A DNA stretch of 64,000 nt, from contig JAHREW010000029.1 of NCBI GenBank assembly GCA_020883125.1, positions 9,712 through 73,711 on the forward strand, in the 5' to 3' direction. Shown here piece by piece: positions 1 through 64,000 of this stretch (position 1 is its first letter; the number at the start of each line of letters is the position of its first letter). The DNA comes from Microcoleus sp. CAWBG506 (GTDB lineage: Bacteria; Cyanobacteriota; Cyanobacteriia; Cyanobacteriales; Microcoleaceae). The notes under the pieces were generated by a model. That model searched no databases and was not told where the DNA came from. It worked only from the letters and a program-made list of their open reading frames with translations. Made by a program: the position numbers and the translations under genes.

Positions 1-77
1 ATACTTTTTTTTATATGAGATTTTCGCCCGAATGCTTCGCCCTGCGATCGTTTACAGCACAAGGCAAAATAGAATCG

Positions 78-479
78 CTAATCAACCCAATTTTCTAAGG
101 TTAATCCTGGGATACGGGACAATTCTCTAACATTATTCGTCACCAGTGTCAGCCCCAAACTGATTGCTTGGGATGCTATCAGCAAATCCATTGGGCCAAC
201 GACAATACCTTGACGTTCTAATCCTGCTCTAATTTGTCCATAAGTTTGCGTGCTTCTTTCATCAAAAGGAACTACTGGTAAGGTTATTAAAAACTGAATG
301 AGTGCAGCCCGATTTTGTTGTTGACGCTGACTTTTGTAAACCCCATACTCAAGTTCGGCAATAGTAACAGATGAAATGCCAATATCAAAAATTTCAAGTG
401 TTTGGAATTTATCGAATACTTTTTGGGGTTTGCGCTTGATGATGTAGATACAGATGTTAGTATCTAGTAAAAATCTCAT
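78..479 (-). CDS. vapC: PIN-domain toxin VapC
   Basis: N-terminal FLLDTNICIYII PIN motif, then acidic residues in ELEYG and GPMDLLIASQA...LVTNNVRE; 4-nt overlap with upstream antitoxin. Confidence 0.92.
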   Translation of the reverse strand: MRFLLDTNICIYIIKRKPQKVFDKFQTLEIFDIGISSVTIAELEYGVYKSQRQQQNRAALIQFLITLPVVPFDERSTQTYGQIRAGLERQGIVVGPMDLLIASQAISLGLTLVTNNVRELSRIPGLTLENWVD

Positions 480-706
480 TCAAAAGCCTCTCTCGTCTCC
501 AAGGACAACTGCTCCCTGACTAGCATAAAGTCGTCGGAGAACATATTCAAACTATCAAAAAAAGTTTTCCAAGGGTTTTCTTTGGAGATTAGGACAAGAA
601 CATCTCCTATTTTTTTGACATACACTTCATTACCTGCAAAATGAAATTCTTTGGGTAATATGACTGTCTGGTAGTCATCCGCGATCGATAATTTAGCAGT
701 ATTCAT
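476..706 (-). CDS. vapB: AbrB/SpoVT-type antitoxin VapB
   Basis: QTVILPKEFHF..EVYVKKIGDVLVL swapped-hairpin motif; coupled to vapC. Confidence 0.88.
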   Translation of the reverse strand: MNTAKLSIADDYQTVILPKEFHFAGNEVYVKKIGDVLVLISKENPWKTFFDSLNMFSDDFMLVREQLSLETREAFE

Positions 707-763
707 TGTTTTGCCTCCTGGTGGTTCAATTTATATTTTAGATTGACCGTCCACTTGCTCCAA

Positions 764-802
764 TTAAATTATAGCAGAGGATGGTAGGTTTAGTCGTCCC
801 AT
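764..802 (-). pseudogene. 12-codon remnant of a PIN-toxin N-terminus (MGRLNLPSSAII*)
   Basis: ATG overlaps the stop of 802..1029 (TAATG). The peptide resembles my recollection of cyanobacterial PIN-toxin starts (MG.LNLP.S..IY.DT) but stops at TAA 766-764. Confidence 0.55.
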
Positions 803-1029
803 TAGTTTTTTTCTTCTTGAAGTTCCCGGTCAATTTCTTCAACAGTTCTGGATACATGACGGCTGCGGATTTCCGTAAGCAATTCCAACACCTTACGCCG
901 CCAGCCTTGTAGCTTTTCTGGTATAAGCACAAACACTTCTACTTCTTCACCCACAGATCCAGGAGGCACTTGAATTTCAAGTTTATTTCCTGCAAGAACT
1001 TTGGTGGTAATCCGTATTGCTGACTGCAT
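802..1029 (-). CDS. Small antitoxin-like hypothetical protein, possibly C-terminally truncated
   Basis: 75-aa ORF typical of cyanobacterial PIN-toxin partners; reading through its TAA gives EEKN*WDD*. Confidence 0.6.
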   Translation of the reverse strand: MQSAIRITTKVLAGNKLEIQVPPGSVGEEVEVFVLIPEKLQGWRRKVLELLTEIRSRHVSRTVEEIDRELQEEKN

Positions 1030-1048
1030 AGTTCCTCGTTAGTGATGA

Positions 1049-4000
1049 TTAATTTTCCACAGCCCCTAAAGCTTTGATCGTGGCTTTTTCAACTTCAGTT
1101 AAACCCGTAACACCCGTGATATTCATCCCCTCATAAGGTCTGTCACTTTTCAGTATTTTGATGCACTCACCAGTCTCAAAATCCCAAATCCTAATTGTGC
1201 CATCCCGACTGCAAGCAGCAATAATTATTTCATTTGAACTGAAGGCAACTGAGTTAATTCTACTCGTATGACCTTGCAAGATTTTGAGACATTCACCTGT
1301 ACTGATATCCCATAATCTTACCGTTCCATCTACACTTCCACTAGCAACAATTTCACCAGAATAACTAAAGGCAACTGAACGTATCCAATCAGTATGCCCC
1401 TGTAAAATTTTGAGACATTCACCGCTGCGGACATCCCATAGTCTGATTGTTCGATCGACACTTCCAGTGGCAAGTATTTCACCGTTATGGCTAAAGGCGA
1501 TCGCGGGTGCCCAACCCGTATGCCCCTGTAAGACGTGGAGGCATTCACCAGTATGGATATCCCACAGCCTCACCGTTCCGTCAAAACCTGCACTGGCAAA
1601 TATCTCGCCCAAAGGACTGAAAGCAGCCGAGTTTACAGAATTGTTATGCCCCTGCAACGTTTTGAGGCATTCGCCAGTACCAATATCCCACAGCCTCACC
1701 GTTTGGTCATAACCTGCACTAGCAAGTATTTCACCCGAAGGACTGAAGGCGATCGATCGTGTTTCATTGCCAACTTCTGGCAAAGTATGAAGGCATTCAC
1801 CACTGCGAATATCCCACAGTTTCAGTGTTTGGTCGTAACTAGCGCTGGCAAGTATTTGACCCGAAGGATTGAAGGCAACTAAGTTTACCCGATCGAGGTG
1901 TCCGCGCAAGATTTGGGGGCATCCACCGCTGCTGACATCCCACAGCTTGACAGTTTGTTCGTCATCGCCGCTGGCAAGTATTTTACCGTTGGGACTGAAG
2001 GCGATCGACCTTACTTGAGTGCTATACCCTTGCAGTGTATTCAAGCATTCACCGCTGTCGATCGCCCACAGCATTAGCGTTTTATTATAACTACCGCTAA
2101 CAAGTATTTCACCAGCAGGATGGAAGGCGATTGACCCTACTCGATCGTTGTGCCCTTGCAAAGTATTCAAGCATTCACCAGTGCGGATATCCCATAGTTT
2201 TGCTGTGCGATCGTGACTGCCACTTGCAAGTATTTCGCCCGAAGGACTGAAGGCTATTGACCGTACTTGATCGAAATGTCCCTCTAAAGTTTTGAGACAT
2301 TCAAAAATGTTGATATTCCACAGCCTCACTGTTTTGTCGCCACTGCCAGTAGCAAGTATTTCACCAGCAGCATTGAAAGCAACTGAAAACACGTTTTTAG
2401 TATGTCCCTGCAAGATTTTAAGACATTCACCACTGTTGATATTCCACAGTCTCACTGTTTTGTCACCGCTTCCACTGGCAAACATTTCACCAGCAGGATG
2501 GAAAGCGACTGAAAACACATTTTCAGTATGACCGTGCAACATTTGCAGGCATTCACCCGTGCGGATATCCCATAACCCGATCGTGCGATCGAAACTCCCG
2601 CTAGCGAGTATATTTCCATCAGGATGGAAGGTGACAGACATTACTGATTCGGTATGTCCCTGCAAAACTTTTAAACATTCACCTGTCTTAACATTCCATA
2701 ACTTAATTGTTTTGTCATAACTCCCGCTAGCAAGTATCTCACCGTCAGGACTGAAGGCGACTGACTCCACCACGTTGGTATGTCCTTTACAGGTCAATAT
2801 TTCTCTGAAACTGCTAGCTTCCCACAAGCGAACTACGCCATTACTATCACCTGTAGCTAACAGTTGGCCATCTGGACTAACTATGACCGATCGAACACTG
2901 CCGAAGATTTTCGTAAAAATAGAATTAGTCAAATTCGCTTCAGCAAAATTGACGCGGCGCAGGATAGCATTTGTAAAATCAGCGCCTAAAATAACTGCAC
3001 GAGAAAGGTCTTTTGTTTCTAACGCAGTGCGATCGATTTTCACCAACAGCGTCGCCGCATTCCCTCCCACGTAACCTACCTCAATTTCGGTTTTTCCTCG
3101 CGTTGCTTCCAGAATTTCTAGTAGGGACGACTTCTCTAAAGCCCCCCTTGTTAAGGGGGGTTGGGGGGATCTCTTCTGGCTAACATCGTCACTATCCTCT
3201 CTCTCTAATAGGAATTCGGGGGTTCTCTCGTGATTGGCATCGTCACGATCCCCCCCGGCCCCCCTTAACAAGGGGGGAGAAATTGCATCCAACATTGGTA
3301 ACAACAAATCCATCACTGCTTTCGTCAGCGGCGCGTGTCCGAAACTATTACAAAGTTGCCCTAAATCTTCAGCAACAAATCCCTGCAAAGGCGCAATGAG
3401 TTCACCATTACTTCTCTTTCGGGCTTGCAATCGACAATAATTAGACCAAGTGTATGATTGAGGCGCTGCATTAGGATCTAAACACGATTGTTCCGGCGCA
3501 ACTAATTCGGTAAAATCTGGTGCCAAAACTCCTAATTCCGCTGCAAATTTGTAAGCGACAAAAAACTCTAACAGCGAACGGTGCGCCGGAGTGTAATCGC
3601 CGTCGGCATTACGAATCAGCATGGTTTGACCCATCATATCGTAATGCCAGTGGTCTAAGTCTTTTTCCTCTTGGACGATGGAACCAAACAAGCTGCGAAT
3701 GCGATCGGGAAAACCGCGATAATTGAGACTCATTTGGTCTGTAGATACCATTTCCCAAGAGAGTTCGCACAAGAAATAAAGCTTATCTGCTAACGAAGTG
3801 AAAGTCCGTTCGGCTTTGATATCTCTCTCTATCTTCCGTCGCACTGCATACAGATAAATCCGCGACATATCCACTGGTTTTCCAGCTTCAATATCGGGCA
3901 ATGCTTCCAAAATTAACTCGGTCATCACCGGGCGGCGCGCTAAATCCAATAGTTGCAGGTTTCCCATCACTTTTTCGACAGTTGCGGCTTCTGTTTGAAC

Positions 4001-5653
4001 TGACAGCGCTTGCCGAATTTGCGCGTCGTTAAACTCCTCTAATTCTAATACTTCAAATTGGGGAGTTTCGCCTGTTAATATGGTTGTTGATGCTTGCAGT
4101 TCGGCATTGAACAATGCCCGTCCTTCCTTGCCTTCAGGGAAGTGTTCGGTACGGCAAGTGAGGATGACTTTTGCACCGGGAACGACCGCTTTTGCTAATT
4201 CCCAGAAGTTGTTGATGGTTTCTTGCCGATCGCACTTAGCGGCCATTTCATCAAAACCATCGAAAATCAACAGAAACTTGCCCATCCGATTTAGCTGTTC
4301 AAAAGCCGAATAACCAGCCAAAGGTATCTCGTGTTTCCGAAAGAAAAACTCGGAAAATAGCGACTCCACACTAACTGCTTTGGCGTAATCTCGCAACGGA
4401 ATTACTAACGGCAACCTCGGACGTTCCAAGCCGCGCTTTTGAGCTTCTTTGTAGCGTTGTAGCGCCATCCAAGCATAGTGCATCGCAAACCAAGTTTTCC
4501 CCGTCCCAAATTCTCCTAAAACTGAAATATGTTCTTTTACGGGGTCATCCAACCACAGGTCAATATAACCTTCAATCCAGCCATCTCCCTCGCCATAATG
4601 ACTCACTCCTATTTTGCGGTGAGTATCCGGGTCAATTTCTTCTTTGGTACAAGCTAGCGGCACGTATTTGGTATCAATTTTCCGGCTGGTAATTTCAGTT
4701 TCTAGCCAATCGAGATAAGCGGTAAAATCGGCATCTTGGTCGAGCAATTCATCGAAAGTATAGCAAGCTAAATCGCGATTTTCATCTTTTTTTACTTCAT
4801 CCCGCGCGGCGCTACTGATGCGACGGGCGGTGACTAACCAACCTTCATCGGTGCGCTGTTTTTTCACCGATTCGCCCAAGGCTAAGATGTCCTTGAGTCC
4901 GGCTTCTCCGGCAATTCCGCGGACTAAAATGCGATCGTACCGATTGCGTCTGACGGGAACATTGATAATCCATTCAAAATAGTTATTTTCCCAAATTTCA
5001 TATTTCTCAAACTTATAACTTAATGTCTCAAACCAACCGCGAACTTGTTGTGATAAAATAAAAGCTTGAGACTTTTGAATATTCGTTGATGCTGCTGCCG
5101 GAAGTGCGGGAACATCTTCGGTTTCCAACCTGGCAAATTCGGTGCGAATTCCTTCTATGGTGGGAAGGCGATCGATGCGATCGAGTACCAGAGATAGGCG
5201 TTTTTGCAAAGAGGCGATCGCATTTCCCACCATCACATCTCCCAGCGTCCGCGTCCGCTTGGCTACTTCCATAAACACGGCGGCAAATGCCATAAATTCC
5301 CGTCTGGGGTCAATGCCTAAATCTCGCAGTTCTTTGCCCAAAGCAGACTGGTTGAGATAATCTTCACCTGCTTGAATTAAAATGGCTGGGCTGTCGGACT
5401 CGAAAGCTTTGCGAAAAGCTGATTCAATCTCTGGTTGGCGAAACAGTGCTAAAATCTGTTTAGGTTTGCCAGCGCCGTACTCGACTAAAGTATAAACGTA
5501 AACTCCGCTGAAATCTGCGGGCGGAGCATCCGGGTCGAGGTTAAATCTCTTTAATAACTTGATAACTGTTTCGTTGCGCTGAAACTTGTCTTTGATGGTG
5601 CCCAAGGGAATGGCTGTCAGGAGACTGATAACTAAGTCCAGACTAATTAGCAT
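1049..5653 (-). CDS. STAND NTPase: helical N-domain, Mrr/REase-like domain, NACHT, pentapeptide repeats, 14 WD40 repeats
   Basis: Walker A GEFGTGKT, Walker [10 protein letters not shown]; [19 protein letters not shown] pentapeptide; 14 GH...SVAFSP.G..LASGS.D.T..LWD repeats. Confidence 0.92.
3141..3277. repeat. GC-rich palindromic element (~31-bp inverted arms) inside the NACHT CDS
   Basis: Arms at 3141-3171 and 3247-3277 are near reverse complements (CCCCCCTTGTTAAGGGGGG core); a single arm also occurs at 56941-56973. Confidence 0.8.
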
Positions 5654-5737
5654 GATTTAGGCTTTCCTGTTTTTCCGTGGGATTAATGCTCAAATCTCAA
5701 AATCGCAAATTGCTATAATTCTATGTTAACGCACATG

Positions 5738-5842
5738 ACATCAAATCTGTCAATATCAGAATTACTCATATCTCTCCGATCTTTCTCTGTGTTCTCTGCG
5801 CTCTCTGTGGTTAAATAATTCCGATCCAACTGAAATTGATAT
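5738..5842 (-). mobile_element. ~105-bp MITE-like repeat, copy 1
   Basis: Reverse complement aligns end to end with 18160-18263; imperfect terminal inverted repeats ATATCAATT.C.GTTG / CAAC.GATTTGATAT. Confidence 0.6.
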
Positions 5843-6003
5843 GATAATGTTTTAAAATTACAGCAAAAATTAGCATTTTTTCCTAAATTTGACACCTCCA
5901 AAATAGAGAAATATCCGACATAAATTGTAGTATAAAAAGCTCTGATATTAGTTGTTATTTCATGGTTATAAAAGCTAAAATATAGATAACTTACAAATAA
6001 AAC

Positions 6004-6369
6004 TTGCTATCTATGAAAATACAATCATCCGTCTTAGTCCACCTAGGATTTGGCAAATATGTGCGATCGGACAAAGTAACAGCAGTCATCCCAATTGAAG
6101 AAGAACGTGGCCCCGGACGGCGCACTTTCGTGCACATAGACGGCGAAGCAGACCCAATCGTTGCTTCCCGCGCTGAAGACACAATTATCCGCGATTTAGT
6201 CCAAGAACCACGGGAAATTACTCAAGCTCGCCAACAACAGGAAATCCTCCAAGATTTGCTGGCAGATTTGAGCAATGTCAATGTCACCGTGCGCCGAATT
6301 AGCCGCGATGAAGGTGGACTAGACCTCGAACGTTTAGAGCGCCGAATTCGCCAAATTTTAGAAGCCTAA
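6004..6369 (+). CDS. Hypothetical protein; N-terminus weakly reminiscent of RemA/DUF370
   Basis: Clean 121-aa ORF (ATG probably 6013); LVHLGFGKYVRSDKVTAV resembles RemA-type INIGFGN.V...I.A; family call unverified. Confidence 0.7.
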   Translation: MLSMKIQSSVLVHLGFGKYVRSDKVTAVIPIEEERGPGRRTFVHIDGEADPIVASRAEDTIIRDLVQEPREITQARQQQEILQDLLADLSNVNVTVRRISRDEGGLDLERLERRIRQILEA

Positions 6370-6466
6370 AAACAAAAGACCGCCCCTGCGGTCTGTCTCC
6401 CAGTCCGCTCAAATCGCCGATTTCCATAGGAGATTGTTCAGCCAGATTGTTAACCCACATTTAATA

Positions 6467-8350
6467 TTACCCGATCGCGCTTAAGTGCGATCGAAAATAT
6501 TGCCGATACAAATCGCACCGGGGCACGCATTCACTCCCCTGCAATTTCACTAACCCCAAGCTATCTAATTTAAATGCTTGCATTGCCTTTAATTTTACTG
6601 GAGAATCTGCCACTGCAATCTCTCTCATCCCCGTGACCAAGTCTGGATATTCTTCCAAATTCCATAATTGGCGACGCAAATGGTCGCTGTAAATTCCAGC
6701 TTCAGCAATCGCAGTTTCTTGTAATTCATTAATAGTTAATTCTGACTGCGAAAAGTGATATAATGCAACTCGCACCAGATAAGGATGTCCGCCCACAATT
6801 GCCATCAATTTTTCAACTTCTTGATGAGACCAATGCAAGTTGTGGCGCGCTGCTAAATCTTCGATTTGTTCGGCGTTGAATTCCGGCAAATCAACAGGTA
6901 ATCCCACGTTGAAAGGCGATTGATTGATATTCATCGGGATATAAACTTCCGTGGAATGAACTACAATTAATCGTAGTTTTTTCCAGATATCGCGTCGCTT
7001 CGATTCTTCGTGCCACGCCCGCAGCAGTCCTAAAAAGTCTTCGGCAATGTCGGGATATTGAAAAACGCGATCGATCTCGTCTAATCCTAACACCAAAGGA
7101 GTGTCGATTTGGGGCAACAAATATTTTTCAAAGTAATCTTTGCAGTTAACTTTGCTCCCAAAAATTTCATCCCAATAATCGTCGAGTTGATTGGGTATGT
7201 GTAATTCTCGCCCTACATAGGCACAAAACCACTTGAGAAATTTATCAAGATTGGCAAATACATGTTTATCAACTAATTGAAAAGTGAGCGGAACTGTGCG
7301 ATAATCTTGACAGGATGCGTGGTGCAAAATTTTGGCCATTAAAGAAGTTTTTCCCATCTGTCGGGGAGCTTTAATTCTAATTAAGGCGCTGGGCTGCAAA
7401 ATAGTTTGATAACACCGTTCTTCGATGGGAGGACGTTCTACATAAAATTGAGAAGTGACATCCACTTGTCCTCCCGGCAATTCTGGTTCTGCTGTGGGTA
7501 AAGGGATGTTATGGCTAGTAATTTTTAATACTTGATTCTGGATTAAATCTGCTGGTTCATCTTTGATAGGGGCGGCACTTTCTGCTAACAAACTCATAAT
7601 TTCTTCGATCAAAATTGGAGTATCTGCGGTTGTTTGCCATTCCCTTTGTTTGATGCGGTAAAGATAGCCTCGCAAGTCGTGATTGAGAGGCTCATTCAGG
7701 GAAAAACCGACGCGAATTGGTAAAAGCACTGGCTTTTTGTCAGCGCGAGAATCTTGCAATTCTTTGGCTTTTTGAACTTGATAAGTTAGCAGTTCGCTCT
7801 GGTTGACAGTAGGTGGCAATAACAATAATAAATAATCGCATTCTTTGAGGAATAAGTTAATGCGATCGAACCAATTATCTCCTAATTTAATGCTGTTTTC
7901 GATGGTAAAGACTGTATGCCCGATCGCACTTAAGGCCATTTCCAACTGTTTGCCTAATTCGCGATCGGGCTCAAGGCTATGATAGCTGATAAAAATCTTA
8001 ACACTTCGGCTGCTAGGGGCTGTTTCTTCAGTCGGTGGCAAATTCCTCGGCCCATCGGCATCTTCCCCATCATCTAGTTTAGCCGATCGATGGTCGCCAT
8101 TGGCTAAAGTCAAATCAAAAGCAGCAAACAATTGCCGAATTTTACTCTCGTCGGCACCTTCTCTACCCTGCCTAATTTTGCTGACTGTATCGGCACCAAC
8201 GCCAGACTCAGCCTCTACTTCGGTCAGAGTACCTCTAATGTTATATCGGTCAGACCATTCTTGGATCGCCTCATTAAGCTTCTTTAAGCCTGGGGCGGTG
8301 AGAATTCGACCGCGATCGCGTTTTGACTTGATCACTTCGCTTGCACTCAA
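6467..8350 (-). CDS. XRE-like HTH + TIR + AAA-like (AAA_35-type) STAND protein
   Basis: N-terminal HTH-like segment; KIFISYH TIR start; Walker A APRQMGKTS, Walker B LVLGLDEID; C-terminal GGHPYLVR. Confidence 0.85.
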   Translation of the reverse strand: MSASEVIKSKRDRGRILTAPGLKKLNEAIQEWSDRYNIRGTLTEVEAESGVGADTVSKIRQGREGADESKIRQLFAAFDLTLANGDHRSAKLDDGEDADGPRNLPPTEETAPSSRSVKIFISYHSLEPDRELGKQLEMALSAIGHTVFTIENSIKLGDNWFDRINLFLKECDYLLLLLPPTVNQSELLTYQVQKAKELQDSRADKKPVLLPIRVGFSLNEPLNHDLRGYLYRIKQREWQTTADTPILIEEIMSLLAESAAPIKDEPADLIQNQVLKITSHNIPLPTAEPELPGGQVDVTSQFYVERPPIEERCYQTILQPSALIRIKAPRQMGKTSLMAKILHHASCQDYRTVPLTFQLVDKHVFANLDKFLKWFCAYVGRELHIPNQLDDYWDEIFGSKVNCKDYFEKYLLPQIDTPLVLGLDEIDRVFQYPDIAEDFLGLLRAWHEESKRRDIWKKLRLIVVHSTEVYIPMNINQSPFNVGLPVDLPEFNAEQIEDLAARHNLHWSHQEVEKLMAIVGGHPYLVRVALYHFSQSELTINELQETAIAEAGIYSDHLRRQLWNLEEYPDLVTGMREIAVADSPVKLKAMQAFKLDSLGLVKLQGSECVPRCDLYRQYFRSHLSAIG

Positions 8351-8608
8351 ACGAGAAGGAATCTAGGAAGTTTAACCTATCAACTACCTATTTTAAGGGA
8401 TTTTAAGGAAGATAGTCCGCCACATTCAACTCAATTAATTTTAATTATTCAAATTATATTAGCAATCGCAGCCTCAAACCCCATCCTGTCAACGAATTCA
8501 AAATTTAAACATATTTTAACCTAAAAAAATGCTTAACTCCCCAATCTCCCCCGTGCATAATTGATTAGCTTTTTATAATACAGACATCAAGCAAAAAGGG
8601 GCAGGACA

Positions 8609-8779
8609 ATGAACAATGTTTTACACAGACTGGCAATGGCCGCTTTAGCAACCGCAGCCATATTCACTATTAACACCCTGAACAACTTAACTGAAGCATC
8701 AGCCGCTGCCAAGTTTGATGGCTCAGAGATTAATCAGAGGGAAACTTTTCCCGTAGCATTTAGTCAGTTTAATAAATAG
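8609..8779 (+). CDS. 56-aa putative secreted peptide (below the ORF-track cutoff)
   Basis: Hand translation MNNVLHRLAMAALATAAIFTINTLNNLTEASAAAKFDGSEINQRETFPVAFSQFNK*; AGGA upstream; hydrophobic leader ending ASA. Confidence 0.55.
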   Translation: MNNVLHRLAMAALATAAIFTINTLNNLTEASAAAKFDGSEINQRETFPVAFSQFNK

Positions 8780-8810
8780 TAACATTCATTGATTAAATTA
8801 GGTATAAATC

Positions 8811-9158
8811 ATGAAGTCTACCCTGGAATCTCCGCTACTTACCACTACAAAATGTGACTTAGTTGATGCTGAGGCGATCCATGCCTGCACAGCACTAGCA
8901 TGGATCGAATTGGTAGCATTAGATGCTAATGTTCTGACGGGAGATGATTGGCTGGCTCTTTGCGATGATATTGATAGCGGTGAAATTTACCGCGACTGGT
9001 TTCTGTGGCAGGATACTGAAGTTAGCGGAGATTGGCAAGCTTATGACCATTTGAGCGATCGACGATTTGTAGCTAAAGGAAAAGTGTTTGTGAAAGCGAT
9101 GATTGATGCCATAGAGAATGCGAGAAATCAGGCGATCGCCCAACTTGAGTTTATTTAG
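8811..9158 (+). CDS. Acidic, Trp-rich hypothetical protein
   Basis: 115-aa ORF starting 31 nt after the peptide; no family recognised. Confidence 0.6.
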   Translation: MKSTLESPLLTTTKCDLVDAEAIHACTALAWIELVALDANVLTGDDWLALCDDIDSGEIYRDWFLWQDTEVSGDWQAYDHLSDRRFVAKGKVFVKAMIDAIENARNQAIAQLEFI

Positions 9159-9295
9159 ATTATATCAACTGAGTCCACTGATTATTCTAAAATAAAATAA
9201 TAAAATATACGGCAGAGGGCAAGAGTTGACTGTATGATATCATACGACTCGCCACGACAGCGGTTCAGAACAGTGTTCCCATCGCTTTCGAGTGG

Positions 9296-10648
9296 ATGCC
9301 AATTCTCTCTTTCTCTCCACCCATGACTTTAAAACTACAATGGCTGTTGGCTACGTTAATTAGTGCTTGGGCGATCGCCCTCCCCGCCCAAGCGGATACC
9401 TTGACATCTTGGCACTTTGATCCGAATCAAAATCAACTTAATTTAACAACAGATACCAGCGTTCAGCCCTCAGTTAAATTAATTGCTAATCCCACCCGTT
9501 TAGTCATCGATCTGCCAGGAATTGTCCTCGAATATCCCGAAACTCCTCAAAGCTATAATTCAGCCATTAAAGAAATAAGAATTGGGCAATTAGACCCAGA
9601 AACCACCAGATTAGTGATTCAATTCAATCCCGGTTATAAGTTAGATCCGCAACAAGTACGAGTTATCAAAGAATCGGCAAATCGCTGGTCATTTCAGTTG
9701 CCAAATCCAGAGCAATTAGCAGGCAATGAATCTTTTGAATCCGAAGATATTACTAGGTTTGAGCAAAAAGAGCCTCAAATTTTACCGAATCTGAAAGCGA
9801 CGAATCCTAGAAATTATTCCGGTGATTTAGCGATGCAAATCGGTTCGGAAATGACAGCGATCAAGCCGGAAATTGAAAAGGCGATCGAACAGTATAAATC
9901 CCTGAGTGCGGGAATGTTTTTTCTGGATTTAGATACAGGAAACTATTTGGATATCAAGGGCGATCGGGTATTTCCCGCCGCCAGTACCATCAAATTACCA
10001 ATCCTGATTGCCTTTTATCAAGATGTAGACGCTGGCCAAATTAGCTTGAATGAAACATTAGTTATGAAATCCGACTTAGTGGCCAGCGGCTCTGGAACTA
10101 TGCAAGACGAACCAGATGGCACTCGGTTTAGCATCAGAGAAACCGTAGATAAAATGATTACCATCAGCGACAATACAGCCACAAACATGATTATTGAACG
10201 TTTGGGGGGAATTGCGAAACTCAACGAACGTTTTCGCAGTTGGGGATTAACTGATACAATAATTCGCAATTGGTTGGGAGATTTTCAAGGCACAAATACA
10301 ACCAGTTCTGTAGATATGGTACAACTGCTATCAATGCTATCTCGCGATAAATTAGTTTCGGAATCTAGCCGAGAACAGGCTTTAGAATTATTGCGGCATA
10401 CCACAACTAGAACCCTGCTTCCTTCGGGTTTAGGGGCGGGAGCAGTAATTGCCGACAAAACCGGAGATATCGGCTTTGTAGTTGGCGATGCTGGAATTAT
10501 TGATATGCCGAATGGAAAGCGTTATTTGGCGGCAATTTTTGTCAAACGTCCTTATAATGACCCCATTGTCAGAGATTTTGTGCGCCGAATTTCGCGTATT
10601 GTTTACAATTACTTAGACCAACCATCCGCGCAAGTACGGGATCGTTAA
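9296..10648 (+). CDS. AMIN-domain class A beta-lactamase-like serine hydrolase (PBP-A type)
   Basis: Signal peptide; AMIN-like PTRLVIDLPG; SxxK (ASTIK), SDN and KTG motifs. Confidence 0.88.
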   Translation: MPILSFSPPMTLKLQWLLATLISAWAIALPAQADTLTSWHFDPNQNQLNLTTDTSVQPSVKLIANPTRLVIDLPGIVLEYPETPQSYNSAIKEIRIGQLDPETTRLVIQFNPGYKLDPQQVRVIKESANRWSFQLPNPEQLAGNESFESEDITRFEQKEPQILPNLKATNPRNYSGDLAMQIGSEMTAIKPEIEKAIEQYKSLSAGMFFLDLDTGNYLDIKGDRVFPAASTIKLPILIAFYQDVDAGQISLNETLVMKSDLVASGSGTMQDEPDGTRFSIRETVDKMITISDNTATNMIIERLGGIAKLNERFRSWGLTDTIIRNWLGDFQGTNTTSSVDMVQLLSMLSRDKLVSESSREQALELLRHTTTRTLLPSGLGAGAVIADKTGDIGFVVGDAGIIDMPNGKRYLAAIFVKRPYNDPIVRDFVRRISRIVYNYLDQPSAQVRDR

Positions 10649-10720
10649 AGCGTGATTTTCAAATATAGAGTCGATGGGAGGTTTACAGAATTTAAAACCC
10701 CATCATAGGACTAATCTGGC

Positions 10721-11677
10721 TCAAACAATCCGCCTCGCTTCCACCATCATCCGCACCACATCGTGCATCTGATACTTCGCCTCCCAGCCCAACTTTGCCT
10801 TCGCCTTCGCCGGGTTTCCCGAACCAAGTGCAATCTCCGTCGGTCTGTAGAGACTCGCATCCGTTACCAAATGCTCCCGCCAATCCAAACCCGCACAAAC
10901 AAAAGCCGTCTGCACAAACTCTTCCAGAGCAAAACTAGCACCGGTAGCTATTACATAATCCTCCGGTGCATCCTGTTGCAACATCAAATACATCGCCTCC
11001 ACATATTCCGGAGCCCAACCCCAATCTCGATGCACAGAAATATTACCTAAATGCAGTTTTTCCGAACTCCCCGCAGCAATTCTGCACACGACTGATACAA
11101 TTTTTTGTGTGACAAATCTCTCCGGTCGCAGTGGCGACTCGTGATTGAACAGAATACCGGAACAGGCAAACAAATTGTAAGCTTCTCGATAATTTGCTAC
11201 TTCCCAAAATGCTGCTGCTTTTGCCACCGCGTAAGGGCTTCTGGGACGAAAGGGTGTATTTTCATCTCCCGGACTCCCTCCGGTATCCCCAAAACATTCG
11301 CTGGAACTGGCATTATAAAGTTTAATTTTGCCGCCTGTAAATCTAATTGCTTCTAACAGATTCAATGTGCCTGTGGCAATGCTTTCGAGGGTTTCGACAG
11401 GTTGTTCAAAGGATAGACCTACGGAACTTTGACCGGCTAAATTGTACACTTCGTCTGGCTGAATTTTCGCCAGTACCTGCAACACGCTGCGAAAATCGTT
11501 GAGAGACATGGATTCTCGTTTTACTTGGTCTCGGATTCCCAAACGGGCTAGGTTTCCGAAACTAGACATTTGGGCATCTCTCGATGTGCCACACACTTCA
11601 TAACCTTTATCCAAAAGCAGTTTCGCTAAATAAGCTCCATCCTGACCCGACACACCACAAATTAGCGCTTTTTTCAT
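10721..11677 (-). CDS. gmd: GDP-mannose 4,6-dehydratase
   Basis: KKALICGVSGQDGAYLA; YNASSSE; SPYAVAK; LFNHESP; start moved to ATG 11677. Confidence 0.92.
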   Translation of the reverse strand: MKKALICGVSGQDGAYLAKLLLDKGYEVCGTSRDAQMSSFGNLARLGIRDQVKRESMSLNDFRSVLQVLAKIQPDEVYNLAGQSSVGLSFEQPVETLESIATGTLNLLEAIRFTGGKIKLYNASSSECFGDTGGSPGDENTPFRPRSPYAVAKAAAFWEVANYREAYNLFACSGILFNHESPLRPERFVTQKIVSVVCRIAAGSSEKLHLGNISVHRDWGWAPEYVEAMYLMLQQDAPEDYVIATGASFALEEFVQTAFVCAGLDWREHLVTDASLYRPTEIALGSGNPAKAKAKLGWEAKYQMHDVVRMMVEARRIV

Positions 11678-11922
11678 ATCATTATCTATATTGATAATTC
11701 CGGCGTGGGAACCGCCACTATACAAACTTTCCTCTGCCTCCGCAAACAAGCGAGATGTCACTGGTTCCCAGGCTGTGCGGCCGAACCCCATGTCTAGAGG
11801 CCCTGCCTCGCTTGGATCGGTGAAAATTTCGAGGCAGAGCCAAAGTATCTGCGTTACCAAGCAGAGCCTGGTAACGAGTAGAGGGAGTAGATGGAATAGA
11901 CGAGTAGAAAAAAGTCAGGGTT

Positions 11923-12942
11923 CTAGCCTTCCCATCTTTGGGCGACTAATTCAGCCAAGTCAACAACTCGCTGACTGTAGCCCCATTCATTGTCGTACCA
12001 AGCCAAAACCTTTACCATGTCGCCATCCATCACTAGGGTCAAGCTGGAATCTAGAATGGAAGAAGCATCACTGCCTCGATAGTCGCAAGAAACTAAAGGT
12101 AAATCGTTGTACTCCAAAATTCCTTTCATGGAGCCTTCGGCTGCTTCCTTGAATACTTGATTTACTTGCTCGGTGAAGGTCTTTTTCTCTACCTGAGCGA
12201 CAAAATCAACTACCGACACATTGGGAGTGGGTACGCGCATGGCGATACCATTTAGTTTGCCTTTCAATTCTGGAATCACCAAAGCCACAGCTTGAGCAGC
12301 ACCAGTAGATGTGGGCACAATATTCATGGCCGCAGCCCGTGCCCGCCGCAAGTCGCGGTGGCTAGCATCCAGCAAGCGTTGGTCGCCTGTGTAACTGTGG
12401 GTAGTGGTCATCATGCCCTTGACGATGCCAAAATGTTCGTGGAGCACTTTCAGCACTGGAGCTAGACAGTTGGTGGTACAGCTAGCATTGCTGATGACTG
12501 TGTAGTCACTGTGCTTGTAGTTATGGTGGTTGACTCCCATCACGTAGGTTCCCACTTCTGGGCCTTTGCCCGGAGCGGTGATCAGCACTTTTTTAGCGCC
12601 GGCGGTGATATGCTTTGAGGCTCCAGCTTGGTCTACAAAGACGCCTGTTGATTCAATAATCAGATCGATACCCCATTCTTTCCAAGGCAAGTTTAGGGGA
12701 TTGCGATCGCTCACGCATTTAACTGTCTTGCCGTTAAGAGTTATGGAATTTTCATCGGCACTGATGTCCACACCCTTCAACGTTCCCATCATGGAATCGT
12801 ATCTCAACAAGTGAGCATTACTTCTGGGATCGGAAGTGTCATTAATAGCTACCAACTCTAGCTCGCTGTTTTCTCTGCCCAGCCAGCAGCGCGCAAAACT
12901 GCGCCCAATACGCCCAAAACCATTGATCGCGACTCGAATCAC
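11923..12942 (-). CDS. gap2: Type I glyceraldehyde-3-phosphate dehydrogenase (Gap2-like)
   Basis: [10 protein letters not shown]; [12 protein letters not shown]; [15 protein letters not shown]-loop; WYDNEWGYS. Confidence 0.93.
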
Positions 12943-13083
12943 CTTAGTACCTCCTAACGATGGCAGCCCCTAATTTAGGGTAAAATTTTGGAAAAATTTA
13001 AGAATTGACTATGAAACAAGATCATACCGCAAAGGCCGATCCTTTCTAACATAATGAACAATCAGTTAAATCCAGTTAGAGTC

Positions 13084-13749
13084 TCAGCTCTGGTAAAGCT
13101 GATGGTTAACAATATAAGTCCTTACGGCCTCTGGGACTAAATGCTCGATCGCTCGACCTTGACTACAGTAACGACGGATGGCAGTGGAAGAAACCTCGAT
13201 CGCGGGCATAGCCAAAACCTGCCACCGCATCTGCACTCCCCTCAGACTCATCTTTTTGGCAACCACAGAACAAACAGTATTCCTCTCCAGTATCAGGTCC
13301 TCGGCAGCATCCATCGACACTTCCCTCTGCAACTCCTCCCATCCCCCTGTCCGGCGTCCGGCTACCAACCACTGACACAAACCCCCAATTTCCGCACACC
13401 GGGGCCATTTGGGTAAAGTTTGGAAAGCATCAGCACCAATAATCCAGTAGAGCTGAGCCTCTGGATACAAATTTTGCAAATACAGTAAAGAGTCGATCGC
13501 ACCCGCCGCAGAGGGATTGGTATCTATGGGTAAAAGTCCAAAATCCGGTCGCTGTGCAATCGCCAGAGCTACCATTTCCCATCTTTGTTCAAAAGTTGCC
13601 AAAACACTGTGCAGCTTGTGACCAGGAGTGCGATCGACCGACCAGACTACGCGATCGAGACCAAATTGACAGACGGCTCTGTTAGCCATCGACAAATGTC
13701 CCCAATGCACCGGATCGAAAGTCCCCCCCAAAATCGCTACTTTTTTCAT
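13084..13749 (-). CDS. nadD: Nicotinate-nucleotide adenylyltransferase
   Basis: ILGGTFDPVHWGH; WIIGADAF; VSSTAIR; start moved to ATG 13749. Confidence 0.9.
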   Translation of the reverse strand: MKKVAILGGTFDPVHWGHLSMANRAVCQFGLDRVVWSVDRTPGHKLHSVLATFEQRWEMVALAIAQRPDFGLLPIDTNPSAAGAIDSLLYLQNLYPEAQLYWIIGADAFQTLPKWPRCAEIGGLCQWLVAGRRTGGWEELQREVSMDAAEDLILERNTVCSVVAKKMSLRGVQMRWQVLAMPAIEVSSTAIRRYCSQGRAIEHLVPEAVRTYIVNHQLYQS

Positions 13750-14132
13750 ACAAAGTGGTAGTCTTGGTAAATCTTTGTGGGTTTCACCCCACATCGGGCG
13801 TAAAAATATCGCGGGGCCATTGCTGCGGCATCCCAGCACAGCAAGAGGATGGGGAAAAATTATACAGGAATGTGCGCGCCCAAAATCCGTCTGTTGCCCC
13901 AGACCCCCAAAGCCCATCCTCCCCCCATTGCAAGTTAATAGATATGACTGTTCCGGAAATCTACTCGGTACCAAGTCATATAGGATACAAGAAAAGTATC
14001 TCTACCAATCCCCAAATCTAGGGAAAAGCAGAGAATTTTGTACAAAAATATATAGCGAAATGTATCCTGAAAAAAGAATTCTTGATATCATATCGCGTGT
14101 GATTGGCGTGGTGTGGTGCGTGAGGAGCGAAA

Positions 14133-15692
14133 ATGCCGAGTTCAGTTGATTTCAGTGGTAAACCATTTCATTTCATCGGCATTGGTGGAATTGGAATGTC
14201 AGCCCTTGCCTATATTCTAGCGAAACGTAACTTGCCTGTGTACGGTTCGGATATTAAATCGAGCCACATAACTCAGCGCTTGCAAGGAATGGGAGCTCAT
14301 ATTTTTTGGGGTCAAGACGCTAGCAATTTTGAACTATTTCAAAAGCTGACACTTGACCATAGTCCCGCAGGTCAGCTCCCAGACAAAGCCGTATCCTCCT
14401 CCGTAGGGGGAAGTTGGGTAGGGGCTTCTGTGGCGACAGCCGAAGCTCTCCAATGCAATGGCAGTGACCAAAGAGCTAGGTCGGTACTGGGACTGCCCCA
14501 AGTAGTATGTTCGACGGCAATTCACCAGGGAAATGCCGAATATAGAGCTGCTTTAGATTTGGGCTGTCCGATTTTTCATCGATCGGATGTTTTGGCCGCC
14601 TTGATTCAAGATTACCAAAGCATTGCTGTAGCAGGTACTCACGGTAAAACTACCACTAGCAGCTTAATCGGTTTCATGCTGATGGCTGCGGGTCTAGACC
14701 CAACAATCGTGGTGGGAGGCGAGGTAAATGCTTGGGAAGGGAATGCTCGGTTGGGGGATGGCCCCTACTTAGTGGCGGAGGCTGATGAATCCGATGGTTC
14801 CCTTGTCAAGTTGGTAGCCAAAATTGGCGTGGTGACAAATGTGGAACTGGATCATCCAGACCATTACGATACCCTCGACCAGGTAATAGACACATTTAAG
14901 GTGTTTTCCCAAAACTGCCCAACTTTGGTGGGCTGCATTGATGACCAAATTGTCAAAGACTGCCTCCAACCAAATATTACCTACAGCTTGCAGCCAGATA
15001 GCGGTGCTGACTACACGGCTGATGATGTCCTGTACGGTGCCGACAGTACCAGGGCTCGGATTTGGGAACGAGGAGTTCTCCTGGGGGAAATGGAGTTGAA
15101 GTTGCTTGGCAAACACAATCTCAGCAATGCACTAGCGGCGGTAGCAGTGGGTCGATTGTTGGGGTTGGATTTTGCGGCCATAGCTTCTGCCATGGCTGGC
15201 TTTGAAGGGGCGCGCCGCCGTTTTGAAGTGCGGGGTTTTCACAATGACATCCTGTTTGTGGATGACTACGCTCACCATCCTAGCGAAATTCGTGTCACCT
15301 TGGCTGCTGCTAGGTTGCGTATAGAAGGTAGCGCCGAAAATCCTAAATCGGGAAGAGTGGTTGCCATTTTTCAACCTCACCGTTACAGCCGGACTTTGAC
15401 TTTTTTGCCAGAATTTGCCCAATCTTTTACTGATGCTGATTTGGTGGTAACTTGCGAGATTTATAGTGCTGGGGAACCCAATTTAGGACAAATTAGTGGG
15501 CAAATGGTGGCTGATTTAATTGCTAAAGAAGGGCAACAGGTGGAGTTTCAGGCTTCCTTGGAATCAGTAAGTAAGTTTTTAACCAAAAGTTTGCAACCGG
15601 GGGATTTGGCTCTATTTTTGGGTGCTGGAAATCTTAATCAGATTATTCCAGAGGTGATGGCTTTTTATCAAGGAGCCGATCGCCCGGATTAA
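14133..15692 (+). CDS. murC: UDP-N-acetylmuramate--L-alanine ligase
   Basis: FHFIGIGGIGMSALA; AGTHGKTTT; EADESDGS; DDYAHHPSE; FQPHRYSR. Confidence 0.96.
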   Translation: MPSSVDFSGKPFHFIGIGGIGMSALAYILAKRNLPVYGSDIKSSHITQRLQGMGAHIFWGQDASNFELFQKLTLDHSPAGQLPDKAVSSSVGGSWVGASVATAEALQCNGSDQRARSVLGLPQVVCSTAIHQGNAEYRAALDLGCPIFHRSDVLAALIQDYQSIAVAGTHGKTTTSSLIGFMLMAAGLDPTIVVGGEVNAWEGNARLGDGPYLVAEADESDGSLVKLVAKIGVVTNVELDHPDHYDTLDQVIDTFKVFSQNCPTLVGCIDDQIVKDCLQPNITYSLQPDSGADYTADDVLYGADSTRARIWERGVLLGEMELKLLGKHNLSNALAAVAVGRLLGLDFAAIASAMAGFEGARRRFEVRGFHNDILFVDDYAHHPSEIRVTLAAARLRIEGSAENPKSGRVVAIFQPHRYSRTLTFLPEFAQSFTDADLVVTCEIYSAGEPNLGQISGQMVADLIAKEGQQVEFQASLESVSKFLTKSLQPGDLALFLGAGNLNQIIPEVMAFYQGADRPD

Positions 15693-15840
15693 TTCTATTT
15701 CGTGGGTTGGAAGGACTTTCATGGCGGTGCAGACAGTACCGAAACTTCTGTGTGCCTAGTAGTTCGTTTCCTACTCACCAAAATCAATAAATACACTCTC
15801 AACCAATTCTTTGCTCGAAGGTATTTTAAGGAATTTCAAA

Positions 15841-16797
15841 ATGGTGACTATCTCGAATGACTCCTCTGTTAAGGGCTATGGGCGAGTTTATTCTCCTATT
15901 TCTTTGGGGGGAACTGACTGCAAGATTAACTCTCAAGTGTCTTTGGCCAGCATGACTTCCTTCCGAGTCGGTGGGCCAGCAGAATGGTACGTTGCTCCCC
16001 GCAGCATGGAAGCTTTGCAAGCTAGTTTTGCTTGGGCTGACTCTGAGGGGTTGGCTGTGACTCTGCTAGGTGCCGGTTCTAATTTGTTGGTGAGCGATCG
16101 GGGTTTGTCCGGTTTGGTCGTCGGTACTCGATACTTGAAACAGGTGAGTTTTAATCCAGAAACAGGTCAAGTAACTGCTGGGGCTGGGGAATCTATTCCC
16201 CGTCTCGCTTGGTTGGCTGCTAAACGGGGCTGGAAAGGTCTGGAATGGTCTGTGGGTATACCGGGGACTGTGGGAGGTGCTGTGGTGATGAATGCCGGGG
16301 CACACAGGGGCTGTACTGCGGATATTTTGGTGAATGCTCGCGTCCTATCACCAAGTGGTAAGGTAGAAATTCTGACTCCCCAAGAGTTGGGCTACCGTTA
16401 TCGGACTTCGGTGCTGCAAGGGGGCGATCGACTCGTAACAGAAGCCACTTTTCAGTTACAGCCGGGATTCGATCGATCGGCTGTAATGGCAGAAACTAAC
16501 AATAATTTCAGCCAGCGACGGACGAGTCAACCTTACCACTTGCCTAGCTGCGGTTCTGTTTTCCGCAACCCCAGTCCGAAGGCGGCAGGCTGGTTAATTG
16601 AGCAAACTGGACTGAAGGGATATCAAATTGGCGGGGCTCAAGTAGCTCAACGCCATGCTAATTTTATTCTTAACTGTGGGTCGGCAACGGCTAATGATAT
16701 TTTTCAAGTGATCCGCCACGTTCAAGAGCAAGTCCAGGATCGGTGGTCGCTATTGTTGGAGCCAGAAGTTAGAATACTGGGAGAGTTTCCGTTATAA
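15841..16797 (+). CDS. murB: UDP-N-acetylenolpyruvoylglucosamine reductase
   Basis: LGAGSNLL; GIPGTVGGAVVMNAG; PSCGSVFRNP; HANFILN; ATG 15841 preferred over TTG 15811. Confidence 0.95.
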   Translation: MVTISNDSSVKGYGRVYSPISLGGTDCKINSQVSLASMTSFRVGGPAEWYVAPRSMEALQASFAWADSEGLAVTLLGAGSNLLVSDRGLSGLVVGTRYLKQVSFNPETGQVTAGAGESIPRLAWLAAKRGWKGLEWSVGIPGTVGGAVVMNAGAHRGCTADILVNARVLSPSGKVEILTPQELGYRYRTSVLQGGDRLVTEATFQLQPGFDRSAVMAETNNNFSQRRTSQPYHLPSCGSVFRNPSPKAAGWLIEQTGLKGYQIGGAQVAQRHANFILNCGSATANDIFQVIRHVQEQVQDRWSLLLEPEVRILGEFPL

Positions 16798-16806
16798 AGC
16801 GGGCAT

Positions 16807-16967
16807 GATCTTAAATTAGGGATTACGTACGGTCGGGCAGACCGAAACTTGGGTGGAAACCCTCAACGCTTGTGGAGAGGACGATCTCTACTGATGCTGG
16901 AGAAATTCTGTGTCAGCAAGTCGCCTCAACGAATCAAGAATCTCAGTGTCTTTACACCTGAGAGCAA
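16807..16967 (+). mobile_element. IS200/IS605 tnpB 3' end and right-end remnant (omegaRNA-type scaffold)
   Basis: Reads ILN*GLRTVGQTET...NACGEDDLY, like TnpB C-tails, then GAATCAAGAATCTCAGTGTCTTTACACCTGAGAG-CAA terminal hairpin; matched to recalled cyanobacterial IS605 right ends. Confidence 0.65.
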
Positions 16968-17136
16968 TTAATTTATCGCGGTTGGCTAAACCGTGAAAGC
17001 TTGCTGAGGGATAGCCGCTCCCATGCTCCCGATGAAGCAAGAAGCAAATGTCTAGACTTGTCTAGTATTTGTATAGCAGTGCCACAAGTAATCAACCAAC
17101 GGCACACTGTTTTTAATTGAGCATCGCTGAGTAGTT

Positions 17137-17484
17137 ATGACACAACCTGGAAAAGGATTTGGCTTCGGCCTGGGCAAAATGAAAGAACTAACTGAAGCTT
17201 TCAAGAAAGCTCAGCAGGTTCAAGAAGGAGCTAAGAAGCTTCAGGAAGAGTTGGATCAAATGGAAATTGAGGGAACTGCCGGCGGTGGCCTGGTTAAAGT
17301 TTTTCTCAGCGGAAACCAAGAACCCCGTCGGGTGGAAATCTCCCCCGATGCGCTTGGTGAAGGTGCGGATGTGGTTTCTGAACTCGTCACGGTGGCGATG
17401 CTGGATGCTTACACTAAGTCAACCATGATGATGCGGGAAAAAATGGAAGAACTGACTGGTGGACTGAATCTCCCCGGTTTCTAA
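17137..17484 (+). CDS. ybaB: YbaB/EbfC nucleoid-associated protein
   Basis: [28 protein letters not shown]. Confidence 0.92.
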
Positions 17485-17487
17485 GTG

Positions 17488-17667
17488 GTTAGTCAGTAGT
17501 CAGTAGTCTTTTGACTAATGACTACTGACTACTAACTGGGGAATGGTTCATGGGGAATCGCGAATGGGGAATCGCGAATCCACCAATAACCCTTCGACTT
17601 CGCTGGCTGGCGACGCCAATAACTAATGACTACTGACTAATGACTACTGATTGCTGACTAATGACTA
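17488..17667. repeat. STRR-type heptamer repeats
   Basis: (T/C)AGTCAG units followed by inverted TGACTA(A/C) units, plus GGGGAATCGCGAAT twice. Confidence 0.8.
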
Positions 17668-18143
17668 AATTATTATTTGTGTGCTTAGGAAATATCTGCC
17701 GATCGCCTTCTGCAGAAAATATTATGAATCATTTGATTCAACAAGCGGGTTTGGGCGATCGCATTACTTGCGATTCTGCTGGAACCGCAGGCTATCATAT
17801 TGGCAGTCCTCCTGACAGTAGGATGGCTGTGGCGGCGAGGAAGCGGGACATTGAATTGTTAGGTGCTGCACGCCAATTTCAAAGGAAAGATTTTGAGAAT
17901 TTTGATTTGATTCTGGCGATGGATCGGGACAATTATCGGAATATTCTTGCTCTTGATAACACTGGAAAATATAAAGAAAAGGTGCGGTTGATGTGCGATT
18001 TTTGCCAGAAATACGACCTTAAAGAAGTGCCAGATCCTTACTACGGCGGGTCTGAGGGATTCGATCGGGTAATTGATTTGTTGCTGGACGCTTGCGAGGG
18101 TTTGTTGGAGTATTTGAAGAAGTTAGAAGTCAGCAGTCAGTAG
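17661..18143 (+). CDS. Low molecular weight protein-tyrosine phosphatase
   Basis: P-loop VCLGNICRSP; DPYYGG. Confidence 0.95.
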   Translation: MTKLLFVCLGNICRSPSAENIMNHLIQQAGLGDRITCDSAGTAGYHIGSPPDSRMAVAARKRDIELLGAARQFQRKDFENFDLILAMDRDNYRNILALDNTGKYKEKVRLMCDFCQKYDLKEVPDPYYGGSEGFDRVIDLLLDACEGLLEYLKKLEVSSQ

Positions 18144-18159
18144 TTATTAGTTATTGGTT

Positions 18160-18263
18160 ATATCAATTCCGGTTGTATCGGAATGATTAAACCACAGAGA
18201 ACACAGAGGACACAGAGAAAGAGAAGAGAGAAATAATAATTCCTATGTCAACGGATTTGATAT
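18160..18263 (+). mobile_element. ~105-bp MITE-like repeat, copy 2
   Basis: Homologous to 5738-5842 (AACCACAGAG..CACAGAG..CACAGAGAAAGA core); lies between convergent genes. Confidence 0.6.
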
Positions 18264-18290
18264 TATTGGTAGTTCCTCACCAATAACCAA

Positions 18291-19001
18291 TTACCAATTC
18301 CCCACTAAATGGTGTTCCATCGCAAAACGAACCAGTTCTGCACGATTGTTGCTTTCGGTTTTTCTGAACAAGCTGCTGACGTGCTTTTCCACTGTTCGGG
18401 GACTGAGGTGGAGCTCAACGCCTATTTGAATATTAGACAGACCTTCTGTGAGTAAATTCAGCACTTGTTGCTCTCTTTGGGTCAAATTCGGTGAATTTTG
18501 GGTAAAAGAAGGGCGATCGCCCCTTTCTGACTTTTGAGTCAAAAAATCTAATTCTCCCATCCCTTTGACTTGGTGGCGCTGCTCTGTGGTCACAGTTTCT
18601 CTGTGGTTCGGCAATGCTTGGGCAATGAGAACGTATCTATCCAACAAAGAACGAATTACCACTCCCAACTCATTGAGTTCAAAAGGCTTTGCCAGATAAT
18701 TGTCGCAGCCCATTTGATAGCCCCGAATTCGCTCCTGAGAACTCGTCCGTTCCGTCAAAAAAATCACGGGTAGCAAGCGGAAGGCTGGACGAGTCCGCAC
18801 TCGTCGCACGAACTCGTAGCCGTCCATTTCAGGCATTGTAATGTCGGTAACAATCAAGTGTGGCTGAAATTTCTCTACTAAGCCGAGAGCTTCTTTGCCG
18901 TTTTCAGCAGGGATGACCGAATAACCCAAAATTTCCAGGTAATCGTTAATCGACAAGCGAGTCGCAAAATCATCATCAGCAACCAGAATTGTCAATGGCA
19001 T
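18291..19001 (-). CDS. NarL/LuxR-family response regulator
   Basis: REC domain (VADDD, TDITMPEMDG, KPF) plus LuxR HTH LTQREQQVL...SPRTVEKHVS. Confidence 0.92.
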   Translation of the reverse strand: MPLTILVADDDFATRLSINDYLEILGYSVIPAENGKEALGLVEKFQPHLIVTDITMPEMDGYEFVRRVRTRPAFRLLPVIFLTERTSSQERIRGYQMGCDNYLAKPFELNELGVVIRSLLDRYVLIAQALPNHRETVTTEQRHQVKGMGELDFLTQKSERGDRPSFTQNSPNLTQREQQVLNLLTEGLSNIQIGVELHLSPRTVEKHVSSLFRKTESNNRAELVRFAMEHHLVGNW

Positions 19002-19079
19002 GGGGGAACTTAACAATTAAACAGTGAGCATTAAAAATTAAAAATGAGTAATTTCACTTTTAATTTTTAATTTTACTGT

Positions 19080-20672
19080 TTAACTTCCTTTATAGCTTGT
19101 AGTCAAAGTAGCAGGTTGCCCAAAATTACCTTCCAAAACAACACCTCGACCGTTGGCAGCCAAATGTCGCACAATTTTGTAAATTGTCTCAATTTGCTCT
19201 GGCTTTCCTGCTTTTTTGGCTATTTCTGTGACAGAGAGAGGAGTGGACGACTGTTTGAGAACTTCCAGTACCTGTTTTTGCAAGTCTAATACAGCAGCCG
19301 CGGCTTTTTTGCCTGCTTCGACACCTGGTTGGTGATAGGCGTTGACATTCACCAAGGAACCGTAAAAACCTACGGCTCTTTCGTAGAGAGCGATTAATGC
19401 TCCTACTGTGCGAGGATTTACTTGAGGAATGGTGACAGTAATCGAATCTCGTTGATTTTCCGACAAAGCTTGTCGAGTTCCTTGGAACAAGCCGGACAAA
19501 TAATCTCCCGATGTCACGCCGGTTTCTACTTCTGGAGAAATGCCTTCTCTGTCTTGCAAAACTTCAATAAATGTGAGGAAGAAATTTGGAACACCTTCTC
19601 GCAATTGTTGGACGTAGGCGTGTTGGTCTGTTGTGCCTTTGTTGCCGTAGACTGCTATGCCTTGATACACGGTGTTGCCGTCTAAATCTTTCTCTTTTCC
19701 TAGGGATTCCATAACTAATTGCTGCAAATAGCGACTGAACAATAGGAGTGAATCTTTGTAGGGGAGAACTACCATATCTTTTTCGCCACGTCCGTTGCAG
19801 GCAAAATACCAACTCAGGGCTAAAAGGGCGGCGGGATTGTGTTTAATTTCGGTGTTTCTGGTGGCTTCGTCCATGACTTTAGCACCGTCGAGCATTACCG
19901 AGATGTCAATGCCTTGCAGAGCTGCTGGCAAAAGTCCGACTGCGGAGAGTTCGGAAGTTCTTCCTCCTACCCAATCTGCCATGGGGAAGGTGGTAATCCA
20001 GCCTTCGGATTTGGCTAATTTGTCTAGTTGGCTGTCTACTCCGGTGATGGCTATGGCTTGTTTGGCAAAGTCGAGTTTTTGGGCGGCGAAGGCTTTTTGC
20101 ACTTCGATCATGCCGTTGCGGGGTTCGGGGGTGCCGCCGGATTTGGAGATGGTAATTACTAGGGTGCTGACGAGTTTGTCTTTGATTTGGTTGAGGATGC
20201 GATCGATTCCTGCTGGGTCAGTGTTGTCGATAAAATGTATTGCTAGGGGCGGAATGTCTGGGGATAAAGCTTCGGAGACAAATTGGGGGCCGAGGGCGGA
20301 ACCACCGATGCCGATCGAGATAATATCGGTAAATTGGGGAGCGAATGGTGGCTTGATGTCGCGGCTTTGAACTTTCTTGACAAATGTTTCTATTTGTTGT
20401 AGTGTCTGGACTATTTCTTGTTTGAGTTCTGGGGTGGGGGCGATATCGGGGTTGCGGAGCCAGTAGTGGCCTACCATGCGGTGTTCATCGGGATTGGCGA
20501 TCGCCCCTGCTTCTAAAGCTGTCATGTCTTTGAAAGCTTGGTCAAATTTGGGTTTCATTGTAGTGACGAAAGCGTCGTCGAAGCTCATGCGACTGATATC
20601 GAGGTAAAGTCCCAATCCAGAGTGATAGTAAAGCCAGTCTTGATAGCGTTGCCAGAGTGCTGTGGCATCCAT
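19080..20672 (-). CDS. pgi: Glucose-6-phosphate isomerase
   Basis: IGIGGSALG; SKSGGT; VGGRTS; [10 protein letters not shown]; GTTDQH; QPGVEAGK. Confidence 0.96.
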
Positions 20673-20908
20673 AGGAATTCTCTACAATTTTTTTAATGTT
20701 CGATCGGCATCATCGGGAATCCACCAATTGTAGTTCAAAACTCACATCTTGTACCTGTTTCCATCACAGACTGAACGACCTGTTCCACAAATAGTGAATT
20801 TCTTGTGGGCCTTGTATTCCTTTTTTACTTTTTAAAGTATAAATACTTAATGTTGTACAATATACAGCAGATATTAGAATTCAATTGCTATCCTAGAACC
20901 GATCGACT

Positions 20909-21922
20909 ATGCTTACTCTCTCTCCAGAATTACAAAAAAGATTAGCAACTCCTCTGAAAATCGGCGATTTTGAAGTAAACAGTCGCGTGCTGCAATCGCC
21001 GTTGTCGGGTGTTACAGATTTAGTATTTCGCCGCCTGGTGCGTCGCTACGCACCGGATTCAATGATGTATACCGAAATGGTGAATGCTACGGGTTTGCAC
21101 TACGTCAAGCAACTGCCGAGAATTATGGAAGTTGACCCGAATGAACGCCCGATTAGCATTCAATTATTTGACTGTCGTCCAGATTTTTTGGCAGAAGCGG
21201 CACAGAAGGCAGTGGCAGAAGGGGCGGATACAGTTGATATTAATATGGGCTGTCCGGTTAACAAAATTACTAAAAATGGTGGCGGTTCTTCCTTGCTACG
21301 AGATCCTGAGACTGCTGAGGCAATTGTGCGGGCAGTTGTGCAAGCTGTAGATGTTCCTGTGACTGTCAAAACTCGCATTGGTTGGACGGACAAAGAAATT
21401 AATATTTTGGATTTTGCCAAACGGATGGAAGATGCGGGAGCAAAAATGATTACCGTCCATGGTCGGACTCGATCGCAAGGTTACAACGGCCAGGCAAAAT
21501 GGGAATGGATTCGTCGTGTTAAGGAAGTTTTATCGATTCCTGTGATCGCCAATGGAGACATATTTTCTGTTGAGGCGGCCATCCGCTGTCTGGAAGAAAC
21601 TGGGGCGGATGGAGTGATGTGTTCGCGGGGAACTTTGGGTTATCCTTTCTTGGTGGGAGAGGTGGATTATTTCATCAAAACTGGTGTCGAAAAGATAACT
21701 CCGACACCAATTGAACGGCTCGAATGTGCTAAGGAACATTTGCGGGCTTTGTGGGAATATAAGGGTGACAGCGGTGTGTGTCAAGCGCGCAAGCACTTAA
21801 CCTGGTATGCTAAGGGCTTCCCTGGTGCTGCTACATTGCGGGGCTTGTTGGCGGTGGTAGAAACGGTGGAACAAGGTTGCGATTCGATCGATCGCGCGAT
21901 CGAGCAATTACCCGCAAGTTGA
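20909..21922 (+). CDS. dusB: tRNA-dihydrouridine synthase B
   Basis: PLSGVTD; DINMGCP; VHGRT; IANGDI. Confidence 0.92.
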   Translation: MLTLSPELQKRLATPLKIGDFEVNSRVLQSPLSGVTDLVFRRLVRRYAPDSMMYTEMVNATGLHYVKQLPRIMEVDPNERPISIQLFDCRPDFLAEAAQKAVAEGADTVDINMGCPVNKITKNGGGSSLLRDPETAEAIVRAVVQAVDVPVTVKTRIGWTDKEINILDFAKRMEDAGAKMITVHGRTRSQGYNGQAKWEWIRRVKEVLSIPVIANGDIFSVEAAIRCLEETGADGVMCSRGTLGYPFLVGEVDYFIKTGVEKITPTPIERLECAKEHLRALWEYKGDSGVCQARKHLTWYAKGFPGAATLRGLLAVVETVEQGCDSIDRAIEQLPAS

Positions 21923-22011
21923 AACCAGGGGAACCCAAGTGGGAACAAAAACAAAGCCCGCTCTGGGATCTGGAATTTAATGTATAGTTGAAAACTCGTG
22001 TGGGGGTAAAT

Positions 22012-22932
22012 ATGGACTCATTAAAAGGGCGAGATTTATTAAGTCTAGCAGATTTAAGTATTGACGAATTAACTTATTTGTTAGACCTAGGTGCGAGCCT
22101 GAAGTCGGGAATGGTGAAGCTGAAACGAAATAAAGTGCTCGGCTTGTTATTTTCTAAAGCTTCAACGCGAACACGGGTGAGTTTTACGGTAGCAATGTAT
22201 AAATTGGGAGGTCAAGTTATTGACCTCAATCCTAATGTTACTCAAGTCAGCCGTGGGGAACCTTTGGTGGATACAGCCAGAGTATTAGACAGATATTTGG
22301 ACGTTTTAGCGATTAGGACTTTCGACCAAAAGGATTTAGTAACTTTTGCTAATTATGCAAAAATACCTGTAATTAATGCGCTGACTGATGACGAACACCC
22401 CTGTCAAGTATTGGCGGATTTAATGACAGTAAAAGAGTGTTTTGGGAAGTGGGAAGGGGTGACTTTGGCTTATTTTGGCGATGGCAATAATATGGCGAAT
22501 TCGCTGATGTTGGGCTGTGCAATGATGGGGATGAATGTGAGAATTGCTTGTCCTCAAGATTTTATGCCAAATCCTGAGATTGTGGAAAAGGCAAAGGCGA
22601 TTGCGAAGGGAAAAACAGAAGTTACAGTGACTACTGATGCCAAAGCTGCTACTAAGGAAGCTCAAGTAATTTATACTGATGTTTGGGCAAGTATGGGACA
22701 GGAAGAGGAAGCGACAAGCAGGATTCCTTTGTTTGAGCCTTTTCAGGTAAATGAAGAGTTGGTGGAGTTAGCAGATCCGAATGCGATTGTATTGCACTGT
22801 TTGCCGGCGCACCGAGATGAAGAGATTACGGATGGGGTAATTGAAGGGAGTCAATCGCGGGTTTGGGATCAGGCGGAAAATCGGATGCACGCTCAGCAAG
22901 CTTTGCTGGCCGCGATTCTCGAAAGCGATTAG
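22012..22932 (+). CDS. argF: Ornithine carbamoyltransferase
   Basis: STRTR; HPCQ; YTDVWASMGQ; LHCLP; start at ATG 22012. Confidence 0.96.
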   Translation: MDSLKGRDLLSLADLSIDELTYLLDLGASLKSGMVKLKRNKVLGLLFSKASTRTRVSFTVAMYKLGGQVIDLNPNVTQVSRGEPLVDTARVLDRYLDVLAIRTFDQKDLVTFANYAKIPVINALTDDEHPCQVLADLMTVKECFGKWEGVTLAYFGDGNNMANSLMLGCAMMGMNVRIACPQDFMPNPEIVEKAKAIAKGKTEVTVTTDAKAATKEAQVIYTDVWASMGQEEEATSRIPLFEPFQVNEELVELADPNAIVLHCLPAHRDEEITDGVIEGSQSRVWDQAENRMHAQQALLAAILESD

Positions 22933-23047
22933 AAATAGAGAAAAGAACAGAAGACTAGGGGCTTGAAACCACATCTACACAAACTAAAGATAATTTGTGG
23001 AACAGGCTCAAAAGCCTGGGGTGCATCTGTGTTTTGCAAATATATTC

Positions 23048-23122
23048 GTAGGGGCGAAGCATGACCGCTGTAAATCTCTGGTTATCACTAATAAATTGTC
23101 TGCGGTCATGCTTCGCCATTAC
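23048..23122. repeat. GTAG-type REP palindrome between convergent argF and clpB
   Basis: GGCGAAGCATGACCGC ... GCGGTCATGCTTCGCC inverted arms. Confidence 0.75.
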
Positions 23123-23159
23123 AAAATCGGGATGCTCCCAAAGCCTGTTCCTAACCAAG

Positions 23160-26093
23160 CTACAAACTGTTACCAACTAAGGCCGGACGAGACTCTATTT
23201 TGCGAAATTGCAAAGTATTATTTTCACAATCGATCGCAATTGTATCACCCTCCACAAACGCATTTTCCAGAATCTTATTAGCCAGTGGGTTTTCCAACTC
23301 CCGCTGAATAGCCCGTTTTAAAGGACGAGCACCATAAACGGGGTCGTAACCAACATCTGTGATATGGTTTTTGGCAGCATCCGACAGTTCCAAGGTAATC
23401 TTTTGTTCCGCCAACAACCGTTCAATTCGCTTGACTTGAATACTGACAATTTGTCGGAGTTCAGTTTTGCTCAAAGTGTGGAACAAAATTGTCTCATCCA
23501 CTCGATTTAGAAATTCCGGCCGGAAGTGCGATCGCAACGCATTCATCACCCGTTTTAACATTTGTTCGTACTCTTCATCAGTCTCCCGTTCAGAAATAGG
23601 TAAACTTTCCGGTTCCTGAGAAATGGGAGGATTCACAACATCAGAAACTCGCGAAGCCGAAATTTCAACCGTACCATCATCATCAACTTTATAGTTGGTC
23701 TTTTGACTGGAAAAATCAGGGACTTCCTGCTTGCGAACGGTAGTTTTTTTAGGTGTTTTTCCCTTCTTAGAAAAGACTTCTAAAATGTGGTCGCTACCGA
23801 TATTGCTAGTCATCACAATCACGGTATTTCTAAAGTCCACTAATCGACCTTGAGAATCGGTAATTCTGCCATCATCCAACACTTGTAGCAAAATGTTAAA
23901 TACATCCGGGTGTGCCTTTTCTACTTCATCAAATAACACCACTGAATAAGGATGTCTCCGGACTGCTTCGGAAAGTTGTCCCCCTTCATCGTAACCGACA
24001 TATCCGGGGGGAGCTCCTACTAACCGAGAGACGTTTTGCTTCTCCATATATTCGGACATATCGATGCGGACGATCGCGTCATCGCTATCAAATAAAAACT
24101 CCGCCAAAGCCCGCGCCAACTCAGTTTTGCCGACCCCTGTGGGGCCCATGAACAAGAAAGAACCGATCGGCCTTCCGGGGTCTTTCATGCCCGCACGAGC
24201 TCGCCGAATGGCGGCAGCAACGGCTGTCACAGCCTCCTGTTGACCGATTACCCGGTGGTGCAAATGCTTCTCCAATTGCAGCAATTTTTGGCGTTCCGAT
24301 TCCAGCAACCTGTTGACAGGAATCCCAGTCCATTTGGCGACAATTTCTGCAATATCACCCTCAGTAACTTTTTCGCGCAGTAGGGAAGAACCTTGAGATT
24401 GTTGTTTCAAAAGTTCGGCTTCTTTGGCTTCCCGATCGCGCACCGCAGTTTCCAATTTGCCGTATTTTAACTGGGCTGCTTTATTCAAATCGTAAGCCCT
24501 TTCGGCCTGTTCTATTTGCACTCGAAATTGGTCTTCTTCTGCTTTCAATTTATTGATGGCATCCAACAACTGTTTTTCGCCAGACCACTGAGAAGACAAT
24601 TTTTCCTGTTTGACTTTCAAAATGTCAATCTCAGTTTTGATGCGTTCGATGCGGGGGCCAATTCCCAAGGCTTGAGTACCTTTTCCCTCACCTTCGATGG
24701 ACAATTTTTCCATTTCCAACTGCATCACGCGGCGGTCGATCGCCTCCAATTCCACAGGTTTAGAAGTAATTTCCATTTTCAAGTGGGCGGCGGCTTCATC
24801 TACCAGGTCGATCGCCTTATCGGGCAAAAAGCGATCGGAAATATAGCGAAAAGACAAAGTTGCAGCAGCCACCAAGGCCGAATCAGTGATTTTTACCCCG
24901 TGGTGGCGTTCGTAACGGTCTTTCAATCCGCGCAAAATCGAAATAGTATCTTCAACGCTGGGTTCGCCGACAAATACTTGTTGAAAACGGCGTTCCAAAG
25001 CCGGGTCTTTTTCGATATGTTTGCGGAATTCGTCGAGAGTTGTAGCGCCGATACAGCGCAATTCGCCGCGGGCTAACATGGGTTTCAACAAATTGCCCGC
25101 ATCCATTCCGGAACCGGAACTACCGCCGCCACCAGTACCGACAACGGTGTGCAATTCGTCAATAAATAGGACTATTTGTCCGTCGGAATCGATGACTTCT
25201 CGCAGGACCGATCGCAGTCTTTCTTCAAATTCGCCCCGGAATTTTGCCCCAGCAATTAAACTGCCCATGTCAAGGCTAAATAGTTGGCGATTTTTCAAAG
25301 ATTCGGGGACGTCGCCGTTAACAATGCGCTGGGCCAAACCTTCGGCGATCGCAGTTTTGCCAACTCCGGGATCGCCAATTAATACCGGATTGTTTTTTTG
25401 GCGGCGGGAAAGAACTTGGACTACTCGGCGAATTTCTTCATCGCGGCCGATTACGGGGTCAAGTTTGCCTGCTTTTGCAGCTTCGGTTAAATCGCGGCCG
25501 TATTTACTCAGGGCGTCGGAGTTAGCTTCCCCGTCTCGATCGGGAGTTTTAGCGTTGCGGAGGCTGGGTTTGCTGGTTTCGGAATTTTTTTCTGGGACTT
25601 TTGCAGTAGCGCGGACAGATTTGATGGCTTCTTCGAGTTTTGGGCGATCGATCGTACCGGGTGCCGGTCTGCGATCGTAACCAGGGCGTCCCGGTGGCCC
25701 ATCGCCCCTAGTCAGCAAACGCCTACCAACTCGTTCATCTTCTATTAAGCCAATTAATAAATGTTCAATGGCGATAAAATTATCTTGCCAAGTCACTCTG
25801 GTGGCTTCGGCAACATCTAACATCACATCTAAGCCACGACCGAGGTAGAGTTGTTCAGCGTTGGTAACTCTCGGCTGTCGTTTGGCAAAGGCTTCTAACT
25901 GTTGCCCAAAGCGGGTGACATCTATTCCGGCAAAGCTGAGAATGGTGTTTGCTAAACCAAGCTGTTCTAGAATGGCGATCGCCAAATGTTCAACCTCTAG
26001 CTGCTGATTGGCAAAGCGGCGGGCTACATCCTGGGATTTTACAATGGATTCCCAGGCTTCATCGGTAAATTTGCTAGGGTCTGTTGGCTGCAC
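23160..26093 (-). CDS. clpB: ATP-dependent chaperone ClpB with low-complexity insertions
   Basis: Two AAA+ modules ([16 protein letters not shown]), middle coiled coil, Clp N-domain. Confidence 0.95.
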
Positions 26094-26192
26094 TTTGGTT
26101 CCTCGTAATCACAGGGATTTTCATTATTATAAATAGCTTGTTCGGCTTTTTGAAGATATCACTATCACCCAATTTTTTATCTGCTGAGACTC

Positions 26193-27608
26193 ATGCTATT
26201 TCCCACTTACCAATTTTTAGTTTTTTTTCTGATTATCTTTAGTGCCATCCTATCTTTAAAACACCAAGTCAATTTATATAAAATTATTCTCCTACTTTCC
26301 AGCTTATTATTTTATTCATTTTGGAGTTTCGACTTTCTCCTGCTCCTAGTTTTAGGGACTGTCTACAATTATATCATTCTCCGGGCTGTTTGCAACGGAA
26401 AATATCAAAAACTTGCTTTAATATCCGGGATAATTTTCAACATTGCCAACCTCAGCATCTTCAAATATTGCAACTTTTTCGTAACTTCTCTATTTGACGT
26501 ACTCAACCAGCTAAAAATTCCCGCCAGTTTTCAAGTCTTGCAAATTCTCGTCCCCGTCGGCGTGTCATTCTACACATTTAGAATGATTTCCCATTTAATC
26601 GACTGCTACCAGAAAAAACTCTCCTGTCCAAAATTTATAGACTACGCCACCTACATCACCTACTTCCCCCAAATTGCCTCCGGGCCAATATCGCGAGCTC
26701 CAGAATTTTACTCCCAGCTAAATTCATCCAAAAAATACGACTATAAAATCGAAGAAGTTATAGTTTTAATTTTGTCAGGACTGTTTAAAAAGTATACTTT
26801 ATCCAGCTTTTTGTTTAACTTCACTCAATTACCATTCAAAGTCCCTCAACAGTATAGTAGCATTGATTTAATTCTCGCCGTAATTTCCTATTCCTGTTTG
26901 ATTTATGTAGATTTCAGTGGCTACTCAGATTTAGCCAACGGTATCTCCTGTTTGCTAGGTTTTAAACCTATTATCAATTTTAATATGCCTTACCAATCCT
27001 TAAGCCTCCAAGAGTTTTGGAAAAGGTGGCACATCAGTCTTTCCGAGTGGCTGAGAGATTACGCTTACATTCCGTTGGGTGGCAACAAACACGGCAAATT
27101 GAGAAAATATGTGAATTTATTGTGCACAATGGCGATCGGTGGATTTTGGCATGGTGCTGGTTTAAACTTTCTTGTCTGGGGTGCTATTCATGGCTTAGGA
27201 TTAGTGGTCAACCATTTATGCAGAGATATACCCCAAGCTATCCACTTCAAATTAGACTATTTATATCCGAAAACAGCGAGATTTTTGAGTTGGTTATTTA
27301 CTTTTAGTTTTGTCAGTGCTAGTTGGATATTTTTCGGCACTCCCAACTGGGAAACAGCGATCAATTTTTTCCAAGGGATTTTCCATTCTTCCGTAAAAAC
27401 TTTTCAGTTTAACTTGTGGCAATTATATTTAGTCATTGCAGTCATCGGCGTGATGAATTTTTGGGGCGATCGCATCGCCAAAATATTGCTGAGCGTATTT
27501 TCATTAAAAAACATTTTTTTTCGGGTTGTCTTAGTTTCCCTGTTCGTGTATGCTATTTTGATGCTGGGACCCAGTACCGTTCCGCCTTTTATATACTTTA
27601 ATTTCTAA
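26193..27608 (+). CDS. MBOAT O-acyltransferase (AlgI/PatA-like)
   Basis: PVGVSFYTF; DFSGYSD; FWKRWHISLSEWLRDY; GFWHGA. Confidence 0.92.
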   Translation: MLFPTYQFLVFFLIIFSAILSLKHQVNLYKIILLLSSLLFYSFWSFDFLLLLVLGTVYNYIILRAVCNGKYQKLALISGIIFNIANLSIFKYCNFFVTSLFDVLNQLKIPASFQVLQILVPVGVSFYTFRMISHLIDCYQKKLSCPKFIDYATYITYFPQIASGPISRAPEFYSQLNSSKKYDYKIEEVIVLILSGLFKKYTLSSFLFNFTQLPFKVPQQYSSIDLILAVISYSCLIYVDFSGYSDLANGISCLLGFKPIINFNMPYQSLSLQEFWKRWHISLSEWLRDYAYIPLGGNKHGKLRKYVNLLCTMAIGGFWHGAGLNFLVWGAIHGLGLVVNHLCRDIPQAIHFKLDYLYPKTARFLSWLFTFSFVSASWIFFGTPNWETAINFFQGIFHSSVKTFQFNLWQLYLVIAVIGVMNFWGDRIAKILLSVFSLKNIFFRVVLVSLFVYAILMLGPSTVPPFIYFNF

Positions 27609-27613
27609 GAAAT

Positions 27614-28594
27614 ATGAGAGACAGGGAAATTCTGCTAATCGCTACTTCTGTAATTCTAACTTTAATATTTACCAATCTCTCCTTATTTCTCAAAAGTTTT
27701 TCCTCAACCCCTTTCGCTAGTCCAGAAATAAAACAAGCAGCAAGGCAGATAGAACTAGAAGGTTTTAGGAAGTCGGAACAAGATTTTTGGAGCAAAATCA
27801 AAGATATTAACTTAGATAGCCTCCCAGTCAAGTCAGCAAAAAATCCGGTAGAAACAGCAAAAAAAACTGCCATACAACCCAAAAAAGAAACTCTAAAATC
27901 ACCTAAAAAAACCATCGCAGCCAAACCAAAACTGACCAGACCTTATCGCAAGTTTTTATTTATTGGAGATTCCGTAATGCTAGACTTAGGGACTCAACTT
28001 CAGTACAGTCTCAAGCAAAAGTATAATATTGCCGATACCAAAATTGACTACAAAGTATCCAGTGGCTTAAATCGGATAGATTATTATGATTGGTATGCCA
28101 GAACCAGTCAAATTATTAAGGATTATCAGCCCGATGTGGTGATTGTTTTATTTGGAGGTAATGACACTCAAGATATCGCTGATTTTCAAGGAAAATACCG
28201 GGTAATTTTGACTAAAGAATGGCAAAAAGCCTATCAAGAAAGAGTTGACAAATATGCCAAACTATTAAATAATTCCTCCGTGCGGAAAGTGTACTGGGTT
28301 GGTCAATCGAACTCTAACAAATCGGCGTACCTTGAGGCTTTTCCAATTATGAACAATATTTATAAAAATGCGATGAAAATTTCCCCAAAAATTACTTTTA
28401 TTTCAACTTGGGAAATTTTTGCAGAAGGTGGTAAATTTACTCCGGTAGTTGCTGACAAATCAGGGAAACGAGGCTATGTAAAATTGAATGATGGTTTGCA
28501 CTTTACCTCCCACGGAACTCAGATTATCAGCGACTTAATTGTTGACAAAATGGTGGCGGATCGAGTCTTACAAATTCCTAAAAAGCAACCGTAA
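27614..28594 (+). CDS. SGNH/GDSL hydrolase-like O-acetyltransferase partner (DUF459/PatB-like)
   Basis: N-terminal anchor; FIGDS, GGND and DGLH SGNH blocks; directly follows the MBOAT gene. Confidence 0.8.
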   Translation: MRDREILLIATSVILTLIFTNLSLFLKSFSSTPFASPEIKQAARQIELEGFRKSEQDFWSKIKDINLDSLPVKSAKNPVETAKKTAIQPKKETLKSPKKTIAAKPKLTRPYRKFLFIGDSVMLDLGTQLQYSLKQKYNIADTKIDYKVSSGLNRIDYYDWYARTSQIIKDYQPDVVIVLFGGNDTQDIADFQGKYRVILTKEWQKAYQERVDKYAKLLNNSSVRKVYWVGQSNSNKSAYLEAFPIMNNIYKNAMKISPKITFISTWEIFAEGGKFTPVVADKSGKRGYVKLNDGLHFTSHGTQIISDLIVDKMVADRVLQIPKKQP

Positions 28595-28690
28595 ATCAGA
28601 TTATGTAAATTGTGAAGGAGCCAGGCCGAGCAGTCTGGGTTCCCAGGCTGAGCCTGGGAAGGAGGAAAATGCTAGCGATCGAGCATTTTC

Positions 28691-29236
28691 CTATTTAGCT
28701 ACTGTTGTACCTACTTTGCTAGCGATCGCTGCTAAAGCGTTGCGGTTGCCTTGCAGAAGGGTGTTATTTTGCTTTACCATGCTGCCACTTAATTGTGGTG
28801 GAGCGGGCAATTTAACGCCTAATTTTTCAGCTATGGCGCGGACTATTTGCCGATTTCCCAACAATAATTTGTGGTTTTCTGTCGCTAAGTCACCACTGCC
28901 GGCTGCTGCAACGTTCGGTACAGTTGCACCTACTTTCTTAGCAATACTGGTAAAAATAGCTCGGTTTTGTAAGATTAGTTGTTGGTTAACTTGCAAAGCA
29001 TTGCTACCGGATGGCACTGCTTCGTCGCTAACTGCTGCACCTAGTTTAGTGGCAATATTTTTAGCAGTTTGGCGGTTTTGCAATAGCAAAGCCCGATTTT
29101 CCTGTATGATTGTTTGTTCGTTAGCTTCGGCAACAATTGTGTTGTTAGCAGTAGGTAATTGAATGAATTCACCAGCGCTGCCAAACAAGCCAGTGGCTAA
29201 TAAACCCGCACTTAAACCAACTATTAATTTAGACAT
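28691..29236 (-). CDS. Secreted hypothetical protein with four internal helical repeats
   Basis: Signal-like N-terminus; four copies of N..L(L/I)..NR.....IA.K(L/V)G. Confidence 0.75.
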   Translation of the reverse strand: MSKLIVGLSAGLLATGLFGSAGEFIQLPTANNTIVAEANEQTIIQENRALLLQNRQTAKNIATKLGAAVSDEAVPSGSNALQVNQQLILQNRAIFTSIAKKVGATVPNVAAAGSGDLATENHKLLLGNRQIVRAIAEKLGVKLPAPPQLSGSMVKQNNTLLQGNRNALAAIASKVGTTVAK

Positions 29237-29621
29237 TTTCTCCTACCTTGATATGTTTTTTGTAGATGTAACAATTTTTTTTGCGTCATCTAGCAAAAGG
29301 AATATATCAACAGCAGCGCAGGCAATTTGTAAAAAAAATTACATTTTGTGAATTTAAATGCAAAAATTGCAACGTTTGATTGCAGTTTTTTCAACCAGAA
29401 TGTTGCGATCGGAGATTCCGCACCCTCAACAATCACATATGTTAGTTAGCACTCTTAAATCATTACAAAATACTGTAGTGTAACAGACATTTCGCAAAAA
29501 GACAGTCTTTTGGAATACGCATCCTGCCTGTTCCAAAAGACTGTCGATTGGACGTTAAGTGGTCACCAATGGGCTGAGCCTGGGAACGAGGTATGAGGAA
29601 GAATGAGGGGAAACCCGGTTT

Positions 29622-30017
29622 CTAGTCGCATCGATTTTTCAGTTGCACTAATTCAACTTTATATCCATCGGGGTCTTCCACAAAGGCAATGACTGTTGAA
29701 CCGTGTTTCATGGGGCCTGGTTCGCGACTAACTTTACCGCCGCGAGTTCTAATTTCTTCGCAAGTGCCGTAAATGTCGTCAACCCCGATCGCAATATGAC
29801 CGTAAGCATTCCCTAAATTATACTCTTGAACGCCCCAGTTGTATGTTAATTCCAAAACTGTATGGTCTGATTCATCACCGTAGCCAACAAAAGCCAGACT
29901 AAATTTACCGTCGGGATAGTCTTTTTGTCGCAGCATTTTCATGCCCAGCACTTCGGTGTAAAATTTGAGGGACTCTTCTAAGTTTCCGACTCGGAGCATG
30001 GTGTGTAATAATTGCAT
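29622..30017 (-). CDS. gloA: Lactoylglutathione lyase (glyoxalase I)
   Basis: [18 protein letters not shown]; ELTYNWG; GHIAIGVDD; DPDGYKVE. Confidence 0.95.
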
Positions 30018-30177
30018 TTAGCTCACTCCAAATTTTTTAAGCTAGATTCAATTTTACCGATTTCTGGCGAAAAAAACTCGCGCGGGGAGTGTCAAAATTG
30101 CCACAGGTTGATAAATCTCTTTTCTGGAGTCGCTCAGAAGCCTACACCATACTGTACTCAGTTGGTGTAGGAGTATG

Positions 30178-30690
30178 TCACCTTTGTACTTCCACCACAC
30201 CCCGAAACATATTCATGCCACAAGTAAAGAGGTATCGGCCTGGTTTGTTAGGGGTGAATTCAATAGCCGTCACCTGATTTAGAGGTAATTGTCGTATAAT
30301 GTGAAATTCTGGTAATAACACTTTTTCCAGACAACTATTGGGGTCACGTCTCAAGAAATTGAGCCGGACTAATTGACCAGATTTCACAACTACATTGGCT
30401 GGTTCATAACCGCCATCTACAGTAATAGTTAACTCTTGTATCCCTTGAATTGATTCCGCTTGCTGCCCTTTAGCTTTACTGAACAAAAACCACCACAACT
30501 CCAAACCAATTAAGGTCAATCCACCTAGGGTGACACCCACTTTTAAACCTAAAGGCTGTTCAATAGTCTGAAATTGAGTGGTTGAATGAGAAGGTTCGAT
30601 AGACATTTTAGCAGCTTGAACTCCAGATGCCATTCCGATCGCAATTCCTACACTCGCGAGAGTTACCCAAATTTGACGAGGGTGCAACAT
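30178..30690 (-). CDS. Cupredoxin-domain protein (CupA-like)
   Basis: ITVDGGYEP; SCLEKV; FTCGMNMFRG. Confidence 0.88.
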   Translation of the reverse strand: MLHPRQIWVTLASVGIAIGMASGVQAAKMSIEPSHSTTQFQTIEQPLGLKVGVTLGGLTLIGLELWWFLFSKAKGQQAESIQGIQELTITVDGGYEPANVVVKSGQLVRLNFLRRDPNSCLEKVLLPEFHIIRQLPLNQVTAIEFTPNKPGRYLFTCGMNMFRGVVEVQR

Positions 30691-30708
30691 TTTTTTATTA
30701 CTCCTAAT

Positions 30709-32964
30709 TTAGGGGATATATTTGGGTTGAAAATTACGCAACCGCAAAGCATTAGTCAGGACGGAAACTGAACTAAAAGCCATGGCACCACCGGCGATGA
30801 TTGGACTTAGTAGCCAGCCAAAAATGGGATATAAAATACCTGCTGCGATCGGAATTCCAGCGATGTTGTAAATAAAGGCAAAAAACAGGTTTTCGCGGAT
30901 GTTGCGCATGGTGGCGCGCGACAGTTGAATGGCTGTAACTATTCCTTGCAAGTCTCCAGAAATTAGGGTTATGTCGCTCGCTGCGATCGCCACATCTGTC
31001 CCGGTACCGATCGCAATTCCCACATCCGCTAGGGCCAAAGCTGGAGCATCGTTGATTCCATCTCCCACCATCGCTACAATTTTGCCTTGTGCTTGCAGTG
31101 CTTGGATTTTAGCTGCTTTTTGGTCTGGTCTAACTTCTGCAAAAATGCGATCGATCCCAACAGCATGGGCGATGGACTCCGCAGTTGTGCGGTTGTCTCC
31201 TGTGAGCATCACCACTTCTAAACCCAGTTTTTGCAGTGCTTTCACCGCCCGCGCCGAAGACGGTTTGAGGGCATCGGCAATGCCCAGAATCGCCTCAATT
31301 TTGCCCTCCACAGCCATCCAAACCACAGTTTTACTTGCAGATTCCCAAGCTTTGGCGCGGAGTTCCAAATAATCAGTATCAAAGCCTAATTCCTGCATCC
31401 ATCTGAGTGTTCCCAGGGCGATCGACTTTCCCTCCACAACCCCCCGGACGCCACTTCCGGCGATCGCCTCAAAATCCTTAACATCTGTTAAAATTACCTC
31501 TTGAGATTCACCATATCTCACCACAGCTTCACCGACAGGATGCTCAGAATTTCGCTCCACAGACGCTGCCAATTTCAGCAGTTTTAATTCATTGCTGTTC
31601 GCGCTTCCTTTAATTGTGACAAAATCAGTGACAGTCGGCTTGCCTTCCGTGATAGTCCCAGTTTTATCTAACACAATGACTTGAATTTTATGAGCCAGTT
31701 CTAAACTCTCAGCTCCTTTAATTAAAACTCCATTTTCTGCACCTTTACCAGTCCCCACCATCACCGCCGTCGGAGTTGCCAAACCCAAAGCACAAGGACA
31801 GGCAATAATCAGCACTTCCACCATGGTAACTGTTGCCAAAGTCAAGTTTCCCGTCGCATTAAACCAAATGATAAAAGTAGCTAAAGCAATGGCTATTACG
31901 GCGGGAACAAACCAACCAGTCACCTCATCTGCCAACTTTTGAATCGGTGCTTTAGACCCCTGGGCATCCTGCACAATCTTGACAATTTGAGCTAAAAATG
32001 TATCCTGACCAATCCTAGTAGTACGAAACTTAAAGCTGCCAGTTTTGTTAATTGTCGAGCCGATAACTTCGTCACCCACTTGCTTTTTGACTGGCAAACT
32101 TTCCCCTGTTACCATTGCTTCATCTATGGTGGAATAGCCTTCAATCACCTCTCCATCTACGGGAATTTGTTCCCCTGGCCGCACCTGCACGATATCGCCA
32201 ATTTTCACTTGGGCTAATGGCACTTCCAACTCTTGCCCGTTGCGAACAATCAGAGCCGTTTTCGCTTGCAAACCCATGAGTTTCCGAATCGCCTCAGAAG
32301 TCTCTCCCTTCGCCCGATTCTCTAGGGTTTTACCAAGCAAAATAAGGGCAATCACACTCGCTGCAACTTCATAATAAACGCTGGGAATCAAACCCTGGGC
32401 TAGGAAAAATCCGGGAAAAAGTGTTACACATACAGAATAAAAGTAAGCAGAACTGGTTCCCAAAACAATCAGGGTATCCATTGTCGCTAGGCGGCGTTTT
32501 AGCGATTTCCACGCTCCTATATAAAATGAGTTACCACACCAGAATTGTACTGGTGCTGTCAGCACTAATTGCAGCCAAAAATTGTGCAGCCATCCGGGAA
32601 TAAATGGCAAATGCCAACCAGTCATAGCTGGAATGGAACCTGTAAATAGTAACAGGCTAATCATACCTGCTGTCCACAATTTACGTTGCAAAACTTGAGA
32701 TTCAGCTTGACGAGTTGCTTGCTCGGTGTCATCCTCGCCCTGGGTCATTTCTGGAAGCGGAAAAGCTTTGTATCCCGCCGCATCAACAGCTTCTTGAATT
32801 GTTGCTAAGCTGGTTTTTTGGGAGTCGTATTGGATGCTTGCTTGTTCCATGCCAAAGTTGACATTGCACTCAATGACACCGGGAACGGATTTAATTGCTT
32901 GTTCAATGGAAGAGGCACAGGAGGCACAACTCATGCCTTGGAGTTTGACTGTGAGATTATCCAT
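30709..32964 (-). CDS. pacS: Cu(I)-translocating P1B-type ATPase (PacS/CopA-like)
   Basis: GMSCASC metal-binding domain; TGES; [10 protein letters not shown]; DKTGT; GDGINDAP; YN and MAFSS TM motifs. Confidence 0.9.
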
Positions 32965-33017
32965 ATATTCACTCTCGAATTGGGAATAGGAAATTGGCCG
33001 TTGCTAAGATTCTGCGG

Positions 33018-33212
33018 TTAAAGCGCTGGATAACCAACAGAAGCGATGGCTTTTTTCAGTTCATTTTCTGGCTTCACGCTTTGAATTGTCACCAATTTCG
33101 TCTTAATATCTGCCTCAACAACTGCGGCTGGATCGACGGTTTTGACTGCTTGTGCGATCGTATTGGCACAAGCTGAACAAGCCATTTTGGGGACTTTTAA
33201 CTGTAGAGTCAT
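33018..33212 (-). CDS. atx1: Copper chaperone Atx1/CopZ
   Basis: 64 aa with MACSAC; directly upstream of the ATPase. Confidence 0.88.
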   Translation of the reverse strand: MTLQLKVPKMACSACANTIAQAVKTVDPAAVVEADIKTKLVTIQSVKPENELKKAIASVGYPAL

Positions 33213-33261
33213 AATTTTAACCTCAGCCTAAAATACTTTGCTGGATCTATTAATTAATTTC

Positions 33262-33293
33262 ATTATACAGTCTCCTGTTAGCAGAATAGTCAA
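33262..33293 (-). promoter_or_regulatory. MerR-type promoter of atx1-pacS-cupredoxin
   Basis: Minus strand TTGACT-20 bp (ATTCTGCT|AACAGGAG imperfect dyad)-TATAAT. Confidence 0.7.
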
Positions 33294-33322
33294 CTCAATT
33301 TTAGATTTGAGATCTTCACAAA

Positions 33323-33355
33323 TTTCATCCTAATTTCATATCTCCGTGACAAACT
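33323..33355 (+). promoter_or_regulatory. CopR-type box 1 with -10, upstream of copM-like gene
   Basis: TTTCAT-cctaa-TTTCAT, 10 nt, then (TGA)CAAACT. Confidence 0.85.
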
Positions 33356-33389
33356 AAAGATTGACGGCAATTTTAAAAATATAAAATCT

Positions 33390-34097
33390 ATGAAACCAAT
33401 TTCATTAAAAACAGGATTGACAGCCATGATATTAACCTGCACAGCAGCTCTAAGCAGTGGAGTGCTGGCTGCTTGCTCCAAAGATCCTGTAAGTCAAACT
33501 CAAGCCCCAAATATTACAGCCGCCACCCCAGCCAGCAGCAAACAAGAGGTGGCGCAGGACCACAAAATGGGTGGCATGGATCACAGTATGTCCATGGATT
33601 TAGGGCCTGCTGATGGCGACTACGATTTGCGATTTATAGATGGGATGACAGTGCATCATCAAGGTGCTGTAAACATGGCGAAAGACGTTTTGAATAAATC
33701 CAAACGCCCGGAAATGAAAAAACTCGCAAATAACATGATTGTCGCTCAGAATCGTGAAATTAATCAAATGAAAGAGTGGCGAAAAAGTTGGTATCCTAAA
33801 GCCAGCAATACGCCTATGGCTTATCACGCTCCAATGGGTCACATGATGGCCATGACTCCCGAACAAATGCAAAGCATGATGATGAGCATGGATTTAGGTG
33901 CTGCTGACTCTCAGTTTGACCTGCGGTTTCTGAATGCGATGATTCCCCACCACGAAGGAGCTTTGGTGATGGCACAAGATGCTTTGAAAAAGTCGAAACG
34001 GTCAGAAATGAAGAAATTATCCCAAGAAATTCTGACTTCACAAAAGCAAGAAATTGAGCAAATGAAAGAGTGGCGCAAAGCGTGGTATAAACAGTAA
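33390..34097 (+). CDS. copM: DUF305 Met/His-rich copper-binding lipoprotein (CopM-like)
   Basis: Lipobox LAAC; two DLRF...M..HH.GA..MA repeats; Met-rich linker. Confidence 0.82.
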   Translation: MKPISLKTGLTAMILTCTAALSSGVLAACSKDPVSQTQAPNITAATPASSKQEVAQDHKMGGMDHSMSMDLGPADGDYDLRFIDGMTVHHQGAVNMAKDVLNKSKRPEMKKLANNMIVAQNREINQMKEWRKSWYPKASNTPMAYHAPMGHMMAMTPEQMQSMMMSMDLGAADSQFDLRFLNAMIPHHEGALVMAQDALKKSKRSEMKKLSQEILTSQKQEIEQMKEWRKAWYKQ

Positions 34098-34139
34098 TAA
34101 GTAGGTCAGCAAAAAAACAATAAGATCGAGTCGGGAATT

Positions 34140-34202
34140 GTAGGGGCGGGTTTTACAAACAATAATTGCCTCAAACAGATAATCTCGTAAACCCGCCCCT
34201 AC
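34140..34202. repeat. GTAG-type REP palindrome
   Basis: GTAGGGGCGGGTTT ... AAACCCGCCCCTAC. Confidence 0.8.
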
Positions 34203-34240
34203 CCAATGTTGTATTTATTTTTACCGACTTATTTACCATA

Positions 34241-34273
34241 TTTCATCCTGATTTCATTGCGAGCTGCAAAACT
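34241..34273 (+). promoter_or_regulatory. CopR-type box 2 with -10, upstream of the RND adaptor gene
   Basis: TTTCAT-cctga-TTTCAT, 10 nt, then (TGC)AAAACT. Confidence 0.85.
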
Positions 34274-34306
34274 GATCTTTTAGTTCATATTCGCCCCTAC
34301 TAAATC

Positions 34307-36250
34307 ATGCAATCTTGTCGCCGTTTCCACTCCCCAGCAGCGATATTTTATTCTTCGGGAATACTCCTGAGTCTTTTGTTATTCATTGATACCGTCGCTG
34401 TTTTCGCCCACGCGGGACACGGAGATGAATTTCACCAAAGTGGGGAAACAACTCAAATTCCGGCTGCTATTTCTGTCGATACTGAAACCTCGAAGCGCAT
34501 CGGAATCAAAGTTGAGCCGGTGAAATCTCAGCGGTTGTCTGTCGGGATTAAAACTACCGGACAAATTGAAACTCTGCCAAATCAAAAAGTAGAGGTTCGG
34601 GCTCCCGTTAGCGGCACTGTGGTTGAGTTGCTCGTTAAACCGGGGGACAAAGTATCAAAAGGTCAACCTGTGGTTGTGTTATCGAGTTCGGAATTAGGCC
34701 AATTGCGGGTGGAGTCGATCGCCAAACGAGCCGAAGCTGAAGGTGATTTGCAGCAGGCGCAGGCGGACTTTAAGTTAGCTCAACAAAATTACGATCGCCA
34801 ACTGCAAATATCCTCCGCAGAAATTGCCCAAGCCAAAAGCCAACTGACAGCAGCAACTCAGCAATACGAAAGAGAGCAAGAATTGGTAAACAACCGCTCT
34901 GTAGTGAAAGTTGCTCAAGAAAACTATCAGCGCCAACTACAAATAGCCCAGGCAGAAATAGCCCAGGCAGAAATCGAATTAACAGTGGCTAAAGAACAGT
35001 TTGAACGCGACAAAGAATTGGTAGCAGCAGGGGCAATTCCGCGACGGACAATGCTGGAATCGCAAGCTCATTTCGCCGAAGCCAAAGCCAATGTTGCCAA
35101 AGCAAAAAGCCGTCCCGAAGTTATCAAAGCCGAAACCGAAATTAAACAAGCCCAAGTAGACCTCCCGATGCGAGAATTGCGAGATGCTGAAGGCAAAGTT
35201 GCAGAAGTAAAAGCTCAACTTACCAAAGCTTTGAGTCGCCGGGAAGTTCTAGAAGCCGAGGCTCAACTCAAGCGGGCTAAAGCTGCTTTAGAAGTAGCTC
35301 AGTCCCGCGTTAGCCTCAGCAGTTCAGCCTATCAAGCACGGCTGCAACAATTAGGAACTGTTGCCAATGAACAAGGACTTGTGACTGTTATCGCTCCCAT
35401 TTCCGGCACTGTAGCCGATCGCGAAATCACCCCAGGCGAATCAGTCAACTCGGCGGAAAAACCCCTGATGAGCATATTAAATGACAGCAGCGTTTTTGCC
35501 ACAGCAAATATTTACGAAAAAGACCTAAATCAAGTAAAGCAGGGTCAGGAATTGACGGTAAAAATTGCTAGTTTGCCAAACCGCACTTTCCGGGGCAAAA
35601 TTAGCTTAATTGGCTCGACAGTAGAAGGGGAAACTCGCGCTGTGCCGGTGAAAGCTTTATTAGATAATTCTGAAGGAAGTTTGAAGCCAGGGATGTTTGC
35701 CGACTTGGAAATCTTAACCGACAAAACAGCAACAAATATTTTGGGAATTCCGGTTTCAGCAGTGGTAGAAGCCAACGGAAAGCAGTTAGTTTATGTCAAA
35801 AACGGCGATGTGTTTCAAGCTGTTGAAGCAGAACTAGGTCAAACTTCCGGGGATTTAGTGGAAATTAAGAGGGGTTTGTTTGAGGGAGATTTAATTGTCA
35901 CGCAGCGCGCACCTCAACTTTACGCCCAATCGTTGCGGGGCGGTAGCAAACACTCAAAAGTTGAGGAAAAGAAGGAAGTAACTCCCCAAGTTAAAGATGC
36001 CAATGTTAATAGTTTTCCGGTGCCTGTGTGGGCGGGAATAGGAGGAGGTATGGCGATCGCCTCTGTGACTTTTGCCGCGGGGGCTTTCTGGGGAAATCGG
36101 CGCAAATTGCCAGCAGTAGCAGCGGATTCTAAAAACAATGGTTTTTCCATCTCCGCAGCAGCACTAAATGCGATTACAGTAGATGAATTGTCGCAGGATG
36201 ACAACCACCGCGTTAAAAGTCAGGAGGCAGAAGCGAAGAGTTTAAAGTAA
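34307..36250 (+). CDS. Heavy-metal RND periplasmic adaptor (CusB/CzcB/CopB-like) with extended hairpin
   Basis: AHAGHGDEF N-terminus; lipoyl-like APVSGTV and APISGTV motifs; LKPGMFA; long coiled coil. Confidence 0.9.
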   Translation: MQSCRRFHSPAAIFYSSGILLSLLLFIDTVAVFAHAGHGDEFHQSGETTQIPAAISVDTETSKRIGIKVEPVKSQRLSVGIKTTGQIETLPNQKVEVRAPVSGTVVELLVKPGDKVSKGQPVVVLSSSELGQLRVESIAKRAEAEGDLQQAQADFKLAQQNYDRQLQISSAEIAQAKSQLTAATQQYEREQELVNNRSVVKVAQENYQRQLQIAQAEIAQAEIELTVAKEQFERDKELVAAGAIPRRTMLESQAHFAEAKANVAKAKSRPEVIKAETEIKQAQVDLPMRELRDAEGKVAEVKAQLTKALSRREVLEAEAQLKRAKAALEVAQSRVSLSSSAYQARLQQLGTVANEQGLVTVIAPISGTVADREITPGESVNSAEKPLMSILNDSSVFATANIYEKDLNQVKQGQELTVKIASLPNRTFRGKISLIGSTVEGETRAVPVKALLDNSEGSLKPGMFADLEILTDKTATNILGIPVSAVVEANGKQLVYVKNGDVFQAVEAELGQTSGDLVEIKRGLFEGDLIVTQRAPQLYAQSLRGGSKHSKVEEKKEVTPQVKDANVNSFPVPVWAGIGGGMAIASVTFAAGAFWGNRRKLPAVAADSKNNGFSISAAALNAITVDELSQDDNHRVKSQEAEAKSLK

Positions 36251-36327
36251 AAATTTTGTTTAATCTAGCAATTATAAATCGATGGCCGAACGGTCGTTGG
36301 TAGTCATCGCCTCTATAAAATCATAAA

Positions 36328-39300
36328 ATGTTCAGCACTATTCTCAGATGGGTAATTAACCGCCGCTGGCTAGTCGTTCTCGCCACGATTATTATTAGTC
36401 TTTGGACAGTATATATCATCCCCAAAATGCCCCTTGATGTCTTCCCGCCTTTCGCACCACCGCAGGTGGAAATCCAAACGGAAGCACCAGGTTTAGCGCC
36501 GGAAGAAATCGAGTCTTTGGTAACATTGCCGATCGAGAGTGCGATTAATGGAACTCCGGGGGTGACAGCAGTGCGATCTTCCTCTGCTGTGGGTATTTCT
36601 GTGGTTAAAGTTATCTTTGATTGGGGAACAGAAATTTATCAAGCACGCCAGTTGATTACAGAAAGGTTGCAGCAAGCTCAAAGCAAGCTTCCCGCAGGAG
36701 TAGAAGCACCGCAAATTTCTCCGACAACTTCTCCGGTAGGCACTGTGATTACCTATGCTTTTACATCAGAAACTACTTCTTTAATGGAAGTGCGCCGTCT
36801 GGTTGATTGGCAAGTTACCAATCGCCTATTAGCAGTGACTGGTGTTGCTCAAGTGGTAGCTTATGGCGGCGAACAAAGGCAGTATCAAGTATTAGTTACA
36901 CCTGCAAAATTGAAAGCTTTTAATGTTTCGTTGCAGCAAGTATCGGAAGCTGTAGCTGCTGCGAATGTTAACGCCCCCGGTGGCTATTTGATTACGCCGG
37001 ATAAAGAAACTTTGATTCGGGGTGTGGGGCGGATTGAATCGGTGGCAGATTTGCAGCAATCTGCGATCGCCTCTCGCCAAGGAATCGTCGTCAGAATTGG
37101 GGATGTAGCTGATGTCAAAATTGGTGCTGCTATCAAGCGGGGCGATGGCAGTTTTAACGGCAAAAAAGCTGTGATTGTGATGGTAAACAGACAGCCGATC
37201 GCTGATACTCCCACGGTAACTCAAGCTGTGGAAGCGGCAATGGCCCAGGTGCAGCAAGCTTTGCCCAAAGATATTAAAGTTACTGTTACTTTCCGCCAGG
37301 AAGAGTATATCAATTCTTCGGTGGAAAATGTGCGATCGGCTTTAGTGGAAGGCAGTATCATTGTCACGGTTATTCTGATCCCGTTTTTGATGAATTGGCG
37401 GACTCTGACGGTGGTTTTGCTCGATTTCTTCCTAACTTGGCTGTTCGGGCTGCTGGCGATGAATTGGCTGGGGCTGGGATTGAATACGATGACCTTGGGT
37501 GGGTTGTCGGTGGCGATCGGCACTGCGATCGACGATGCGATCGTCTATGCCGAAAATACCTACCGCAACTTGAGAGAAAACACGGCTTCTCATCATCCGC
37601 GCCCGGTGATGGATGTGATTTTTGATGGCAGTCAGGAGGTGCGAGATTCGTTAATTGGAGCGACTGTTATTGGCATTGTTGTGTTTTCGCCAATTTTTAC
37701 TTTGCCCGGTGTAGAAGGTCGAATTTTTACGCCGATGGGGATTACTTATCTGGTAGTTGTGGTGATTTCTAGTCTGGAATCGCTGTTAATATCTCCGGCA
37801 CTTTGCGCTATTTTGTTGCCTAACAAAAAGATGAGTGCTGAAGAACCTTGGTTGCCGAGATTCTGCAAAAAGATATATCACTTTTTTATAGAATTGTCAA
37901 TGCGCTATTCGGCGATTATTTTAACTTTAGCTGCTGCTAGTATGGTGGCGGCATTAATTATTTTGCCATCTTTTGGACGGGTGTTTTTGCCGGAGTTTCA
38001 GGAGCAAACTTTGGTGAATACTGTTCTACTTTATCCGGGCGTGTCTTTGGAAACGACGAATAGTGCGGCTTTTGCGATCGAAGATGCACTTAAGGATGAT
38101 ACCAGGTTTTCATACGTGCAAGTGCGATCGGGCAGAGCTCCCGGTGATGCTGATGCTGCGGGTGTCAATTTAGCTCACATTGATATCGGTTTGAGCGAGG
38201 AAGGAATGAAAAATCGGCAGAAAACTTTGGAATCATTGCGGCAGGAATTTGGGAAATTACCTGGAGTTGCACCAAATATCGGCGGTTTTATTTCTCACAG
38301 AATGGATGAGGTTTTATCCGGTGTCAGGAGTCAAATTGCTGTCAAAATCTTTGGCCCTGATTTGAATCAGCTTCGCACCATCGGCGCTCAAGTTGAAGCG
38401 CAAATGAAAACTGTTACAGGAATTGTAGACTTGCAACTGGAACCGCAAGTGCCGGTGCAGCAAATTCAAATTAAATTCAACCGCCAAGCTGCGGGTAGAT
38501 ATGGTTTGAAAGTGGGAGAACTTTCTGAAATAATTGAGACAGCTTTGAATGGGAAAGTTGTCTCTCAAGTTTTGGAATTGCAGCAAACTTTTGATTTAGT
38601 TGTCTGGTTGCAGCCTGAAGCCAGAAATAACTTAGAAACTATTCAGAATTTGTTGGTTGATACCCCCCCTCTTTCCCCCCCTTATAAAGGGGGGGATGAA
38701 ACCCCTCTTTATAAAGGGGGGGAAAGAGGGGGTAAAATTCCCCTCGGCCAAGTTGCTACTGTAAAATACGGTACGGGCCCAAATACGATTAATCGCGAGA
38801 ATGTTTCTCGGTTGATTGTGGCGGCGGCTAATGCGAAAGGTCGGGATTTGCGATCGGTGGTGAATGAAATTAAAGCTAAAGTTAAGCGAGAGGTACAGTT
38901 GCCTTTTGGCTATTTTATCCAATATGGTGGTCAATTTGAGGCCGAGCAAAGAGCTTCGCAAAATATTATGATGTTTAGTGCGATCGCCTTTGTGGTCATT
39001 ACAGTATTAATGTACTTATCCGTCAAGTCAATTCCTTCAACTGCGATGATTATGATCAATTTGCCGATCGGATTAGTGGGAGGTGTAATTTCGGTAGCTT
39101 TGACTGGCGGTATAATTTCCGTAGCTTCTTTAGTTGGCTTTGTCACTTTATTTGGCGTTGCTACTCGTAACGGCTTGTTATTAGTAGACAACTATAACAC
39201 TAAATTTGCCGAAGGAATGCCTTTTAAGGAAGCAATTATTAAAGGCTCGATGGAACGGCTCAATGCTATTTTGATGACGGCTTCAACTTCAGCTTTAGGT

Positions 39301-39510
39301 TTAGCACCTTTAGTCTTAGAAGGCGGCCCCGGAAAAGAAATTTTGCAACCGCTGTCAGTAGTAGTTTTAGGAGGATTGTTTACTTCTACAGCACTAACGC
39401 TGTTAGTTATGCCAGCTTTGTATGCTCAGTTTAGTAATTTTTTAAGACCTCAACAACCTCAGCCTGTTATTGAAGATGGTAAGGTAGTTAAAGCTGAGAT
39501 AGCGAACTAA
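36328..39510 (+). CDS. CusA/CzcA-family heavy-metal RND permease 1
   Basis: DVFPPFAPPQVEIQTEAPG; IDDAIVYAEN; ATRNG; RLNAILMT. Confidence 0.93.
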   Translation: MFSTILRWVINRRWLVVLATIIISLWTVYIIPKMPLDVFPPFAPPQVEIQTEAPGLAPEEIESLVTLPIESAINGTPGVTAVRSSSAVGISVVKVIFDWGTEIYQARQLITERLQQAQSKLPAGVEAPQISPTTSPVGTVITYAFTSETTSLMEVRRLVDWQVTNRLLAVTGVAQVVAYGGEQRQYQVLVTPAKLKAFNVSLQQVSEAVAAANVNAPGGYLITPDKETLIRGVGRIESVADLQQSAIASRQGIVVRIGDVADVKIGAAIKRGDGSFNGKKAVIVMVNRQPIADTPTVTQAVEAAMAQVQQALPKDIKVTVTFRQEEYINSSVENVRSALVEGSIIVTVILIPFLMNWRTLTVVLLDFFLTWLFGLLAMNWLGLGLNTMTLGGLSVAIGTAIDDAIVYAENTYRNLRENTASHHPRPVMDVIFDGSQEVRDSLIGATVIGIVVFSPIFTLPGVEGRIFTPMGITYLVVVVISSLESLLISPALCAILLPNKKMSAEEPWLPRFCKKIYHFFIELSMRYSAIILTLAAASMVAALIILPSFGRVFLPEFQEQTLVNTVLLYPGVSLETTNSAAFAIEDALKDDTRFSYVQVRSGRAPGDADAAGVNLAHIDIGLSEEGMKNRQKTLESLRQEFGKLPGVAPNIGGFISHRMDEVLSGVRSQIAVKIFGPDLNQLRTIGAQVEAQMKTVTGIVDLQLEPQVPVQQIQIKFNRQAAGRYGLKVGELSEIIETALNGKVVSQVLELQQTFDLVVWLQPEARNNLETIQNLLVDTPPLSPPYKGGDETPLYKGGERGGKIPLGQVATVKYGTGPNTINRENVSRLIVAAANAKGRDLRSVVNEIKAKVKREVQLPFGYFIQYGGQFEAEQRASQNIMMFSAIAFVVITVLMYLSVKSIPSTAMIMINLPIGLVGGVISVALTGGIISVASLVGFVTLFGVATRNGLLLVDNYNTKFAEGMPFKEAIIKGSMERLNAILMTASTSALGLAPLVLEGGPGKEILQPLSVVVLGGLFTSTALTLLVMPALYAQFSNFLRPQQPQPVIEDGKVVKAEIAN
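38661..38734. repeat. In-frame palindromic insertion in RND permease 1
   Basis: TACCCCCCCTCTTTCCCCCCCTTATA ... TATAAAGGGGGGGAAAGAGGGGGTA; absent at the same position in permease 2. Confidence 0.85.
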
Positions 39511-39516
39511 TAAACC

Positions 39517-39954
39517 CTACTGAACTCCCTCAATCAAACTGCAAAGTTGCTCGCCATCTGGATTGTCTAAAGCTCGATTTGTCCAAAGTTTTTGATAAGC
39601 TTCCAACTCAGCTTTGAACGCACTCATGCGCTGAATTTCCTCCTCAACGAAATCAATTTTACGACTTAATAAGTCTTGCACCAGCGGACAAGCTGTTACT
39701 CCTTGATGGCGAGATACCAAAATTTGGTGAATTTCTTGAAGAGAAAAGTTGAGTCTTTGGGCTTTCTTGATAAATTGCACTTGTCTGGCGGCATCGGCTG
39801 TGTAGTAACGGTAGCCGCTACTGCTGCGTAAGGCAGGTTCCAGTAACCCTAAGCTTTCATAGTATCGCAGGGCGCCTACAGCAACACCAGTTTGTTTGGC
39901 TAGTTCTCCAATTTTTAGTAGATGTTCTAGGGATTCTGTTTCAAATTCTTTCAT
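39517..39954 (-). CDS. MerR-family heavy-metal-responsive regulator
   Basis: LKIGELAKQTGV..GALRYYESLGLL HTH; two Cys (TACP, QLCS). Confidence 0.9.
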   Translation of the reverse strand: MKEFETESLEHLLKIGELAKQTGVAVGALRYYESLGLLEPALRSSSGYRYYTADAARQVQFIKKAQRLNFSLQEIHQILVSRHQGVTACPLVQDLLSRKIDFVEEEIQRMSAFKAELEAYQKLWTNRALDNPDGEQLCSLIEGVQ

Positions 39955-40007
39955 AGCAGTTTTAGGTAAGTTTGAACTTTATGATTATAATGGTAATCAC
40001 TTTGAGG

Positions 40008-40070
40008 AGGATACGGCAGTGCCGTTTCCCTACCCCGATTAATTGTAGAGAAACGGCACTGCCGTGTCCT
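40008..40070. repeat. GTAG-type REP palindrome
   Basis: GGATACGGCAGTGCCGTTTCCCTAC ... GTAGAGAAACGGCACTGCCGTGTCC. Confidence 0.78.
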
Positions 40071-40273
40071 TATTTCGGGTAATATTAATTCCGATGCTAC
40101 CGGATTTGATATCACTCAATTTTTCAAGATTAAATATTTTATATTCTTAACAATTGTATTGGATAAAAAAGCAGCACTAACTTAAATTTTAGTTCGTGCT
40201 GCTATCAGATATTCTCTTGCTTATCCCCTGCGAAAAATCCGCGATCGAATCTATACACGGGGCAAAAGAAGGA

Positions 40274-40420
40274 TTATTTATCGCAATTAGCCAGCGGACA
40301 GTCAGGAGTAGGAGTAGTGCAAGGGCCAGCGGCAAAGACAACAGCGGCAGTACCTGCTGTCAGGAGAATTGCCGTCAAAGCTGCGAGAGTGAATCGTTTG
40401 GTCTGAGTTGTTTTAGTCAT
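40274..40420 (-). CDS. 48-aa secreted tri-cysteine peptide (below the ORF-track cutoff)
   Basis: Hand translation MTKTTQTKRFTLAALTAILLTAGTAAVVFA|AGPCTTPTPDCPLANCDK*; Sec-type signal; dedicated promoter about 55 nt upstream. Confidence 0.75.
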   Translation of the reverse strand: MTKTTQTKRFTLAALTAILLTAGTAAVVFAAGPCTTPTPDCPLANCDK

Positions 40421-40473
40421 TAATTTTTACCTGGGAATATAGAATCGAAAAGTTTCTTCTGGAAACTATAAAT

Positions 40474-40505
40474 AGTCTAAACCCTCAAGTAGGCTTGAGA
40501 GTCAA
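40474..40505 (-). promoter_or_regulatory. MerR-type promoter with perfect dyad driving the Cys peptide
   Basis: Minus strand TTGACT-CTCAAG-CCTA-CTTGAG-GGTT-TAGACT; 20-bp spacer. Confidence 0.8.
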
Positions 40506-40582
40506 GGGGTAAATTATCAAGAATTGTAAACTTATTTTGTTTCCAATACCGCGCTCCGAATACCTGTCTGAAATTCAAAAGA

Positions 40583-40615
40583 TTTCATCGCGATTTCATT
40601 TTTGCGTGTCAACCT
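40583..40615 (+). promoter_or_regulatory. CopR-type box 3 with -10, upstream of RND permease 2
   Basis: TTTCAT-cgcga-TTTCAT, 10 nt, then (TGT)CAACCT. Confidence 0.82.
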
Positions 40616-40693
40616 AAATTGAATGGCGATTTTAACGCCCAAAAGCCAAGGATTCAAGGGGAACTACAGCAGCCGGAACCTGTAACTAATGAT

Positions 40694-43600
40694 ATGCTTA
40701 ATTCTATTGTCAAATGGTCGATCGCGCAACGGTGGCTAGTTGTCATCGCCTCCATCCTCATCACCCTTTGGGGATTGCGAGTTTTGACACAAATGCCGCT
40801 CGATGTTTTCCCCAGCTTTGCTCCCCCACAAGTCGAAATTCAAACCGAAGCACCGGGACTTGCTCCTGAAGAAGTCGAATCTCTAGTCACTCGACCCATA
40901 GAAAGTGCGATTAACGGCACTCCCGGAGTAGAAAAAGTACGCTCCTCTTCTGCTGTCGGCATTTCCGTCGTTAAAGTCATCTTTGGTTGGGATACCGAAA
41001 TTTACCGCGCTCGCCAGTTAGTAACAGAACGGTTGCAGCAAGCCCAAAATCTACTTCCTAAAGGCGTAGAAATCCCGCAAATTTCTCCCATCAGCTCTCC
41101 ACTGGGAGCCACCATTAAATATGCTTTCACTACAGATACCACACCTTTAATGGAAGTGCGGCGAATTGTGGACTGGCAAGTAAAAAATCGATTTTTAGCA
41201 GTTCCAGGTGTCACTCAAATTGTCATATTTGGCGGTGAAGAGCGCCAGTATCAAGTATTAGTAGAACCTAATAAGCTGAAACAATTTAATGTTTCATTGC
41301 AGCAAGTTACTGAAGCAGTTAAAAAAGCAAATGTCAATGCTCCGGGTGGATTTTTAATTAGCCCAGACCAAGAATTATTAATTCGGGGCGTGGGGCGAAT
41401 TGAGTCGATCGAGGATTTGAAACAATCTGCGATCGTAGCCAGAAATGGCACACCAGTGTTGCTGAGTCAAGTCGCTGACGTAAAAATCGGTGCAGCACTC
41501 CAACGCGGCGACAGCATCTTAAATGGCAAGAAAGCGATTATAGTCATCGTCAACAAACAGCCGGCTGCTGATACCCCAACCGTAACGAAGGCTGTTGAGG
41601 CCGCGATGGAGGAAATTAAACCAAGTTTACCTAAAGATGTCAAAGTTACTGTCACTTTCCGACAGGAAAATTTTATAGAAGCTTCTATCGAAAACGTGAG
41701 AGATGCTCTGCGGGATGGCATCATCATTGTGTCGATCGTACTAATCCTATTTTTAATGAACTGGCGCACCGTTATTATCAGCCTCAGCGCCCTTCCAGTG
41801 TCCTTGTTGCTGGGAATGATCGTTTTAGATTGGACAGGACAAGGCATCAACACGATGACCTTGGGAGGACTTGCTGTGGCGATCGGTTCAGTGGTAGATG
41901 ATGCGATCGTTGACATGGAAAATGTCTACCGTCGCTTGCGGGAAAACCAGCAAGCGGGAACACCAGTTCCGCCGCTAGATGTCGTGTTTAATGGCTCGGT
42001 TGAAGTGCGAGTCAGTGTATTATTTTCTACAGTAATTATTGCTGTAGTTTTTGCACCAATTTTCGCGCTCTCAGGCGTGGAAGGTCGCATTTTTACGCCG
42101 ATGGGGGTGTCCTATTTGCTATCAATTATCGCTTCAACATTGGTAGCGCTAACCTTGACTCCGGCACTATGTGCTATCCTATTAGTCGATCGCCGTTTGC
42201 CCCCAGATGAAACTTGGATTGCTCGCAAATCTCACCAATTATATCGCCCAGCTTTAATGTTTTCTATCCGCTTCCCTCAGATTGTTTTGGTAATAGCTGT
42301 TGTGGGCTTTGTAGCTTCGATGGTGATTTTACCTAGTTTGGGGCGAGTGTTTTTGCCGGAGTTTCAGGAACGCAGTTTGATTGTTGCTACTTCTCTCTAT
42401 CCTGGTGAGTCTTTAAATGCGACAAATCAAGTGGGTTTTGCGATTCAAGATGCTTTGAAAAATGACAATAATTTTGAAGCTTTAGCTTTGCGATCTGGAC
42501 GTGCTCCAGGTGATAGTGATGTCGGCGGTGTGAATTTTGGAGAAATGGATGTGGAGATTAGTTCACTGGGGGTGAAAAACCGGGAATCGACTATCGAAAA
42601 GCTGCGAAAGGAATATGCAAAAATACCCGGTGTTGCGGCTAATATTGGGGGGTTTATCTCGCATCGGATGGATGAGGTGCTATCGGGAGTCAGAAGTGCG
42701 ATCGCTGTTAAGATATTCGGGCCTGACTTGGAGCAATTAAGGGCGATCGGCAAACAAGTAGAAGCCACGATGACTGCAATTCCTGGCGTTGTAGACTTGC
42801 AATTAGAGCCGCAAGTCCCCATCAAACAGGTACAAATTAAATTCGATCGCACCGCCGCTGCTCGTTACGGTTTGGCGGTAGGCGACTTAGCAGAAGTCAT
42901 TGAAACTGCTCTCAACGGGCGAGTTGTTTCTCAAGTTTTAGAGCAACAGCAAGTGTTTGACTTGGTTGTCTGGCTCAATGAGCGCGATCGGCACAATCTA
43001 GATATTATCCGCAACTTATTAGTTGATACTCCCAGCGGACAGAAAATTCCCCTCGCACAAGTTGCCAAAGTTGACTACGGCACCGGCCCCAACACCCTCA
43101 ACCGCGAGAATGTATCCAGGCTCATTGTCGTCTCTGCTAACGTCCAAGGGCGAGATTTAGGTTCTGTCATCGCTGATATTCGCAGCCAAGTAAAACAAAA
43201 AGTGCAATTGCCATCGGGATATTACATTCAATACGGCGGTCAATTTCAGGCTCAAGAACAGGCAACTCAAACATTAATTGTAGCTGGCTTATTAGCCTTT
43301 GTCGTCATCACGGTACTGATTTACTTTGCCGTTAAAACAATTCCAGCTACCGCGATGATTATGATAAACTTACCCTTAGCATTAGTCGGAGGCGTGATTT
43401 CAGTCGCGCTAGGTGGCGGGATTATTTCAGTCGCCTCAATGGTAGGATTCATCACGTTATTCGGAGTAGCTACCCGCAACGGACTGTTGCTAGTTGATAA
43501 CTATAACAACAAGTTAGCAGATGGTATGCCTTTGCAGAAAGTCATCGTTGAGGGTTCTATGGAGCGGCTAGTCGCTATTTTGATGACTGCTCTCTCATCG

Positions 43601-43774
43601 GCCTTGGGGATGGTTCCTTTAGTAATTGGCAGCGGCGCTGGTAAAGAAATTCTACAACCGCTAGCAGTTGTAGTGCTGGGAGGATTGTTTACTTCTACTG
43701 CCTTAACGCTGTTAGTTTTGCCAGCTTTGTATTCTCTGTTTGGCAGGTTTATAGTTAATAAAACGAGTGTTTAA
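40694..43774 (+). CDS. CusA/CzcA-family heavy-metal RND permease 2
   Basis: Paralog of 36328..39510 (VDDAIVDMEN, ATRNG); ATG 40694 aligns with the paralog start, and TTG 40619 lies at the predicted promoter. Confidence 0.92.
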   Translation: MLNSIVKWSIAQRWLVVIASILITLWGLRVLTQMPLDVFPSFAPPQVEIQTEAPGLAPEEVESLVTRPIESAINGTPGVEKVRSSSAVGISVVKVIFGWDTEIYRARQLVTERLQQAQNLLPKGVEIPQISPISSPLGATIKYAFTTDTTPLMEVRRIVDWQVKNRFLAVPGVTQIVIFGGEERQYQVLVEPNKLKQFNVSLQQVTEAVKKANVNAPGGFLISPDQELLIRGVGRIESIEDLKQSAIVARNGTPVLLSQVADVKIGAALQRGDSILNGKKAIIVIVNKQPAADTPTVTKAVEAAMEEIKPSLPKDVKVTVTFRQENFIEASIENVRDALRDGIIIVSIVLILFLMNWRTVIISLSALPVSLLLGMIVLDWTGQGINTMTLGGLAVAIGSVVDDAIVDMENVYRRLRENQQAGTPVPPLDVVFNGSVEVRVSVLFSTVIIAVVFAPIFALSGVEGRIFTPMGVSYLLSIIASTLVALTLTPALCAILLVDRRLPPDETWIARKSHQLYRPALMFSIRFPQIVLVIAVVGFVASMVILPSLGRVFLPEFQERSLIVATSLYPGESLNATNQVGFAIQDALKNDNNFEALALRSGRAPGDSDVGGVNFGEMDVEISSLGVKNRESTIEKLRKEYAKIPGVAANIGGFISHRMDEVLSGVRSAIAVKIFGPDLEQLRAIGKQVEATMTAIPGVVDLQLEPQVPIKQVQIKFDRTAAARYGLAVGDLAEVIETALNGRVVSQVLEQQQVFDLVVWLNERDRHNLDIIRNLLVDTPSGQKIPLAQVAKVDYGTGPNTLNRENVSRLIVVSANVQGRDLGSVIADIRSQVKQKVQLPSGYYIQYGGQFQAQEQATQTLIVAGLLAFVVITVLIYFAVKTIPATAMIMINLPLALVGGVISVALGGGIISVASMVGFITLFGVATRNGLLLVDNYNNKLADGMPLQKVIVEGSMERLVAILMTALSSALGMVPLVIGSGAGKEILQPLAVVVLGGLFTSTALTLLVLPALYSLFGRFIVNKTSV

Positions 43775-43834
43775 AGTGAAAGTAAGACCGTTAATGCAAG
43801 TTATCATGGTTTAATTTTAACCATGATTTTCATT

Positions 43835-43938
43835 TCTTAGTCCGCGAAGGCGGACTTCATTTGTGTAGTTTGAGCTCGAATTCGTATGACGGGCGCTTCG
43901 CCACATACGAATTTTAGGTCAACAGGTTTCAACCGCCG
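43835..43938. repeat. REP-like element with a nested hairpin insertion
   Basis: Flanks match the reverse complement of 56874-56925, but 56 nt (AATTCGTATG...CATACGAATT hairpin) replace 4 nt. Confidence 0.65.
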
Positions 43939-43985
43939 AATTATCTTTCAACCTGAAGTAAACATTAATTTTTTTGGCACAAACC

Positions 43986-44663
43986 ATGAAAATCTTGCTA
44001 ATTGAAGACGACGATCGCATTGCCAAACCTCTAGCAGAAGATTTAAGACATCAAAATCATGCCGTCGATATAGCGAGTGACGGCATCGAAGGTTGGGATT
44101 ACATCGAATCAGTTAATTATGACCTAATTTTGTTAGATTTGATGCTACCCAAATTAGATGGAATTACGCTGTGTAAGCGTCTGCGTGCAGCTAAGTCCAA
44201 CGCTCTAATTTTGATGCTGACAGCACGAGATACAACCTCAGATAAAGTCCAAGGACTCGATGCGGGGGCTGATGATTATTTAGTTAAGCCTTTTGAATTA
44301 GAAGAATTAGCGGCAAGAATCAGAGCTTTATCTCGCAGAATTCCAGAAACCAAGCCGCTGATTTTAAGCCACAGCCATTTGCAACTAAATCCCAGTAGCT
44401 TCACCGTCACCTACGGCAATCAATCTTTATCTTTAACACCCAAAGAATATATGATATTAGAATGCTTTTTGAGAAACCCCGCTCAAGTTTTGACTCGTGC
44501 AGCAATTTTAGATAAACTGTGGGATTTCGATCGGTCTTCTGGAGAAGGCACTGTTAAGACTCACATTACAAATCTGCGGAGCAAGCTAAAAGCAGCCGGA
44601 AGCTCAGAAAATTTCATCGAAACAGTTTATGGAATTGGTTATCGTCTCAATGGCACTAACTGA
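43986..44663 (+). CDS. OmpR-family response regulator
   Basis: MKILLIEDD; LDLMLPKLDG; GADDYLVKPF; IETVYGIGYR. Confidence 0.93.
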   Translation: MKILLIEDDDRIAKPLAEDLRHQNHAVDIASDGIEGWDYIESVNYDLILLDLMLPKLDGITLCKRLRAAKSNALILMLTARDTTSDKVQGLDAGADDYLVKPFELEELAARIRALSRRIPETKPLILSHSHLQLNPSSFTVTYGNQSLSLTPKEYMILECFLRNPAQVLTRAAILDKLWDFDRSSGEGTVKTHITNLRSKLKAAGSSENFIETVYGIGYRLNGTN

Positions 44664-44707
44664 AAATCCATATTTTCACAAACAAATGATTAATATTCTC
44701 CTGACTT

Positions 44708-45985
44708 TTGCAGATTTTTCAAATGATGTTTACCAAAATTCGCTGGCGCTTGCTGTTATCTTATCTGGCAGTATTCACCTCAATCTTAGTCATTTTTGCC
44801 GCCGGGGTTCGGCTTTTGTTCGCGCGCAGTCTCACCCAACAGCTAACAGACAGACTGACTACTTTAGGACAAGGAGCCGCGACTAATGCAGATTTTGAAA
44901 ATGGACGGATTAAAGTTGAAAGTGACTTTATTGCCAGACCATTTATTCATAAAAATCAGGGATTGCAGTGGTTTGATGTGAACGGCAACTCGGTTTTAAA
45001 GCAAGGAAATTTTGTGCTAAACTTGCCTTTGTCGATGAGTCAAGACCCGATAAAAATTGAAATAGGAAAAAGTCGAATTCAAGCAGTTATCTTACCAATT
45101 ATGGGGAGCGAGCAGCGTCAACTGATTGGGTATATTAGAGTCAGTCAATCTTTAGAAGAAGTTGACGAAACTTTAACTAAATTAGATTGGATACTGGGGA
45201 GTAGTATTATCATAGCTTTAATCCTCAGCGGATTTAGCGGAGTAATTTTAACTCGGCAAGCCGTGCAGCCAATAGAAGAGAGTTTTCAACGGTTAAAACA
45301 GTTTACGGCTGATGCTTCCCACGAACTCCGAAATCCTTTGATGGCGATCAAAAGTAATGCAGCAGTAGCATTGAAGTATCCAGAAAATATGAGAGAATCA
45401 GATGTAGAAAAGTTCCAAGCTATTGTTAGTGCGGCCAATCAAATGACGCGCCTGACAGAAGATTTGCTGCTGTTAGCTAGGGGTGAGACAAATGGCGATC
45501 GCCCCGAAGCTTCTGTCAACTTAAGCGCAACTTTGTCCAACTTATTATCATTGTATCAGCCAGAAGCTCATGCTAAAAAAATTGATTTAAAATCTGAGAT
45601 TGGCGAGGATATGTACTTGCTAGGAAATGTGGGACAACTGACACGGCTGTTTGCCAATTTGATTGAAAACGCACTCCACTACACGCTGTCAGGAGGAACA
45701 GTTGAAGTTACAGCTAACTTAGTCCGTTGCTATTTAACTGTTAGCGTGCGGGATACGGGGACGGGAATAGCACCAGAGCATCTTAAACTGGTGTTTGAAC
45801 GTTTTTGGCGGGCGGATGAGTCTCGTTCCTATTGGGAGGGGGGTTCTGGTTTGGGATTGGCGATCGCCAAAAACATTGCCCAAAATCACGGCGGTTCAAT
45901 TACTCTCAACAGTCAGGTAGGAGTTGGCAGTTGCTTCACAGTGCGATTGCTATCTGTTAAAGTATCTGATAATTTACAGGGTTAA
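44708..45985 (+). CDS. Sensor histidine kinase (two TM helices, HisKA, HATPase)
   Basis: FTADASHELRNP; NLIENALHYT; DTGTGI; GGSGLGLAIA; start may be ATG 44723. Confidence 0.93.
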   Translation: MQIFQMMFTKIRWRLLLSYLAVFTSILVIFAAGVRLLFARSLTQQLTDRLTTLGQGAATNADFENGRIKVESDFIARPFIHKNQGLQWFDVNGNSVLKQGNFVLNLPLSMSQDPIKIEIGKSRIQAVILPIMGSEQRQLIGYIRVSQSLEEVDETLTKLDWILGSSIIIALILSGFSGVILTRQAVQPIEESFQRLKQFTADASHELRNPLMAIKSNAAVALKYPENMRESDVEKFQAIVSAANQMTRLTEDLLLLARGETNGDRPEASVNLSATLSNLLSLYQPEAHAKKIDLKSEIGEDMYLLGNVGQLTRLFANLIENALHYTLSGGTVEVTANLVRCYLTVSVRDTGTGIAPEHLKLVFERFWRADESRSYWEGGSGLGLAIAKNIAQNHGGSITLNSQVGVGSCFTVRLLSVKVSDNLQG

Positions 45986-46113
45986 CTTGCTAATTTATTA
46001 ACAAATTTTCAATTAAACTAATCTTATTCTTGATTGCTTATAAACCTCACAAATCATTGACAAATTCTTTGATAAAGTGTAGATTATTTGAAGTTACTAA
46101 ATTTATATCAATT

Positions 46114-46797
46114 ATGTTACGAAAGTCTTACGAGTTTTGGTTGCAGCAGATCAACCCTCATATAACCACTTTGATCGTGACAATTGGTGTTGTTGGAATT
46201 GCCAGTTGTCTGTCGATCAGTTTTATGTTAGCATGGCTATTTCAAGAAGTATTAGAAAAAGAAGCTTTTGGCTTTGATAGTGCTTTGTTGTACTGGATAC
46301 ACGGGTATGCTAATCCGAGTCTAGATGCTGTGATGCTGACAATTACTCAGCTTGCCGATGCCAGTGTTGTAGTAGTTATTGTCGCAGTCACGTTGGGAAT
46401 TCTTTGGTGGTACAATCACCGTTCAGAAGCTAAATTGTTTGCTATTGCTTGTTTAGGAGCTTTGATTCTGAATACTGGCATGAAGTTAGTTTTTGCTAAA
46501 CCTCGTCCCCAGATTTTTCCGAGTTTAATTCCTGAAACATCTTTTAGTTTTCCTAGTGGTCATGCTTTGGGAGGTTTTGTGATGTATGGGTTTCTAGCTT
46601 ATCTGCTTTCCGCTCACTTTCCCAAGTTTTCCAAATTGATCTATACTCTAGCTGTTTTTACGATCGCGATTATTGGCCTGAGTAGGATGTATATAGGAGT
46701 ACACTGGCCGACAGATATAATTGCTGGCTACGGAGTCGGCTATATTTGGTTGATGATGTGCATCATAATGCTGAAGTTGCAAACCAGACAAGTCTAG
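46114..46797 (+). CDS. PAP2-family membrane phosphatase
   Basis: K...KPRP; FPSGH; SRMYIGVHWPTDI; ATG 46114. Confidence 0.9.
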   Translation: MLRKSYEFWLQQINPHITTLIVTIGVVGIASCLSISFMLAWLFQEVLEKEAFGFDSALLYWIHGYANPSLDAVMLTITQLADASVVVVIVAVTLGILWWYNHRSEAKLFAIACLGALILNTGMKLVFAKPRPQIFPSLIPETSFSFPSGHALGGFVMYGFLAYLLSAHFPKFSKLIYTLAVFTIAIIGLSRMYIGVHWPTDIIAGYGVGYIWLMMCIIMLKLQTRQV

Positions 46798-46915
46798 TAT
46801 TGCTTTGCTAAAATCTAGCTAATATCAAGCTGCTTTTTGACGTAGCATCTCGCAAAAAAAATATGGGTTTATATTAAGTTAATAGCCTAAAAATAATGTA
46901 AAATACTCTTCTATT

Positions 46916-46948
46916 ATATCCCCGACTTCTTCAAGAAGTCGGGGATAT
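46916..46948. terminator. Perfect 15-bp inverted repeat between convergent genes (REP-like, possible bidirectional terminator)
   Basis: ATATCCCCGACTTCT-TCA-AGAAGTCGGGGATAT. Confidence 0.55.
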
Positions 46949-46981
46949 GAGTATTCTATTTTTTGAGGCTTACTTACTAGA

Positions 46982-47737
46982 TTATTGATTGTTATAAGAT
47001 TCTGGGGCGATTAGTCTTCTATGCTTCAAAGTTGTGAATACGACACAGGCTCCAAGTATTGACAAAAGGACTATAGATGAACCCACCGTACCAAAATTGA
47101 GGCCACCTTTTTCGTGTGATTTTGTCAGAACATCGCCCAGTGTTGCACCAAATGGTCTGGTGAGAACAAACGCCACCCAAAACAACAAGACTGCGGAAAA
47201 TTCGGTAAAATAATGCGCTGCTAATACTACGGCAAGTAAACTGGAAATTAGGAATGCTCCTCCTGCAAATCCAAGTCCAGAAGTATCGGCGAGGAAATCG
47301 CCCACCGCAGTACCCAAAGTATTTGAAAATAGAATTGCAATCCAATAAAGCAGCTCAATTTTAGGCGTTTTGACGTTCTTAACACATAGAGATCCAACAC
47401 TGAATCGCCAGAATGCCAAAGTAGCCAAGAGAAGAGTAAGTAAAATCGTAGATCCTATAGTGTAGCCAAGCCCTAAAGTGCGATTCATGTAATCTGACAT
47501 CGTTGTACCAGCCGTGCTGGTTGAAAGGATGACAGTCCAATAAAGCAATGGGTTATAGCTTTTCGACATCAATTGAGACACAAGACTCGCTAAGAAGACT
47601 CCAATCAATATCGTGGAACTCACCGCATAGCCCACGTTTAATGTCATGGATAAAAGGTCTCCTGCCGTTTCCCCCAGAGTGGTTGCACATATCTTCATGA
47701 TCCAGAAAAAGGCAGTGATTTGTGGAAGTTTGCTCAT
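46982..47737 (-). CDS. COG4705/DUF347-repeat membrane protein, paralog B
   Basis: FWIMKICATTLGETAGD; YW...ST.GT; FW.AFVLTRPFGATLGD. Confidence 0.82.
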   Translation of the reverse strand: MSKLPQITAFFWIMKICATTLGETAGDLLSMTLNVGYAVSSTILIGVFLASLVSQLMSKSYNPLLYWTVILSTSTAGTTMSDYMNRTLGLGYTIGSTILLTLLLATLAFWRFSVGSLCVKNVKTPKIELLYWIAILFSNTLGTAVGDFLADTSGLGFAGGAFLISSLLAVVLAAHYFTEFSAVLLFWVAFVLTRPFGATLGDVLTKSHEKGGLNFGTVGSSIVLLSILGACVVFTTLKHRRLIAPESYNNQ

Positions 47738-47763
47738 TTTTGCGATCGGGTTATCCTACTTTG

Positions 47764-47808
47764 GCGATTTCACTCTAGAGGATAAATGTCAAGAACTTGG
47801 AAAGATTG
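47764..47808 (-). promoter_or_regulatory. ATCTT-N6-TTCTT promoter motif, copy A
   Basis: caATCTTtccaagTTCTTgacatttatcctcTAGAGTgaaa. Confidence 0.7.
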
Positions 47809-47915
47809 ATTACGTTTGTGTTTACCAGGGGTAATGTGGCAATTGCAGCGTGAAACAACTGCCCACGCCTAGCTAAGTTGTCACAGTAAGAGTAATCCCA
47901 TGATTCGATCGCTAA

Positions 47916-48683
47916 TCAGTCTTGTTGGTCAATCGGCAGTGGGGCTAGTTTCTTCTGCTTAAGGCTTAAGTAAATAACCAGACTGACGATTATAGAAAGA
48001 AAAAGCATACTGGTTCCGATCGTACCAAAACCAAAACCACCATTTGTAGTAGGTTGTGACAATAAGTCGCCAGTAGATGCTCCCAGCGGACGAGTCAAGA
48101 TATAAGCTATCCAAAATGCCAAGACTGCATTCATTTTTAAGTAATAATAACCAGCGGCTACTATCCCAATTAAAACGCCAAATACTAATGCTGATTGTGC
48201 GTAACCCAGCTTCAAAGCCTCTGCTAGAAAATCTCCTGTTGACGTCCCCAAAGCAAACGTAAATAAGATAGCAGCCCAATAAAACAGCTCTCTTTTAGCT
48301 GTGTTGATGGAGTGCATAGCTAATGTCTTTTCGTTTGAATACCAAAGCCCAAAAATTACCAACAAAACAACACTAAAAACTATATTAATTGTCATAAAAT
48401 TAACACCCAGATTGTCTACCAATCTATCGGTAATTAGTGTACCAGTGATACTCATCAAAACGACTACAATCCAGTAACTCGCTGGCACATACCGTTTCAG
48501 CCTAAACTGATTCAAAAGCCCCATCAGTAACACAGCGCTCATCACATAGGATGTAACGCTTAAACCAAATTTCAGGTTTACTGACAGATAATCAGCCAGA
48601 GTTTCACCTACTGTGGTTGCCAGAACCTTAATAATCCAGAAAGAACCTGTAACCTCTGGAACCCTGTTTAGTATCTTGTTCAT
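47916..48683 (-). CDS. COG4705/DUF347-repeat membrane protein, paralog A
   Basis: RVPEVTGSFWIIKVLATTVGETLAD; FWIAYILTRPLGASTGD. Confidence 0.85.
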   Translation of the reverse strand: MNKILNRVPEVTGSFWIIKVLATTVGETLADYLSVNLKFGLSVTSYVMSAVLLMGLLNQFRLKRYVPASYWIVVVLMSITGTLITDRLVDNLGVNFMTINIVFSVVLLVIFGLWYSNEKTLAMHSINTAKRELFYWAAILFTFALGTSTGDFLAEALKLGYAQSALVFGVLIGIVAAGYYYLKMNAVLAFWIAYILTRPLGASTGDLLSQPTTNGGFGFGTIGTSMLFLSIIVSLVIYLSLKQKKLAPLPIDQQD

Positions 48684-48809
48684 AATATTTCTCCTTTGGG
48701 TCGATCGTTGAGTGTTCTAGATTTGGGATATTTCTCCAACTAAGGGCTGGCACTCATAGCACCGCCCCTACTCTATTTGTTGCCTAAAGAAAGCGAATTT
48801 GTTCGAGAT

Positions 48810-49307
48810 TTACTTCTTGGCATCATCATTAGTTTCTCCATCCCCATCGCCGGCAGCAGCCTCGGAAGTTTGAATGCTGCTGCGGGGAGAAATACTTTCC
48901 TTATCCTCAGCTTTTAGGCTTTGTGTCTGGAGGATTTTACCGTTACCAGCATCTACACTTATTTTTTGTTTACCGATACTGACTGAGTATACAACGTTGC
49001 CGTCTTCGTTTTCTAATTTGACAGTATTTGCGGTGCCACCTTTAGCAGCTTCTGCTGCGGAGCGTGCCTGTTCGGGCGTAATTTTAGCTAGAGATTGTAG
49101 GTGACTTGATTCTTGCTTTTCTTTCGCATCATCATTCGTTTCGCCATCGCCATCACTGGCTTCAGGTAATGATTTGGCGTTTTGGCGATCGGACATTACG
49201 GCAACCTGAGATTGCGCTGGCGAAGCGTACACAGTTCGGACTAATCCACCCAGCCCTAAAGTACCGACTAAAACAGTGGCTAGAGCGATTTTGGTTGAGG
49301 TTTTCAT
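48810..49307 (-). CDS. Secreted PepSY-domain protein with two acidic DGDGETNDDAK motifs
   Basis: Signal peptide; ITPEQARSAAE...VKLENEDGNVVYSV...VDAGNGKIL PepSY pattern. Confidence 0.85.
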   Translation of the reverse strand: MKTSTKIALATVLVGTLGLGGLVRTVYASPAQSQVAVMSDRQNAKSLPEASDGDGETNDDAKEKQESSHLQSLAKITPEQARSAAEAAKGGTANTVKLENEDGNVVYSVSIGKQKISVDAGNGKILQTQSLKAEDKESISPRSSIQTSEAAAGDGDGETNDDAKK

Positions 49308-49338
49308 TGTTTGAAACTTCTTTAATTTTGGTTTACAG

Positions 49339-49379
49339 TTTCAATGTAGATGACAAAAGTCAAGAACTTAGTAAGATTT
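49339..49379 (-). promoter_or_regulatory. ATCTT-N6-TTCTT promoter motif, copy B
   Basis: aaATCTTactaagTTCTTgacttttgtcatcTACATTgaaa. Confidence 0.7.
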
Positions 49380-49458
49380 TAAACATTGGGCATATTGTCA
49401 ACTACAGAGTTTATTATTGCAATTTGCATCGTCAAATCCTCTCCATGTAAATTTGCGC

Positions 49459-49499
49459 TTTCATTATAGAGGACAAATGTCAAGAACTAGGAAAGATTA
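49459..49499 (-). promoter_or_regulatory. ATCTT-N6-TTCTT promoter motif, copy C
   Basis: taATCTTtcctagTTCTTgacatttgtcctcTATAATgaaa. Confidence 0.7.
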
Positions 49500-49521
49500 A
49501 AAACTTCAGCATTCTGGACAA

Positions 49522-49554
49522 TTTCATGCTAATTTCATTCTTTGGTGTGATATT
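49522..49554 (+). promoter_or_regulatory. CopR-type box 4 with -10
   Basis: TTTCAT-gctaa-TTTCAT, 10 nt, then (TGT)GATATT. Confidence 0.82.
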
Positions 49555-49585
49555 ATCAAATAGCTGTACGCAAAGATTAAACCGA

Positions 49586-50089
49586 ATGAAAACGCTCAAA
49601 TCAAGTTTAGTTATTCTAGCCAGTGTCGGATTGCTGTTTTTGGGAGCTTGCAGTAAAGGCGACCAAGGAAGCGATGCAAATAGCAGCCCAACAGCCCCTT
49701 CTGTCGCCTCTAAACCTGCGTCTTCAGCTCCAAGTTCTGCCCCTATGGCAGCGGATAAAATGGCTCATCCTCAAGCATCTAAAGGCGGTCAAGTTGTCGA
49801 ATCTGGAGCTTACCACTTAGAGTTTGTTGCTGAAAAAGAAGCTACCGGAACTCACTTAGATTTTTATTTACAAAAAGGCGACAAACACGAACCAGTCCCC
49901 AACGCAAAAGTGTCAGCTCAAGTGCAGTTACCGAGTGGAAAACAGCAAACCCTAGCCCTGAAATATGACCCTGCTGGCAAACATTATACTGTTGTATTTC
50001 CAGTCAAAGATGCAGGAAACTATCCTGTGAAAATGAATGCGGATATTAACGGAGAAAAAGTTGACGGTCGTTTTACCTTTAAGCAATAG
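49586..50089 (+). CDS. Lipoprotein with a His-containing beta-rich domain, function unknown
   Basis: Lipobox LGAC; GGQVVESGAYHLEF; start moved to ATG 49586 because ATG 49526 lies inside the operator. Confidence 0.8.
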   Translation: MKTLKSSLVILASVGLLFLGACSKGDQGSDANSSPTAPSVASKPASSAPSSAPMAADKMAHPQASKGGQVVESGAYHLEFVAEKEATGTHLDFYLQKGDKHEPVPNAKVSAQVQLPSGKQQTLALKYDPAGKHYTVVFPVKDAGNYPVKMNADINGEKVDGRFTFKQ

Positions 50090-50250
50090 ATAGATAGCTA
50101 ATTCATTGATTGATGCAGTTTTATTTATGGGTGCATTATGTCAACTATCTCCAATAGTATCAACTCGGTTTATTTTTGATGAACAGGGTTGATTTTCAGT
50201 TAGATTATAGATAATTTACTCTTTTAATGATTAACTTCGATCGCCTAAAA

Positions 50251-50283
50251 TTTCATTCGGATTTCATCCCTGAAAGTCAAGCT
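50251..50283 (+). promoter_or_regulatory. CopR-type box 5 with -10
   Basis: TTTCAT-tcgga-TTTCAT, 10 nt, then CAAGCT. Confidence 0.8.
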
Positions 50284-50328
50284 AATAAATAAGAAAAGAA
50301 ATTAGTCAAGTTTTCAGGGAGTACCGGA

Positions 50329-50799
50329 ATGAAAAAGTTAATTTACGCTGCTGTATTCACATTTGTGCTGGCATCTAATGCCCCCGCTACTGTTGCAGGA
50401 GGAGCCATGCAAAATGCGAATATTCCTCACCTTATCCACAGCGGTGCCCATCCGAATAAAGCTCGATTTCAGGGTGCTACCCATCATTTTGAAGTTCACG
50501 TTCAGGGAAAGGCTCTTTCGGCACTGGTAATTGATTTGCCCGATGATGTGAAAATGCGTAGCGGCATTGAGATAACAAATCAATCTGGTCAAAAAATAGA
50601 GTCTCAAGTTTCTGTTAATAACCGAAAAGCGACTGTGGTTTTCTCCCAACCTGTTTCTCCTGACACCACTATATCAATTGATCTGCTGGGAATTCGGACT
50701 CCTAGTTACAGTCGGAATTGGATGTACACGATATCTGGTAAAATGGTGGGAATAAATGCAGAAATACCACTTGGTACAGTTTTAATTCAAACCTACTAA
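50329..50799 (+). CDS. Secreted DUF2808-like protein
   Basis: Signal peptide; PHLIHSGAHP; VVFSQPVSPDTTISIDL...RTP; family call from recall. Confidence 0.7.
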   Translation: MKKLIYAAVFTFVLASNAPATVAGGAMQNANIPHLIHSGAHPNKARFQGATHHFEVHVQGKALSALVIDLPDDVKMRSGIEITNQSGQKIESQVSVNNRKATVVFSQPVSPDTTISIDLLGIRTPSYSRNWMYTISGKMVGINAEIPLGTVLIQTY

Positions 50800-50826
50800 G
50801 TAATTTTAAATCTACCATTGGCAAAA

Positions 50827-50889
50827 GTAAGGTGCGTCGCTTTCAGATTGTCGCTCTTTTTTAGAATTTTTGGTGGCGACGCACCCTAC
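50827..50889. repeat. GTAG-type REP palindrome
   Basis: GTAAGGTGCGTCGC ... GCGACGCACCCTAC. Confidence 0.72.
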
Positions 50890-50927
50890 AGTTATTGTTG
50901 CATTGAACCCTGAAAGTAAGGTGCGTC

Positions 50928-52400
50928 TCAAATTGCCTCCTGCATTTCTACTAATCTGCTAGTTTCAAGACGCTGTTGTCTGATTGGTAGCGAAATTACA
51001 AATTCCGTACCTTCTCCAAGTCCCGAAAGGCACTCCAAGCAGCCGCAGTGCTTTTCTCGAACAATTTGGCTGCTAATTGATAACCCTAAACCCGTTCCTT
51101 TACCGGCGGGTTTTGTGGTAAAAAAGTGGTTAAATATTTTATCTTTGACTTCTTCAGTCATTCCAGGGCCGTTATCAGAAATGCGGATGACTGCCCGATC
51201 GCCTTCCGCGACTTCTGTGCTAATCTGAATCGTGAGCAAGTTTTTCTGAACACCCGCAACTGACGAATTAGAACTGTCTCGCAAAACATCAATGGCATTA
51301 CTGATAATGTTCATGAATACCTGATTTAGTTGCCCTGCATAACATTCAACCAGCGGTAAATCGTCGTATTCTTTAATCAGTTGGATAGCAGGGCTTTTGC
51401 CATTTGCTTTCAGTCGGTGCTGAAGGATTAGCAGGGTACTGTCGATTCCTTCGTGAATGGAAGCAAAATTCATACCGTCTGTGTCTAAACGCGAAAAATT
51501 TCGCATCGACGAAACAATCACGCAGATTCTGTCAGTTCCCACCTTCATTGAAGAGAGAAGTTTTGGCAAGTCTTCGCTTAAAAAATCGAGTTCTACTGTC
51601 TCAATTTCCTCTTGAATTTCTTCTACGGGATTAGGATAATATTTGGCATATAAATTGACTAGCCCTAACAAATCTCTAACATAATTGCGCGCATAGGAAA
51701 TATTCGCATCAATAAAGTTAATCGGATTGTTGATTTCGTGGGCAATTCCTGCTGTCAGTTCTCCCAAAGCGGATAACTTTTCGGTATGTACTAATTGAGC
51801 TTGGGTTTGCTGAAGTTGTTGCAAAGCTCGTTCTAGTTGTTCGGCTTTTTCTCTCAATTGAGACTCGGATTATTGCAGTGCTTTTTTGGCTTTTTTCCGC
51901 TCTAGAACTTCTTTAATTAAAGAATCATTTGCTTTGGAAAGTTTTGCAGTTCTGGCGTTGACTCGCTGTTCCAATACTTCTGCTAGTTCAGCGAGCGCCA
52001 CCTCGGCTTTCCGGCGTTCTCCAATTTCATTTTCTAATGCTAAGTTGGCTGCTTCTAGCTTGGCAGGACTGGGAAGAGCCAGTGCAAAAGGCATCAAGGT
52101 TAATAGCAACAAAACTGAACTTCCGGCTACGAAAGCTGTAATGGCTTTCATAAACTCTGACACTAAAGATTCAGGAAACCAAACATACCATGTTTCTATG
52201 ACGTGGGTTGTCCCACAGGTGACGAAGAATGCTCCAAATACCAGGAACATCCACTGAAAGGGGATATCTCGCCCTTTGTAAAGGGCATAAACTAGCATTG
52301 TGGGAATTAAATAATAGGAAACTACGATCATAATTTTCAGCCAGTTCCAATTAGGCATTCCAGAGTTGACTAAAACCGAAGCTATTGCTAAGCCAATCAT
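50928..52400 (-). pseudogene. Ethylene-receptor-like membrane domain histidine kinase split by one in-frame TAA (51872-51870)
   Basis: ORFs 51870..52400 and 50928..51857 are in the same frame (KKALQ*SESQLREKAEQ); YYLIP and CGTTH in the TM part; AHEINNP, DNGPG and GKGTGLGL in the kinase. Confidence 0.8.
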
Positions 52401-52487
52401 AAAAATCCTTGATGTTAATCGGGTCAGTTTTCACTAATTCTACTCGATTAGATAAATGCACCCTCTATTTCGATCGCACTTTATTTC

Positions 52488-53432
52488 CTATTTCGTTGCT
52501 TCAGTCTTTTTGAATGGGAAAAAGACTCGACCTGCCAGACTTTGGAAGTAGATGCCACCCACAGTACCTAAAAATACGAAGTAAGAAAGCGCCTGCACAA
52601 CATAGAGCTTATCTGTGTATCCAAACAGCGCACTCAACAACAAACCTGGAAATTGTTCTTTTGGCAGCACTTTCGAGGCATCCCAGACCATCGGCCCCAG
52701 AATGCAAGAGTGGACTTTGGCAAAATTTTCGTAATAGAAACACAGCCCTGCTGACTCGCGATTTGCTTGGGATAAAGTATTGAACACCGTGTCAAAAAGT
52801 CCCAAAGTAGATACCACTAAACCCGCTACAATAAACAGCAATAAAATGCCCATATATTTGAAAAACAGGCGGATATTAATTTTGACTCCCCATTTAAACA
52901 ACAGGGCACCAAGTCCGGCGGCTGAGAGTATCCCGCCCAAAGCGCCGAGTGCCGGAATAATCCCTTCTTGAAACTTGGCAACGACAAACAAAACCGTTTC
53001 AAATCCTTCGCGTAAAACGGCAATCAAAACTAAGCTAAATACGCCCCAACCGGCATGAGAATTTTGGGTTAAAGCGGCACTGACAGCGCCTTCGACTTCG
53101 GCTTTCATAAATCGCGCTTGTTTGGTCATCCAAATCAGCATCCAGCTCAGCATTGCGATCGCGACAAGCCCAAAAGTTGCCTCTAGCAGCGCCTCCATAA
53201 TCGGTGCGAAAGGCTGATTTGATGTGGATAAAAGTTGAATAGTCCAGCCGAAAAGTACACCGATGAAAGCACTGGCGAGCAGTCCAACGGCAACACCGCC
53301 GAAAACCCAAGGACTTAAATAACTTTGACCGGATTTTTTGAGGCAAGCTAGAACAATTCCGACAACTAAGGCAGCTTCAACTCCTTCGCGGAGGGTAATT
53401 ACAAATGTGGGCAATGCTTCGCCAATATTCAT
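52488..53432 (-). CDS. FTR1/EfeU-family iron permease
   Basis: Two RExxE motifs (LREGVEA, LREGFET); multiple TM helices. Confidence 0.92.
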   Translation of the reverse strand: MNIGEALPTFVITLREGVEAALVVGIVLACLKKSGQSYLSPWVFGGVAVGLLASAFIGVLFGWTIQLLSTSNQPFAPIMEALLEATFGLVAIAMLSWMLIWMTKQARFMKAEVEGAVSAALTQNSHAGWGVFSLVLIAVLREGFETVLFVVAKFQEGIIPALGALGGILSAAGLGALLFKWGVKINIRLFFKYMGILLLFIVAGLVVSTLGLFDTVFNTLSQANRESAGLCFYYENFAKVHSCILGPMVWDASKVLPKEQFPGLLLSALFGYTDKLYVVQALSYFVFLGTVGGIYFQSLAGRVFFPFKKTEATK

Positions 53433-53515
53433 CTTTTTGTTGTGGTAATGGGACTGGTTAATGAGGAGGTAATTGGCAGATTATTTACCAATTACCGTTG
53501 ATTTGATTGATTTTT

Positions 53516-54547
53516 TTAAGATGCGGGTTTGAGAACTTTTTGGCTGTCGGTTTCGATTGTTTTAATTAGCTTGGTAATTTGTTCGGTGGTTTTTACAGGG
53601 GCGGCTGGTGCGATCGCAGTTGGCCAATTTGTCTTAAGTTCTGTCATGTTGGCAACAATTGCTTTGTCAGTTGCAGGGCTATCTTTAGCTAGTTGAGCGG
53701 CAATATCTTTGTACAGCATTTCTGCATAGGTAACAAAACCCCGCGAATCTTGATATTCAATAATTGCGGAAATTTTGCCGTTGGCAACTGCCGCTCCGTA
53801 TTCAGAATTAGCTGTATCTAGCAAGCCGTTAATCACTTGCAGCACGAATTTTGGATCTTTTCGCTGCGGTTCGGAAACGGCGGCAATTGAGCCATCTACT
53901 GCTTGCATTGATGTGGTGAATTCTGCATTTACTTGAGCCGGATCTTTTGCTCCTGCTTTAACTAAATCTTGCAATTTAACTAAAGTAGTCTTGAATTCGG
54001 GAATTTTACGCTCTTTTAGCTGGTCTTCCACATCGGCATAAATTTCTTCGACTGGATGCCCGATGTGAGGTTCTGCCTGGTCTGGTTTGCCTTGATCCAA
54101 GAGTTCTTTTGCTACGAAAAGATGCCCTTTCATCAAGCCCATTTTAGTCATGAAGTCTACATCTTTGGCTTCGCCTGTGAGTACGACATCCTCGATAGTT
54201 ACCATGTCTTTGATTTGGTCGAATTGGGGTTGAGTAATCACCTTTTTTGAGACCAATTCTTCTACTTTTCCGAAGGGGCGGCTGGCTTGAATTTTGTTAG
54301 AAAGTGCCGGCACTCCTAACTTGCCTTCGATTTTGTCCAAGTCGGAGAGCAAGGCTGTATTAATGTTGATTGCGCCCTTGGCAGCGTGGTTCATGCTGTG
54401 ACCGCTTGTTGCTGCGGAGCTAGCTGTGGCTGTCGGTGAGGCTGTACTCTCGGTGTTGCTGGCTGTCGGGGTGGAACCGCAACCGGCCAGAGCAAGGAGG
54501 ATTGCTGTAGCAGTGGCTGTCGGTAATAAGCGAAAAGTTGATGACAT
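53516..54547 (-). CDS. Lipoprotein with HhH-like and helical His-containing domains (FTR1 partner)
   Basis: Lipobox LAGC; ININTA HhH-like start; MKGHL, HIGHPVEE and EYQDSRGF motifs; start may be 54577. Confidence 0.75.
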   Translation of the reverse strand: MSSTFRLLPTATATAILLALAGCGSTPTASNTESTASPTATASSAATSGHSMNHAAKGAININTALLSDLDKIEGKLGVPALSNKIQASRPFGKVEELVSKKVITQPQFDQIKDMVTIEDVVLTGEAKDVDFMTKMGLMKGHLFVAKELLDQGKPDQAEPHIGHPVEEIYADVEDQLKERKIPEFKTTLVKLQDLVKAGAKDPAQVNAEFTTSMQAVDGSIAAVSEPQRKDPKFVLQVINGLLDTANSEYGAAVANGKISAIIEYQDSRGFVTYAEMLYKDIAAQLAKDSPATDKAIVANMTELKTNWPTAIAPAAPVKTTEQITKLIKTIETDSQKVLKPAS

Positions 54548-54592
54548 GGCAGTTGCTAATTGTGACGTTATGTGCATTTGGACTTACAAGCT

Positions 54593-54620
54593 AATAAGAA
54601 ATATTCTCAATTATTTGCAA
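54593..54620. promoter_or_regulatory. Fur-like box upstream of the lipoprotein
   Basis: AATAAGAAATATTCTCAAT (7-1-7-like) overlapping ATTCTCAATTATTTGCAA. Confidence 0.5.
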
Positions 54621-54711
54621 GATATTTATTGTGCCTATTTGCGATCGAATTTGGTAGATGATTTAATACTTTTTTCAGTATAATTGGCGCACCCTGGTAG
54701 CAGAATTTGGG

Positions 54712-55716
54712 TTAAGTGATGACTTCAAATATACCCATGCAGCCGGCTTCGGCGATCGCATCTTGATGAGGATGAAACATATATTTTCCGCCGTACCCGT
54801 AGGTAAATTCTAAAATATGTCTTTCAGCTACTCCCATTGTGATGACATCGGCTTTTTCACTCGGAGTTAAAGTCATTCCCGTGCGATATACGTCAAAAAA
54901 GTTGCCGTGCAAGTGAAAAGTCACTGCTGCTTCGTACTCAATCATGTTGAGAACATACAGCCGAACTAGCTGATTTTTGTAGATAGAAATAGGATTATTC
55001 ATGTAATAATGTGGCAACCCGTTAAAAGCGTAAAGCTCGTTCTTTTCGTCATCGTTTACGTCATATCCTCCCATGATTAAGACCAGTTCATCTGCACTCG
55101 GACGGGGTTTTAGCGGATCGATGATGAACATACCATAGAGTCCTTTACCAATATGCCTAGTTACAGGAGCAATATGGCAGTGATATAGATGCACTCCGTA
55201 GGGAGCGGCATCGAATTCATAAATGAATACCGAACCGCTTCTCACTGGTTTAATGCCATCCATTTCGCTAGTATGAAAACCGTGAAAGTGCAGGGAGTGA
55301 GAATGTCCAGCTTTGTTAGAGAAAATGACGCGGATGCGATCGCCCTCCGTGGCCCTTAATGTCGGCCCCGGCACGCGATTATTCACGTTCCAGGTGTTGA
55401 AAGTGACGGCACTGTTAAGCTGAACGAGCGAAGTGTTAGCTTCCATGCGAAATTCTCGAATCGTGCGTCCATTTTCGCGCGTCACCGTGCCATAATCAAA
55501 ATCCCGCACAATTTGCATCGGGCTGATATTGCTGACGGTGACAGCATCAGCGGGCATTGGTGGTATTCTCGCGGCTGCTGGTCGTTTTTGAGTCAAGTTT
55601 TGAAGTGCGATCGCGCCTCCCGCTACCCCAGCACCAGCTATACCTAACTGTAGGAGTTGACGGCGACTCCAGCGCCCAGCCTTTTTCATGGCGGGACGAT
55701 CGGATAAGTCTGTCAT
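54712..55716 (-). CDS. Tat-exported two-domain multicopper oxidase
   Basis: SRRQLL Tat motif; HSLHFHG, HCH....H...L in domain 1; HLHG and HPH in domain 2. Confidence 0.88.
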   Translation of the reverse strand: MTDLSDRPAMKKAGRWSRRQLLQLGIAGAGVAGGAIALQNLTQKRPAAARIPPMPADAVTVSNISPMQIVRDFDYGTVTRENGRTIREFRMEANTSLVQLNSAVTFNTWNVNNRVPGPTLRATEGDRIRVIFSNKAGHSHSLHFHGFHTSEMDGIKPVRSGSVFIYEFDAAPYGVHLYHCHIAPVTRHIGKGLYGMFIIDPLKPRPSADELVLIMGGYDVNDDEKNELYAFNGLPHYYMNNPISIYKNQLVRLYVLNMIEYEAAVTFHLHGNFFDVYRTGMTLTPSEKADVITMGVAERHILEFTYGYGGKYMFHPHQDAIAEAGCMGIFEVIT

Positions 55717-55720
55717 AATT

Positions 55721-55739
55721 ATTGAAAAACTTTCTCAAA
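55721..55739. promoter_or_regulatory. Fur-like box immediately upstream of the oxidase ATG
   Basis: TTGAAAAA-C-TTTCTCAA inverted repeat. Confidence 0.5.
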
Positions 55740-55823
55740 TATTTACTCGCATTTAATTATACGACCTTACTAGCTTGTTGTCAATTATTATCAACTGCTA
55801 TCTTTTTCTGGTAAGTCATAAAA

Positions 55824-55856
55824 TTTCATGCTGATTTCATCTAAGTATGCGAGCTT
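55824..55856 (+). promoter_or_regulatory. CopR-type box 6 (autoregulatory) with -10
   Basis: TTTCAT-gctga-TTTCAT, 10 nt, then (TGC)GAGCTT. Confidence 0.8.
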
Positions 55857-55879
55857 ATATGTTGGGGGTGGATGCTGCC

Positions 55880-56060
55880 GATCGCCAACAATGTATACAA
55901 TAGGGGAGCCGTGTCCCTACAATAGGGGAGCCGTGTCCCTACAATAGGGGAGCCGTGTCCCTACAATAGGGGAGCCGTGTCCCTACAATAGGGGAGCCGT
56001 GTCCCTACAATAGGGGAGCCGTGTCCCTACAATAGGGGGGTAGATCGCCAACAATGTATA
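55880..56060. repeat. Six identical 22-bp tandem repeats plus a partial copy, flanked by an 18-bp direct repeat
   Basis: Unit ACAATAGGGGAGCCGTGTCCCT at 55897-56028; GATCGCCAACAATGTATA at 55880 and 56043. Confidence 0.95.
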
Positions 56061-56086
56061 GAGATTTACCGCTGTAAATTAATGTT

Positions 56087-56776
56087 ATGAGAGTTTTGCT
56101 AGTTGAAGATGAGCCAGATTTAGGAAAAGCGATCGATCGCACTTTAAAACAAGAAAAATATATAGTTGACTGGGCGCAGGATGGCAGTGAAGCTTGGGAA
56201 TATTTAGATAGTCATTGGACTCAATACAATCTGGCGATTTTTGACTGGTTGCTTCCAGGATTATCAGGATTGGAACTGCTGCGAAGATTACGTGCGAAAA
56301 ATAGCGCATTGCCAGTTTTGATGCTAACAGCAAAAGACCGAATGCAAGATAAAGTAGCGGGACTAGATGCCGGGGCTGACGATTATTTAGTTAAACCCTT
56401 TGGGATGGCGGAACTGTTAGCAAGATTGCGGGCTTTGCAAAGGCGATCGCCCCAAATTCAGCCGCAACAATTAGAGGTAGGAAATCTAATTTTAGACTGC
56501 GGAAATCGCACAGTTTTTCGGCTGGATGGCGGTGGCAAAAATCAGAGCATTTTCTTGACAAACAAAGAATTTCAATTACTAGAATACTTTATGAAACATC
56601 CGAATCAAATTGTCACAACTGACCAAATTCGGAATCAGCTATGGGAGGTTAGTGCAGATACTTTTAGCAATGTGGTAGCGGCTCAAGTGCGCTTACTGCG
56701 GCGTAAACTTGAGTCGGTTGGCGGCGCGAATCTAATTGAAACTGTACATGGTGTTGGATACCGGATGAGAAATTAA
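56087..56776 (+). CDS. copR: OmpR-family response regulator, CopR/RppA-type
   Basis: MRVLLVEDEPDLG..I..TL; FDWLLPGLSG; KPFGMAELLARLRALQRR; own TTTCAT box upstream. Confidence 0.78.
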   Translation: MRVLLVEDEPDLGKAIDRTLKQEKYIVDWAQDGSEAWEYLDSHWTQYNLAIFDWLLPGLSGLELLRRLRAKNSALPVLMLTAKDRMQDKVAGLDAGADDYLVKPFGMAELLARLRALQRRSPQIQPQQLEVGNLILDCGNRTVFRLDGGGKNQSIFLTNKEFQLLEYFMKHPNQIVTTDQIRNQLWEVSADTFSNVVAAQVRLLRRKLESVGGANLIETVHGVGYRMRN

Positions 56777-56789
56777 ACTAGGGCGGGCA

Positions 56790-56973
56790 GGATGCCCACC
56801 CCACAAGAACATTTAATTTTTGTGGAACAGGCATCTTGCCTGTTCTTAAGAATTGCCCAAAATGCAAGATACTCGGCGGTTGAAACCGCGTCTACACAAA
56901 CAAAGTCCGCCTGCGCGGACTAAGAAAAGAATACTTCTTGTCCCCCCCTTGTTAAGGGGGGTTAGGGGGGATC
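56790..56973. repeat. Cluster of REP-like palindromes between the regulator and kinase genes
   Basis: GGGCGGGCAGGATGCCCACCCC; GAACAGGCATCTTGCCTGTTC; 56874-56925 element; CCCCCCCTTGTTAAGGGGGGTTAGGGGGGATC. Confidence 0.7.
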
Positions 56974-56998
56974 TCCGGGTCAATTGTCGTTATGAAAA

Positions 56999-58330
56999 AT
57001 GAATCAAAATAAACTATTTAATCGGACCCGATCGCAATTAGCGATTTCCTATGCAGCAGTCATGGGTTTGATTTTAAGCTTGTTGGGATTTGGGGTATAT
57101 AAGGCGATCGCCCACGCGCACTGGGTAGCCATAGACAGGGAGTTAGAATCGGTAGCAGGGACGCTACACGACAGCCTAGAACTCAAATTGCAGCAGCCAG
57201 GACGGTTGGAACCCATCGTAAATGAACTTTTGCCCAACCTCCGCGTAATTGGAATTAACGGCATTAAGCAACCGATTCGCCCTCGCCATATTTTAAGCGC
57301 GATTAACCAAGGCTATTACTATATTCGTTTATTTGATGCTTCCGGGAAATTGATTGCTACAGCGGGCGCAGAGCCTGATGAATTACCCGCAGAATTTAAT
57401 TCTAAATATTGGCAAACCATTACTGATAGGCAAGGCAATGTTTATCACCAACTTTCTGTATTTTTACACACAAAAAACCAGGAAGATTGGGGATATTTTC
57501 AATTAGGTCGCAGTCTGCAAGACTTTAATGATTATCTCAATACAGTCAAATGGGTTTTGAAATTGGGATTGCCGACAGCATTGATTTTGATTGGTTTTTC
57601 TAGTTGGTTGTTGGCAGGATTGGCAATGAGACCGATTTACTCTTCCTACCGACAAATTCAACAGTTTACAGCGGATGCTGCTCACGAATTGCGTACTCCT
57701 TTAGCGGCTTCCCAGGCAACAGTAGAATCGGCGCTGTTGATGCCTGAATTGGATGAAAAAGAGGCGCGGGAAATTTTGCGGACGATCGATCGCCAAAACC
57801 GACGATTGACTCAATTGGTTGCTGATTTGCTGTTGCTGGCGCGCATGGATCATCAACCGATCGCCGATCGCCCTCAATTGTGTTGTTTGAATGACTTGGT
57901 TAGCGATTTGGTCGAGGAATTGGCTGCAATGGCGATCGCCTCCGAGGTAGCGCTAACATCGGAATTGCGGGTGCAGCAGCCATTGAATGTTGTCGGTAAT
58001 TCCGACCAACTTTATCGCCTAGTTGCTAATTTAATTGTGAATGCGATTCAATACACTCCGGCTGAGGGGAAAGTAACAGTTATTTTAGATTGCACTCATA
58101 CCGAGGCGATAGTTCAGGTTCAAGATACTGGTATGGGGATTGGGGCGATCGAACAACGGCGAATTTTCGATCGCTTCTACCGAGTAAATAGCGATCGATC
58201 GCGCCATACCGGCGGTTCGGGATTGGGATTGGCGATCGCCCAAACCATCGCCCGCGCCCATCGCGGTAGCCTCAGTGCCCGCAGCGAATTGGGCTGTGGC
58301 GCTACTTTCCTGCTGCGGTTGCCTCTGTGA
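56999..58330 (+). CDS. copS: Sensor histidine kinase, CopS/RppB-type
   Basis: MNQNKLF..TR..LA..YA; AHAHW; FTADAAHELRTP; NLIVNAIQYT; GGSGLGLAIA. Confidence 0.78.
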   Translation: MNQNKLFNRTRSQLAISYAAVMGLILSLLGFGVYKAIAHAHWVAIDRELESVAGTLHDSLELKLQQPGRLEPIVNELLPNLRVIGINGIKQPIRPRHILSAINQGYYYIRLFDASGKLIATAGAEPDELPAEFNSKYWQTITDRQGNVYHQLSVFLHTKNQEDWGYFQLGRSLQDFNDYLNTVKWVLKLGLPTALILIGFSSWLLAGLAMRPIYSSYRQIQQFTADAAHELRTPLAASQATVESALLMPELDEKEAREILRTIDRQNRRLTQLVADLLLLARMDHQPIADRPQLCCLNDLVSDLVEELAAMAIASEVALTSELRVQQPLNVVGNSDQLYRLVANLIVNAIQYTPAEGKVTVILDCTHTEAIVQVQDTGMGIGAIEQRRIFDRFYRVNSDRSRHTGGSGLGLAIAQTIARAHRGSLSARSELGCGATFLLRLPL

Positions 58331-58417
58331 GCTATGATGTGGGGGAAACCGAATATCTTTTTGTGGTAATCCCTTTGGCAAAAGGTAGCGCGATCGCCCA
58401 AAATCAATAAATAGTGA

Positions 58418-58643
58418 TTAGTCATCAGTCATTAGTCAGCAGTCATTAGTCAGCAGTCATTAGTCAGCAGTCATTAGTCAGCAGTCATTAGTCAGCAGTC
58501 ATTAGTTAGTAGTTAGCAGCTAACAACTTATAACTGGTAACTGGGAAATAAGATCTGTTAACAACTCATAACTAATGACTAATGACTAATGACTACTGAC
58601 TAATGACTACTGACTACTGACTACTGACTACTGACTACTGACT
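58418..58643. repeat. STRR heptamer/14-mer arrays in inverted arrangement
   Basis: (CAGTCATTAGTCAG)n at ~58425-58505 facing (TGACTAA/TGACTAC)n at ~58573-58643. Confidence 0.85.
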
Positions 58644-58668
58644 CCTTACAACTACCTAACGTAAAATT

Positions 58669-60657
58669 ATGACAGTTTTAGAACAGGGAACAATCTCAAT
58701 CCATACCGAAAATATTTTCCCGATTATCAAGAAGTCCCTATATACCGACCATGAAGTCTTCTTGCGGGAACTAATTTCCAACGCTGTCGATGCCATTGCC
58801 AAACTCAAAATGGTTTCCCGATCGGGCGAATACAGCGGCGACATTGGCGAACCAGAAATCACCATTGCGATCGACAAAGAAAACAAAACACTCTCCATCA
58901 CCGACAACGGCATCGGCATGACAGCCGATGAAGTTAGAAAATACATTAACCAAGTCGCTTTTTCCAGCGCTGAAGAATTTATTCAAAAATATCAAGGCAG
59001 TGGCGACGACGCAATTATCGGTCACTTCGGACTCGGTTTCTACTCTTCTTTCATGGTAGCTCAGAAAGTAGACATTGATACCCTTTCTTACCAAGAAGGC
59101 GCACAAGCAGTACACTGGTATTGCGATGGTTCACCCGCTTTTGAACTATCAGAATCTACCCGCACAGAACGCGGCACTACGATTACTCTCACTCTCCAAG
59201 ACGAAGAACAAGAATATGTAGATCCCACTCGCATTAAGCAGTTAATCAAAACTTACTGCGATTTCATGCCAGTTCCCATCAAATTTGAGGGAGATGAACT
59301 CAACAAACACAAGGCAATTTGGCGGGAAGCAGCCAGCAATTTACAAAAAGAAGATTACTTAGAACTATACCGCCACCTTTATCCGTTCCAAGAAGAGCCA
59401 CTGCTGTGGGTACACCTGAATACCGATTATCCTTTTATTGTCAACGGCATTCTTTACTTTCCCAAACTGCGGCCGGATGTTGATGTCACCCAAGGTAATA
59501 TCAAGCTATTTTGCAACCAGGTTTTTGTCAGCGATCATTGCGAAGAAATTATTCCAAAATTCTTGATGCCACTGCGGGGAGTCATTGACAGTACCGACAT
59601 TCCGCTGAACGTGTCTCGCAGTTCGCTGCAAAGCAATCGCACGGTGCGGAAAATAGCTGATTATATCGCCAAAAAAGTGGGCGATCGCCTCAAGGAACTT
59701 TACCGGGACGATCGCAACGAGTACATCCGTTGCTGGCAAGATATCGGCACTTTTGTCAAGTTCGGAGCTCTCAACGATGACAAATTCAAAAAGCAAATTG
59801 AAGATATCTTAATCTATCGCAGCACCTACGAACCAACAGCAGTCAAGCCAGAAACCGAGACACCAGAAGTGCAGGTGCAAGCTGAGGAAGGAGATTTGTG
59901 GCAAGATGTCAATCCCAAGTCCGAAACTTCCGCTTCAACCCAGCCTTACACCACCCTGAAAGAGTATTTAGAACGCAATCAAAAACGTCACGAAAATCGC
60001 GTTTTTTACTGTACAGAGCCGGCATCACAAGCAACTTACGTCGCACTGCACAAAAGCCAAGGTTTAGAAGTGTTGTTCATGGATTCTTTCATTGACACGC
60101 ACTTCATTAGTTTCCTCGAACGAGAATATTCCGATGTCAAATTCTCGCGAGTGGATTCCGACTTAGATGATACGCTAATTGACAAAGAAAAAGAAGCGGA
60201 AATAGTCGATCCGACTACCAATAAAACTCGCAGCGAACAAGTTAAAGAATTGTTCCAAAAAGCTCTGAATAAGCCAAAAGTGAATATCCGCACAGAAGCT
60301 TTAAAGTCAGACGCTGCGGAGGCGACACCACCTGCGATCGTCCTGTTACCGGAAGCTTTGCGCCGGATGCGCGACATGACGGCTCTATTACAGCAGCAAG
60401 CGGCAGAATTCCCCGAAGAACACGTTTTGCTGGTGAATACAGCCCACCCGTTGATTCAAAATCTGGCTAATTTGAGTCAAGGTTCGATTATTCAAGGCGG
60501 TGGCGAGTCTCGCTCGGCCCAATTGGCGAGCATGATTTGTCACCACGTTTACGACTTGGCCCTGATGGCTCAGAAGGGTTTTGATGCTGAGGGGATGAAG
60601 GAGTTTGTGGAGCGATCGAATCAAGTATTGACAAAATTGACGGAACGTGCATTATAA
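58669..60657 (+). CDS. htpG: Molecular chaperone HtpG
   Basis: LYTDHEVFLRELISNAVDA; DNGIGMT; IGHFGLGFYS; LNVSRS. Confidence 0.96.
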   Translation: MTVLEQGTISIHTENIFPIIKKSLYTDHEVFLRELISNAVDAIAKLKMVSRSGEYSGDIGEPEITIAIDKENKTLSITDNGIGMTADEVRKYINQVAFSSAEEFIQKYQGSGDDAIIGHFGLGFYSSFMVAQKVDIDTLSYQEGAQAVHWYCDGSPAFELSESTRTERGTTITLTLQDEEQEYVDPTRIKQLIKTYCDFMPVPIKFEGDELNKHKAIWREAASNLQKEDYLELYRHLYPFQEEPLLWVHLNTDYPFIVNGILYFPKLRPDVDVTQGNIKLFCNQVFVSDHCEEIIPKFLMPLRGVIDSTDIPLNVSRSSLQSNRTVRKIADYIAKKVGDRLKELYRDDRNEYIRCWQDIGTFVKFGALNDDKFKKQIEDILIYRSTYEPTAVKPETETPEVQVQAEEGDLWQDVNPKSETSASTQPYTTLKEYLERNQKRHENRVFYCTEPASQATYVALHKSQGLEVLFMDSFIDTHFISFLEREYSDVKFSRVDSDLDDTLIDKEKEAEIVDPTTNKTRSEQVKELFQKALNKPKVNIRTEALKSDAAEATPPAIVLLPEALRRMRDMTALLQQQAAEFPEEHVLLVNTAHPLIQNLANLSQGSIIQGGGESRSAQLASMICHHVYDLALMAQKGFDAEGMKEFVERSNQVLTKLTERAL

Positions 60658-60766
60658 CTAACCGCCCCACCCCCCCGACCTTCGGGGGGAGTAAATGTAG
60701 CAGAAAGTACAACACATAGATGTACGGACTCAAATACTGAAAATAAGCAGGCAGGACGGGCATAAG

Positions 60767-61243
60767 ATGAGAAATTTGGGTGTTAGTTACCTTTTATGGG
60801 CTGCTTGTTTCTTCGGCCCCTTCGGACTCCACCGCCTTTACAATGGCAAGATTGGTACGGGTTTGCTGTGGCTGTTTACCTTTGGGTTATTTGGGTTTGG
60901 ACAACTGTTTGACTTACTGCTGCTCCCGAACATGGTGGAGGAACATCAGGCCACTCTGCGGGGCCAACAGGGTGTATCTGCCACAGGGATACCACTACAT
61001 CCAATCAACGGGGCGATCGCACAGACATATCCCAAGCAAACTCCCGACCAGTTGGGGGTGAAACTACTGAAAGCAGCTGATCTTAAAAGCGGAAAATTGT
61101 CGGTCACTCAAGGGGTGATGGCAACTGGTGCTACCTTTGCCGAAGTCGAAGAAGCCTTCACGGCCATGCTGAAAACCGGTTATGTCAGTATTGAGAACGA
61201 CCCAGTAACAGGCGTTGTGATGTATTACTTTCACGAACTCTAG
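60767..61243 (+). CDS. TM2/NINE-domain membrane protein
   Basis: [31 protein letters not shown]. Confidence 0.88.
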
Positions 61244-61384
61244 CTCAGCCAGAGTGGTCGATCGCCCTGGTGCTGCGCCTGAGTCGATCGCCCTGACGGG
61301 CTGGTTGCTGTCGATGGACACAGCACGATCGGCAAAATCAGCTAGAATGTTTGTTTGTCTATATCAGCAGAAGTATTTACGGTC

Positions 61385-61558
61385 ATGGCAGTCCCTAAGA
61401 AGAAAACCTCCAAATCCAAGAAGAATATGCGTAAAGCAACCTGGAAGCGCAAAGCTGTGGTGGCAGCTCAGAAAGCTTTGTCCCTGGGCAAATCCGTTCT
61501 GACTGGACGTTCCAACAGCTTCGTGTATCCCGGCAATGAAGAAGAAGAGGAAGAGTAA
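61385..61558 (+). CDS. rpmF: 50S ribosomal protein L32
   Basis: [24 protein letters not shown]; start at ATG 61385. Confidence 0.96.
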
Positions 61559-61596
61559 AACAGGAAGAGGGGGCATTGGGCCAACCCGATGTCCCA

Positions 61597-62769
61597 TCAT
61601 TCAATCACCTCTTTAATCTGATACGCTTCGGGCAAAATCAGCATGGCATCGCCAAAGGAATAAAAGCGGTACTCCTGGGCGATGGCCTCTCTATACAAAT
61701 CCAGCACGCGCGATCGACCAATCATCCCACTGATCATCATCAACAAAGTAGAGCGGGGTAAGTGAAAATTGGTAATCATCCCATCTACTACCCGCCATTT
61801 ATAACCCGGATAAATAAACAAATTTGTCTTGCCATAGAAAGGTTGCAAGGGAGAATCACCAATTTTGGTCTCTGTGGCCGCAGCCGCCCCTTCCAAAGCT
61901 CGCACTGCTGTCGTACCCACAGCAATAATCCGCCCGCCTCTGGCTTTAGTTTCGCGGATTTTTTCGACGGTGGCGGCGGATACTTCCACCCATTCTTCGT
62001 GCATTTGGTGAGTTGTCACGTCTTCGACTTCCACTGGGCGAAAAGTCCCGACTCCAACATGGAGGGTGACAAAAGTTGTTTCGATTCCCCGCTGCTGCAA
62101 GCGGCTGAACAAGTCTTGGGTGAAGTGTAGGCCCGCAGTGGGGGCTGCGATCGCCCCTAGTCGATTAGCATAAACAGTCTGGTACTGTTCTGGCTCTGCT
62201 TGGGAATTGTCAATGTAGGGCGGTAGGGGTACGTGACCATATTCATCCAAAAAAGGTATGAGAGACATTTGCTTGGGCAAATTAAACTCCAACAGCCGCC
62301 CTCCTGTGGCGTCGTCCCTTTCTATCACTGTCGCAGTCAGGCGATCGGGTAGTGTGGCTAATGCTGCTTCCCCAAGGCAACAACAGGGGCCTGCGGGTTC
62401 CTTCTGGGAATGTGGAGCGACGACGGGATCGAACTCTATTTTCGCTCCCAACTTCAAGCGTTTTCCCGGCTTAACCAAAGCCAGCCAGCAATTGTGTTGT
62501 CGTTCTTCCATCAATAATATCTCCACAGCCGGGCCATTAGGTTTATGTCCGTAGAGCCTAGCTGGGAGTACGCGAGTATTGTTGAGTACCAGCAAATCGC
62601 CTGGGTTGAGCAAATCTGGCAAATCTTGGAAAATCCGGTGTTGTTGGGTGCTTGGAGAATCTACTACCAGCAAGCGGGAACTATCCCTAGGCACTACGGG
62701 ATTTTGGGCAATGCGCGAGGGGGGAAGTTCGTAGTCATAGGCGTCCAAAGACCAGTCTATCTCTGTCAT
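61597..62769 (-). CDS. queA: S-adenosylmethionine:tRNA ribosyltransferase-isomerase
   Basis: YDYELP...IAQ.P; [10 protein letters not shown]; PLPPYI; AAPTAGLHF; NFHLPRSTL; [10 protein letters not shown]; start moved to 62769. Confidence 0.95.
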
Positions 62770-62914
62770 CGGGTGAAGTCCTGTCAAAAATCTGTCAACT
62801 TTGTAACAAATTGGGTAAAAACCCCCATCCAAAGTAGGGTGCTTTTCCCCTTGTAGCGGCGGATCTAGAACGCGAGAATAGAGGTGTAGCATCAGCTTTG
62901 CTCGAAGGATAGTT

Positions 62915-63304
62915 ATGGAATACCTCTACTACATCGCCAATACTAGCCTCACTCTGAGAGTCGTGGATTACCTACGCAGGGCTAGTCATCTGCCTTTGCA
63001 ATTTATCACCGTGATTCACCAAATTAACGGTTGGGTAGTCAAGGTGAAAATGAGCCAATATTTAACTCCTGAAATCCACGGGGATTTTCGGGCTTTTATG
63101 AATGAACTTGGGATTCCTTACGATCCTGAAATTCGGTTACAAATGGCACTTTGGAGTTTGGAAACGGGACAGTCGCCCCTGAGCGTGATGCGCCGTTACC
63201 AGGTAGCCGTAGTTTGTCACGGAAGTCCCGATCGCAAGGAAATTGAAGCCTTTCGCCATCAGTTTGTCAAGGGACTCGGATATTGTCCCGAAACTTTGGC
63301 CTGA
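62915..63304 (+). CDS. Hypothetical protein
   Basis: Clean 129-aa ORF with GGA upstream; no family recognised with certainty. Confidence 0.75.
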
Positions 63305-63403
63305 GCTCACGACTCAAAAAAATGCCAGTTATAGCATTCCGGGGGCTTGAGCAATTCCATAATTTAACATCTAATATCTCAAATCTCAAATTAGATGACA
63401 TTT

Positions 63404-63988
63404 CTAATGGCTAAAAGCCGATCGAATGTATTCTTGCAAAGTGAGCACGTAACTACCTGTAAGTGCGGGTTGAGAGTTGGCTGTCGTGGATGATAATCTT
63501 TTGTGAGTCTTTAGCCCTGAAGATTCGCACCTGACGAGGGCGACATCAAAACGACAGGGATTATTGGCTAAATCTGGGTAAGCACTTAAAAATATTTCGG
63601 CAGTTTGCCAAATTTTTGCTTGTTTGGCCGCACTAATAGCCAGGATTCCATCGGTATCCCAATTGCCCCGACTGCGAGTTTTAACCTCTACAAATGCTAA
63701 AGTCGGGCATGGGAAATCAGGAATCCGGAATCGGGAATTTTGATGACATTCCTCGATTGTACTCTGTGGATCTGTTCCCTGTGCAATGATATCAATCTCT
63801 CCCCATCGACAGTGCCATTGTCGGTGCAGGATTTCCCAGCCTTGCTGCTGCAACCAATCAGAGACTAAGTTTTCTCCTAGAGTGCCGAGTTGGCGAGAGT
63901 GGGAAGATGGGGAACAATTGGAGTCAGCAAGAGCGATCCTGTTCGAGGGCTTCGCTAACGGGCGATCGCCTTTTCTGGTAAAATTCAA
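63404..63988 (-). CDS. YraN family (UPF0102) endonuclease-like protein; start uncertain
   Basis: [10 protein letters not shown]...GWEIL; WGEIDII; FVEVKTR; RFDVALV. Confidence 0.88.
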
Positions 63989-64000
63989 TTTTGAACTATC

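Follow-up and report, generated by a model that had tools for sequence, protein, structure and literature searches.

Six exact copies of a CopR-type box, confirmed by sequence analysis, stand at one fixed promoter position in a 22-kb metal-resistance region of the 64-kb stretch of Microcoleus sp. CAWBG506 DNA that was analysed (the window), and probably mark the promoters, six in number and dependent on an activator, of a single CopRS-type regulon for metal resistance. The window scan located TTTCAT-N5-TTTCAT at 33323, 34241, 40583, 49522, 50251 and 55824, in every case on the + strand, with RA at the end of the spacer and with a + strand gene downstream, as the first-pass annotation had described. 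The start codons of two of these genes were corrected, to ATG 40694 (MLNSI...) instead of 40619 at site 3 and to 49586 instead of 49526 at site 4. The sites and the genes that follow them are:

33323-33339, + strand: site 1 box; -10 element CAAACT at 33350-33355 (TGa), predicted start about 33362
33390-34097, + strand: copM (DUF305), with a leader predicted at about 28 nt; matches the NCBIfam CopM equivalog domain at 129.7 bits (cutoff 90)
34241-34257, + strand: site 2 box; -10 element AAAACT at 34268-34273 (TGc), predicted start about 34280
34307-36250, + strand: copB, RND adaptor
36328-39510, + strand: copA1, CusA/CzcA-type heavy-metal RND pump
40583-40599, + strand: site 3 box; -10 element CAACCT at 40610-40615 (TGt), predicted start about 40622
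40694-43774, + strand: copA2, a second CopA-type RND pump without an adaptor gene of its own
49522-49538, + strand: site 4 box; -10 element GATATT at 49549-49554 (TGt), predicted start about 49561
49586-50089, + strand: copC homologue, a lipoprotein (MKTLKSS...LGAC)
50251-50267, + strand: site 5 box; -10 element CAAGCT at 50278-50283 (no TG), predicted start about 50290
50329-50799, + strand: DUF2808 protein, with a signal peptide and a nine-strand Ig-like beta-sandwich
55824-55840, + strand: site 6 box; -10 element GAGCTT at 55851-55856 (TGc), predicted start about 55863; putative autoregulatory promoter of copRS

An A precedes every half-site in all six boxes, and the repeated unit is therefore ATTTCAT with an 11-bp period. 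The nAnnnT element lies exactly 10 nt past the box at each site, and a TGn extension precedes it at five of the six, both in agreement with the earlier description. By our own arithmetic, nAnnnT at a fixed offset has a probability of approximately 0.077 given the base composition of the window, which gives approximately 2e-7 for six out of six, and TG at five of six sites has a probability of approximately 6e-6. The -10 elements are weak, of the form cAa.cT, and there is no recognisable -35 hexamer; a sigma-70-type -35/-10 pair was not detected at any of the six sites, and an Rfam scan of 30000-62000 gave no match. If transcription starts about 7 nt past the -10 element, the box would cover approximately -39 to -23.

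That the six matches are chance occurrences, or a dispersed repeat with no regulatory role, is effectively refuted by the shuffles, the geometry, the flanks and a gene-first test, and can be given almost no weight. The motif is AT-rich, and single matches to it are common in very large databases, but dinucleotide shuffles of the window contained 0.04 boxes on average against the six observed, and none of 100 shuffles reached six, showing that the motif is not common at random positions. When one mismatch was permitted just two more boxes were found, 28362(-), which is antisense within an ORF, and 56992(-), which is the start-codon region of the kinase gene (ATGAAAAATGAATCAAA) and owes its conservation to coding. 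A weight matrix trained on 148 related sites and run over the window scored the six sites at 36-56 bits and the next-best position at -4.4. By estimate, a genome would hold some 4-5 boxes by chance per 7 Mb, and less than one of these with the right geometry. Neither the strand nor the position nor the -10 geometry of the sites is random, and their flanks share only 27-31% identity, too little for the promoters to be copies of one DNA segment.

The box was then followed in 80 related loci (1.36 Mb), which contain 154 exact copies. These had nAnnnT at +10 in 153 cases, TGn before it in 130, and were on the rppA strand in 151. As the loci were picked by the exact box, the rppA promoter footprint is biased, and it was replaced by a gene-first retention test. 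The box was present before 21/21 adaptor genes, 6/6 copM, 32/40 DUF2808 and 48/75 rppA genes, and before none of the copS, htpG, MCO, merR, PAP2, PepSY or DUF347 genes; sites are thus kept upstream of orthologous genes and absent at control genes. The box with its geometry also occurs on ten plasmids from at least six orders. A metagenome census with the composite motif returned 120 loci, 105 of which have no cop-type gene, and isolated matches in such very large collections are mostly chance; where sites cluster, they fall at cop, DUF2808 and RppA genes. One proteobacterial Pho-type array (TTTCATGACAC repeated; L106) also fits the search pattern. Metatranscriptome contigs of relatives show expression, at a resolution that does not extend to 5' ends.

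The identification of the motif as a CopR box was borne out by comparison with Synechocystis sp. PCC 6803, in which the experimentally characterised CopR promoters PcopM and PcopB share with the window the half-sites, the 5-nt spacer, the 10-nt gap and the TGn-extended nAnnnT. In the pSYSX promoters the box is followed after 10 nt by TGc-CAGACT (PcopM) or TGa-AACACT (PcopB). Binding of Synechocystis CopR to both promoters is reported in PMC4284471, and its putative site is given as TTCAT-N4-5-TTCAT in PMC4182526. The copM transcription start is placed 26 nt ahead of the start codon in the account of PMC4890671, and the distance predicted from the geometry is 27-28 nt. Four effector families, CopM, CopB, CopA and CopC, are common to the two systems. 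The published Synechocystis regulon comprises only copMRS and copBAC (PMC4182526), whereas the window has six promoters to those two; copM, copC and copRS, which lie inside copMRS and copBAC in Synechocystis, each have their own, and the window adds a second copA paralogue and a DUF2808 gene. Site 6, upstream of copRS, suggests autoregulation as in Synechocystis. The two-operon model therefore understates the regulon of filamentous, mat-forming cyanobacteria.

Two of the three promoters that had been placed outside the canonical copper set do not belong there. The gene at site 4 is copC, 52% identical to Synechocystis CopC slr6044 (E 7e-39); it is detached from copBA in the window and lies 3' of the RND gene in most related loci. 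The gene at site 3 is a second copA, sharing 65% identity with copA1 and 68% with Synechocystis CopA, which is nearer to copA2 than to copA1. Only the DUF2808 gene of site 5 stands as an addition, and it is the sole regulon member outside the published set.

The first-pass annotation had also assumed a single two-component system. The region holds two, which were told apart by recognition helix and sensor domain, and only the pair at 56087/56999 is CopR/CopS-like on its sequence:

43974-44663, + strand: RR1, OmpR-family regulator
44708-45985, + strand: HK1, sensor kinase
46030-46797, + strand: PAP2 phosphatase
56087-56776, + strand: copR, OmpR-type response regulator of the RppA/CopR family and candidate reader of the box
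56999-58330, + strand: copS, RppB-family sensor kinase

CopR scores 406 bits on the NCBIfam RppA equivalog (cutoff 250) and CopS 703 on RppB (cutoff 400); PGAP likewise names Synechocystis CopRS on pSYSX RppA/RppB. CopR is 65% identical to slr6040 of Synechocystis, and the window protein and Synechocystis CopR have one and the same recognition helix, SNVVAAQVRLLRRKL; this, together with the equivalog score, upholds the 56087 protein as the right candidate. It is highly improbable that RR1 reads the box instead of, or along with, this protein. RR1 is an OmpR-family regulator inside the region and reaches 234 bits on the RppA model, but this is below the cutoff of 250, its identity to CopR is 44%, its helix (EGTVKTHITNLRSKL) differs from that of CopR at most positions, the sensor domain of HK1 is 19% identical to that of CopS, and RR1 is missing from most related loci that retain boxes. 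RR1 was rejected as a box reader on helix, model score, sensor domain and absence in relatives.

A further arrangement would be a cascade, in which site 3 transcribes copA2 together with RR1-HK1-PAP2 and CopR thereby turns on the second two-component system. The genes are all co-oriented, and the copA2-RR1 gap is only 200 nt, with no consensus promoter detected in it. However, two terminator-like hairpins lie 3' of copA2 (43803-43856), one of which is a dispersed repeat found at many loci in both orientations; in relatives the copA2-type pumps precede a box and copC, and RR1 has other upstream neighbours. RR1, HK1 and PAP2 were never box-preceded in any locus examined. We consider the cascade unlikely: membership of RR1-HK1-PAP2 in the regulon is doubtful because the recognition helix differs and the copA2 junction is not conserved, RR1/HK1 is probably a separate unit, and site 3 probably does not drive it. 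The module would most likely be transcribed apart and read another DNA site.

The E. coli pho box is a direct repeat of two 7-bp units, 11 bp from one to the next, placed 10 bp before the -10 element where it replaces the -35. The window sites resemble it in regulator family, in having two 7 + 4 bp units, in the 10-nt gap and in having no -35, and differ in the half-site (ATTTCAT as opposed to CTGTCAT), the signal and the kinase. Under the regulon reading, CopS would respond to a surplus of metal, most likely copper, in the periplasm or lumen by phosphorylating CopR. A head-to-tail CopR dimer would then occupy the direct repeat, which takes the place of a -35 element, and, by analogy with PhoB at the pho box, may recruit RNA polymerase. 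The predicted outputs are CopM (a periplasmic copper-binding protein), RND efflux by CopB-CopA1 and CopA2, the lipoprotein CopC and the secreted DUF2808 protein, with copRS itself among them giving positive feedback. A likeness to proteobacterial CusRS/CopRS lies in the OmpR-type regulator and periplasm-sensing kinase set over a CusA-type RND pump, but CopR scores only 186 bits on the cztR_silR_copR subfamily (cutoff 279) and the effector set differs from that of the window (CopM, DUF2808). Proteobacteria use a palindromic copper box of the ATTCAT type, unlike the direct repeat seen here.

In Anabaena, all7594 has the box 260 nt upstream (L083:11123) and is induced by copper (PMC4335983). For the window, copper is inferred as the signal from homology and gene content. 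The box may instead be common to several RppA-family regulators, so that at least one paralogue encoded at another place in the genome, such as an NrsR-type nickel sensor, also binds it and metals beyond or instead of copper act; we regard this as somewhat unlikely. The nickel-responsive NrsRS of Synechocystis (RppA/RppB, sll0797/sll0798) carries the same NCBIfam equivalog names as the window pair, and the nrs-like (nickel/cobalt) paralogues of Gloeocapsa and Acaryochloris share the recognition helix of the window CopR, so that CopR may not act exclusively, or with specificity for one metal, at the sites. RppA-family paralogues with a CopR-identical helix occur in relatives, in some of which two rppAB pairs lie side by side and each pair has its boxed DUF2808 genes (L004), and others could lie elsewhere in the Microcoleus genome. 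PcopM also shows a weak response to Zn, Cd and Ni (PMC4890671). TTCAT repeats are present in the nrs promoters of Synechocystis, in the nrsRS-nrsBACD intergenic region, but nrs and mntC, which have such repeats, are not CopR-dependent (PMC4182526). The window holds only one RppA-family regulator. The sensor domain of CopS shares 48-62% identity with cop-linked paralogues and 39-40% with nrs-like ones, clusters with the former and is without the His-rich insertion of the latter. No divergent nrsBACD-like (adaptor-RND) operon adjoins 56087, and on sensor type and operon arrangement the pair would not be an NrsRS (nickel) system. The three nrs-like boxes seen all have a CTGAT spacer, and two have an 11-nt gap, neither of which occurs at the six window sites.

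The regulon is sound and mostly ordinary, with no new mechanism revealed, and the earlier interpretation is in sum partly supported; the one new lead is DUF2808. The site 5 protein matches PF10989 at 36.6 bits (gathering score 25.3) and has 103 cyanobacterial homologues; its H52 is invariant, and H34 and H57 are nearly so. A fold search returned generic Ig-like sandwiches only (TM approximately 0.55), and a PDB sequence search gave no match. A match to the copper protein YcnI was dropped as evidence of copper binding, the similarity being at fold level only. The CopR-type box lies upstream of DUF2808 genes in at least six cyanobacterial orders, and no description of this was found in the literature. 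We tentatively suggest that DUF2808 is an unrecognised secreted or periplasmic metal-handling family and, across cyanobacteria, the most widely conserved CopR/RppA output besides autoregulation, and that the copper and nickel paralogue systems are separated by spacer sequence and box-to-(-10) distance (10 or 11 nt) and not by half-site. This would give a cyanobacteria-restricted family its first functional context, as a secreted metal-stress output.

The formula ATTTCAT-N4-ATTTCAT, 10 nt, TGn-nAnnnT is a precise and testable promoter grammar for the copper-responsive genes of cyanobacteria. It can serve in annotating the CopR/RppA regulons of any cyanobacterial genome and in designing metal-inducible promoters. 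The 224-nt copR leader carries a lineage-specific insertion, as follows:

55896-56038, + strand: perfect tandem array of a 22-nt unit, 6.5 copies

An exact search of the 64-kb window for the CopR-type box TTTCAT-N5-TTTCAT returned six matches, all on the + strand and each with a + strand gene downstream, against an expectation of 0.04 per window in dinucleotide-preserving shuffles, none of 100 of which contained six. An nAnnnT element lies exactly 10 nt after the box at all six sites, with TGn ahead of it at five, and the arrangement described in the first-pass annotation was thus borne out in full. The genes behind the six sites are as follows.

33323, + strand, site 1: copM (DUF305, NCBIfam CopM)
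34241, + strand, site 2: RND adaptor gene copB and CusA/CzcA-type pump gene copA1
40583, + strand, site 3: second pump gene copA2 (corrected start ATG 40694)
49522, + strand, site 4: copC homologue (ORF called from 49526, corrected start 49586, lipoprotein signal)
50251, + strand, site 5: gene for a DUF2808 protein
55824, + strand, site 6: response regulator and sensor kinase genes (copRS)

Three of these targets had been placed outside the canonical set, a count that falls to one, the DUF2808 gene. The site 4 protein is a CopC homologue (52% identity to Synechocystis CopC, slr6044, E 7e-39) whose gene is found directly 3' of copA in most relatives, and site 3 precedes a second CopA-type pump, which is 65% identical to the copA1 product and 68% identical to Synechocystis CopA (61% for copA1).

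An A stands directly 5' of every half-site at all six sites, and the unit is therefore ATTTCAT, repeated at an 11-bp period. A sigma-70-type −35/−10 pair was sought at the six sites and found at none. This arrangement is that of the PhoB pho box, in which 7-bp repeats with an 11-bp period lie 10 bp from the −10 and there is no −35. The promoter flanks share 27-31% identity, which is the random level, and the six promoters are therefore not duplicated DNA. Scored with a weight matrix derived from 148 sites in related loci, the six reach 36-56 bits and the rest of the window −4.4 or less. Allowing one mismatch adds two minus-strand matches; one is within an ORF and the other is at the start of the copRS kinase gene (ATGAAAAATGAATCAAA), where it is also kept in Oscillatoria PCC 7112 because of coding constraint. 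Four units have predicted leaders of 25-39 nt; those of copA2 and copR are longer, at 72 and 224 nt.

The promoters PcopM (TTTCATCCTGATTTCAT, tttgctttgc, CAGACT) and PcopB (TTTCATCTTGGTTTCAT, attcctgtga, AACACT) in the Synechocystis pSYSX sequence are like the window sites in box, 10-nt gap and extended −10. Both are bound by CopR according to PMC4284471, and PMC4182526 gives the putative CopR site as TTCAT-N4-5-TTCAT. The copM start predicted from the geometry agrees within 2 nt with the published one, 26 nt 5' of the start codon (PMC4890671). The Synechocystis CopR regulon as published consists of copMRS and copBAC only (PMC4182526). Sequence comparison gives good support to the view that the six sites would constitute a CopRS regulon whose promoter geometry is PhoB-like; it is another case of a known mechanism, not a new one.

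A single two-component system had been assumed, but the region encodes two, the OmpR-type pair 43974/44708 (RR1/HK1) not having been considered. The pair at 56087/56999 scores 406 (cutoff 250) and 703 (cutoff 400) against the NCBIfam RppA and RppB equivalogs, and 43974/44708 falls under both cutoffs; rppA and rppB, the PGAP names, are those given to Synechocystis CopRS on plasmid pSYSX. The 56087 protein, the regulator proposed earlier, is backed by its RppA score, by 65% identity to pSYSX CopR and by a recognition helix (SNVVAAQVRLLRRKL) that is the same in CopR and near-identical throughout the RppA family; that of RR1 is EGTVKTHITNLRSKL. In its sensor domain, the 56999 kinase shares 48-62% identity with cop-linked and 39-40% with nrs-like (nickel/cobalt) paralogues, and it is without the His-rich insertion of the latter. 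From these scores and likenesses, the 56087/56999 pair is taken as copRS and the putative reader of the box. RR1-HK1, with the adjacent PAP2 phosphatase gene, probably forms a unit of its own: copA2 has two terminator-like hairpins (one a dispersed repeat) on its 3' side, the copA2-RR1 junction is not kept in relatives, and no box was found 5' of RR1, HK1 or PAP2 in any compared locus.

The nrs-like paralogues and CopR have the recognition helix in common. Three nrs-like boxes (comparison loci L084:35167, L085:26815 on the − strand, L089:14051) read TTTCAy-CTGAT-TTTCAT, and in two of them the −10 is reached only by an 11-nt gap. This hints that the CTGAT spacer or the 11-nt gap may separate copper and nickel paralogues sharing the helix, with n=3 only. 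The third box is 5' of genes for a CsoR/RcnR-type regulator and an MFS transporter.

A regulator-based scan with one genome per species gave 80 loci (1.36 Mb), all from Microcoleus or other Oscillatoriales, with regulator identity of 78-94%. They contain 154 exact boxes, 151 on the rppA strand, with nAnnnT at +10 in 153 and TGn in 130; the −10 and spacer sequences include many different ones. Genes were also located first and their own box then sought.

Genes with their own box within 400 nt upstream in the related loci
Adaptor (copB): 21/21, one with a one-mismatch box
copM: 6/6, one with a one-mismatch box
DUF2808: 32/40, remainder in tandem after another DUF2808 gene
rppA: 48/75, remainder directly after DUF2808 or copC
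RND pumps: 21/42
Controls: copS 0/80; htpG 0/56; multicopper oxidase 0/46; merR 0/8; PAP2 0/7; PepSY 0/5; DUF347 0/7

The window order PepSY(−), box-copC, box-DUF2808, multicopper oxidase(−), box-copRS was found again in several genomes (L034, L059, L067). In some Microcoleus genomes (related loci L011, L028), a box also precedes the gene for a Cys-rich protein of 109-125 aa (MSEHQH...CATECEKCADFC...); further boxes stand before genes for a membrane protein of 351 aa or for secreted, Met/His-rich proteins of 304-310 aa.

Outside this locus set, the box occurs with the same geometry on ten annotated plasmids, from Synechocystis, Oscillatoria, Nostoc PCC 7120, Anabaena cylindrica, Calothrix, Gloeocapsa, Chondrocystis, Chroococcidiopsis, Leptolyngbya and Acaryochloris. 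It lies 5' of rppA, copM, adaptor and, most often, DUF2808 genes, and in places of P-type ATPase, multicopper oxidase, porin and cysteine synthase genes. The copM homologue all7594 of Anabaena/Nostoc PCC 7120, which carries the box, is induced by copper (PMC4335983). Among the metagenome matches listed for the composite motif, 105 of 120 loci are without a cop-type gene and are mostly chance single matches, whereas clustered sites coincide with cop, DUF2808 and RppA genes; clustering and context are therefore diagnostic and a single match is not. The 9.1-kb metagenome contig L155 has five boxes of correct geometry, and the boxed genes encode a 530-aa protein with a Tat signal, which is probably a multicopper oxidase, as well as a His-rich P-type ATPase and secreted proteins of 485 and 117 aa; it would represent a regulon of other composition with the same promoter grammar.

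The pan-cyanobacterial link between box and DUF2808 is the lead worth most follow-up. The 103 homologues are all cyanobacterial, several plasmid-borne, with H52 invariant and H34 and H57 nearly so. The structure model is of high confidence (mean pLDDT 83.5, >90 across most of the mature domain) and predicts an Ig-like beta-sandwich of nine strands behind a signal peptide. Its neighbours are generic Ig-like domains, including the Bacillus copper-binding YcnI (TM about 0.55), a modelled similarity at fold level only. A literature search for a link to CopRS or copper found no paper; the DUF2808 protein All7597 of Anabaena/Nostoc PCC 7120 is an exoprotein (PMC10957091) and is up under cadmium (bioRxiv 10.1101/2022.09.23.509143).

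Further features were observed around the metal region. The copR leader contains a perfect 22-nt x 6.5 tandem array (55896-56038; TACAATAGGGGAGCCGTGTCCC), with a TACAAT −10-like hexamer in each unit and the near-duplicate GATCGCCAACAATGTATA at both ends (55880-55897, 56043-56060). It is absent in 80/80 related loci, where box to ATG is ~99 nt versus 263 in the window. The copR-copS intergenic region (56777-56998) consists of small GC-rich hairpins one after another (e.g. AGTCCGCctgcGCGGACT), on which metatranscriptome contigs stack to a depth in the thousands, their loose ends coming from many contexts; a variant 3' of copA2 (43839-43856) is found again, in either orientation, across many related loci, and both look like dispersed REP-like palindromes. 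Tandem arrays of 14-nt AGTCATTAGTCAGC x 6.7 and 7-nt ACTACTG x 10.4 lie between copS and htpG (58413-58643).

Divergent from site 6 and 40 nt from it is a perfect 12/12 sigma-70 consensus promoter (TTGACA, 17 nt, TATAAT; 55784-55756, − strand) of the multicopper oxidase operon; no CopR box was found on the oxidase strand in the window or in 46 relatives. The co-directional genes at 52488-55716 (− strand) encode the oxidase (334 aa), an HHH-motif protein and an FTR1 iron permease, and look more like an iron-uptake pair of ferroxidase and permease than like an oxidase for copper resistance. The − strand at 50928-52400 encodes a 176-aa protein whose membrane domain is ethylene-receptor-like (ETR1_N, copper-binding) and, after it, a histidine kinase core of 309 aa as a protein of its own; the two may be parts of one sensor kinase that has been split or frameshifted. 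In the interval from the PAP2 gene to site 4, the − strand (46982-49307) encodes two membrane proteins of the DUF347 family and one PepSY protein; this block is kept beside RR1-HK1-PAP2 in related loci L034 and L058 too, and RR1-HK1 may have its real target here. Next to merR (39517-39954, MerR-family regulator), a 48-aa ORF call (40274-40420, − strand) with a signal-like N-terminus and Cys-rich tail (GPCTTPTPDCPLANC) may encode a small peptide that is secreted and binds metal. The genes for a heavy-metal P-type ATPase (HMA domain) and a cupredoxin-like protein (30178-32964, − strand) run divergently from copM and have no box; elsewhere, in some relatives (L052) and in Gloeocapsa, a box lies 5' of the ATPase gene.

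Follow-up and report, generated by a model that had tools for sequence, protein, structure and literature searches.

A cyanobacterial gene family encoding a predicted exported three-cysteine peptide behind a MerR-type promoter, as found in a copper island of Microcoleus

A genuine gene of a cyanobacteria-restricted family is located at 40274..40420 on the minus strand of a 64 kb stretch of Microcoleus sp. CAWBG506 DNA (the window, which in the following means the whole of the stretch that was analysed). Its 48-residue product is predicted to be exported and cleaved after Ala30, and the resulting 18-residue peptide, which carries three cysteines, is a probable extracytoplasmic ligand of copper or a similar metal. 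The gene stands behind a MerR-type promoter and close to a merR-family gene, in a region devoted to metals. Judged by sequence, the regulatory logic of this unit is classical, and the effector is a new tiny family which is outside any described family.

The precursor (MTKTTQTKRFTLAALTAILLTAGTAAVVFAAGPCTTPTPDCPLANCDK) is encoded by a reading frame that starts at an ATG and occupies 40274..40420(-), stop codon included. An in-frame stop is present two codons 5' of this ATG, so the start codon is unambiguous. Codons 1-30 (40331..40420, minus strand) are predicted to constitute a Sec signal peptide, with an n-region containing K3, K8 and R9, a hydrophobic core and V-F-A before the predicted cut, and codons 31-48 (40277..40330, minus strand) the mature peptide AGPCTTPTPDCPLANCDK. 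Its three conserved cysteines correspond to Cys34, Cys41 and Cys46 of the translated precursor and are spaced as C-x6-C-x4-C. The first-pass annotation had described precisely such an ORF, with a signal peptide and an 18-residue part of this spacing, and the description is confirmed at 40274..40420(-). The features of a type I Sec signal are all present: a net charge of +2 to +4 in the first 12 residues, a hydrophobic core and small residues at -3 and -1. At the predicted cut site the -1 residue is Ala in 32/32 variants and the -3 residue is V, A or L. A lipoprotein reading was also considered and rejected, as the lipobox L-[ASTVI]-[GAS]-C is absent: P, S or H precedes the first Cys and the -3 to -1 residues do not fit. 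Scans of the 48-residue peptide against Pfam and NCBIfam gave 0 matches.

A search of 5.8 billion proteins retrieved ten clusters of 47-48 aa with 77-98% identity, all of them from Microcoleus or Oscillatoria; three others, more distant and of 46-57 aa, came from a profile search among 1.84 billion representatives. The conserved homologues that the first-pass annotation had proposed to look for do exist: a genome scan located 37 loci of the gene, in cyanobacteria exclusively (Microcoleus, Coleofasciculaceae, Scytonema hofmanni UTEX 2349, Hassallia, Spirirestis, Nodosilinea, Leptolyngbya, Leptothoe and Tildeniella), and 32 distinct relatives of 44-48 aa were collected from at least three cyanobacterial orders. 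The motif PC-x-[TFI]-PT-[PV]-[DN]-CP-xx-NC is common to these 32 peptides, whose mature part ranges from 15 to 18 residues (18 in the window); in one metagenomic variant Trp replaces the third Cys. When all pairs of 48-codon sequences are compared, pairs which are not independent of one another, pN/pS is 0.41 overall, 0.54 for codons 1-30 and 0.23 for codons 31-48, and the genes of the window and of locus L018 differ by 12 synonymous and 4 non-synonymous changes. This pattern indicates that the ORF is protein-coding, that it is under purifying selection and that the tail is its most constrained part. The gene had been taken at first as unannotated, which does not apply to public data: an identical 48-residue protein is already recorded in NCBI, JGI, ENA and Logan, so the gene has been mis-named rather than missed by gene callers. 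Near-identical or related entries (WP_333159148.1, AFZ08303.1 and WP_121968634.1) are named 'porin' or 'OprB' by NCBI.

The promoter of the peptide gene is composed of a -35 hexamer TTGACT at 40500..40505(-), conserved in 43/48 related loci, and a -10 hexamer TAGACT at 40474..40479(-), which is 20 bp from the -35. The 22-bp operator ACTCTCAAGCCTACTTGAGGGT (40481..40502, minus strand; 8/11 palindromic pairs) extends across this spacer and contains a perfect inner dyad, made up of CTCAAG (40494-40499), CCTA and CTTGAG (40484-40489) on the same strand. The promoter and dyad originally reported are therefore verified at 40474-40505, and the two marks of a MerR-type promoter are found together, that is, a spacer within the 19-20 bp range and a dyad operator inside it. 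MerR would bind and activate at this operator. The unit as a whole runs from the promoter through a 47-nt leader and the 48 codons to the terminator. Within the 64 kb, TTGACTCTNNAGNNNNCTNNAGRGT has a single match at 0 mismatches, and 100 shuffles gave no match at all, not even when 2 mismatches were tolerated. A fixed-rule generic scan detected neither the 20-bp-spacer promoter nor the terminator; both were located by direct pattern search, repeat search and folding.

Across the family, TTGAC-N20-TAnnnT with ACTCT...AGRGT is found 27-65 nt before the ATG in 43/48 loci, and none of these 43 recognisable promoters deviates from a spacer of exactly 20 bp; the other five loci have point variants, apart from Leptolyngbya BC1307 with its rearranged form. 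The inner dyad arms co-vary by lineage (CTCAAG/CTTGAG, CTCCA/TGGAG or CTCTAG/CTGGAG) while the outer ACTCT/AGRGT is kept, and 6-9 of the 11 pairs are palindromic among loci, about 2.75 being expected by chance. Within +-8 kb of the peptide gene this is the sole promoter of its class at all loci except L010, where merR and a P1B-1 ATPase are under another such promoter on the opposite strand. The genes flanking the locus differ widely and what they share is the promoter and merR only; as the promoter is kept despite these differing flanks, promoter and peptide gene travel as one module. A close described parallel is the E. coli ZntR-PzntA system, where the ZntR site is a 22-bp palindrome (ACTCTGGAGTCGACTCCAGAGT) with outer ACTCT/AGAGT inside a 20-bp spacer (PMC1526738). 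In the window, by contrast, the target is a predicted secreted peptide instead of a P-type ATPase, and the context is one of copper.

Beyond the ORF there is a Rho-independent terminator (40164..40203, minus strand), formed by a hairpin at 40170-40203, 70 nt beyond the peptide stop codon, and followed by U6 (dG -16.4 kcal/mol, z -4.1). The strain PCC 7112 keeps it with compensatory changes (dG -27.5 kcal/mol, z -5.9). Its position directly after the ORF indicates that the peptide gene is monocistronic. The terminator at 40164-40203 was absent from the first-pass annotation. An Rfam scan of 39300-40900 gave only sub-threshold, miRNA-like matches, which come from a hairpin repeat with 26-nt arms at 40008-40070.

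Four ice metatranscriptomes, all from one study, contain contigs over the ORF that are 88-95% identical to the island; these RNA contigs are unstranded and come from related organisms. In the first of them (X1), a 1.9-kb contig with a depth of 214 spans 40179-42087 and ends inside the terminator, where the depth falls to 16. This contig continues through the promoter into czcA2, the RND gene divergent from the peptide gene, and hence leaves the transcription start undefined. In the other three (X4, X5 and X6) the 3' part of the ORF is covered to a depth of 14, 44 and 67, respectively, compared with 0-3 over merR and 2-8 over czcA2, and depths within the island vary about 100-fold, as RNA would. 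This coverage supports transcription of the peptide gene. At the Scytonema hofmanni locus (L033) the RNA coverage is very thin and ignores the predicted start, and a search based on L017 returned mostly runs sharing repeats.

The merR-family gene of the window (39517..39954, minus strand) encodes a probable activator of 145 aa (PF13411, PF00376, PF09278). It is co-oriented with the peptide gene and starts 319 nt past the peptide stop codon, practically at the 320 nt first reported. Among the 37 genome loci merR is adjacent in 30, in two architectures, co-oriented or divergent. In Microcoleus it is co-oriented and starts 300-470 nt after the peptide ATG; at L012, L016-L020, L022, L023 and L027, which we take to be M. 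vaginatus-type Microcoleus, this distance is 3.5-3.8 kb, and at L017, the locus where the insert was read, a transporter gene and a PLP-enzyme gene are inserted before merR. In Nodosilinea, Leptolyngbya and L010 merR is divergent at about -177 nt, a divergent regulator being the classical MerR layout. It was not found within reach in six loci, four of them from Nostocales, and it is disrupted in three, including PCC 7112, where an in-frame stop makes it a pseudogene. The pairing that had been proposed consequently stands for the window and for Microcoleus, and it does not extend in that form to the divergent genes of Nodosilinea and Leptolyngbya, to Nostocales without merR nearby or to PCC 7112. 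The six genomes with gene and promoter and no merR nearby, as well as the three with a disrupted merR, speak against the mechanism proposed below. Elsewhere among cyanobacterial genomes, signal peptide, Cys cluster, dyad and merR neighbour do occur together, a co-occurrence that had been put forward as a check.

The 39517..39954 protein contains an N-terminal winged-helix MerR domain and a dimerisation helix (Pfam MerR_1 and MerR-DNA-bind), and its residues 13-119 align with CadR, MerR and CueR structures; the nearest solved relatives are Bacillus MerR, CadR, Tn501 MerR and CueR. The cysteines expected of a metal sensor are present at the start of the dimerisation helix (Cys89) and in the C-terminal loop (Cys138). 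Cys89 aligns with CadR Cys77 and Bacillus MerR Cys79, a position that equals ZntR C79. In the clade of this protein the first loop Cys is replaced by Trp or other residues and a third Cys (position 133) is variable, which leaves exactly two invariant cysteines, C89 and C138, in the alignment; the term 'two-Cys MerR' used at first pass was therefore apt and describes a clade-wide property. None of the equivalogs ZntR, CadR-PbrR, MerR and CueR can be assigned, as the scores of 76-86 bits are below the NCBIfam cut-offs of 143-168 (85.6 bits on the ZntR model, cut-off 143), and in contrast to ZntR the regulator has neither the ZntR loop cysteines nor the ZntR histidine. Its relatives span many cyanobacterial lineages, Anthocerotibacter included.

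The window is a metal island, for copper in particular. It contains a P-type ATPase (30709..32964, minus strand) with an HMA domain and the motifs CPC, N-x6-YN-x4-P and MxxSS, which define the Cu(I)/Ag(I) P1B-1 class. A CopZ-like ORF of 64 aa (33018..33212, minus strand) lies upstream of this ATPase and a cupredoxin gene downstream. Other members of the island are a membrane-fusion protein with a CzcA/CusA-type RND pump (36328..39510), the second RND gene, czcA2 (40619..43774), a multicopper oxidase (54712..55716), a DUF305/CopM-like protein, an RR-HK pair, PAP2 and a second RR-HK pair. Upstream of copZ and the ATPase there is a candidate second target promoter, TTGACT-N20-TATAAT (33262..33293, minus strand; 7/11 palindromic pairs), which may belong to the same MerR regulon. 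Part of this gene content recurs elsewhere: DUF305 and multicopper oxidase genes are found in the window and in L037, a cupredoxin gene in the window and in L050, and a Csp gene in L010 and in some Microcoleus loci. A published CopR box was sought in PMC4182526 and none was found there.

Relatives of this MerR with 54-60% identity use the same promoter class for other targets. In Nostoc sp. B(2019) (L050) these are copZ, a P1B-1 ATPase and a cupredoxin, and both there and in several metagenome loci copZ-ATPase has a clean promoter of this class; in Chamaesiphon they are merR itself, together with a BNR protein and a secreted peptide of 56 aa (...AFA|AEEAGGCACCKKMGSMSMPMPMPMPNKK); and in Fischerella, a secreted protein of 102 aa ending in GCACCKSMMNNMQQMNHSNM... 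Secreted Met-rich peptides with ...GC[AK]CC... are placed behind it at L048, L049, L050 and L135, and Pfam and NCBIfam scans of these CxCC sister peptides gave no meaningful matches. In an unbiased sample of 120 metagenome stretches with the promoter pattern, the commonest downstream gene is merR itself, followed by CopZ-like HMA proteins and P-type ATPases and then by peptide families, namely the tri-Cys and the CxCC/Met-rich families, with 3 loci each, and a 37-aa ...GRCPFCHH family, with 5 intact copies and 1 frameshifted copy, carried by soil bacteria of higher GC content (0.51-0.58). The ORF downstream of the promoter at L144 has 104 aa in one reading, which was not reproduced in another. 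The tri-Cys family seems, then, to be one of several parallel mini-peptide families behind MerR promoters. The Met-rich MPGMM/MPMP tracts, together with CopZ and the P1B-1 pumps, point to Cu(I)/Ag(I). On the basis of this copper context, both in the island and in the copZ-ATPase targets of the clade, Cu(I)/Ag(I) is likelier as inducer than Zn or Co; in our ranking Cu(I) comes first and Zn/Cd/Pb second.

The mechanism that we favour, with moderate confidence, is that metal-bound MerR activates the promoter and that the product, once exported and cut to the 18-mer, captures Cu(I) or a different soft metal with its three thiolates in the periplasm or the lumen, where it would buffer the metal or pass it on. 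According to it, the 22-bp operator would be occupied by the neighbouring two-Cys MerR, or by a paralogue where merR is not adjacent. A thiophilic metal of the cytoplasm, most likely Cu(I) or Ag(I), would bind MerR, and the metal-loaded regulator would re-align the -35 and -10 across the over-long 20-bp spacer, thereby switching the peptide gene on. The 48-residue product would leave through the Sec pathway and be cut after Ala30, with release of a Pro-stiffened 18-mer into the periplasm, possibly also into the thylakoid lumen or the medium. Its three thiolates would then bind metal, either as a buffer or for hand-over to efflux or sequestration machinery, the recipients being the neighbouring HME-RND pumps, CopM/DUF305 and the multicopper oxidase. 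It has to be considered, against a copper peptide of this kind, that Cu(I) is mostly bound through Met or His, and less usually through Cys, in the periplasm, where free thiols may oxidise.

Several alternatives have to be weighed against this mechanism. The first is that the product is not cleaved and remains as a 48-residue single-pass protein of the inner membrane (N-in), whose short periplasmic Cys tail modulates an RND pump or a sensor kinase, much as AcrZ acts on AcrB and MgrB on PhoQ; it would link cytoplasmic metal sensing by MerR to a periplasmic CopRS-like circuit. The uncharged stretch is indeed long, 21-24 residues in most variants (16-19 in three), with a KD hydropathy of about 2.0-2.5 over 19 residues, and this length together with a borderline insertion energy makes an anchor possible. 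The estimated energy is about 0 for the best 19-mer of the predicted signal segment, which is marginal for a stable anchor, and from -1.4 to +1.0 across the variants (dGapp), borderline between signal and anchor; it is not clearly negative. At the loci flanked by CzcA (the window, PCC 7112 and several others from Microcoleus and metagenomes) an RND gene without an adaptor gene of its own is divergent from the peptide gene and is followed by RR-HK genes, and in Nostocales the nearest neighbours are HK/RR genes, with no merR close; on the other hand, the gene also occurs with merR only, or in unrelated contexts without pump or kinase. At the loci without the CzcA flank the divergent gene is a lipoprotein gene or merR. 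Two further results are hard to conciliate with an anchor: all 32 variants keep Ala at -1 and a residue that is small or aliphatic at -3, neither of which it would need, and change is faster in the signal part than in the tail (pN/pS 0.54 against 0.23). We consider an uncleaved product unlikely.

A second alternative concerns the metal and not the fate of the peptide. The regulator could be a sensor of divalent ions (Zn/Cd/Pb; like ZntR, CadR or PbrR) and the peptide a periplasmic thiolate binder of Cd, Zn, Pb or even Hg. The best NCBIfam and PDB matches of the regulator are ZntR, CadR-PbrR and MerR, its Cys89 occupies the ZntR-79/CadR-77 position, which published structural work on CueR and ZntR associates with +2 ions, and CzcA-type RND pumps flank the peptide gene. 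Besides, the arrangement ACTCT-N12-AGRGT, 22 bp in a 20-bp spacer, matches the description of the ZntR site (PMC1526738). Nevertheless, only two cysteines are invariant, as suits +1 ions in linear coordination; copZ and ATPases of the Cu(I)-type P1B-1 class are driven elsewhere by this clade and promoter; the sister peptides have Met-rich MPGMM/MPMPMP tails typical of Cu(I) sites; and no P1B-2 (Zn/Cd) ATPase was recognised beside the peptide gene, the ATPases read (window, L010 and L050) being all P1B-1. The first-pass annotation had likened the system to the ZntR and CoaR types, and of this comparison the ZntR-like geometry (22-bp site, 20-bp spacer) remains, while the genomic context favours Cu(I)/Ag(I). 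A divalent-metal system is for these reasons rather unlikely.

The remaining alternatives assign other roles to the product. The processed 15-18-mer might be an unmodified ribosomal metal ligand secreted by the cell, comparable to an exo-metallothionein or a chalkophore, under a cytoplasmic Cu(I) sensor, and one of at least three unrelated families of exported Cys-motif mini-peptides directly behind MerR-type promoters, beside the cyanobacterial CxCC/Met-rich family and the ...GRCPFCHH family; alternatively, the metal-loaded peptide could act as a signal to the sensor kinases encoded nearby. As a whole this proposal is rather unlikely. It is very improbable that the peptide is a RiPP precursor, a bacteriocin or a secreted signal instead of a metal ligand: a short precursor with a C-terminus rich in Cys, Thr and Pro would suit this role, but the N-terminal part is a hydrophobic Sec-type signal and not a RiPP leader, and no modifying enzyme or dedicated exporter is conserved beside the gene. 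The RiPP reading was rejected, given that the neighbourhoods share promoter and merR only. That the ORF is not a gene at all, whether a chance ORF, frequent as these are at 48 residues, or the remnant of a porin N-terminus, as the public names imply, is effectively refuted by the length and frame kept with an excess of synonymous change across three orders, by its own conserved promoter and terminator and by the 0 porin matches in Pfam and 0 in NCBIfam, the latter also excluding a porin or OprB identity for a product of 48 residues against several hundred.

Several known systems resemble parts of the favoured mechanism, in which the exported peptide binds a soft metal. MerP of mer operons is, like the predicted product of the peptide gene, a Sec-exported binder with Cys thiolates under a MerR-activated long-spacer promoter; it differs in being a folded HMA domain of about 70 aa that has CxxC and passes Hg to MerT, whereas the mature part here has 15-18 residues, C-x6-C-x4-C and no detectable homology, and neither MerT nor MerA accompanies it. 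CueP of Salmonella is a CueR-regulated periplasmic copper protein (PMC2919089). It uses Cys ligands and would functionally be the nearest analogue in the case of Cu(I) as inducer, although it is a full-size folded protein of unrelated sequence present in some enterobacteria only. CusF, CopK and CopM (DUF305) are also small exported metal binders beside HME-RND pumps, and DUF305 is present in the island of the window; however, they are folded proteins of 80-200 aa with Met, His or Trp ligands and under two-component control, not under MerR. The cyanobacterial metallothioneins SmtA and BmtA share with the peptide that they are small, Cys-rich and metal-induced (as would be the case here), but SmtA is a cytoplasmic protein of about 55 aa that has 9 Cys and folds much like a zinc finger, and it is repressed by SmtB of the ArsR family. 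The first-pass annotation had already set the peptide apart from SmtA; the lack of any Pfam or sequence match and the presence of a predicted N-terminal export signal agree with this, and membership in the SmtA type was rejected. Finally, MbnA, the methanobactin precursor, is likewise short and made by ribosomes, and its cysteines come to bind extracellular copper, but it has a non-hydrophobic leader, MbnBC converts its cysteines to oxazolone-thioamide groups and its export is dedicated, none of which is encoded here. The motif TPTPDCP was not found in the literature searched, nor was a description of the tri-Cys family in that on cyanobacterial MerR, copper and small proteins.

The handling of copper outside the cyanobacterial cytoplasm is poorly understood, although plastocyanin and cytochrome oxidase need to be supplied while poisoning is avoided. 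If the favoured mechanism is true, a clade of MerR regulators has as its dedicated, and sometimes sole local, target a tiny exported thiol peptide, and cells would have in it a new means, at very low cost, of buffering or trafficking soft metals. Cyanobacteria release strong copper-binding ligands under copper stress, and a part of these at least would gain a molecular identity if the peptide were indeed a secreted ligand. The peptide is easy to synthesise and test, and for cyanobacterial engineering or biosensing the module could offer a compact pair of promoter and regulator that is inducible by metal. The present analysis also corrects a propagated database error ('porin'), and it indicates that genes of about 50 codons behind MerR promoters have been systematically overlooked.

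Secreted proteins other than the three-cysteine peptide are also found behind the MerR-type promoter (a 20-bp spacer holding a dyad operator). A second set, unrelated to that peptide and here called the CxCC/Met-rich family, consists of proteins of 56-111 aa encoded at five of the genome and metagenome loci compared with the window, which are designated by L-numbers (L048:6515-6685; L049:5526-5834, minus strand; L050:5587-5901; L135 and L110). Their layout is a signal peptide followed by a low-complexity linker, the motif GC[AK]CC and finally a tail rich in Met (MPGMMNN, MPMPMP); the 56-aa Chamaesiphon form is without the linker. The same promoter lies in front of these genes wherever the upstream region was scanned, and in Nostoc (L050) the gene is located directly downstream of merR. 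The NCBIfam search gave no match for this family. The third family comprises 37-aa peptides of the form MKKWYA..(hydrophobic)..GRCPFCHH, with the same class of promoter directly in front, at L106, L146, L154, L168 and L170, and in frameshifted form at L145. The contigs carrying it show a GC content of 0.51-0.58 and are probably not cyanobacterial; in L146 and L170 a divergent merR, around 35% identical to that of the window, adjoins the peptide gene.

Within the window, a second target of MerR may be the promoter at 33262-33293 on the minus strand (TTGACT-20 bp-TATAAT, with a weak dyad). It lies upstream of a 64-aa CopZ-like ORF (33018-33212, minus strand; beginning MTLQLKVPKMACSAC...) located ahead of the Cu(I) ATPase; this ORF falls below the 90-aa minimum of the ORF list for the window.

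Several strains have a broken merR next to the peptide gene: L001, L021 and L027 carry an in-frame stop in it, and in L022 it is truncated. In one of them, Oscillatoria nigro-viridis PCC 7112 (disrupted merR at L001:6383-6817), the left operator arm is degraded as well, and the peptide gene is present in two copies (AFZ08303.1 and AFZ10628.1). In Leptolyngbya sp. BC1307 (L008/L047:5860-5950) the right operator half and the -10 have been replaced, with the result that the -35 region forms the loop in a long hairpin with perfect pairing (CCAGAGGAAGGGGGTTGAC-TCTCAAG-TCAACCCCCTTCCTCTGG), and merR is absent nearby; L009, a near-identical metagenome copy of this locus, retains the normal promoter.

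In the Microcoleus loci L012, L016, L017, L018-L020, L022, L023 and L027, which we label 'M. vaginatus-type', merR lies approximately 3.5-3.8 kb past the peptide ATG. The gap was read in L017 alone (8747-11158), where it holds one gene for a 435-aa multi-pass exporter-like protein and one for a PLP-dependent CysK/SbnA-like enzyme of 366 aa. A 180-aa lipoprotein gene takes the place of czcA there as the divergent neighbour of the peptide gene. In the window, the stretch between the peptide gene and merR contains a hairpin repeat (40008-40070; arms of 26 nt, ACGGCAGTGCCGTTTC...), which includes a sigma-70-like promoter match facing merR. This repeat is dispersed and highly transcribed, since matching metatranscriptome contigs reach depths of 10^3-10^5 and are joined to many different flanks, and it is the source of false sub-threshold miRNA matches in Rfam.

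The second CzcA-type RND gene (40619-43774) is without its own membrane-fusion gene and is followed by RR-HK-PAP2 genes. Its listed TTG start is probably wrong; the homologues agree better with the ATG at 40694 (MLNSIVKW...).

The window has six copies of the direct repeat ATGAAAT-N4-ATGAAAT, against 0.075 expected (33322-33339, 34240-34257, 40582-40599, 49521-49538, 50250-50267 and 55823-55840, all read on the minus strand), and related islands likewise have many. In the cases checked, the repeat precedes the start of a plus-strand gene by about 50-60 nt, namely the DUF305 gene, the MFP gene and the ORF at 50329; the likely ATG of the second RND gene is found around 95 nt beyond the copy at 40582-40599, and one of the six is situated 77 nt ahead of the peptide promoter. 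In one genome, L010 (6203-6220 and 6359-6724), a Csp/DUF326 copper-storage-type gene follows the peptide gene and is also preceded by this repeat; the peptide gene is there divergent from merR and a Cu ATPase, which have their own perfect-dyad MerR-type promoter. The repeat is probably the box to which the CopR-like response regulators of the OmpR family bind (encoded at 43974-44663 and 56087-56776).

Follow-up and report, generated by a model that had tools for sequence, protein, structure and literature searches.

What does a two-component system do when it lies beside a lipid-phosphate phosphatase, a pair of DUF347 membrane proteins, and a secreted PepSY protein in a cyanobacterium, and how are these genes switched on? 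We addressed this question in a 64,000-nt stretch of Microcoleus sp. CAWBG506 DNA (hereafter the window). An initial annotation had described three near-identical minus-strand motifs here and had read the locus as a stress module in which DUF347 proteins act as a transporter or lipid-carrier flippase with PAP2. Its observation was confirmed and its interpretation was partly supported. Pfam upheld all its gene calls (OmpR-type regulator, kinase, PAP2, two DUF347, and PepSY), and the features are as follows:

43986..44663 (+): OmpR/PhoB-family response regulator (Pfam Response_reg and Trans_reg_C)
44708..45985 (+): sensor histidine kinase (Pfam HisKA, HATPase_c, and ArlS_N)
46057..46085 (+): sigma-70-like promoter, TTGACA-17-TAGATT (consensus scan, 10/12; pattern match only)
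46114..46797 (+): PAP2 lipid-phosphate phosphatase (Pfam PAP2, 2e-22)
46914..46950 (no strand): perfect 16-17 bp hairpin (inverted repeat I13, 100% complementary) in the gap where PAP2 and DUF347 B converge
46982..47737 (-): DUF347 B, MmfC2-type paralog (Pfam DUF347, four repeats)
47772..47806 (-): DUF347 B promoter; box 47788-47806, 10-nt spacer, -10 TAGAGT 47772-47777
47916..48683 (-): DUF347 A, MmfC1-type paralog (Pfam DUF347, four repeats)
48810..49307 (-): secreted PepSY protein (Pfam PepSY)
49343..49377 (-): proximal PepSY promoter; box 49359-49377, -10 TACATT 49343-49348
49379..49429 (-): 16-codon stub MQIAIINSVVDNMPNV, apparently what is left of the 5' end of an ETNDD/RTX gene
49463..49497 (-): distal promoter, apparently an orphan; box 49479-49497, -10 TATAAT 49463-49468

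The promoter box and its target genes

A repeat finder returned one family with three copies in the window (47761-47807, 49332-49378, and 49452-49498 in + strand coordinates), 77-87% identical and with starts spaced 1571 and 120 nt. The pattern proposed earlier, ATCTT-N6-TTCTTGACWTTTRTCMTC, scanned with up to three mismatches, matched only three times in 64 kb, always on the minus strand and with 0 mismatches, while 100 shuffles gave 0 matches, i.e., none were expected by chance. On the minus strand, the 35-47 nt element reads ATCTTkmC-nAk-TTCTTGAC, then 10 nt, then TAnnnT, and a -10-like hexamer begins exactly 10 nt after every window box. The box is thus a tandem 11-bp direct repeat that ends 10 bp before the -10 and is accompanied by no -35; a canonical sigma-70 consensus scan did not call these promoters. 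The same geometry, with an 11-bp tandem direct repeat replacing the -35 and ending 10 bp upstream of the -10, is established for class II activation by PhoB at the pho box. However, the window half-site is TTCTTGAC rather than the pho CTGTCAT, and the window regulator, as putative binder, falls in another clade, its best NCBIfam model being RppA at 234 bits, under the 250-bit cut-off. It is 44% identical to the window's second regulator. A second box, TTTCAT-N5-TTTCAT, is matched exactly at six + strand positions ahead of other metal genes, compared to 1.2 expected, and appears to serve the neighboring RppA-type regulon; the two motifs are distinct, as had been proposed.

We then followed the box into related loci. 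With a -10 at +10, it occurred at 169 sites in 80 such loci (1.18 Mb), compared to 0.05 in resampled sequence. Within 400 nt upstream of PepSY genes, it was present in 57 of 61 cases, and DUF347 A carried it upstream in 48 of 78, while just 1 of 60 regulator genes did so; across the 80 loci, nearly all of its sites preceded PepSY or DUF347 genes. The site upstream of DUF347 B was also present in L001-L009. An unbiased metagenome scan likewise returned mostly PepSY (22) and DUF347 (8) targets, and the sequencing runs that contained the window sequence were all metagenomes. In cyanobacterial relatives, the box extends to genes for an RTX protein, Omp85, signal peptidase I (LepB; in some loci), BacA (BacA/UppP; in two loci), and a GT21 glycosyltransferase. 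ETNDD or EVNDD was present in 65 of 203 box-controlled proteins. Many box loci are plasmid-borne.

Could the element instead be a repeat that is dispersed or mobile and no operator at all, or be read by some regulator besides the adjacent one? Plasmid carriage would suit this idea, and so would the apparent use of the copies as recombination substrates (see below). In one locus (L046), moreover, DUF347 A sits inside an RppAB-type operon with an RppA-type regulator adjacent, which leaves room for a different reader of the box at that locus. Nevertheless, conservation is limited to the box and the -10, including box positions outside the scan pattern, with the -10 beginning exactly 10 nt past the box in 201 of 204 sites while the flanks diverge. 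The box always points toward the downstream gene, the same downstream families recur, and it is kept from Microcoleus to Nostoc, Chroococcus, Chamaesiphon, and Pseudanabaena, while the neighboring RppA-type regulon has a different box. We therefore regard a repeat origin or a different reader as very improbable. Together, these results support the view that the box is a conserved promoter/operator with OmpR/PhoB-type geometry, and its presumed binder is the 43986 regulator: of 77 cyanobacterial loci, 60 encode an ortholog of it, paired with a kinase, no more than 8 kb from DUF347 A. The proposed conservation of an 11-bp OmpR-type motif, tied to PepSY and DUF347 and usually near regulator orthologs, was thus borne out by the motif scan.

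One of the two boxes upstream of PepSY appears to be its working promoter, and this proximal copy is probably also the promoter of DUF347 A. The distal copy was found as annotated but reads as a deletion orphan, so that of the two motifs proposed to precede the PepSY unit, both are present and one is at work. In the alignment to L001, window 49498-49394 corresponds to L001 3050-3154, and window 49383 onward to L001 3948 onward; the ~790 bp missing from the window code for an RTX-repeat protein in L001. The distal box aligns to two L001 boxes, at 866 and at 3051. In relatives, these two boxes serve as promoters for a gene encoding a 647-aa kinase and for the RTX gene. L005 shares the deleted layout. 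On this alignment, the distal box is an orphan promoter left by deletions and gene loss, and it looks like a hybrid of two promoters of relatives, the copies having served as recombination substrates.

Correspondence to the mmf cassette

From protein comparisons, the module is not new in kind but is a cyanobacterial equivalent of mmfA-B-C1-D-C2-R-S, called mmf for "multiple metal response," a poorly understood cassette of Tn6048 in Cupriavidus metallidurans CH34 that is also present on pMOL98 and on the IncP-1 beta plasmids pHB44, pBS64, and pBYT1-2. The mmf genes are induced by Zn and Pb, and plasmids carrying mmfB raise bacitracin resistance. Both cassettes combine a small PepSY protein, a PAP2/undecaprenyl-diphosphatase, a two-class DUF347 pair, and an OmpR-type regulator with its kinase, a gene set found on pBYT1-2 as well, and both lie among metal-resistance genes. 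DUF347 A is 55% identical to MmfC1 and DUF347 B 50% to MmfC2, compared to 34-36% in cross-comparisons (36% for DUF347 B against MmfC1), supporting the assignment of A and B to distinct, anciently paired paralog classes. The initial annotation had missed both this correspondence to a Zn/Pb-induced system and the metal-resistance island that surrounds the module.

The two cassettes also differ. In gene order and strands, the window departs from mmf, its regulator, kinase, and PAP2 genes running toward DUF347 B, DUF347 A, and PepSY on the opposite strand, and no Tn5053-type transposon carries the locus. The regulator, kinase, and PAP2 proteins are just 28-32% identical to MmfR (32%), MmfS, and MmfB; the window PepSY has no pairwise similarity to MmfA outside its domain and carries ETNDD motifs in place of the Asp/His-rich tail on the MmfA side; and MmfD is absent from the window module. 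Orthology is consequently firm only for the DUF347 pair. The cyanobacterial regulon, in addition, takes in RTX, Omp85, LepB, and BacA. The box, the regulon, and the gene fusions described below make the function of an mmf-like cassette testable.

PAP2, DUF347, and the lipid-carrier question

PAP2 had been placed inside the motif-controlled module. In the window, however, it is outside box control, lying behind the regulator-kinase pair with its own sigma-70-like promoter. Its open reading frame opens at 46030, and the start is likely the ATG at 46114. The translation contains the KX6RP, PSGH, and SRX5HX3D motifs, and its nearest solved relatives are B. subtilis PgpB/YodM (5jki, 3e-20) and LpxE (6ebu, 3e-6), named phosphatidylglycerophosphatase and LpxE, respectively; both enzymes, we assume, act on C55-PP too. 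The I13 hairpin downstream is the top terminator-like site and probably terminates in both directions.

The proposed linkage of DUF347 to PAP2 reaches across phyla. PAP2 adjoins DUF347 in Cyanobacteria, Proteobacteria, and Bacillota, and single proteins fuse the two (P0289 and P0362), supporting a tie between DUF347 and the phosphatase. A+B single-chain fusions (P0121 and P0122) similarly support a DUF347 A/B heteromer, in line with the heterodimer suggested earlier. DUF347 A orthologs are 64-97% identical across cyanobacteria, and the AlphaFold model of DUF347 A (pLDDT 88) has eight helices. Comparison of DUF347 with solved structures found no relative, so no solved fold backs the transporter label, and no energy-coupling module was recognizable. 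Acidic residues are invariant in each repeat, and the placement of the Asp residues in the membrane was based on the positive-inside rule and secondary structure.

These links could indicate that DUF347 A/B handles envelope lipid phosphate at the periplasmic leaflet, e.g., by flipping undecaprenyl phosphate back inward or by presenting C55-PP or lipid A to PAP2; the regulon would then restore carrier recycling or remodel envelope phosphates under stress, with metals as one trigger only. Besides the fusions, the adjacency, and the solved PAP2 relatives, the boxed BacA/UppP genes fit this idea, as do the Pb-induced UppP-DUF347 operons of Frankia, the DedA genes next to PAP2 in the DUF347 neighborhoods of Priestia and Azospirillum, the bacitracin resistance associated with mmfB, and a Methylophaga plasmid operon, eptA-PAP2-DUF2231-DUF347-dgkA, under an adjacent OmpR-type two-component system, although its DUF347 is only ~33% identical. 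PmrAB and ColRS are OmpR-type systems that react to metal cations by controlling lipid-phosphate enzymes on the periplasmic side, and the Methylophaga operon adjoins just such a system; the window, unlike it, has neither a phosphoethanolamine transferase nor dgkA. DedA/UptA and DUF368/PopT are comparable as small multi-helix membrane proteins linked to C55-PP phosphatases and envelope stress control, but a Pfam search found no DedA or DUF368 domain in DUF347, and DedA genes stand alongside DUF347 rather than being replaced by it; a second flippase would be redundant there. The invariant residues are mostly acidic, with K19 and R198 the only basic ones, suiting cations over an anionic phosphate head group. 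DUF347 also occurs alone, and in diatoms and dinoflagellates, eukaryotic algae without peptidoglycan and LPS, where it is metal-responsive (metal induction being reported for the diatom protein). The flippase that had been suggested is thus without direct support, and we consider a lipid-carrier role unlikely, at perhaps a one-in-five prospect.

A proposed cation-triggered envelope stress regulon

The explanation that we favor, by a little better than an even chance, is that the locus is an mmf-like, cation-triggered small envelope stress regulon. Which regulator binds the box, what the kinase responds to, and what DUF347, PAP2, and PepSY do biochemically are inferred as follows. The kinase would respond to a signal in the periplasm, most likely a surplus of divalent or hard metal cations, and phosphorylate the regulator, which would bind as a tandem dimer to the pair of 11-bp direct repeats, ATCTTkmC and TTCTTGAC. 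Lying at about -41 to -23, these would stand in for the -35 element, and the bound regulator would recruit RNA polymerase to the -10, 10 bp on. The proximal box would drive the PepSY-DUF347 A unit and DUF347 B would be driven by its own box, while the distal orphan would drive nothing in the window. The DUF347 A/B heteromer, with each chain made of four hairpins of helices and a single invariant Asp placed close to the periplasmic tip of every hairpin, may form a cation pathway or cation-binding site. Periplasm-facing PAP2, working with DUF347, would release phosphate that immobilizes the metal.

This last step follows the PbrA/PbrB model of pMOL30 lead resistance, in which a metal exporter is combined with a C55-PP phosphatase and the metal is precipitated as phosphate. 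By analogy, both would join a membrane PAP2-type phosphatase to a membrane metal pathway in a metal-induced unit, and a study of Frankia proposed the same logic for UppP and DUF347. PbrB is, furthermore, fused to a signal peptidase, and signal peptidase I is among the box targets noted above. In contrast to PbrA/PbrB, the window module has no P-type ATPase and no MerR regulator but two-component control, and transport by DUF347 is only putative. Metal genes also surround DUF347 in Sphingobium and Azospirillum.

The kinase has two membrane helices and a periplasmic domain of ~120 aa, and the RppB model matched its core only (252 bits, compared to a 400-bit cut-off). Ahead of the second membrane helix, 55 orthologs share a conserved GY(I/V)RVSQSLEE(F/V)DETL segment. 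No obvious His, Cys, or Met metal site was seen in the periplasmic domain, either in the translation or in the orthologs, a point against the cation reading.

PepSY, whose N terminus resembles a signal peptide, bears the acidic ETNDD motif on either side of its domain, with DGDGETNDDAK present twice (DNA repeat D3). It may bind cations or act on the kinase as a feedback partner. The PepSY-domain protein Lanpepsy is reported to be lanthanide-binding (PMC9988556); metal binding by the window PepSY is putative. Among stress systems in general, CpxP, Spy, and ZraP are likewise small secreted proteins and the strongest targets of their own systems, of which ZraPSR responds to Zn and Pb, but their fold is different.

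Such parallels, with the PepSY genes in the bqs operon of Pseudomonas aeruginosa as a further one, raise the possibility that DUF347 and PepSY together bind the stimulus and modulate the kinase, in a feedback loop like CpxP-CpxA or ZraP-ZraS, with PAP2 and other regulon members as the real output. PepSY is indeed the most constant box target, and DUF347 lies beside a regulator-kinase pair and nothing else on an Enterobacter IncHI2 plasmid, and likewise in Bradyrhizobium. The box does not govern the regulator and kinase genes, which also agrees with this idea, and feedback would then have to run through an induced partner. However, DUF347 occurs with no two-component system nearby in Ralstonia, Deinococcus, Sphingobium, and Sulfuriferula, and in the algae; the PAP2 fusion points to an effector; and two conserved classes of 8 + 8 helices are much protein for a modulator. 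A purely sensory role consequently seems to us improbable, more so than lipid-carrier handling though less so than a repeat origin of the box.

Regarding the cation-triggered regulon as a whole, the membership of Omp85, signal peptidase I, BacA, and the GT21 glycosyltransferase points toward general envelope upkeep rather than metal handling. The Methylophaga eptA-PAP2-DUF347-dgkA operon points the same way.

The repeated box and its promoter geometry

All gene calls of the initial annotation were confirmed by Pfam, and the module under study comprises the following features.

Features of the DUF347 module
43986-44663, OmpR-type regulator
44708-45985, kinase
ending at 46797, PAP2 protein, with a sigma-70-like promoter of its own at 46057-46085
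46914-46950, strong hairpin common to the convergent PAP2 and DUF347 B genes
46982-47737, minus strand, DUF347 B, four repeats
47916-48683, minus strand, DUF347 A, four repeats
48810-49307, minus strand, PepSY protein

Here the PAP2 gene follows the kinase gene, unlike in Nostoc, where it sits in a DUF347 A-B operon. The wider window is a metal island containing a P-type ATPase, DUF305, a CusB-like adaptor, two CusA/CzcA pumps, MerR, FTR1, a multicopper oxidase and a second two-component pair.

A repeat finder run on the window returned a box family of three copies, 77-87% identical and with starts spaced 1571 and 120 nt apart.

Copies of the box
47761-47807, minus strand, on the DUF347 B side
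49332-49378, minus strand, proximal to PepSY
49452-49498, minus strand, distal to PepSY

Three near-identical motifs had already been described from the sequence, and when that pattern was searched with up to three mismatches it occurred at only three places in the 64 kb, all on the minus strand and all with zero mismatches; shuffled sequences gave none. On the minus strand each copy reads ATCTT-N6-TTCTTGAC, followed after 10 nt by a -10-like hexamer (TAGAGT, TACATT or TATAAT).

To follow the box beyond the window, we used 80 loci encoding relatives of DUF347 A, of which 77 are of cyanobacterial type and span Microcoleus (96% identity) to Nostoc, Chroococcus, Chamaesiphon and Pseudanabaena (~70%). 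The box was present in nearly all cyanobacterial loci, bearing out the expectation that it is conserved with DUF347 and PepSY relatives. The other three loci (L074, L078 and L080) come from the beta-proteobacterium Sulfuriferula, and a scan for ATCTT-N6-TTCTTGAC found no box in any of them; their DUF347 A copies are 64-67% identical and also lack the regulator, which suggests lateral transfer. One contig labeled Tatlockia and binned as Legionellales (L032) has a locus of cyanobacterial type, boxes included; its binning is probably wrong.

Allowing one mismatch, the box with TAnnnT at 10 nt occurred at 169 sites in 1.18 Mb, compared to 0.05 in Markov resamples, and the distance from box to -10 was exactly 10 nt in 201 of 204 sites. 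Conservation extended beyond the scan pattern to C at position 8, A at position 10, TTT 3' of the box and AAA 3' of the -10. In Nostoc the box is ATCTTGAC-tat-TTCTTGAC (general form ATCTTGAC-N3-TTCTTGAC), a clean 11-bp direct repeat, whereas in the window clade it is ATCTTTCC-N3-TTCTTGAC, with a different upstream half. The 11-bp period of the OmpR type that had been proposed is thus confirmed as tandem direct repeats in both Nostoc and window boxes.

In the pho box of PhoB, a tandem repeat takes the place of the -35 and stops 10 bp short of the -10. The window box shares this geometry, with a tandem repeat abutting the -10 and no -35 at 16-18 nt; TTGACA, whose TTGAC lies within the box, was rejected as a -35 because it stands 9 nt from the -10 rather than 16-18 nt. 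None of the three window promoters was called by a canonical sigma-70 scan. Since the tandem repeat ends 10 bp before the -10 in place of a -35, the box forms an activator-type, PhoB-like promoter, and we regard this architecture as near certain. We also considered a mobile repeat as the origin of the box, and rejected it on the basis of its fixed geometry and recurring target genes. Nothing relevant to the box sequence in cyanobacteria was found in the literature searched. Runs matching the window sequence were metagenomic DNA only. For the Scytonema locus L022, contigs reached a depth of only 2-6 in two runs, and the one beginning at L022 7930, no more than 10 nt from the predicted start, is too weak as support.

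Target genes and the presumed regulator

Box targets were counted when a box lay within 400 nt upstream of a gene and on its strand.

Genes with a box upstream in the fetched loci
PepSY, 57/61
DUF347 A, 48/78
DUF347 B, 16/61
PAP2, 3/48
Regulator, 1/60

Metagenome contigs, scanned for the exact pattern in an unbiased way, contained 69 box sites with a proper -10, and the genes 3' of these boxes were PepSY (22), DUF347 (8), an ETNDD/RTX protein (3), RND pumps (3) and PAP2 (2). Rarer targets were Omp85/POTRA, signal peptidase I, BacA, a GT21 glycosyltransferase and an SRPBCC protein. The N-terminus of the window PepSY protein (Pfam 5e-9) resembles a signal peptide, and a copy of DGDGETNDDAK stands on each side of its domain. 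Across the 80 loci, ETNDD or EVNDD was found in 65 of 203 box-controlled proteins, including the unrelated RTX protein. Its conserved place in PepSY proteins is beside the domain, on one side or on both, and it could serve as a cation site or as a recognition tag. A PepSY protein has been reported to bind lanthanides (PMC9988556).

Two boxes, 120 nt apart, had been noted before the PepSY-DUF347 A unit. The proximal box is the PepSY promoter, and the distal box turned out to be an orphan left by gene loss. In the closest relatives (L001, L004, L008 and L009) its counterpart drives a separate ETNDD-repeat gene with RTX calcium-binding repeats, and a further upstream box drives a gene for a 647-aa kinase. 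The window aligns with L001 3050-3154 and then jumps to L001 3948, with ~790 bp missing.

Remnant of the lost gene
49379-49429, 16-codon stub keeping the first residues of the lost ETNDD/RTX protein

Since the distal box also aligns with the L001 box at 866, the 647-aa kinase gene was lost as well, apparently by recombination between boxes. Over window 49379-49497, compared to L001 866-3948, two box-controlled genes are gone and a hybrid orphan promoter plus the stub remain. The same deleted layout occurs in L005, another fetched locus, so it does not stem from an assembly error.

Which protein reads the box? Orthologues of the regulator and kinase occur within 8 kb in 60 of the 77 cyanobacterial-type loci, in several gene orders, in agreement with the predicted co-occurrence of the module with this two-component system. 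No box was found upstream of the window regulator gene. Membership of the pair in RppA/RppB (NrsRS/CopRS-type) was rejected, as the regulator scored 234 against the RppA NCBIfam model (cut-off 250) and the kinase 252 against the RppB model (cut-off 400), below both equivalog cut-offs. The second window pair, by contrast, scored above these cut-offs (406 and 703), and a second, distinct box was present in six exact plus-strand copies, compared to 1.2 expected; the claim that the first motif differs from a CopR-type box therefore holds.

Second two-component pair and second box
56087-58330, RppA/RppB pair by NCBIfam
33323, 34241, 40583, 49522, 50251 and 55824, plus strand, TTTCAT-N5-TTTCAT by exact scan

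TTTCAT-N5-TTTCAT precedes DUF305, the CusB-like adaptor, the CusA/CzcA pump at 40619, a lipoprotein at 49586, DUF2808 and the RppA-type regulator at 56087, and looks like the mark of a separate copper/nickel-type regulon interleaved with the mmf-like regulon described below. With two interleaved regulons and two distinct boxes, we assign the TTCTTGAC box, by inference, to the regulator at 43986; co-location in 60/77 loci and the existence of two boxes make it probable that this neighboring regulator reads it.

Three further features of the island were recorded. Hairpins and inverted repeats cluster at 43803-43925, between the pump and regulator genes, and could represent either a terminator or a repeat element. 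At 55896-56038, between the multicopper oxidase and RppA-type regulator genes, the 22-nt unit TACAATAGGGGAGCCGTGTCCC is repeated 6.5 times in a perfect tandem array. A histidine kinase gene at 50928-52400 (minus strand) is interrupted by one in-frame stop, which separates a membrane part of 176 aa from a kinase core of 309 aa; this may reflect a pseudogene, read-through at the stop or an error in sequencing.

Correspondence with the mmf cassette

A search for DUF347 on plasmids identified, on Pseudomonas pBYT1-2, the order PepSY, undecaprenyl-diphosphatase, DUF347, small protein, DUF347, regulator, kinase. This is the gene order of the "multiple metal response" cassette mmfA-B-C1-D-C2-R-S, known from Tn6048 of Cupriavidus metallidurans and also from pHB44 and pBS64 (PMC4914505), and we therefore identified the pBYT1-2 set as an mmf cassette.

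Window proteins compared with Mmf proteins
DUF347 A, 55% to MmfC1 (BLASTP)
DUF347 B, 50% to MmfC2 (BLASTP)
DUF347 A and B to the opposite class (C2 and C1), 34-36% (BLASTP)
Regulator, 32% to MmfR; domain family agrees
Kinase, 29% to MmfS, over the kinase core only; domain family agrees
PAP2, 28% to MmfB over 159 aa
PepSY, domain-level match to MmfA only, with no pairwise BLAST match

The correspondence is thus firm for the DUF347 pair, while for the remaining genes it is compositional. MmfA carries an Asp/His-rich tail where the window PepSY protein has the ETNDD motif, and MmfD, a secreted protein encoded between the DUF347 genes, is absent from the window; tblastn gave nothing significant for it in the window or in 80 cyanobacterial loci. 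Together, these comparisons make the window locus a new representative of the mmf kind, from cyanobacteria. Induction by metals (Zn, Pb or several of them) is on record for the Cupriavidus mmf only. The literature searched contained no description of the operator, core regulon or two paralogue classes, nor of either fusion type (A+B and PAP2-DUF347). On a Priestia megaterium plasmid (L083, 5968-7170), DUF347 has a C-terminal extension of ~150 aa that appears MmfD-like (DLE..WDS.EA…C K.A); judged by eye, this would be another within-cassette fusion.

DUF347 neighborhoods in other bacteria
Priestia: DedA, regulator, kinase, PAP2, DUF347
Azospirillum: DUF347, PepSY, DedA, PAP2, DedA, kinase
Rhizobium: DUF347, PAP2, regulator, kinase
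Bradyrhizobium: regulator, kinase, DUF347, small protein, 256-aa unnamed protein (in the position of mmfC2)
Enterobacter IncHI2: DUF347, regulator, kinase
Methylophaga: regulator, kinase, then eptA, PAP2, DUF2231, DUF347, dgkA
Sphingobium: DUF347 beside multicopper oxidase and ArsR
Ralstonia and Deinococcus: DUF347 alone

On the Methylophaga thalassica plasmid (L213, 1101-7309), a lipid A modification operon contains a more distant DUF347 and an LTA-synthase-family gene, and adjoins a regulator-kinase pair. In Frankia, UppP-DUF347 operons are induced by lead, and a diatom DUF347 gene is metal-induced (PMC4531530); in polar algae DUF347 is enriched and has been termed a putative stress-associated metal transporter (PMC9756366).

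Predicted DUF347 structure and possible functions

DUF347 (COG4705) is a large family, spread over many bacterial phyla and marine algae, repeatedly reported as metal-induced and with a predicted fold that has no solved relative. To this picture the analysis adds a sharply defined operator and core regulon in cyanobacteria, including strains of the widely studied genus Nostoc (e.g. Nostoc punctiforme PCC 73102, plasmid pNPUN02), as well as evidence for joint action of two paralogue classes, fusion and neighborhood evidence tying DUF347 to periplasm-facing lipid-phosphate phosphatases, and a link between the cyanobacterial genes and the Cupriavidus mmf cassette. The vague label of "stress-associated metal transporter" thereby becomes a decidable question, namely cation versus lipid-carrier handling.

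The AlphaFold model of DUF347 A (76 sequences; pLDDT 88, pTM 0.86) consists of eight helices that pair into four hairpins. An invariant Trp (16, 71, 136, 191) opens each odd-numbered helix, and exactly 15 residues on stands an invariant Asp (31, 86, 151, 206); E27, K19, E132 and R198-P199 are also invariant. Positively charged loops lie between the hairpins and at both ends, which, by the positive-inside rule, would place the tips of the hairpins and, just below them, the four Asp residues on the periplasmic side.

The family comprises 4173 clusters at 50% identity (E <=1e-10). A profile search for diverse homologues returned mostly the same cyanobacterial proteins and revealed A+B single-chain fusions, namely P0122 (Crocosphaera) and P0121, whose C-terminal half is 75% identical to MmfC2. 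These fusions and the conserved pairing of the two genes support a heteromer, in line with the heterodimer proposed earlier. The model of P0122 (pTM 0.56) leaves the A-B interface unreadable, its C-terminal half being shallowly covered because MAFFT placed B orthologues on the N-terminal half.

The best-supported reading of the locus is a cation-triggered envelope stress regulon. Within it, DUF347 may form a pathway or site for cations and act together with the phosphate that PAP2 releases, after the PbrA/PbrB model (PMC3431237); this is the role we favor, at somewhat short of an even chance. It draws on acidic residues that are invariant, on the metal contexts, on reports of induction by metals, and on the occurrence of DUF347 alone and in algae without peptidoglycan and LPS. 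As in PbrA/PbrB, the module has a membrane PAP2 with intact catalytic motifs (KX6RP, PSGH, SRX5HX3D), and the nearest solved relatives of this PAP2 are the lipid-phosphate phosphatases PgpB/YodM of B. subtilis and LpxE; unlike PbrA/PbrB, the module has no P-type ATPase exporter or MerR regulator, as the ATPase (30709-32964) and MerR (39517-39954) genes of the island are located beyond it, and neither has a box.

The PAP2-DUF347 fusions found among longer family members (P0289 and P0362), the BacA, DedA and eptA-dgkA neighbors and the bacitracin phenotype of mmfB plasmids all point toward a protein that handles lipid phosphates or a lipid carrier, a reading we consider less probable than the cation role. 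Pfam finds only the DUF347 domain in both proteins, with no DedA/UptA or DUF368/PopT domain, and no solved relative emerged by sequence (a profile search gave no matches among PDB sequences) or by fold (for DUF347 A, the best Foldseek match to the PDB had E 0.5, with TM <=0.38 among ClC, TehA, DPAGT1 and YetJ). The lipid-carrier flippase suggested in the initial annotation found no direct support. Even less probable is its bolder form, in which DUF347 A/B would be a new fold of two chains with four helical hairpins each and the missing partner of periplasm-facing PAP2/BacA, making a third unrelated family of undecaprenyl phosphate translocases under a dedicated stress system; an accessory sensor role for DUF347 is similarly improbable. 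The cation and lipid readings might, speculatively, be joined if soft or borderline metals complexed the pyrophosphate head group of C55-PP and the regulon restored carrier recycling.

Among other members of the family, P0280, P0284 and P0285 carry a conserved cytoplasmic domain of ~140 aa without a Pfam match, and its presence at either protein end fits a cytoplasmic location of both DUF347 termini.
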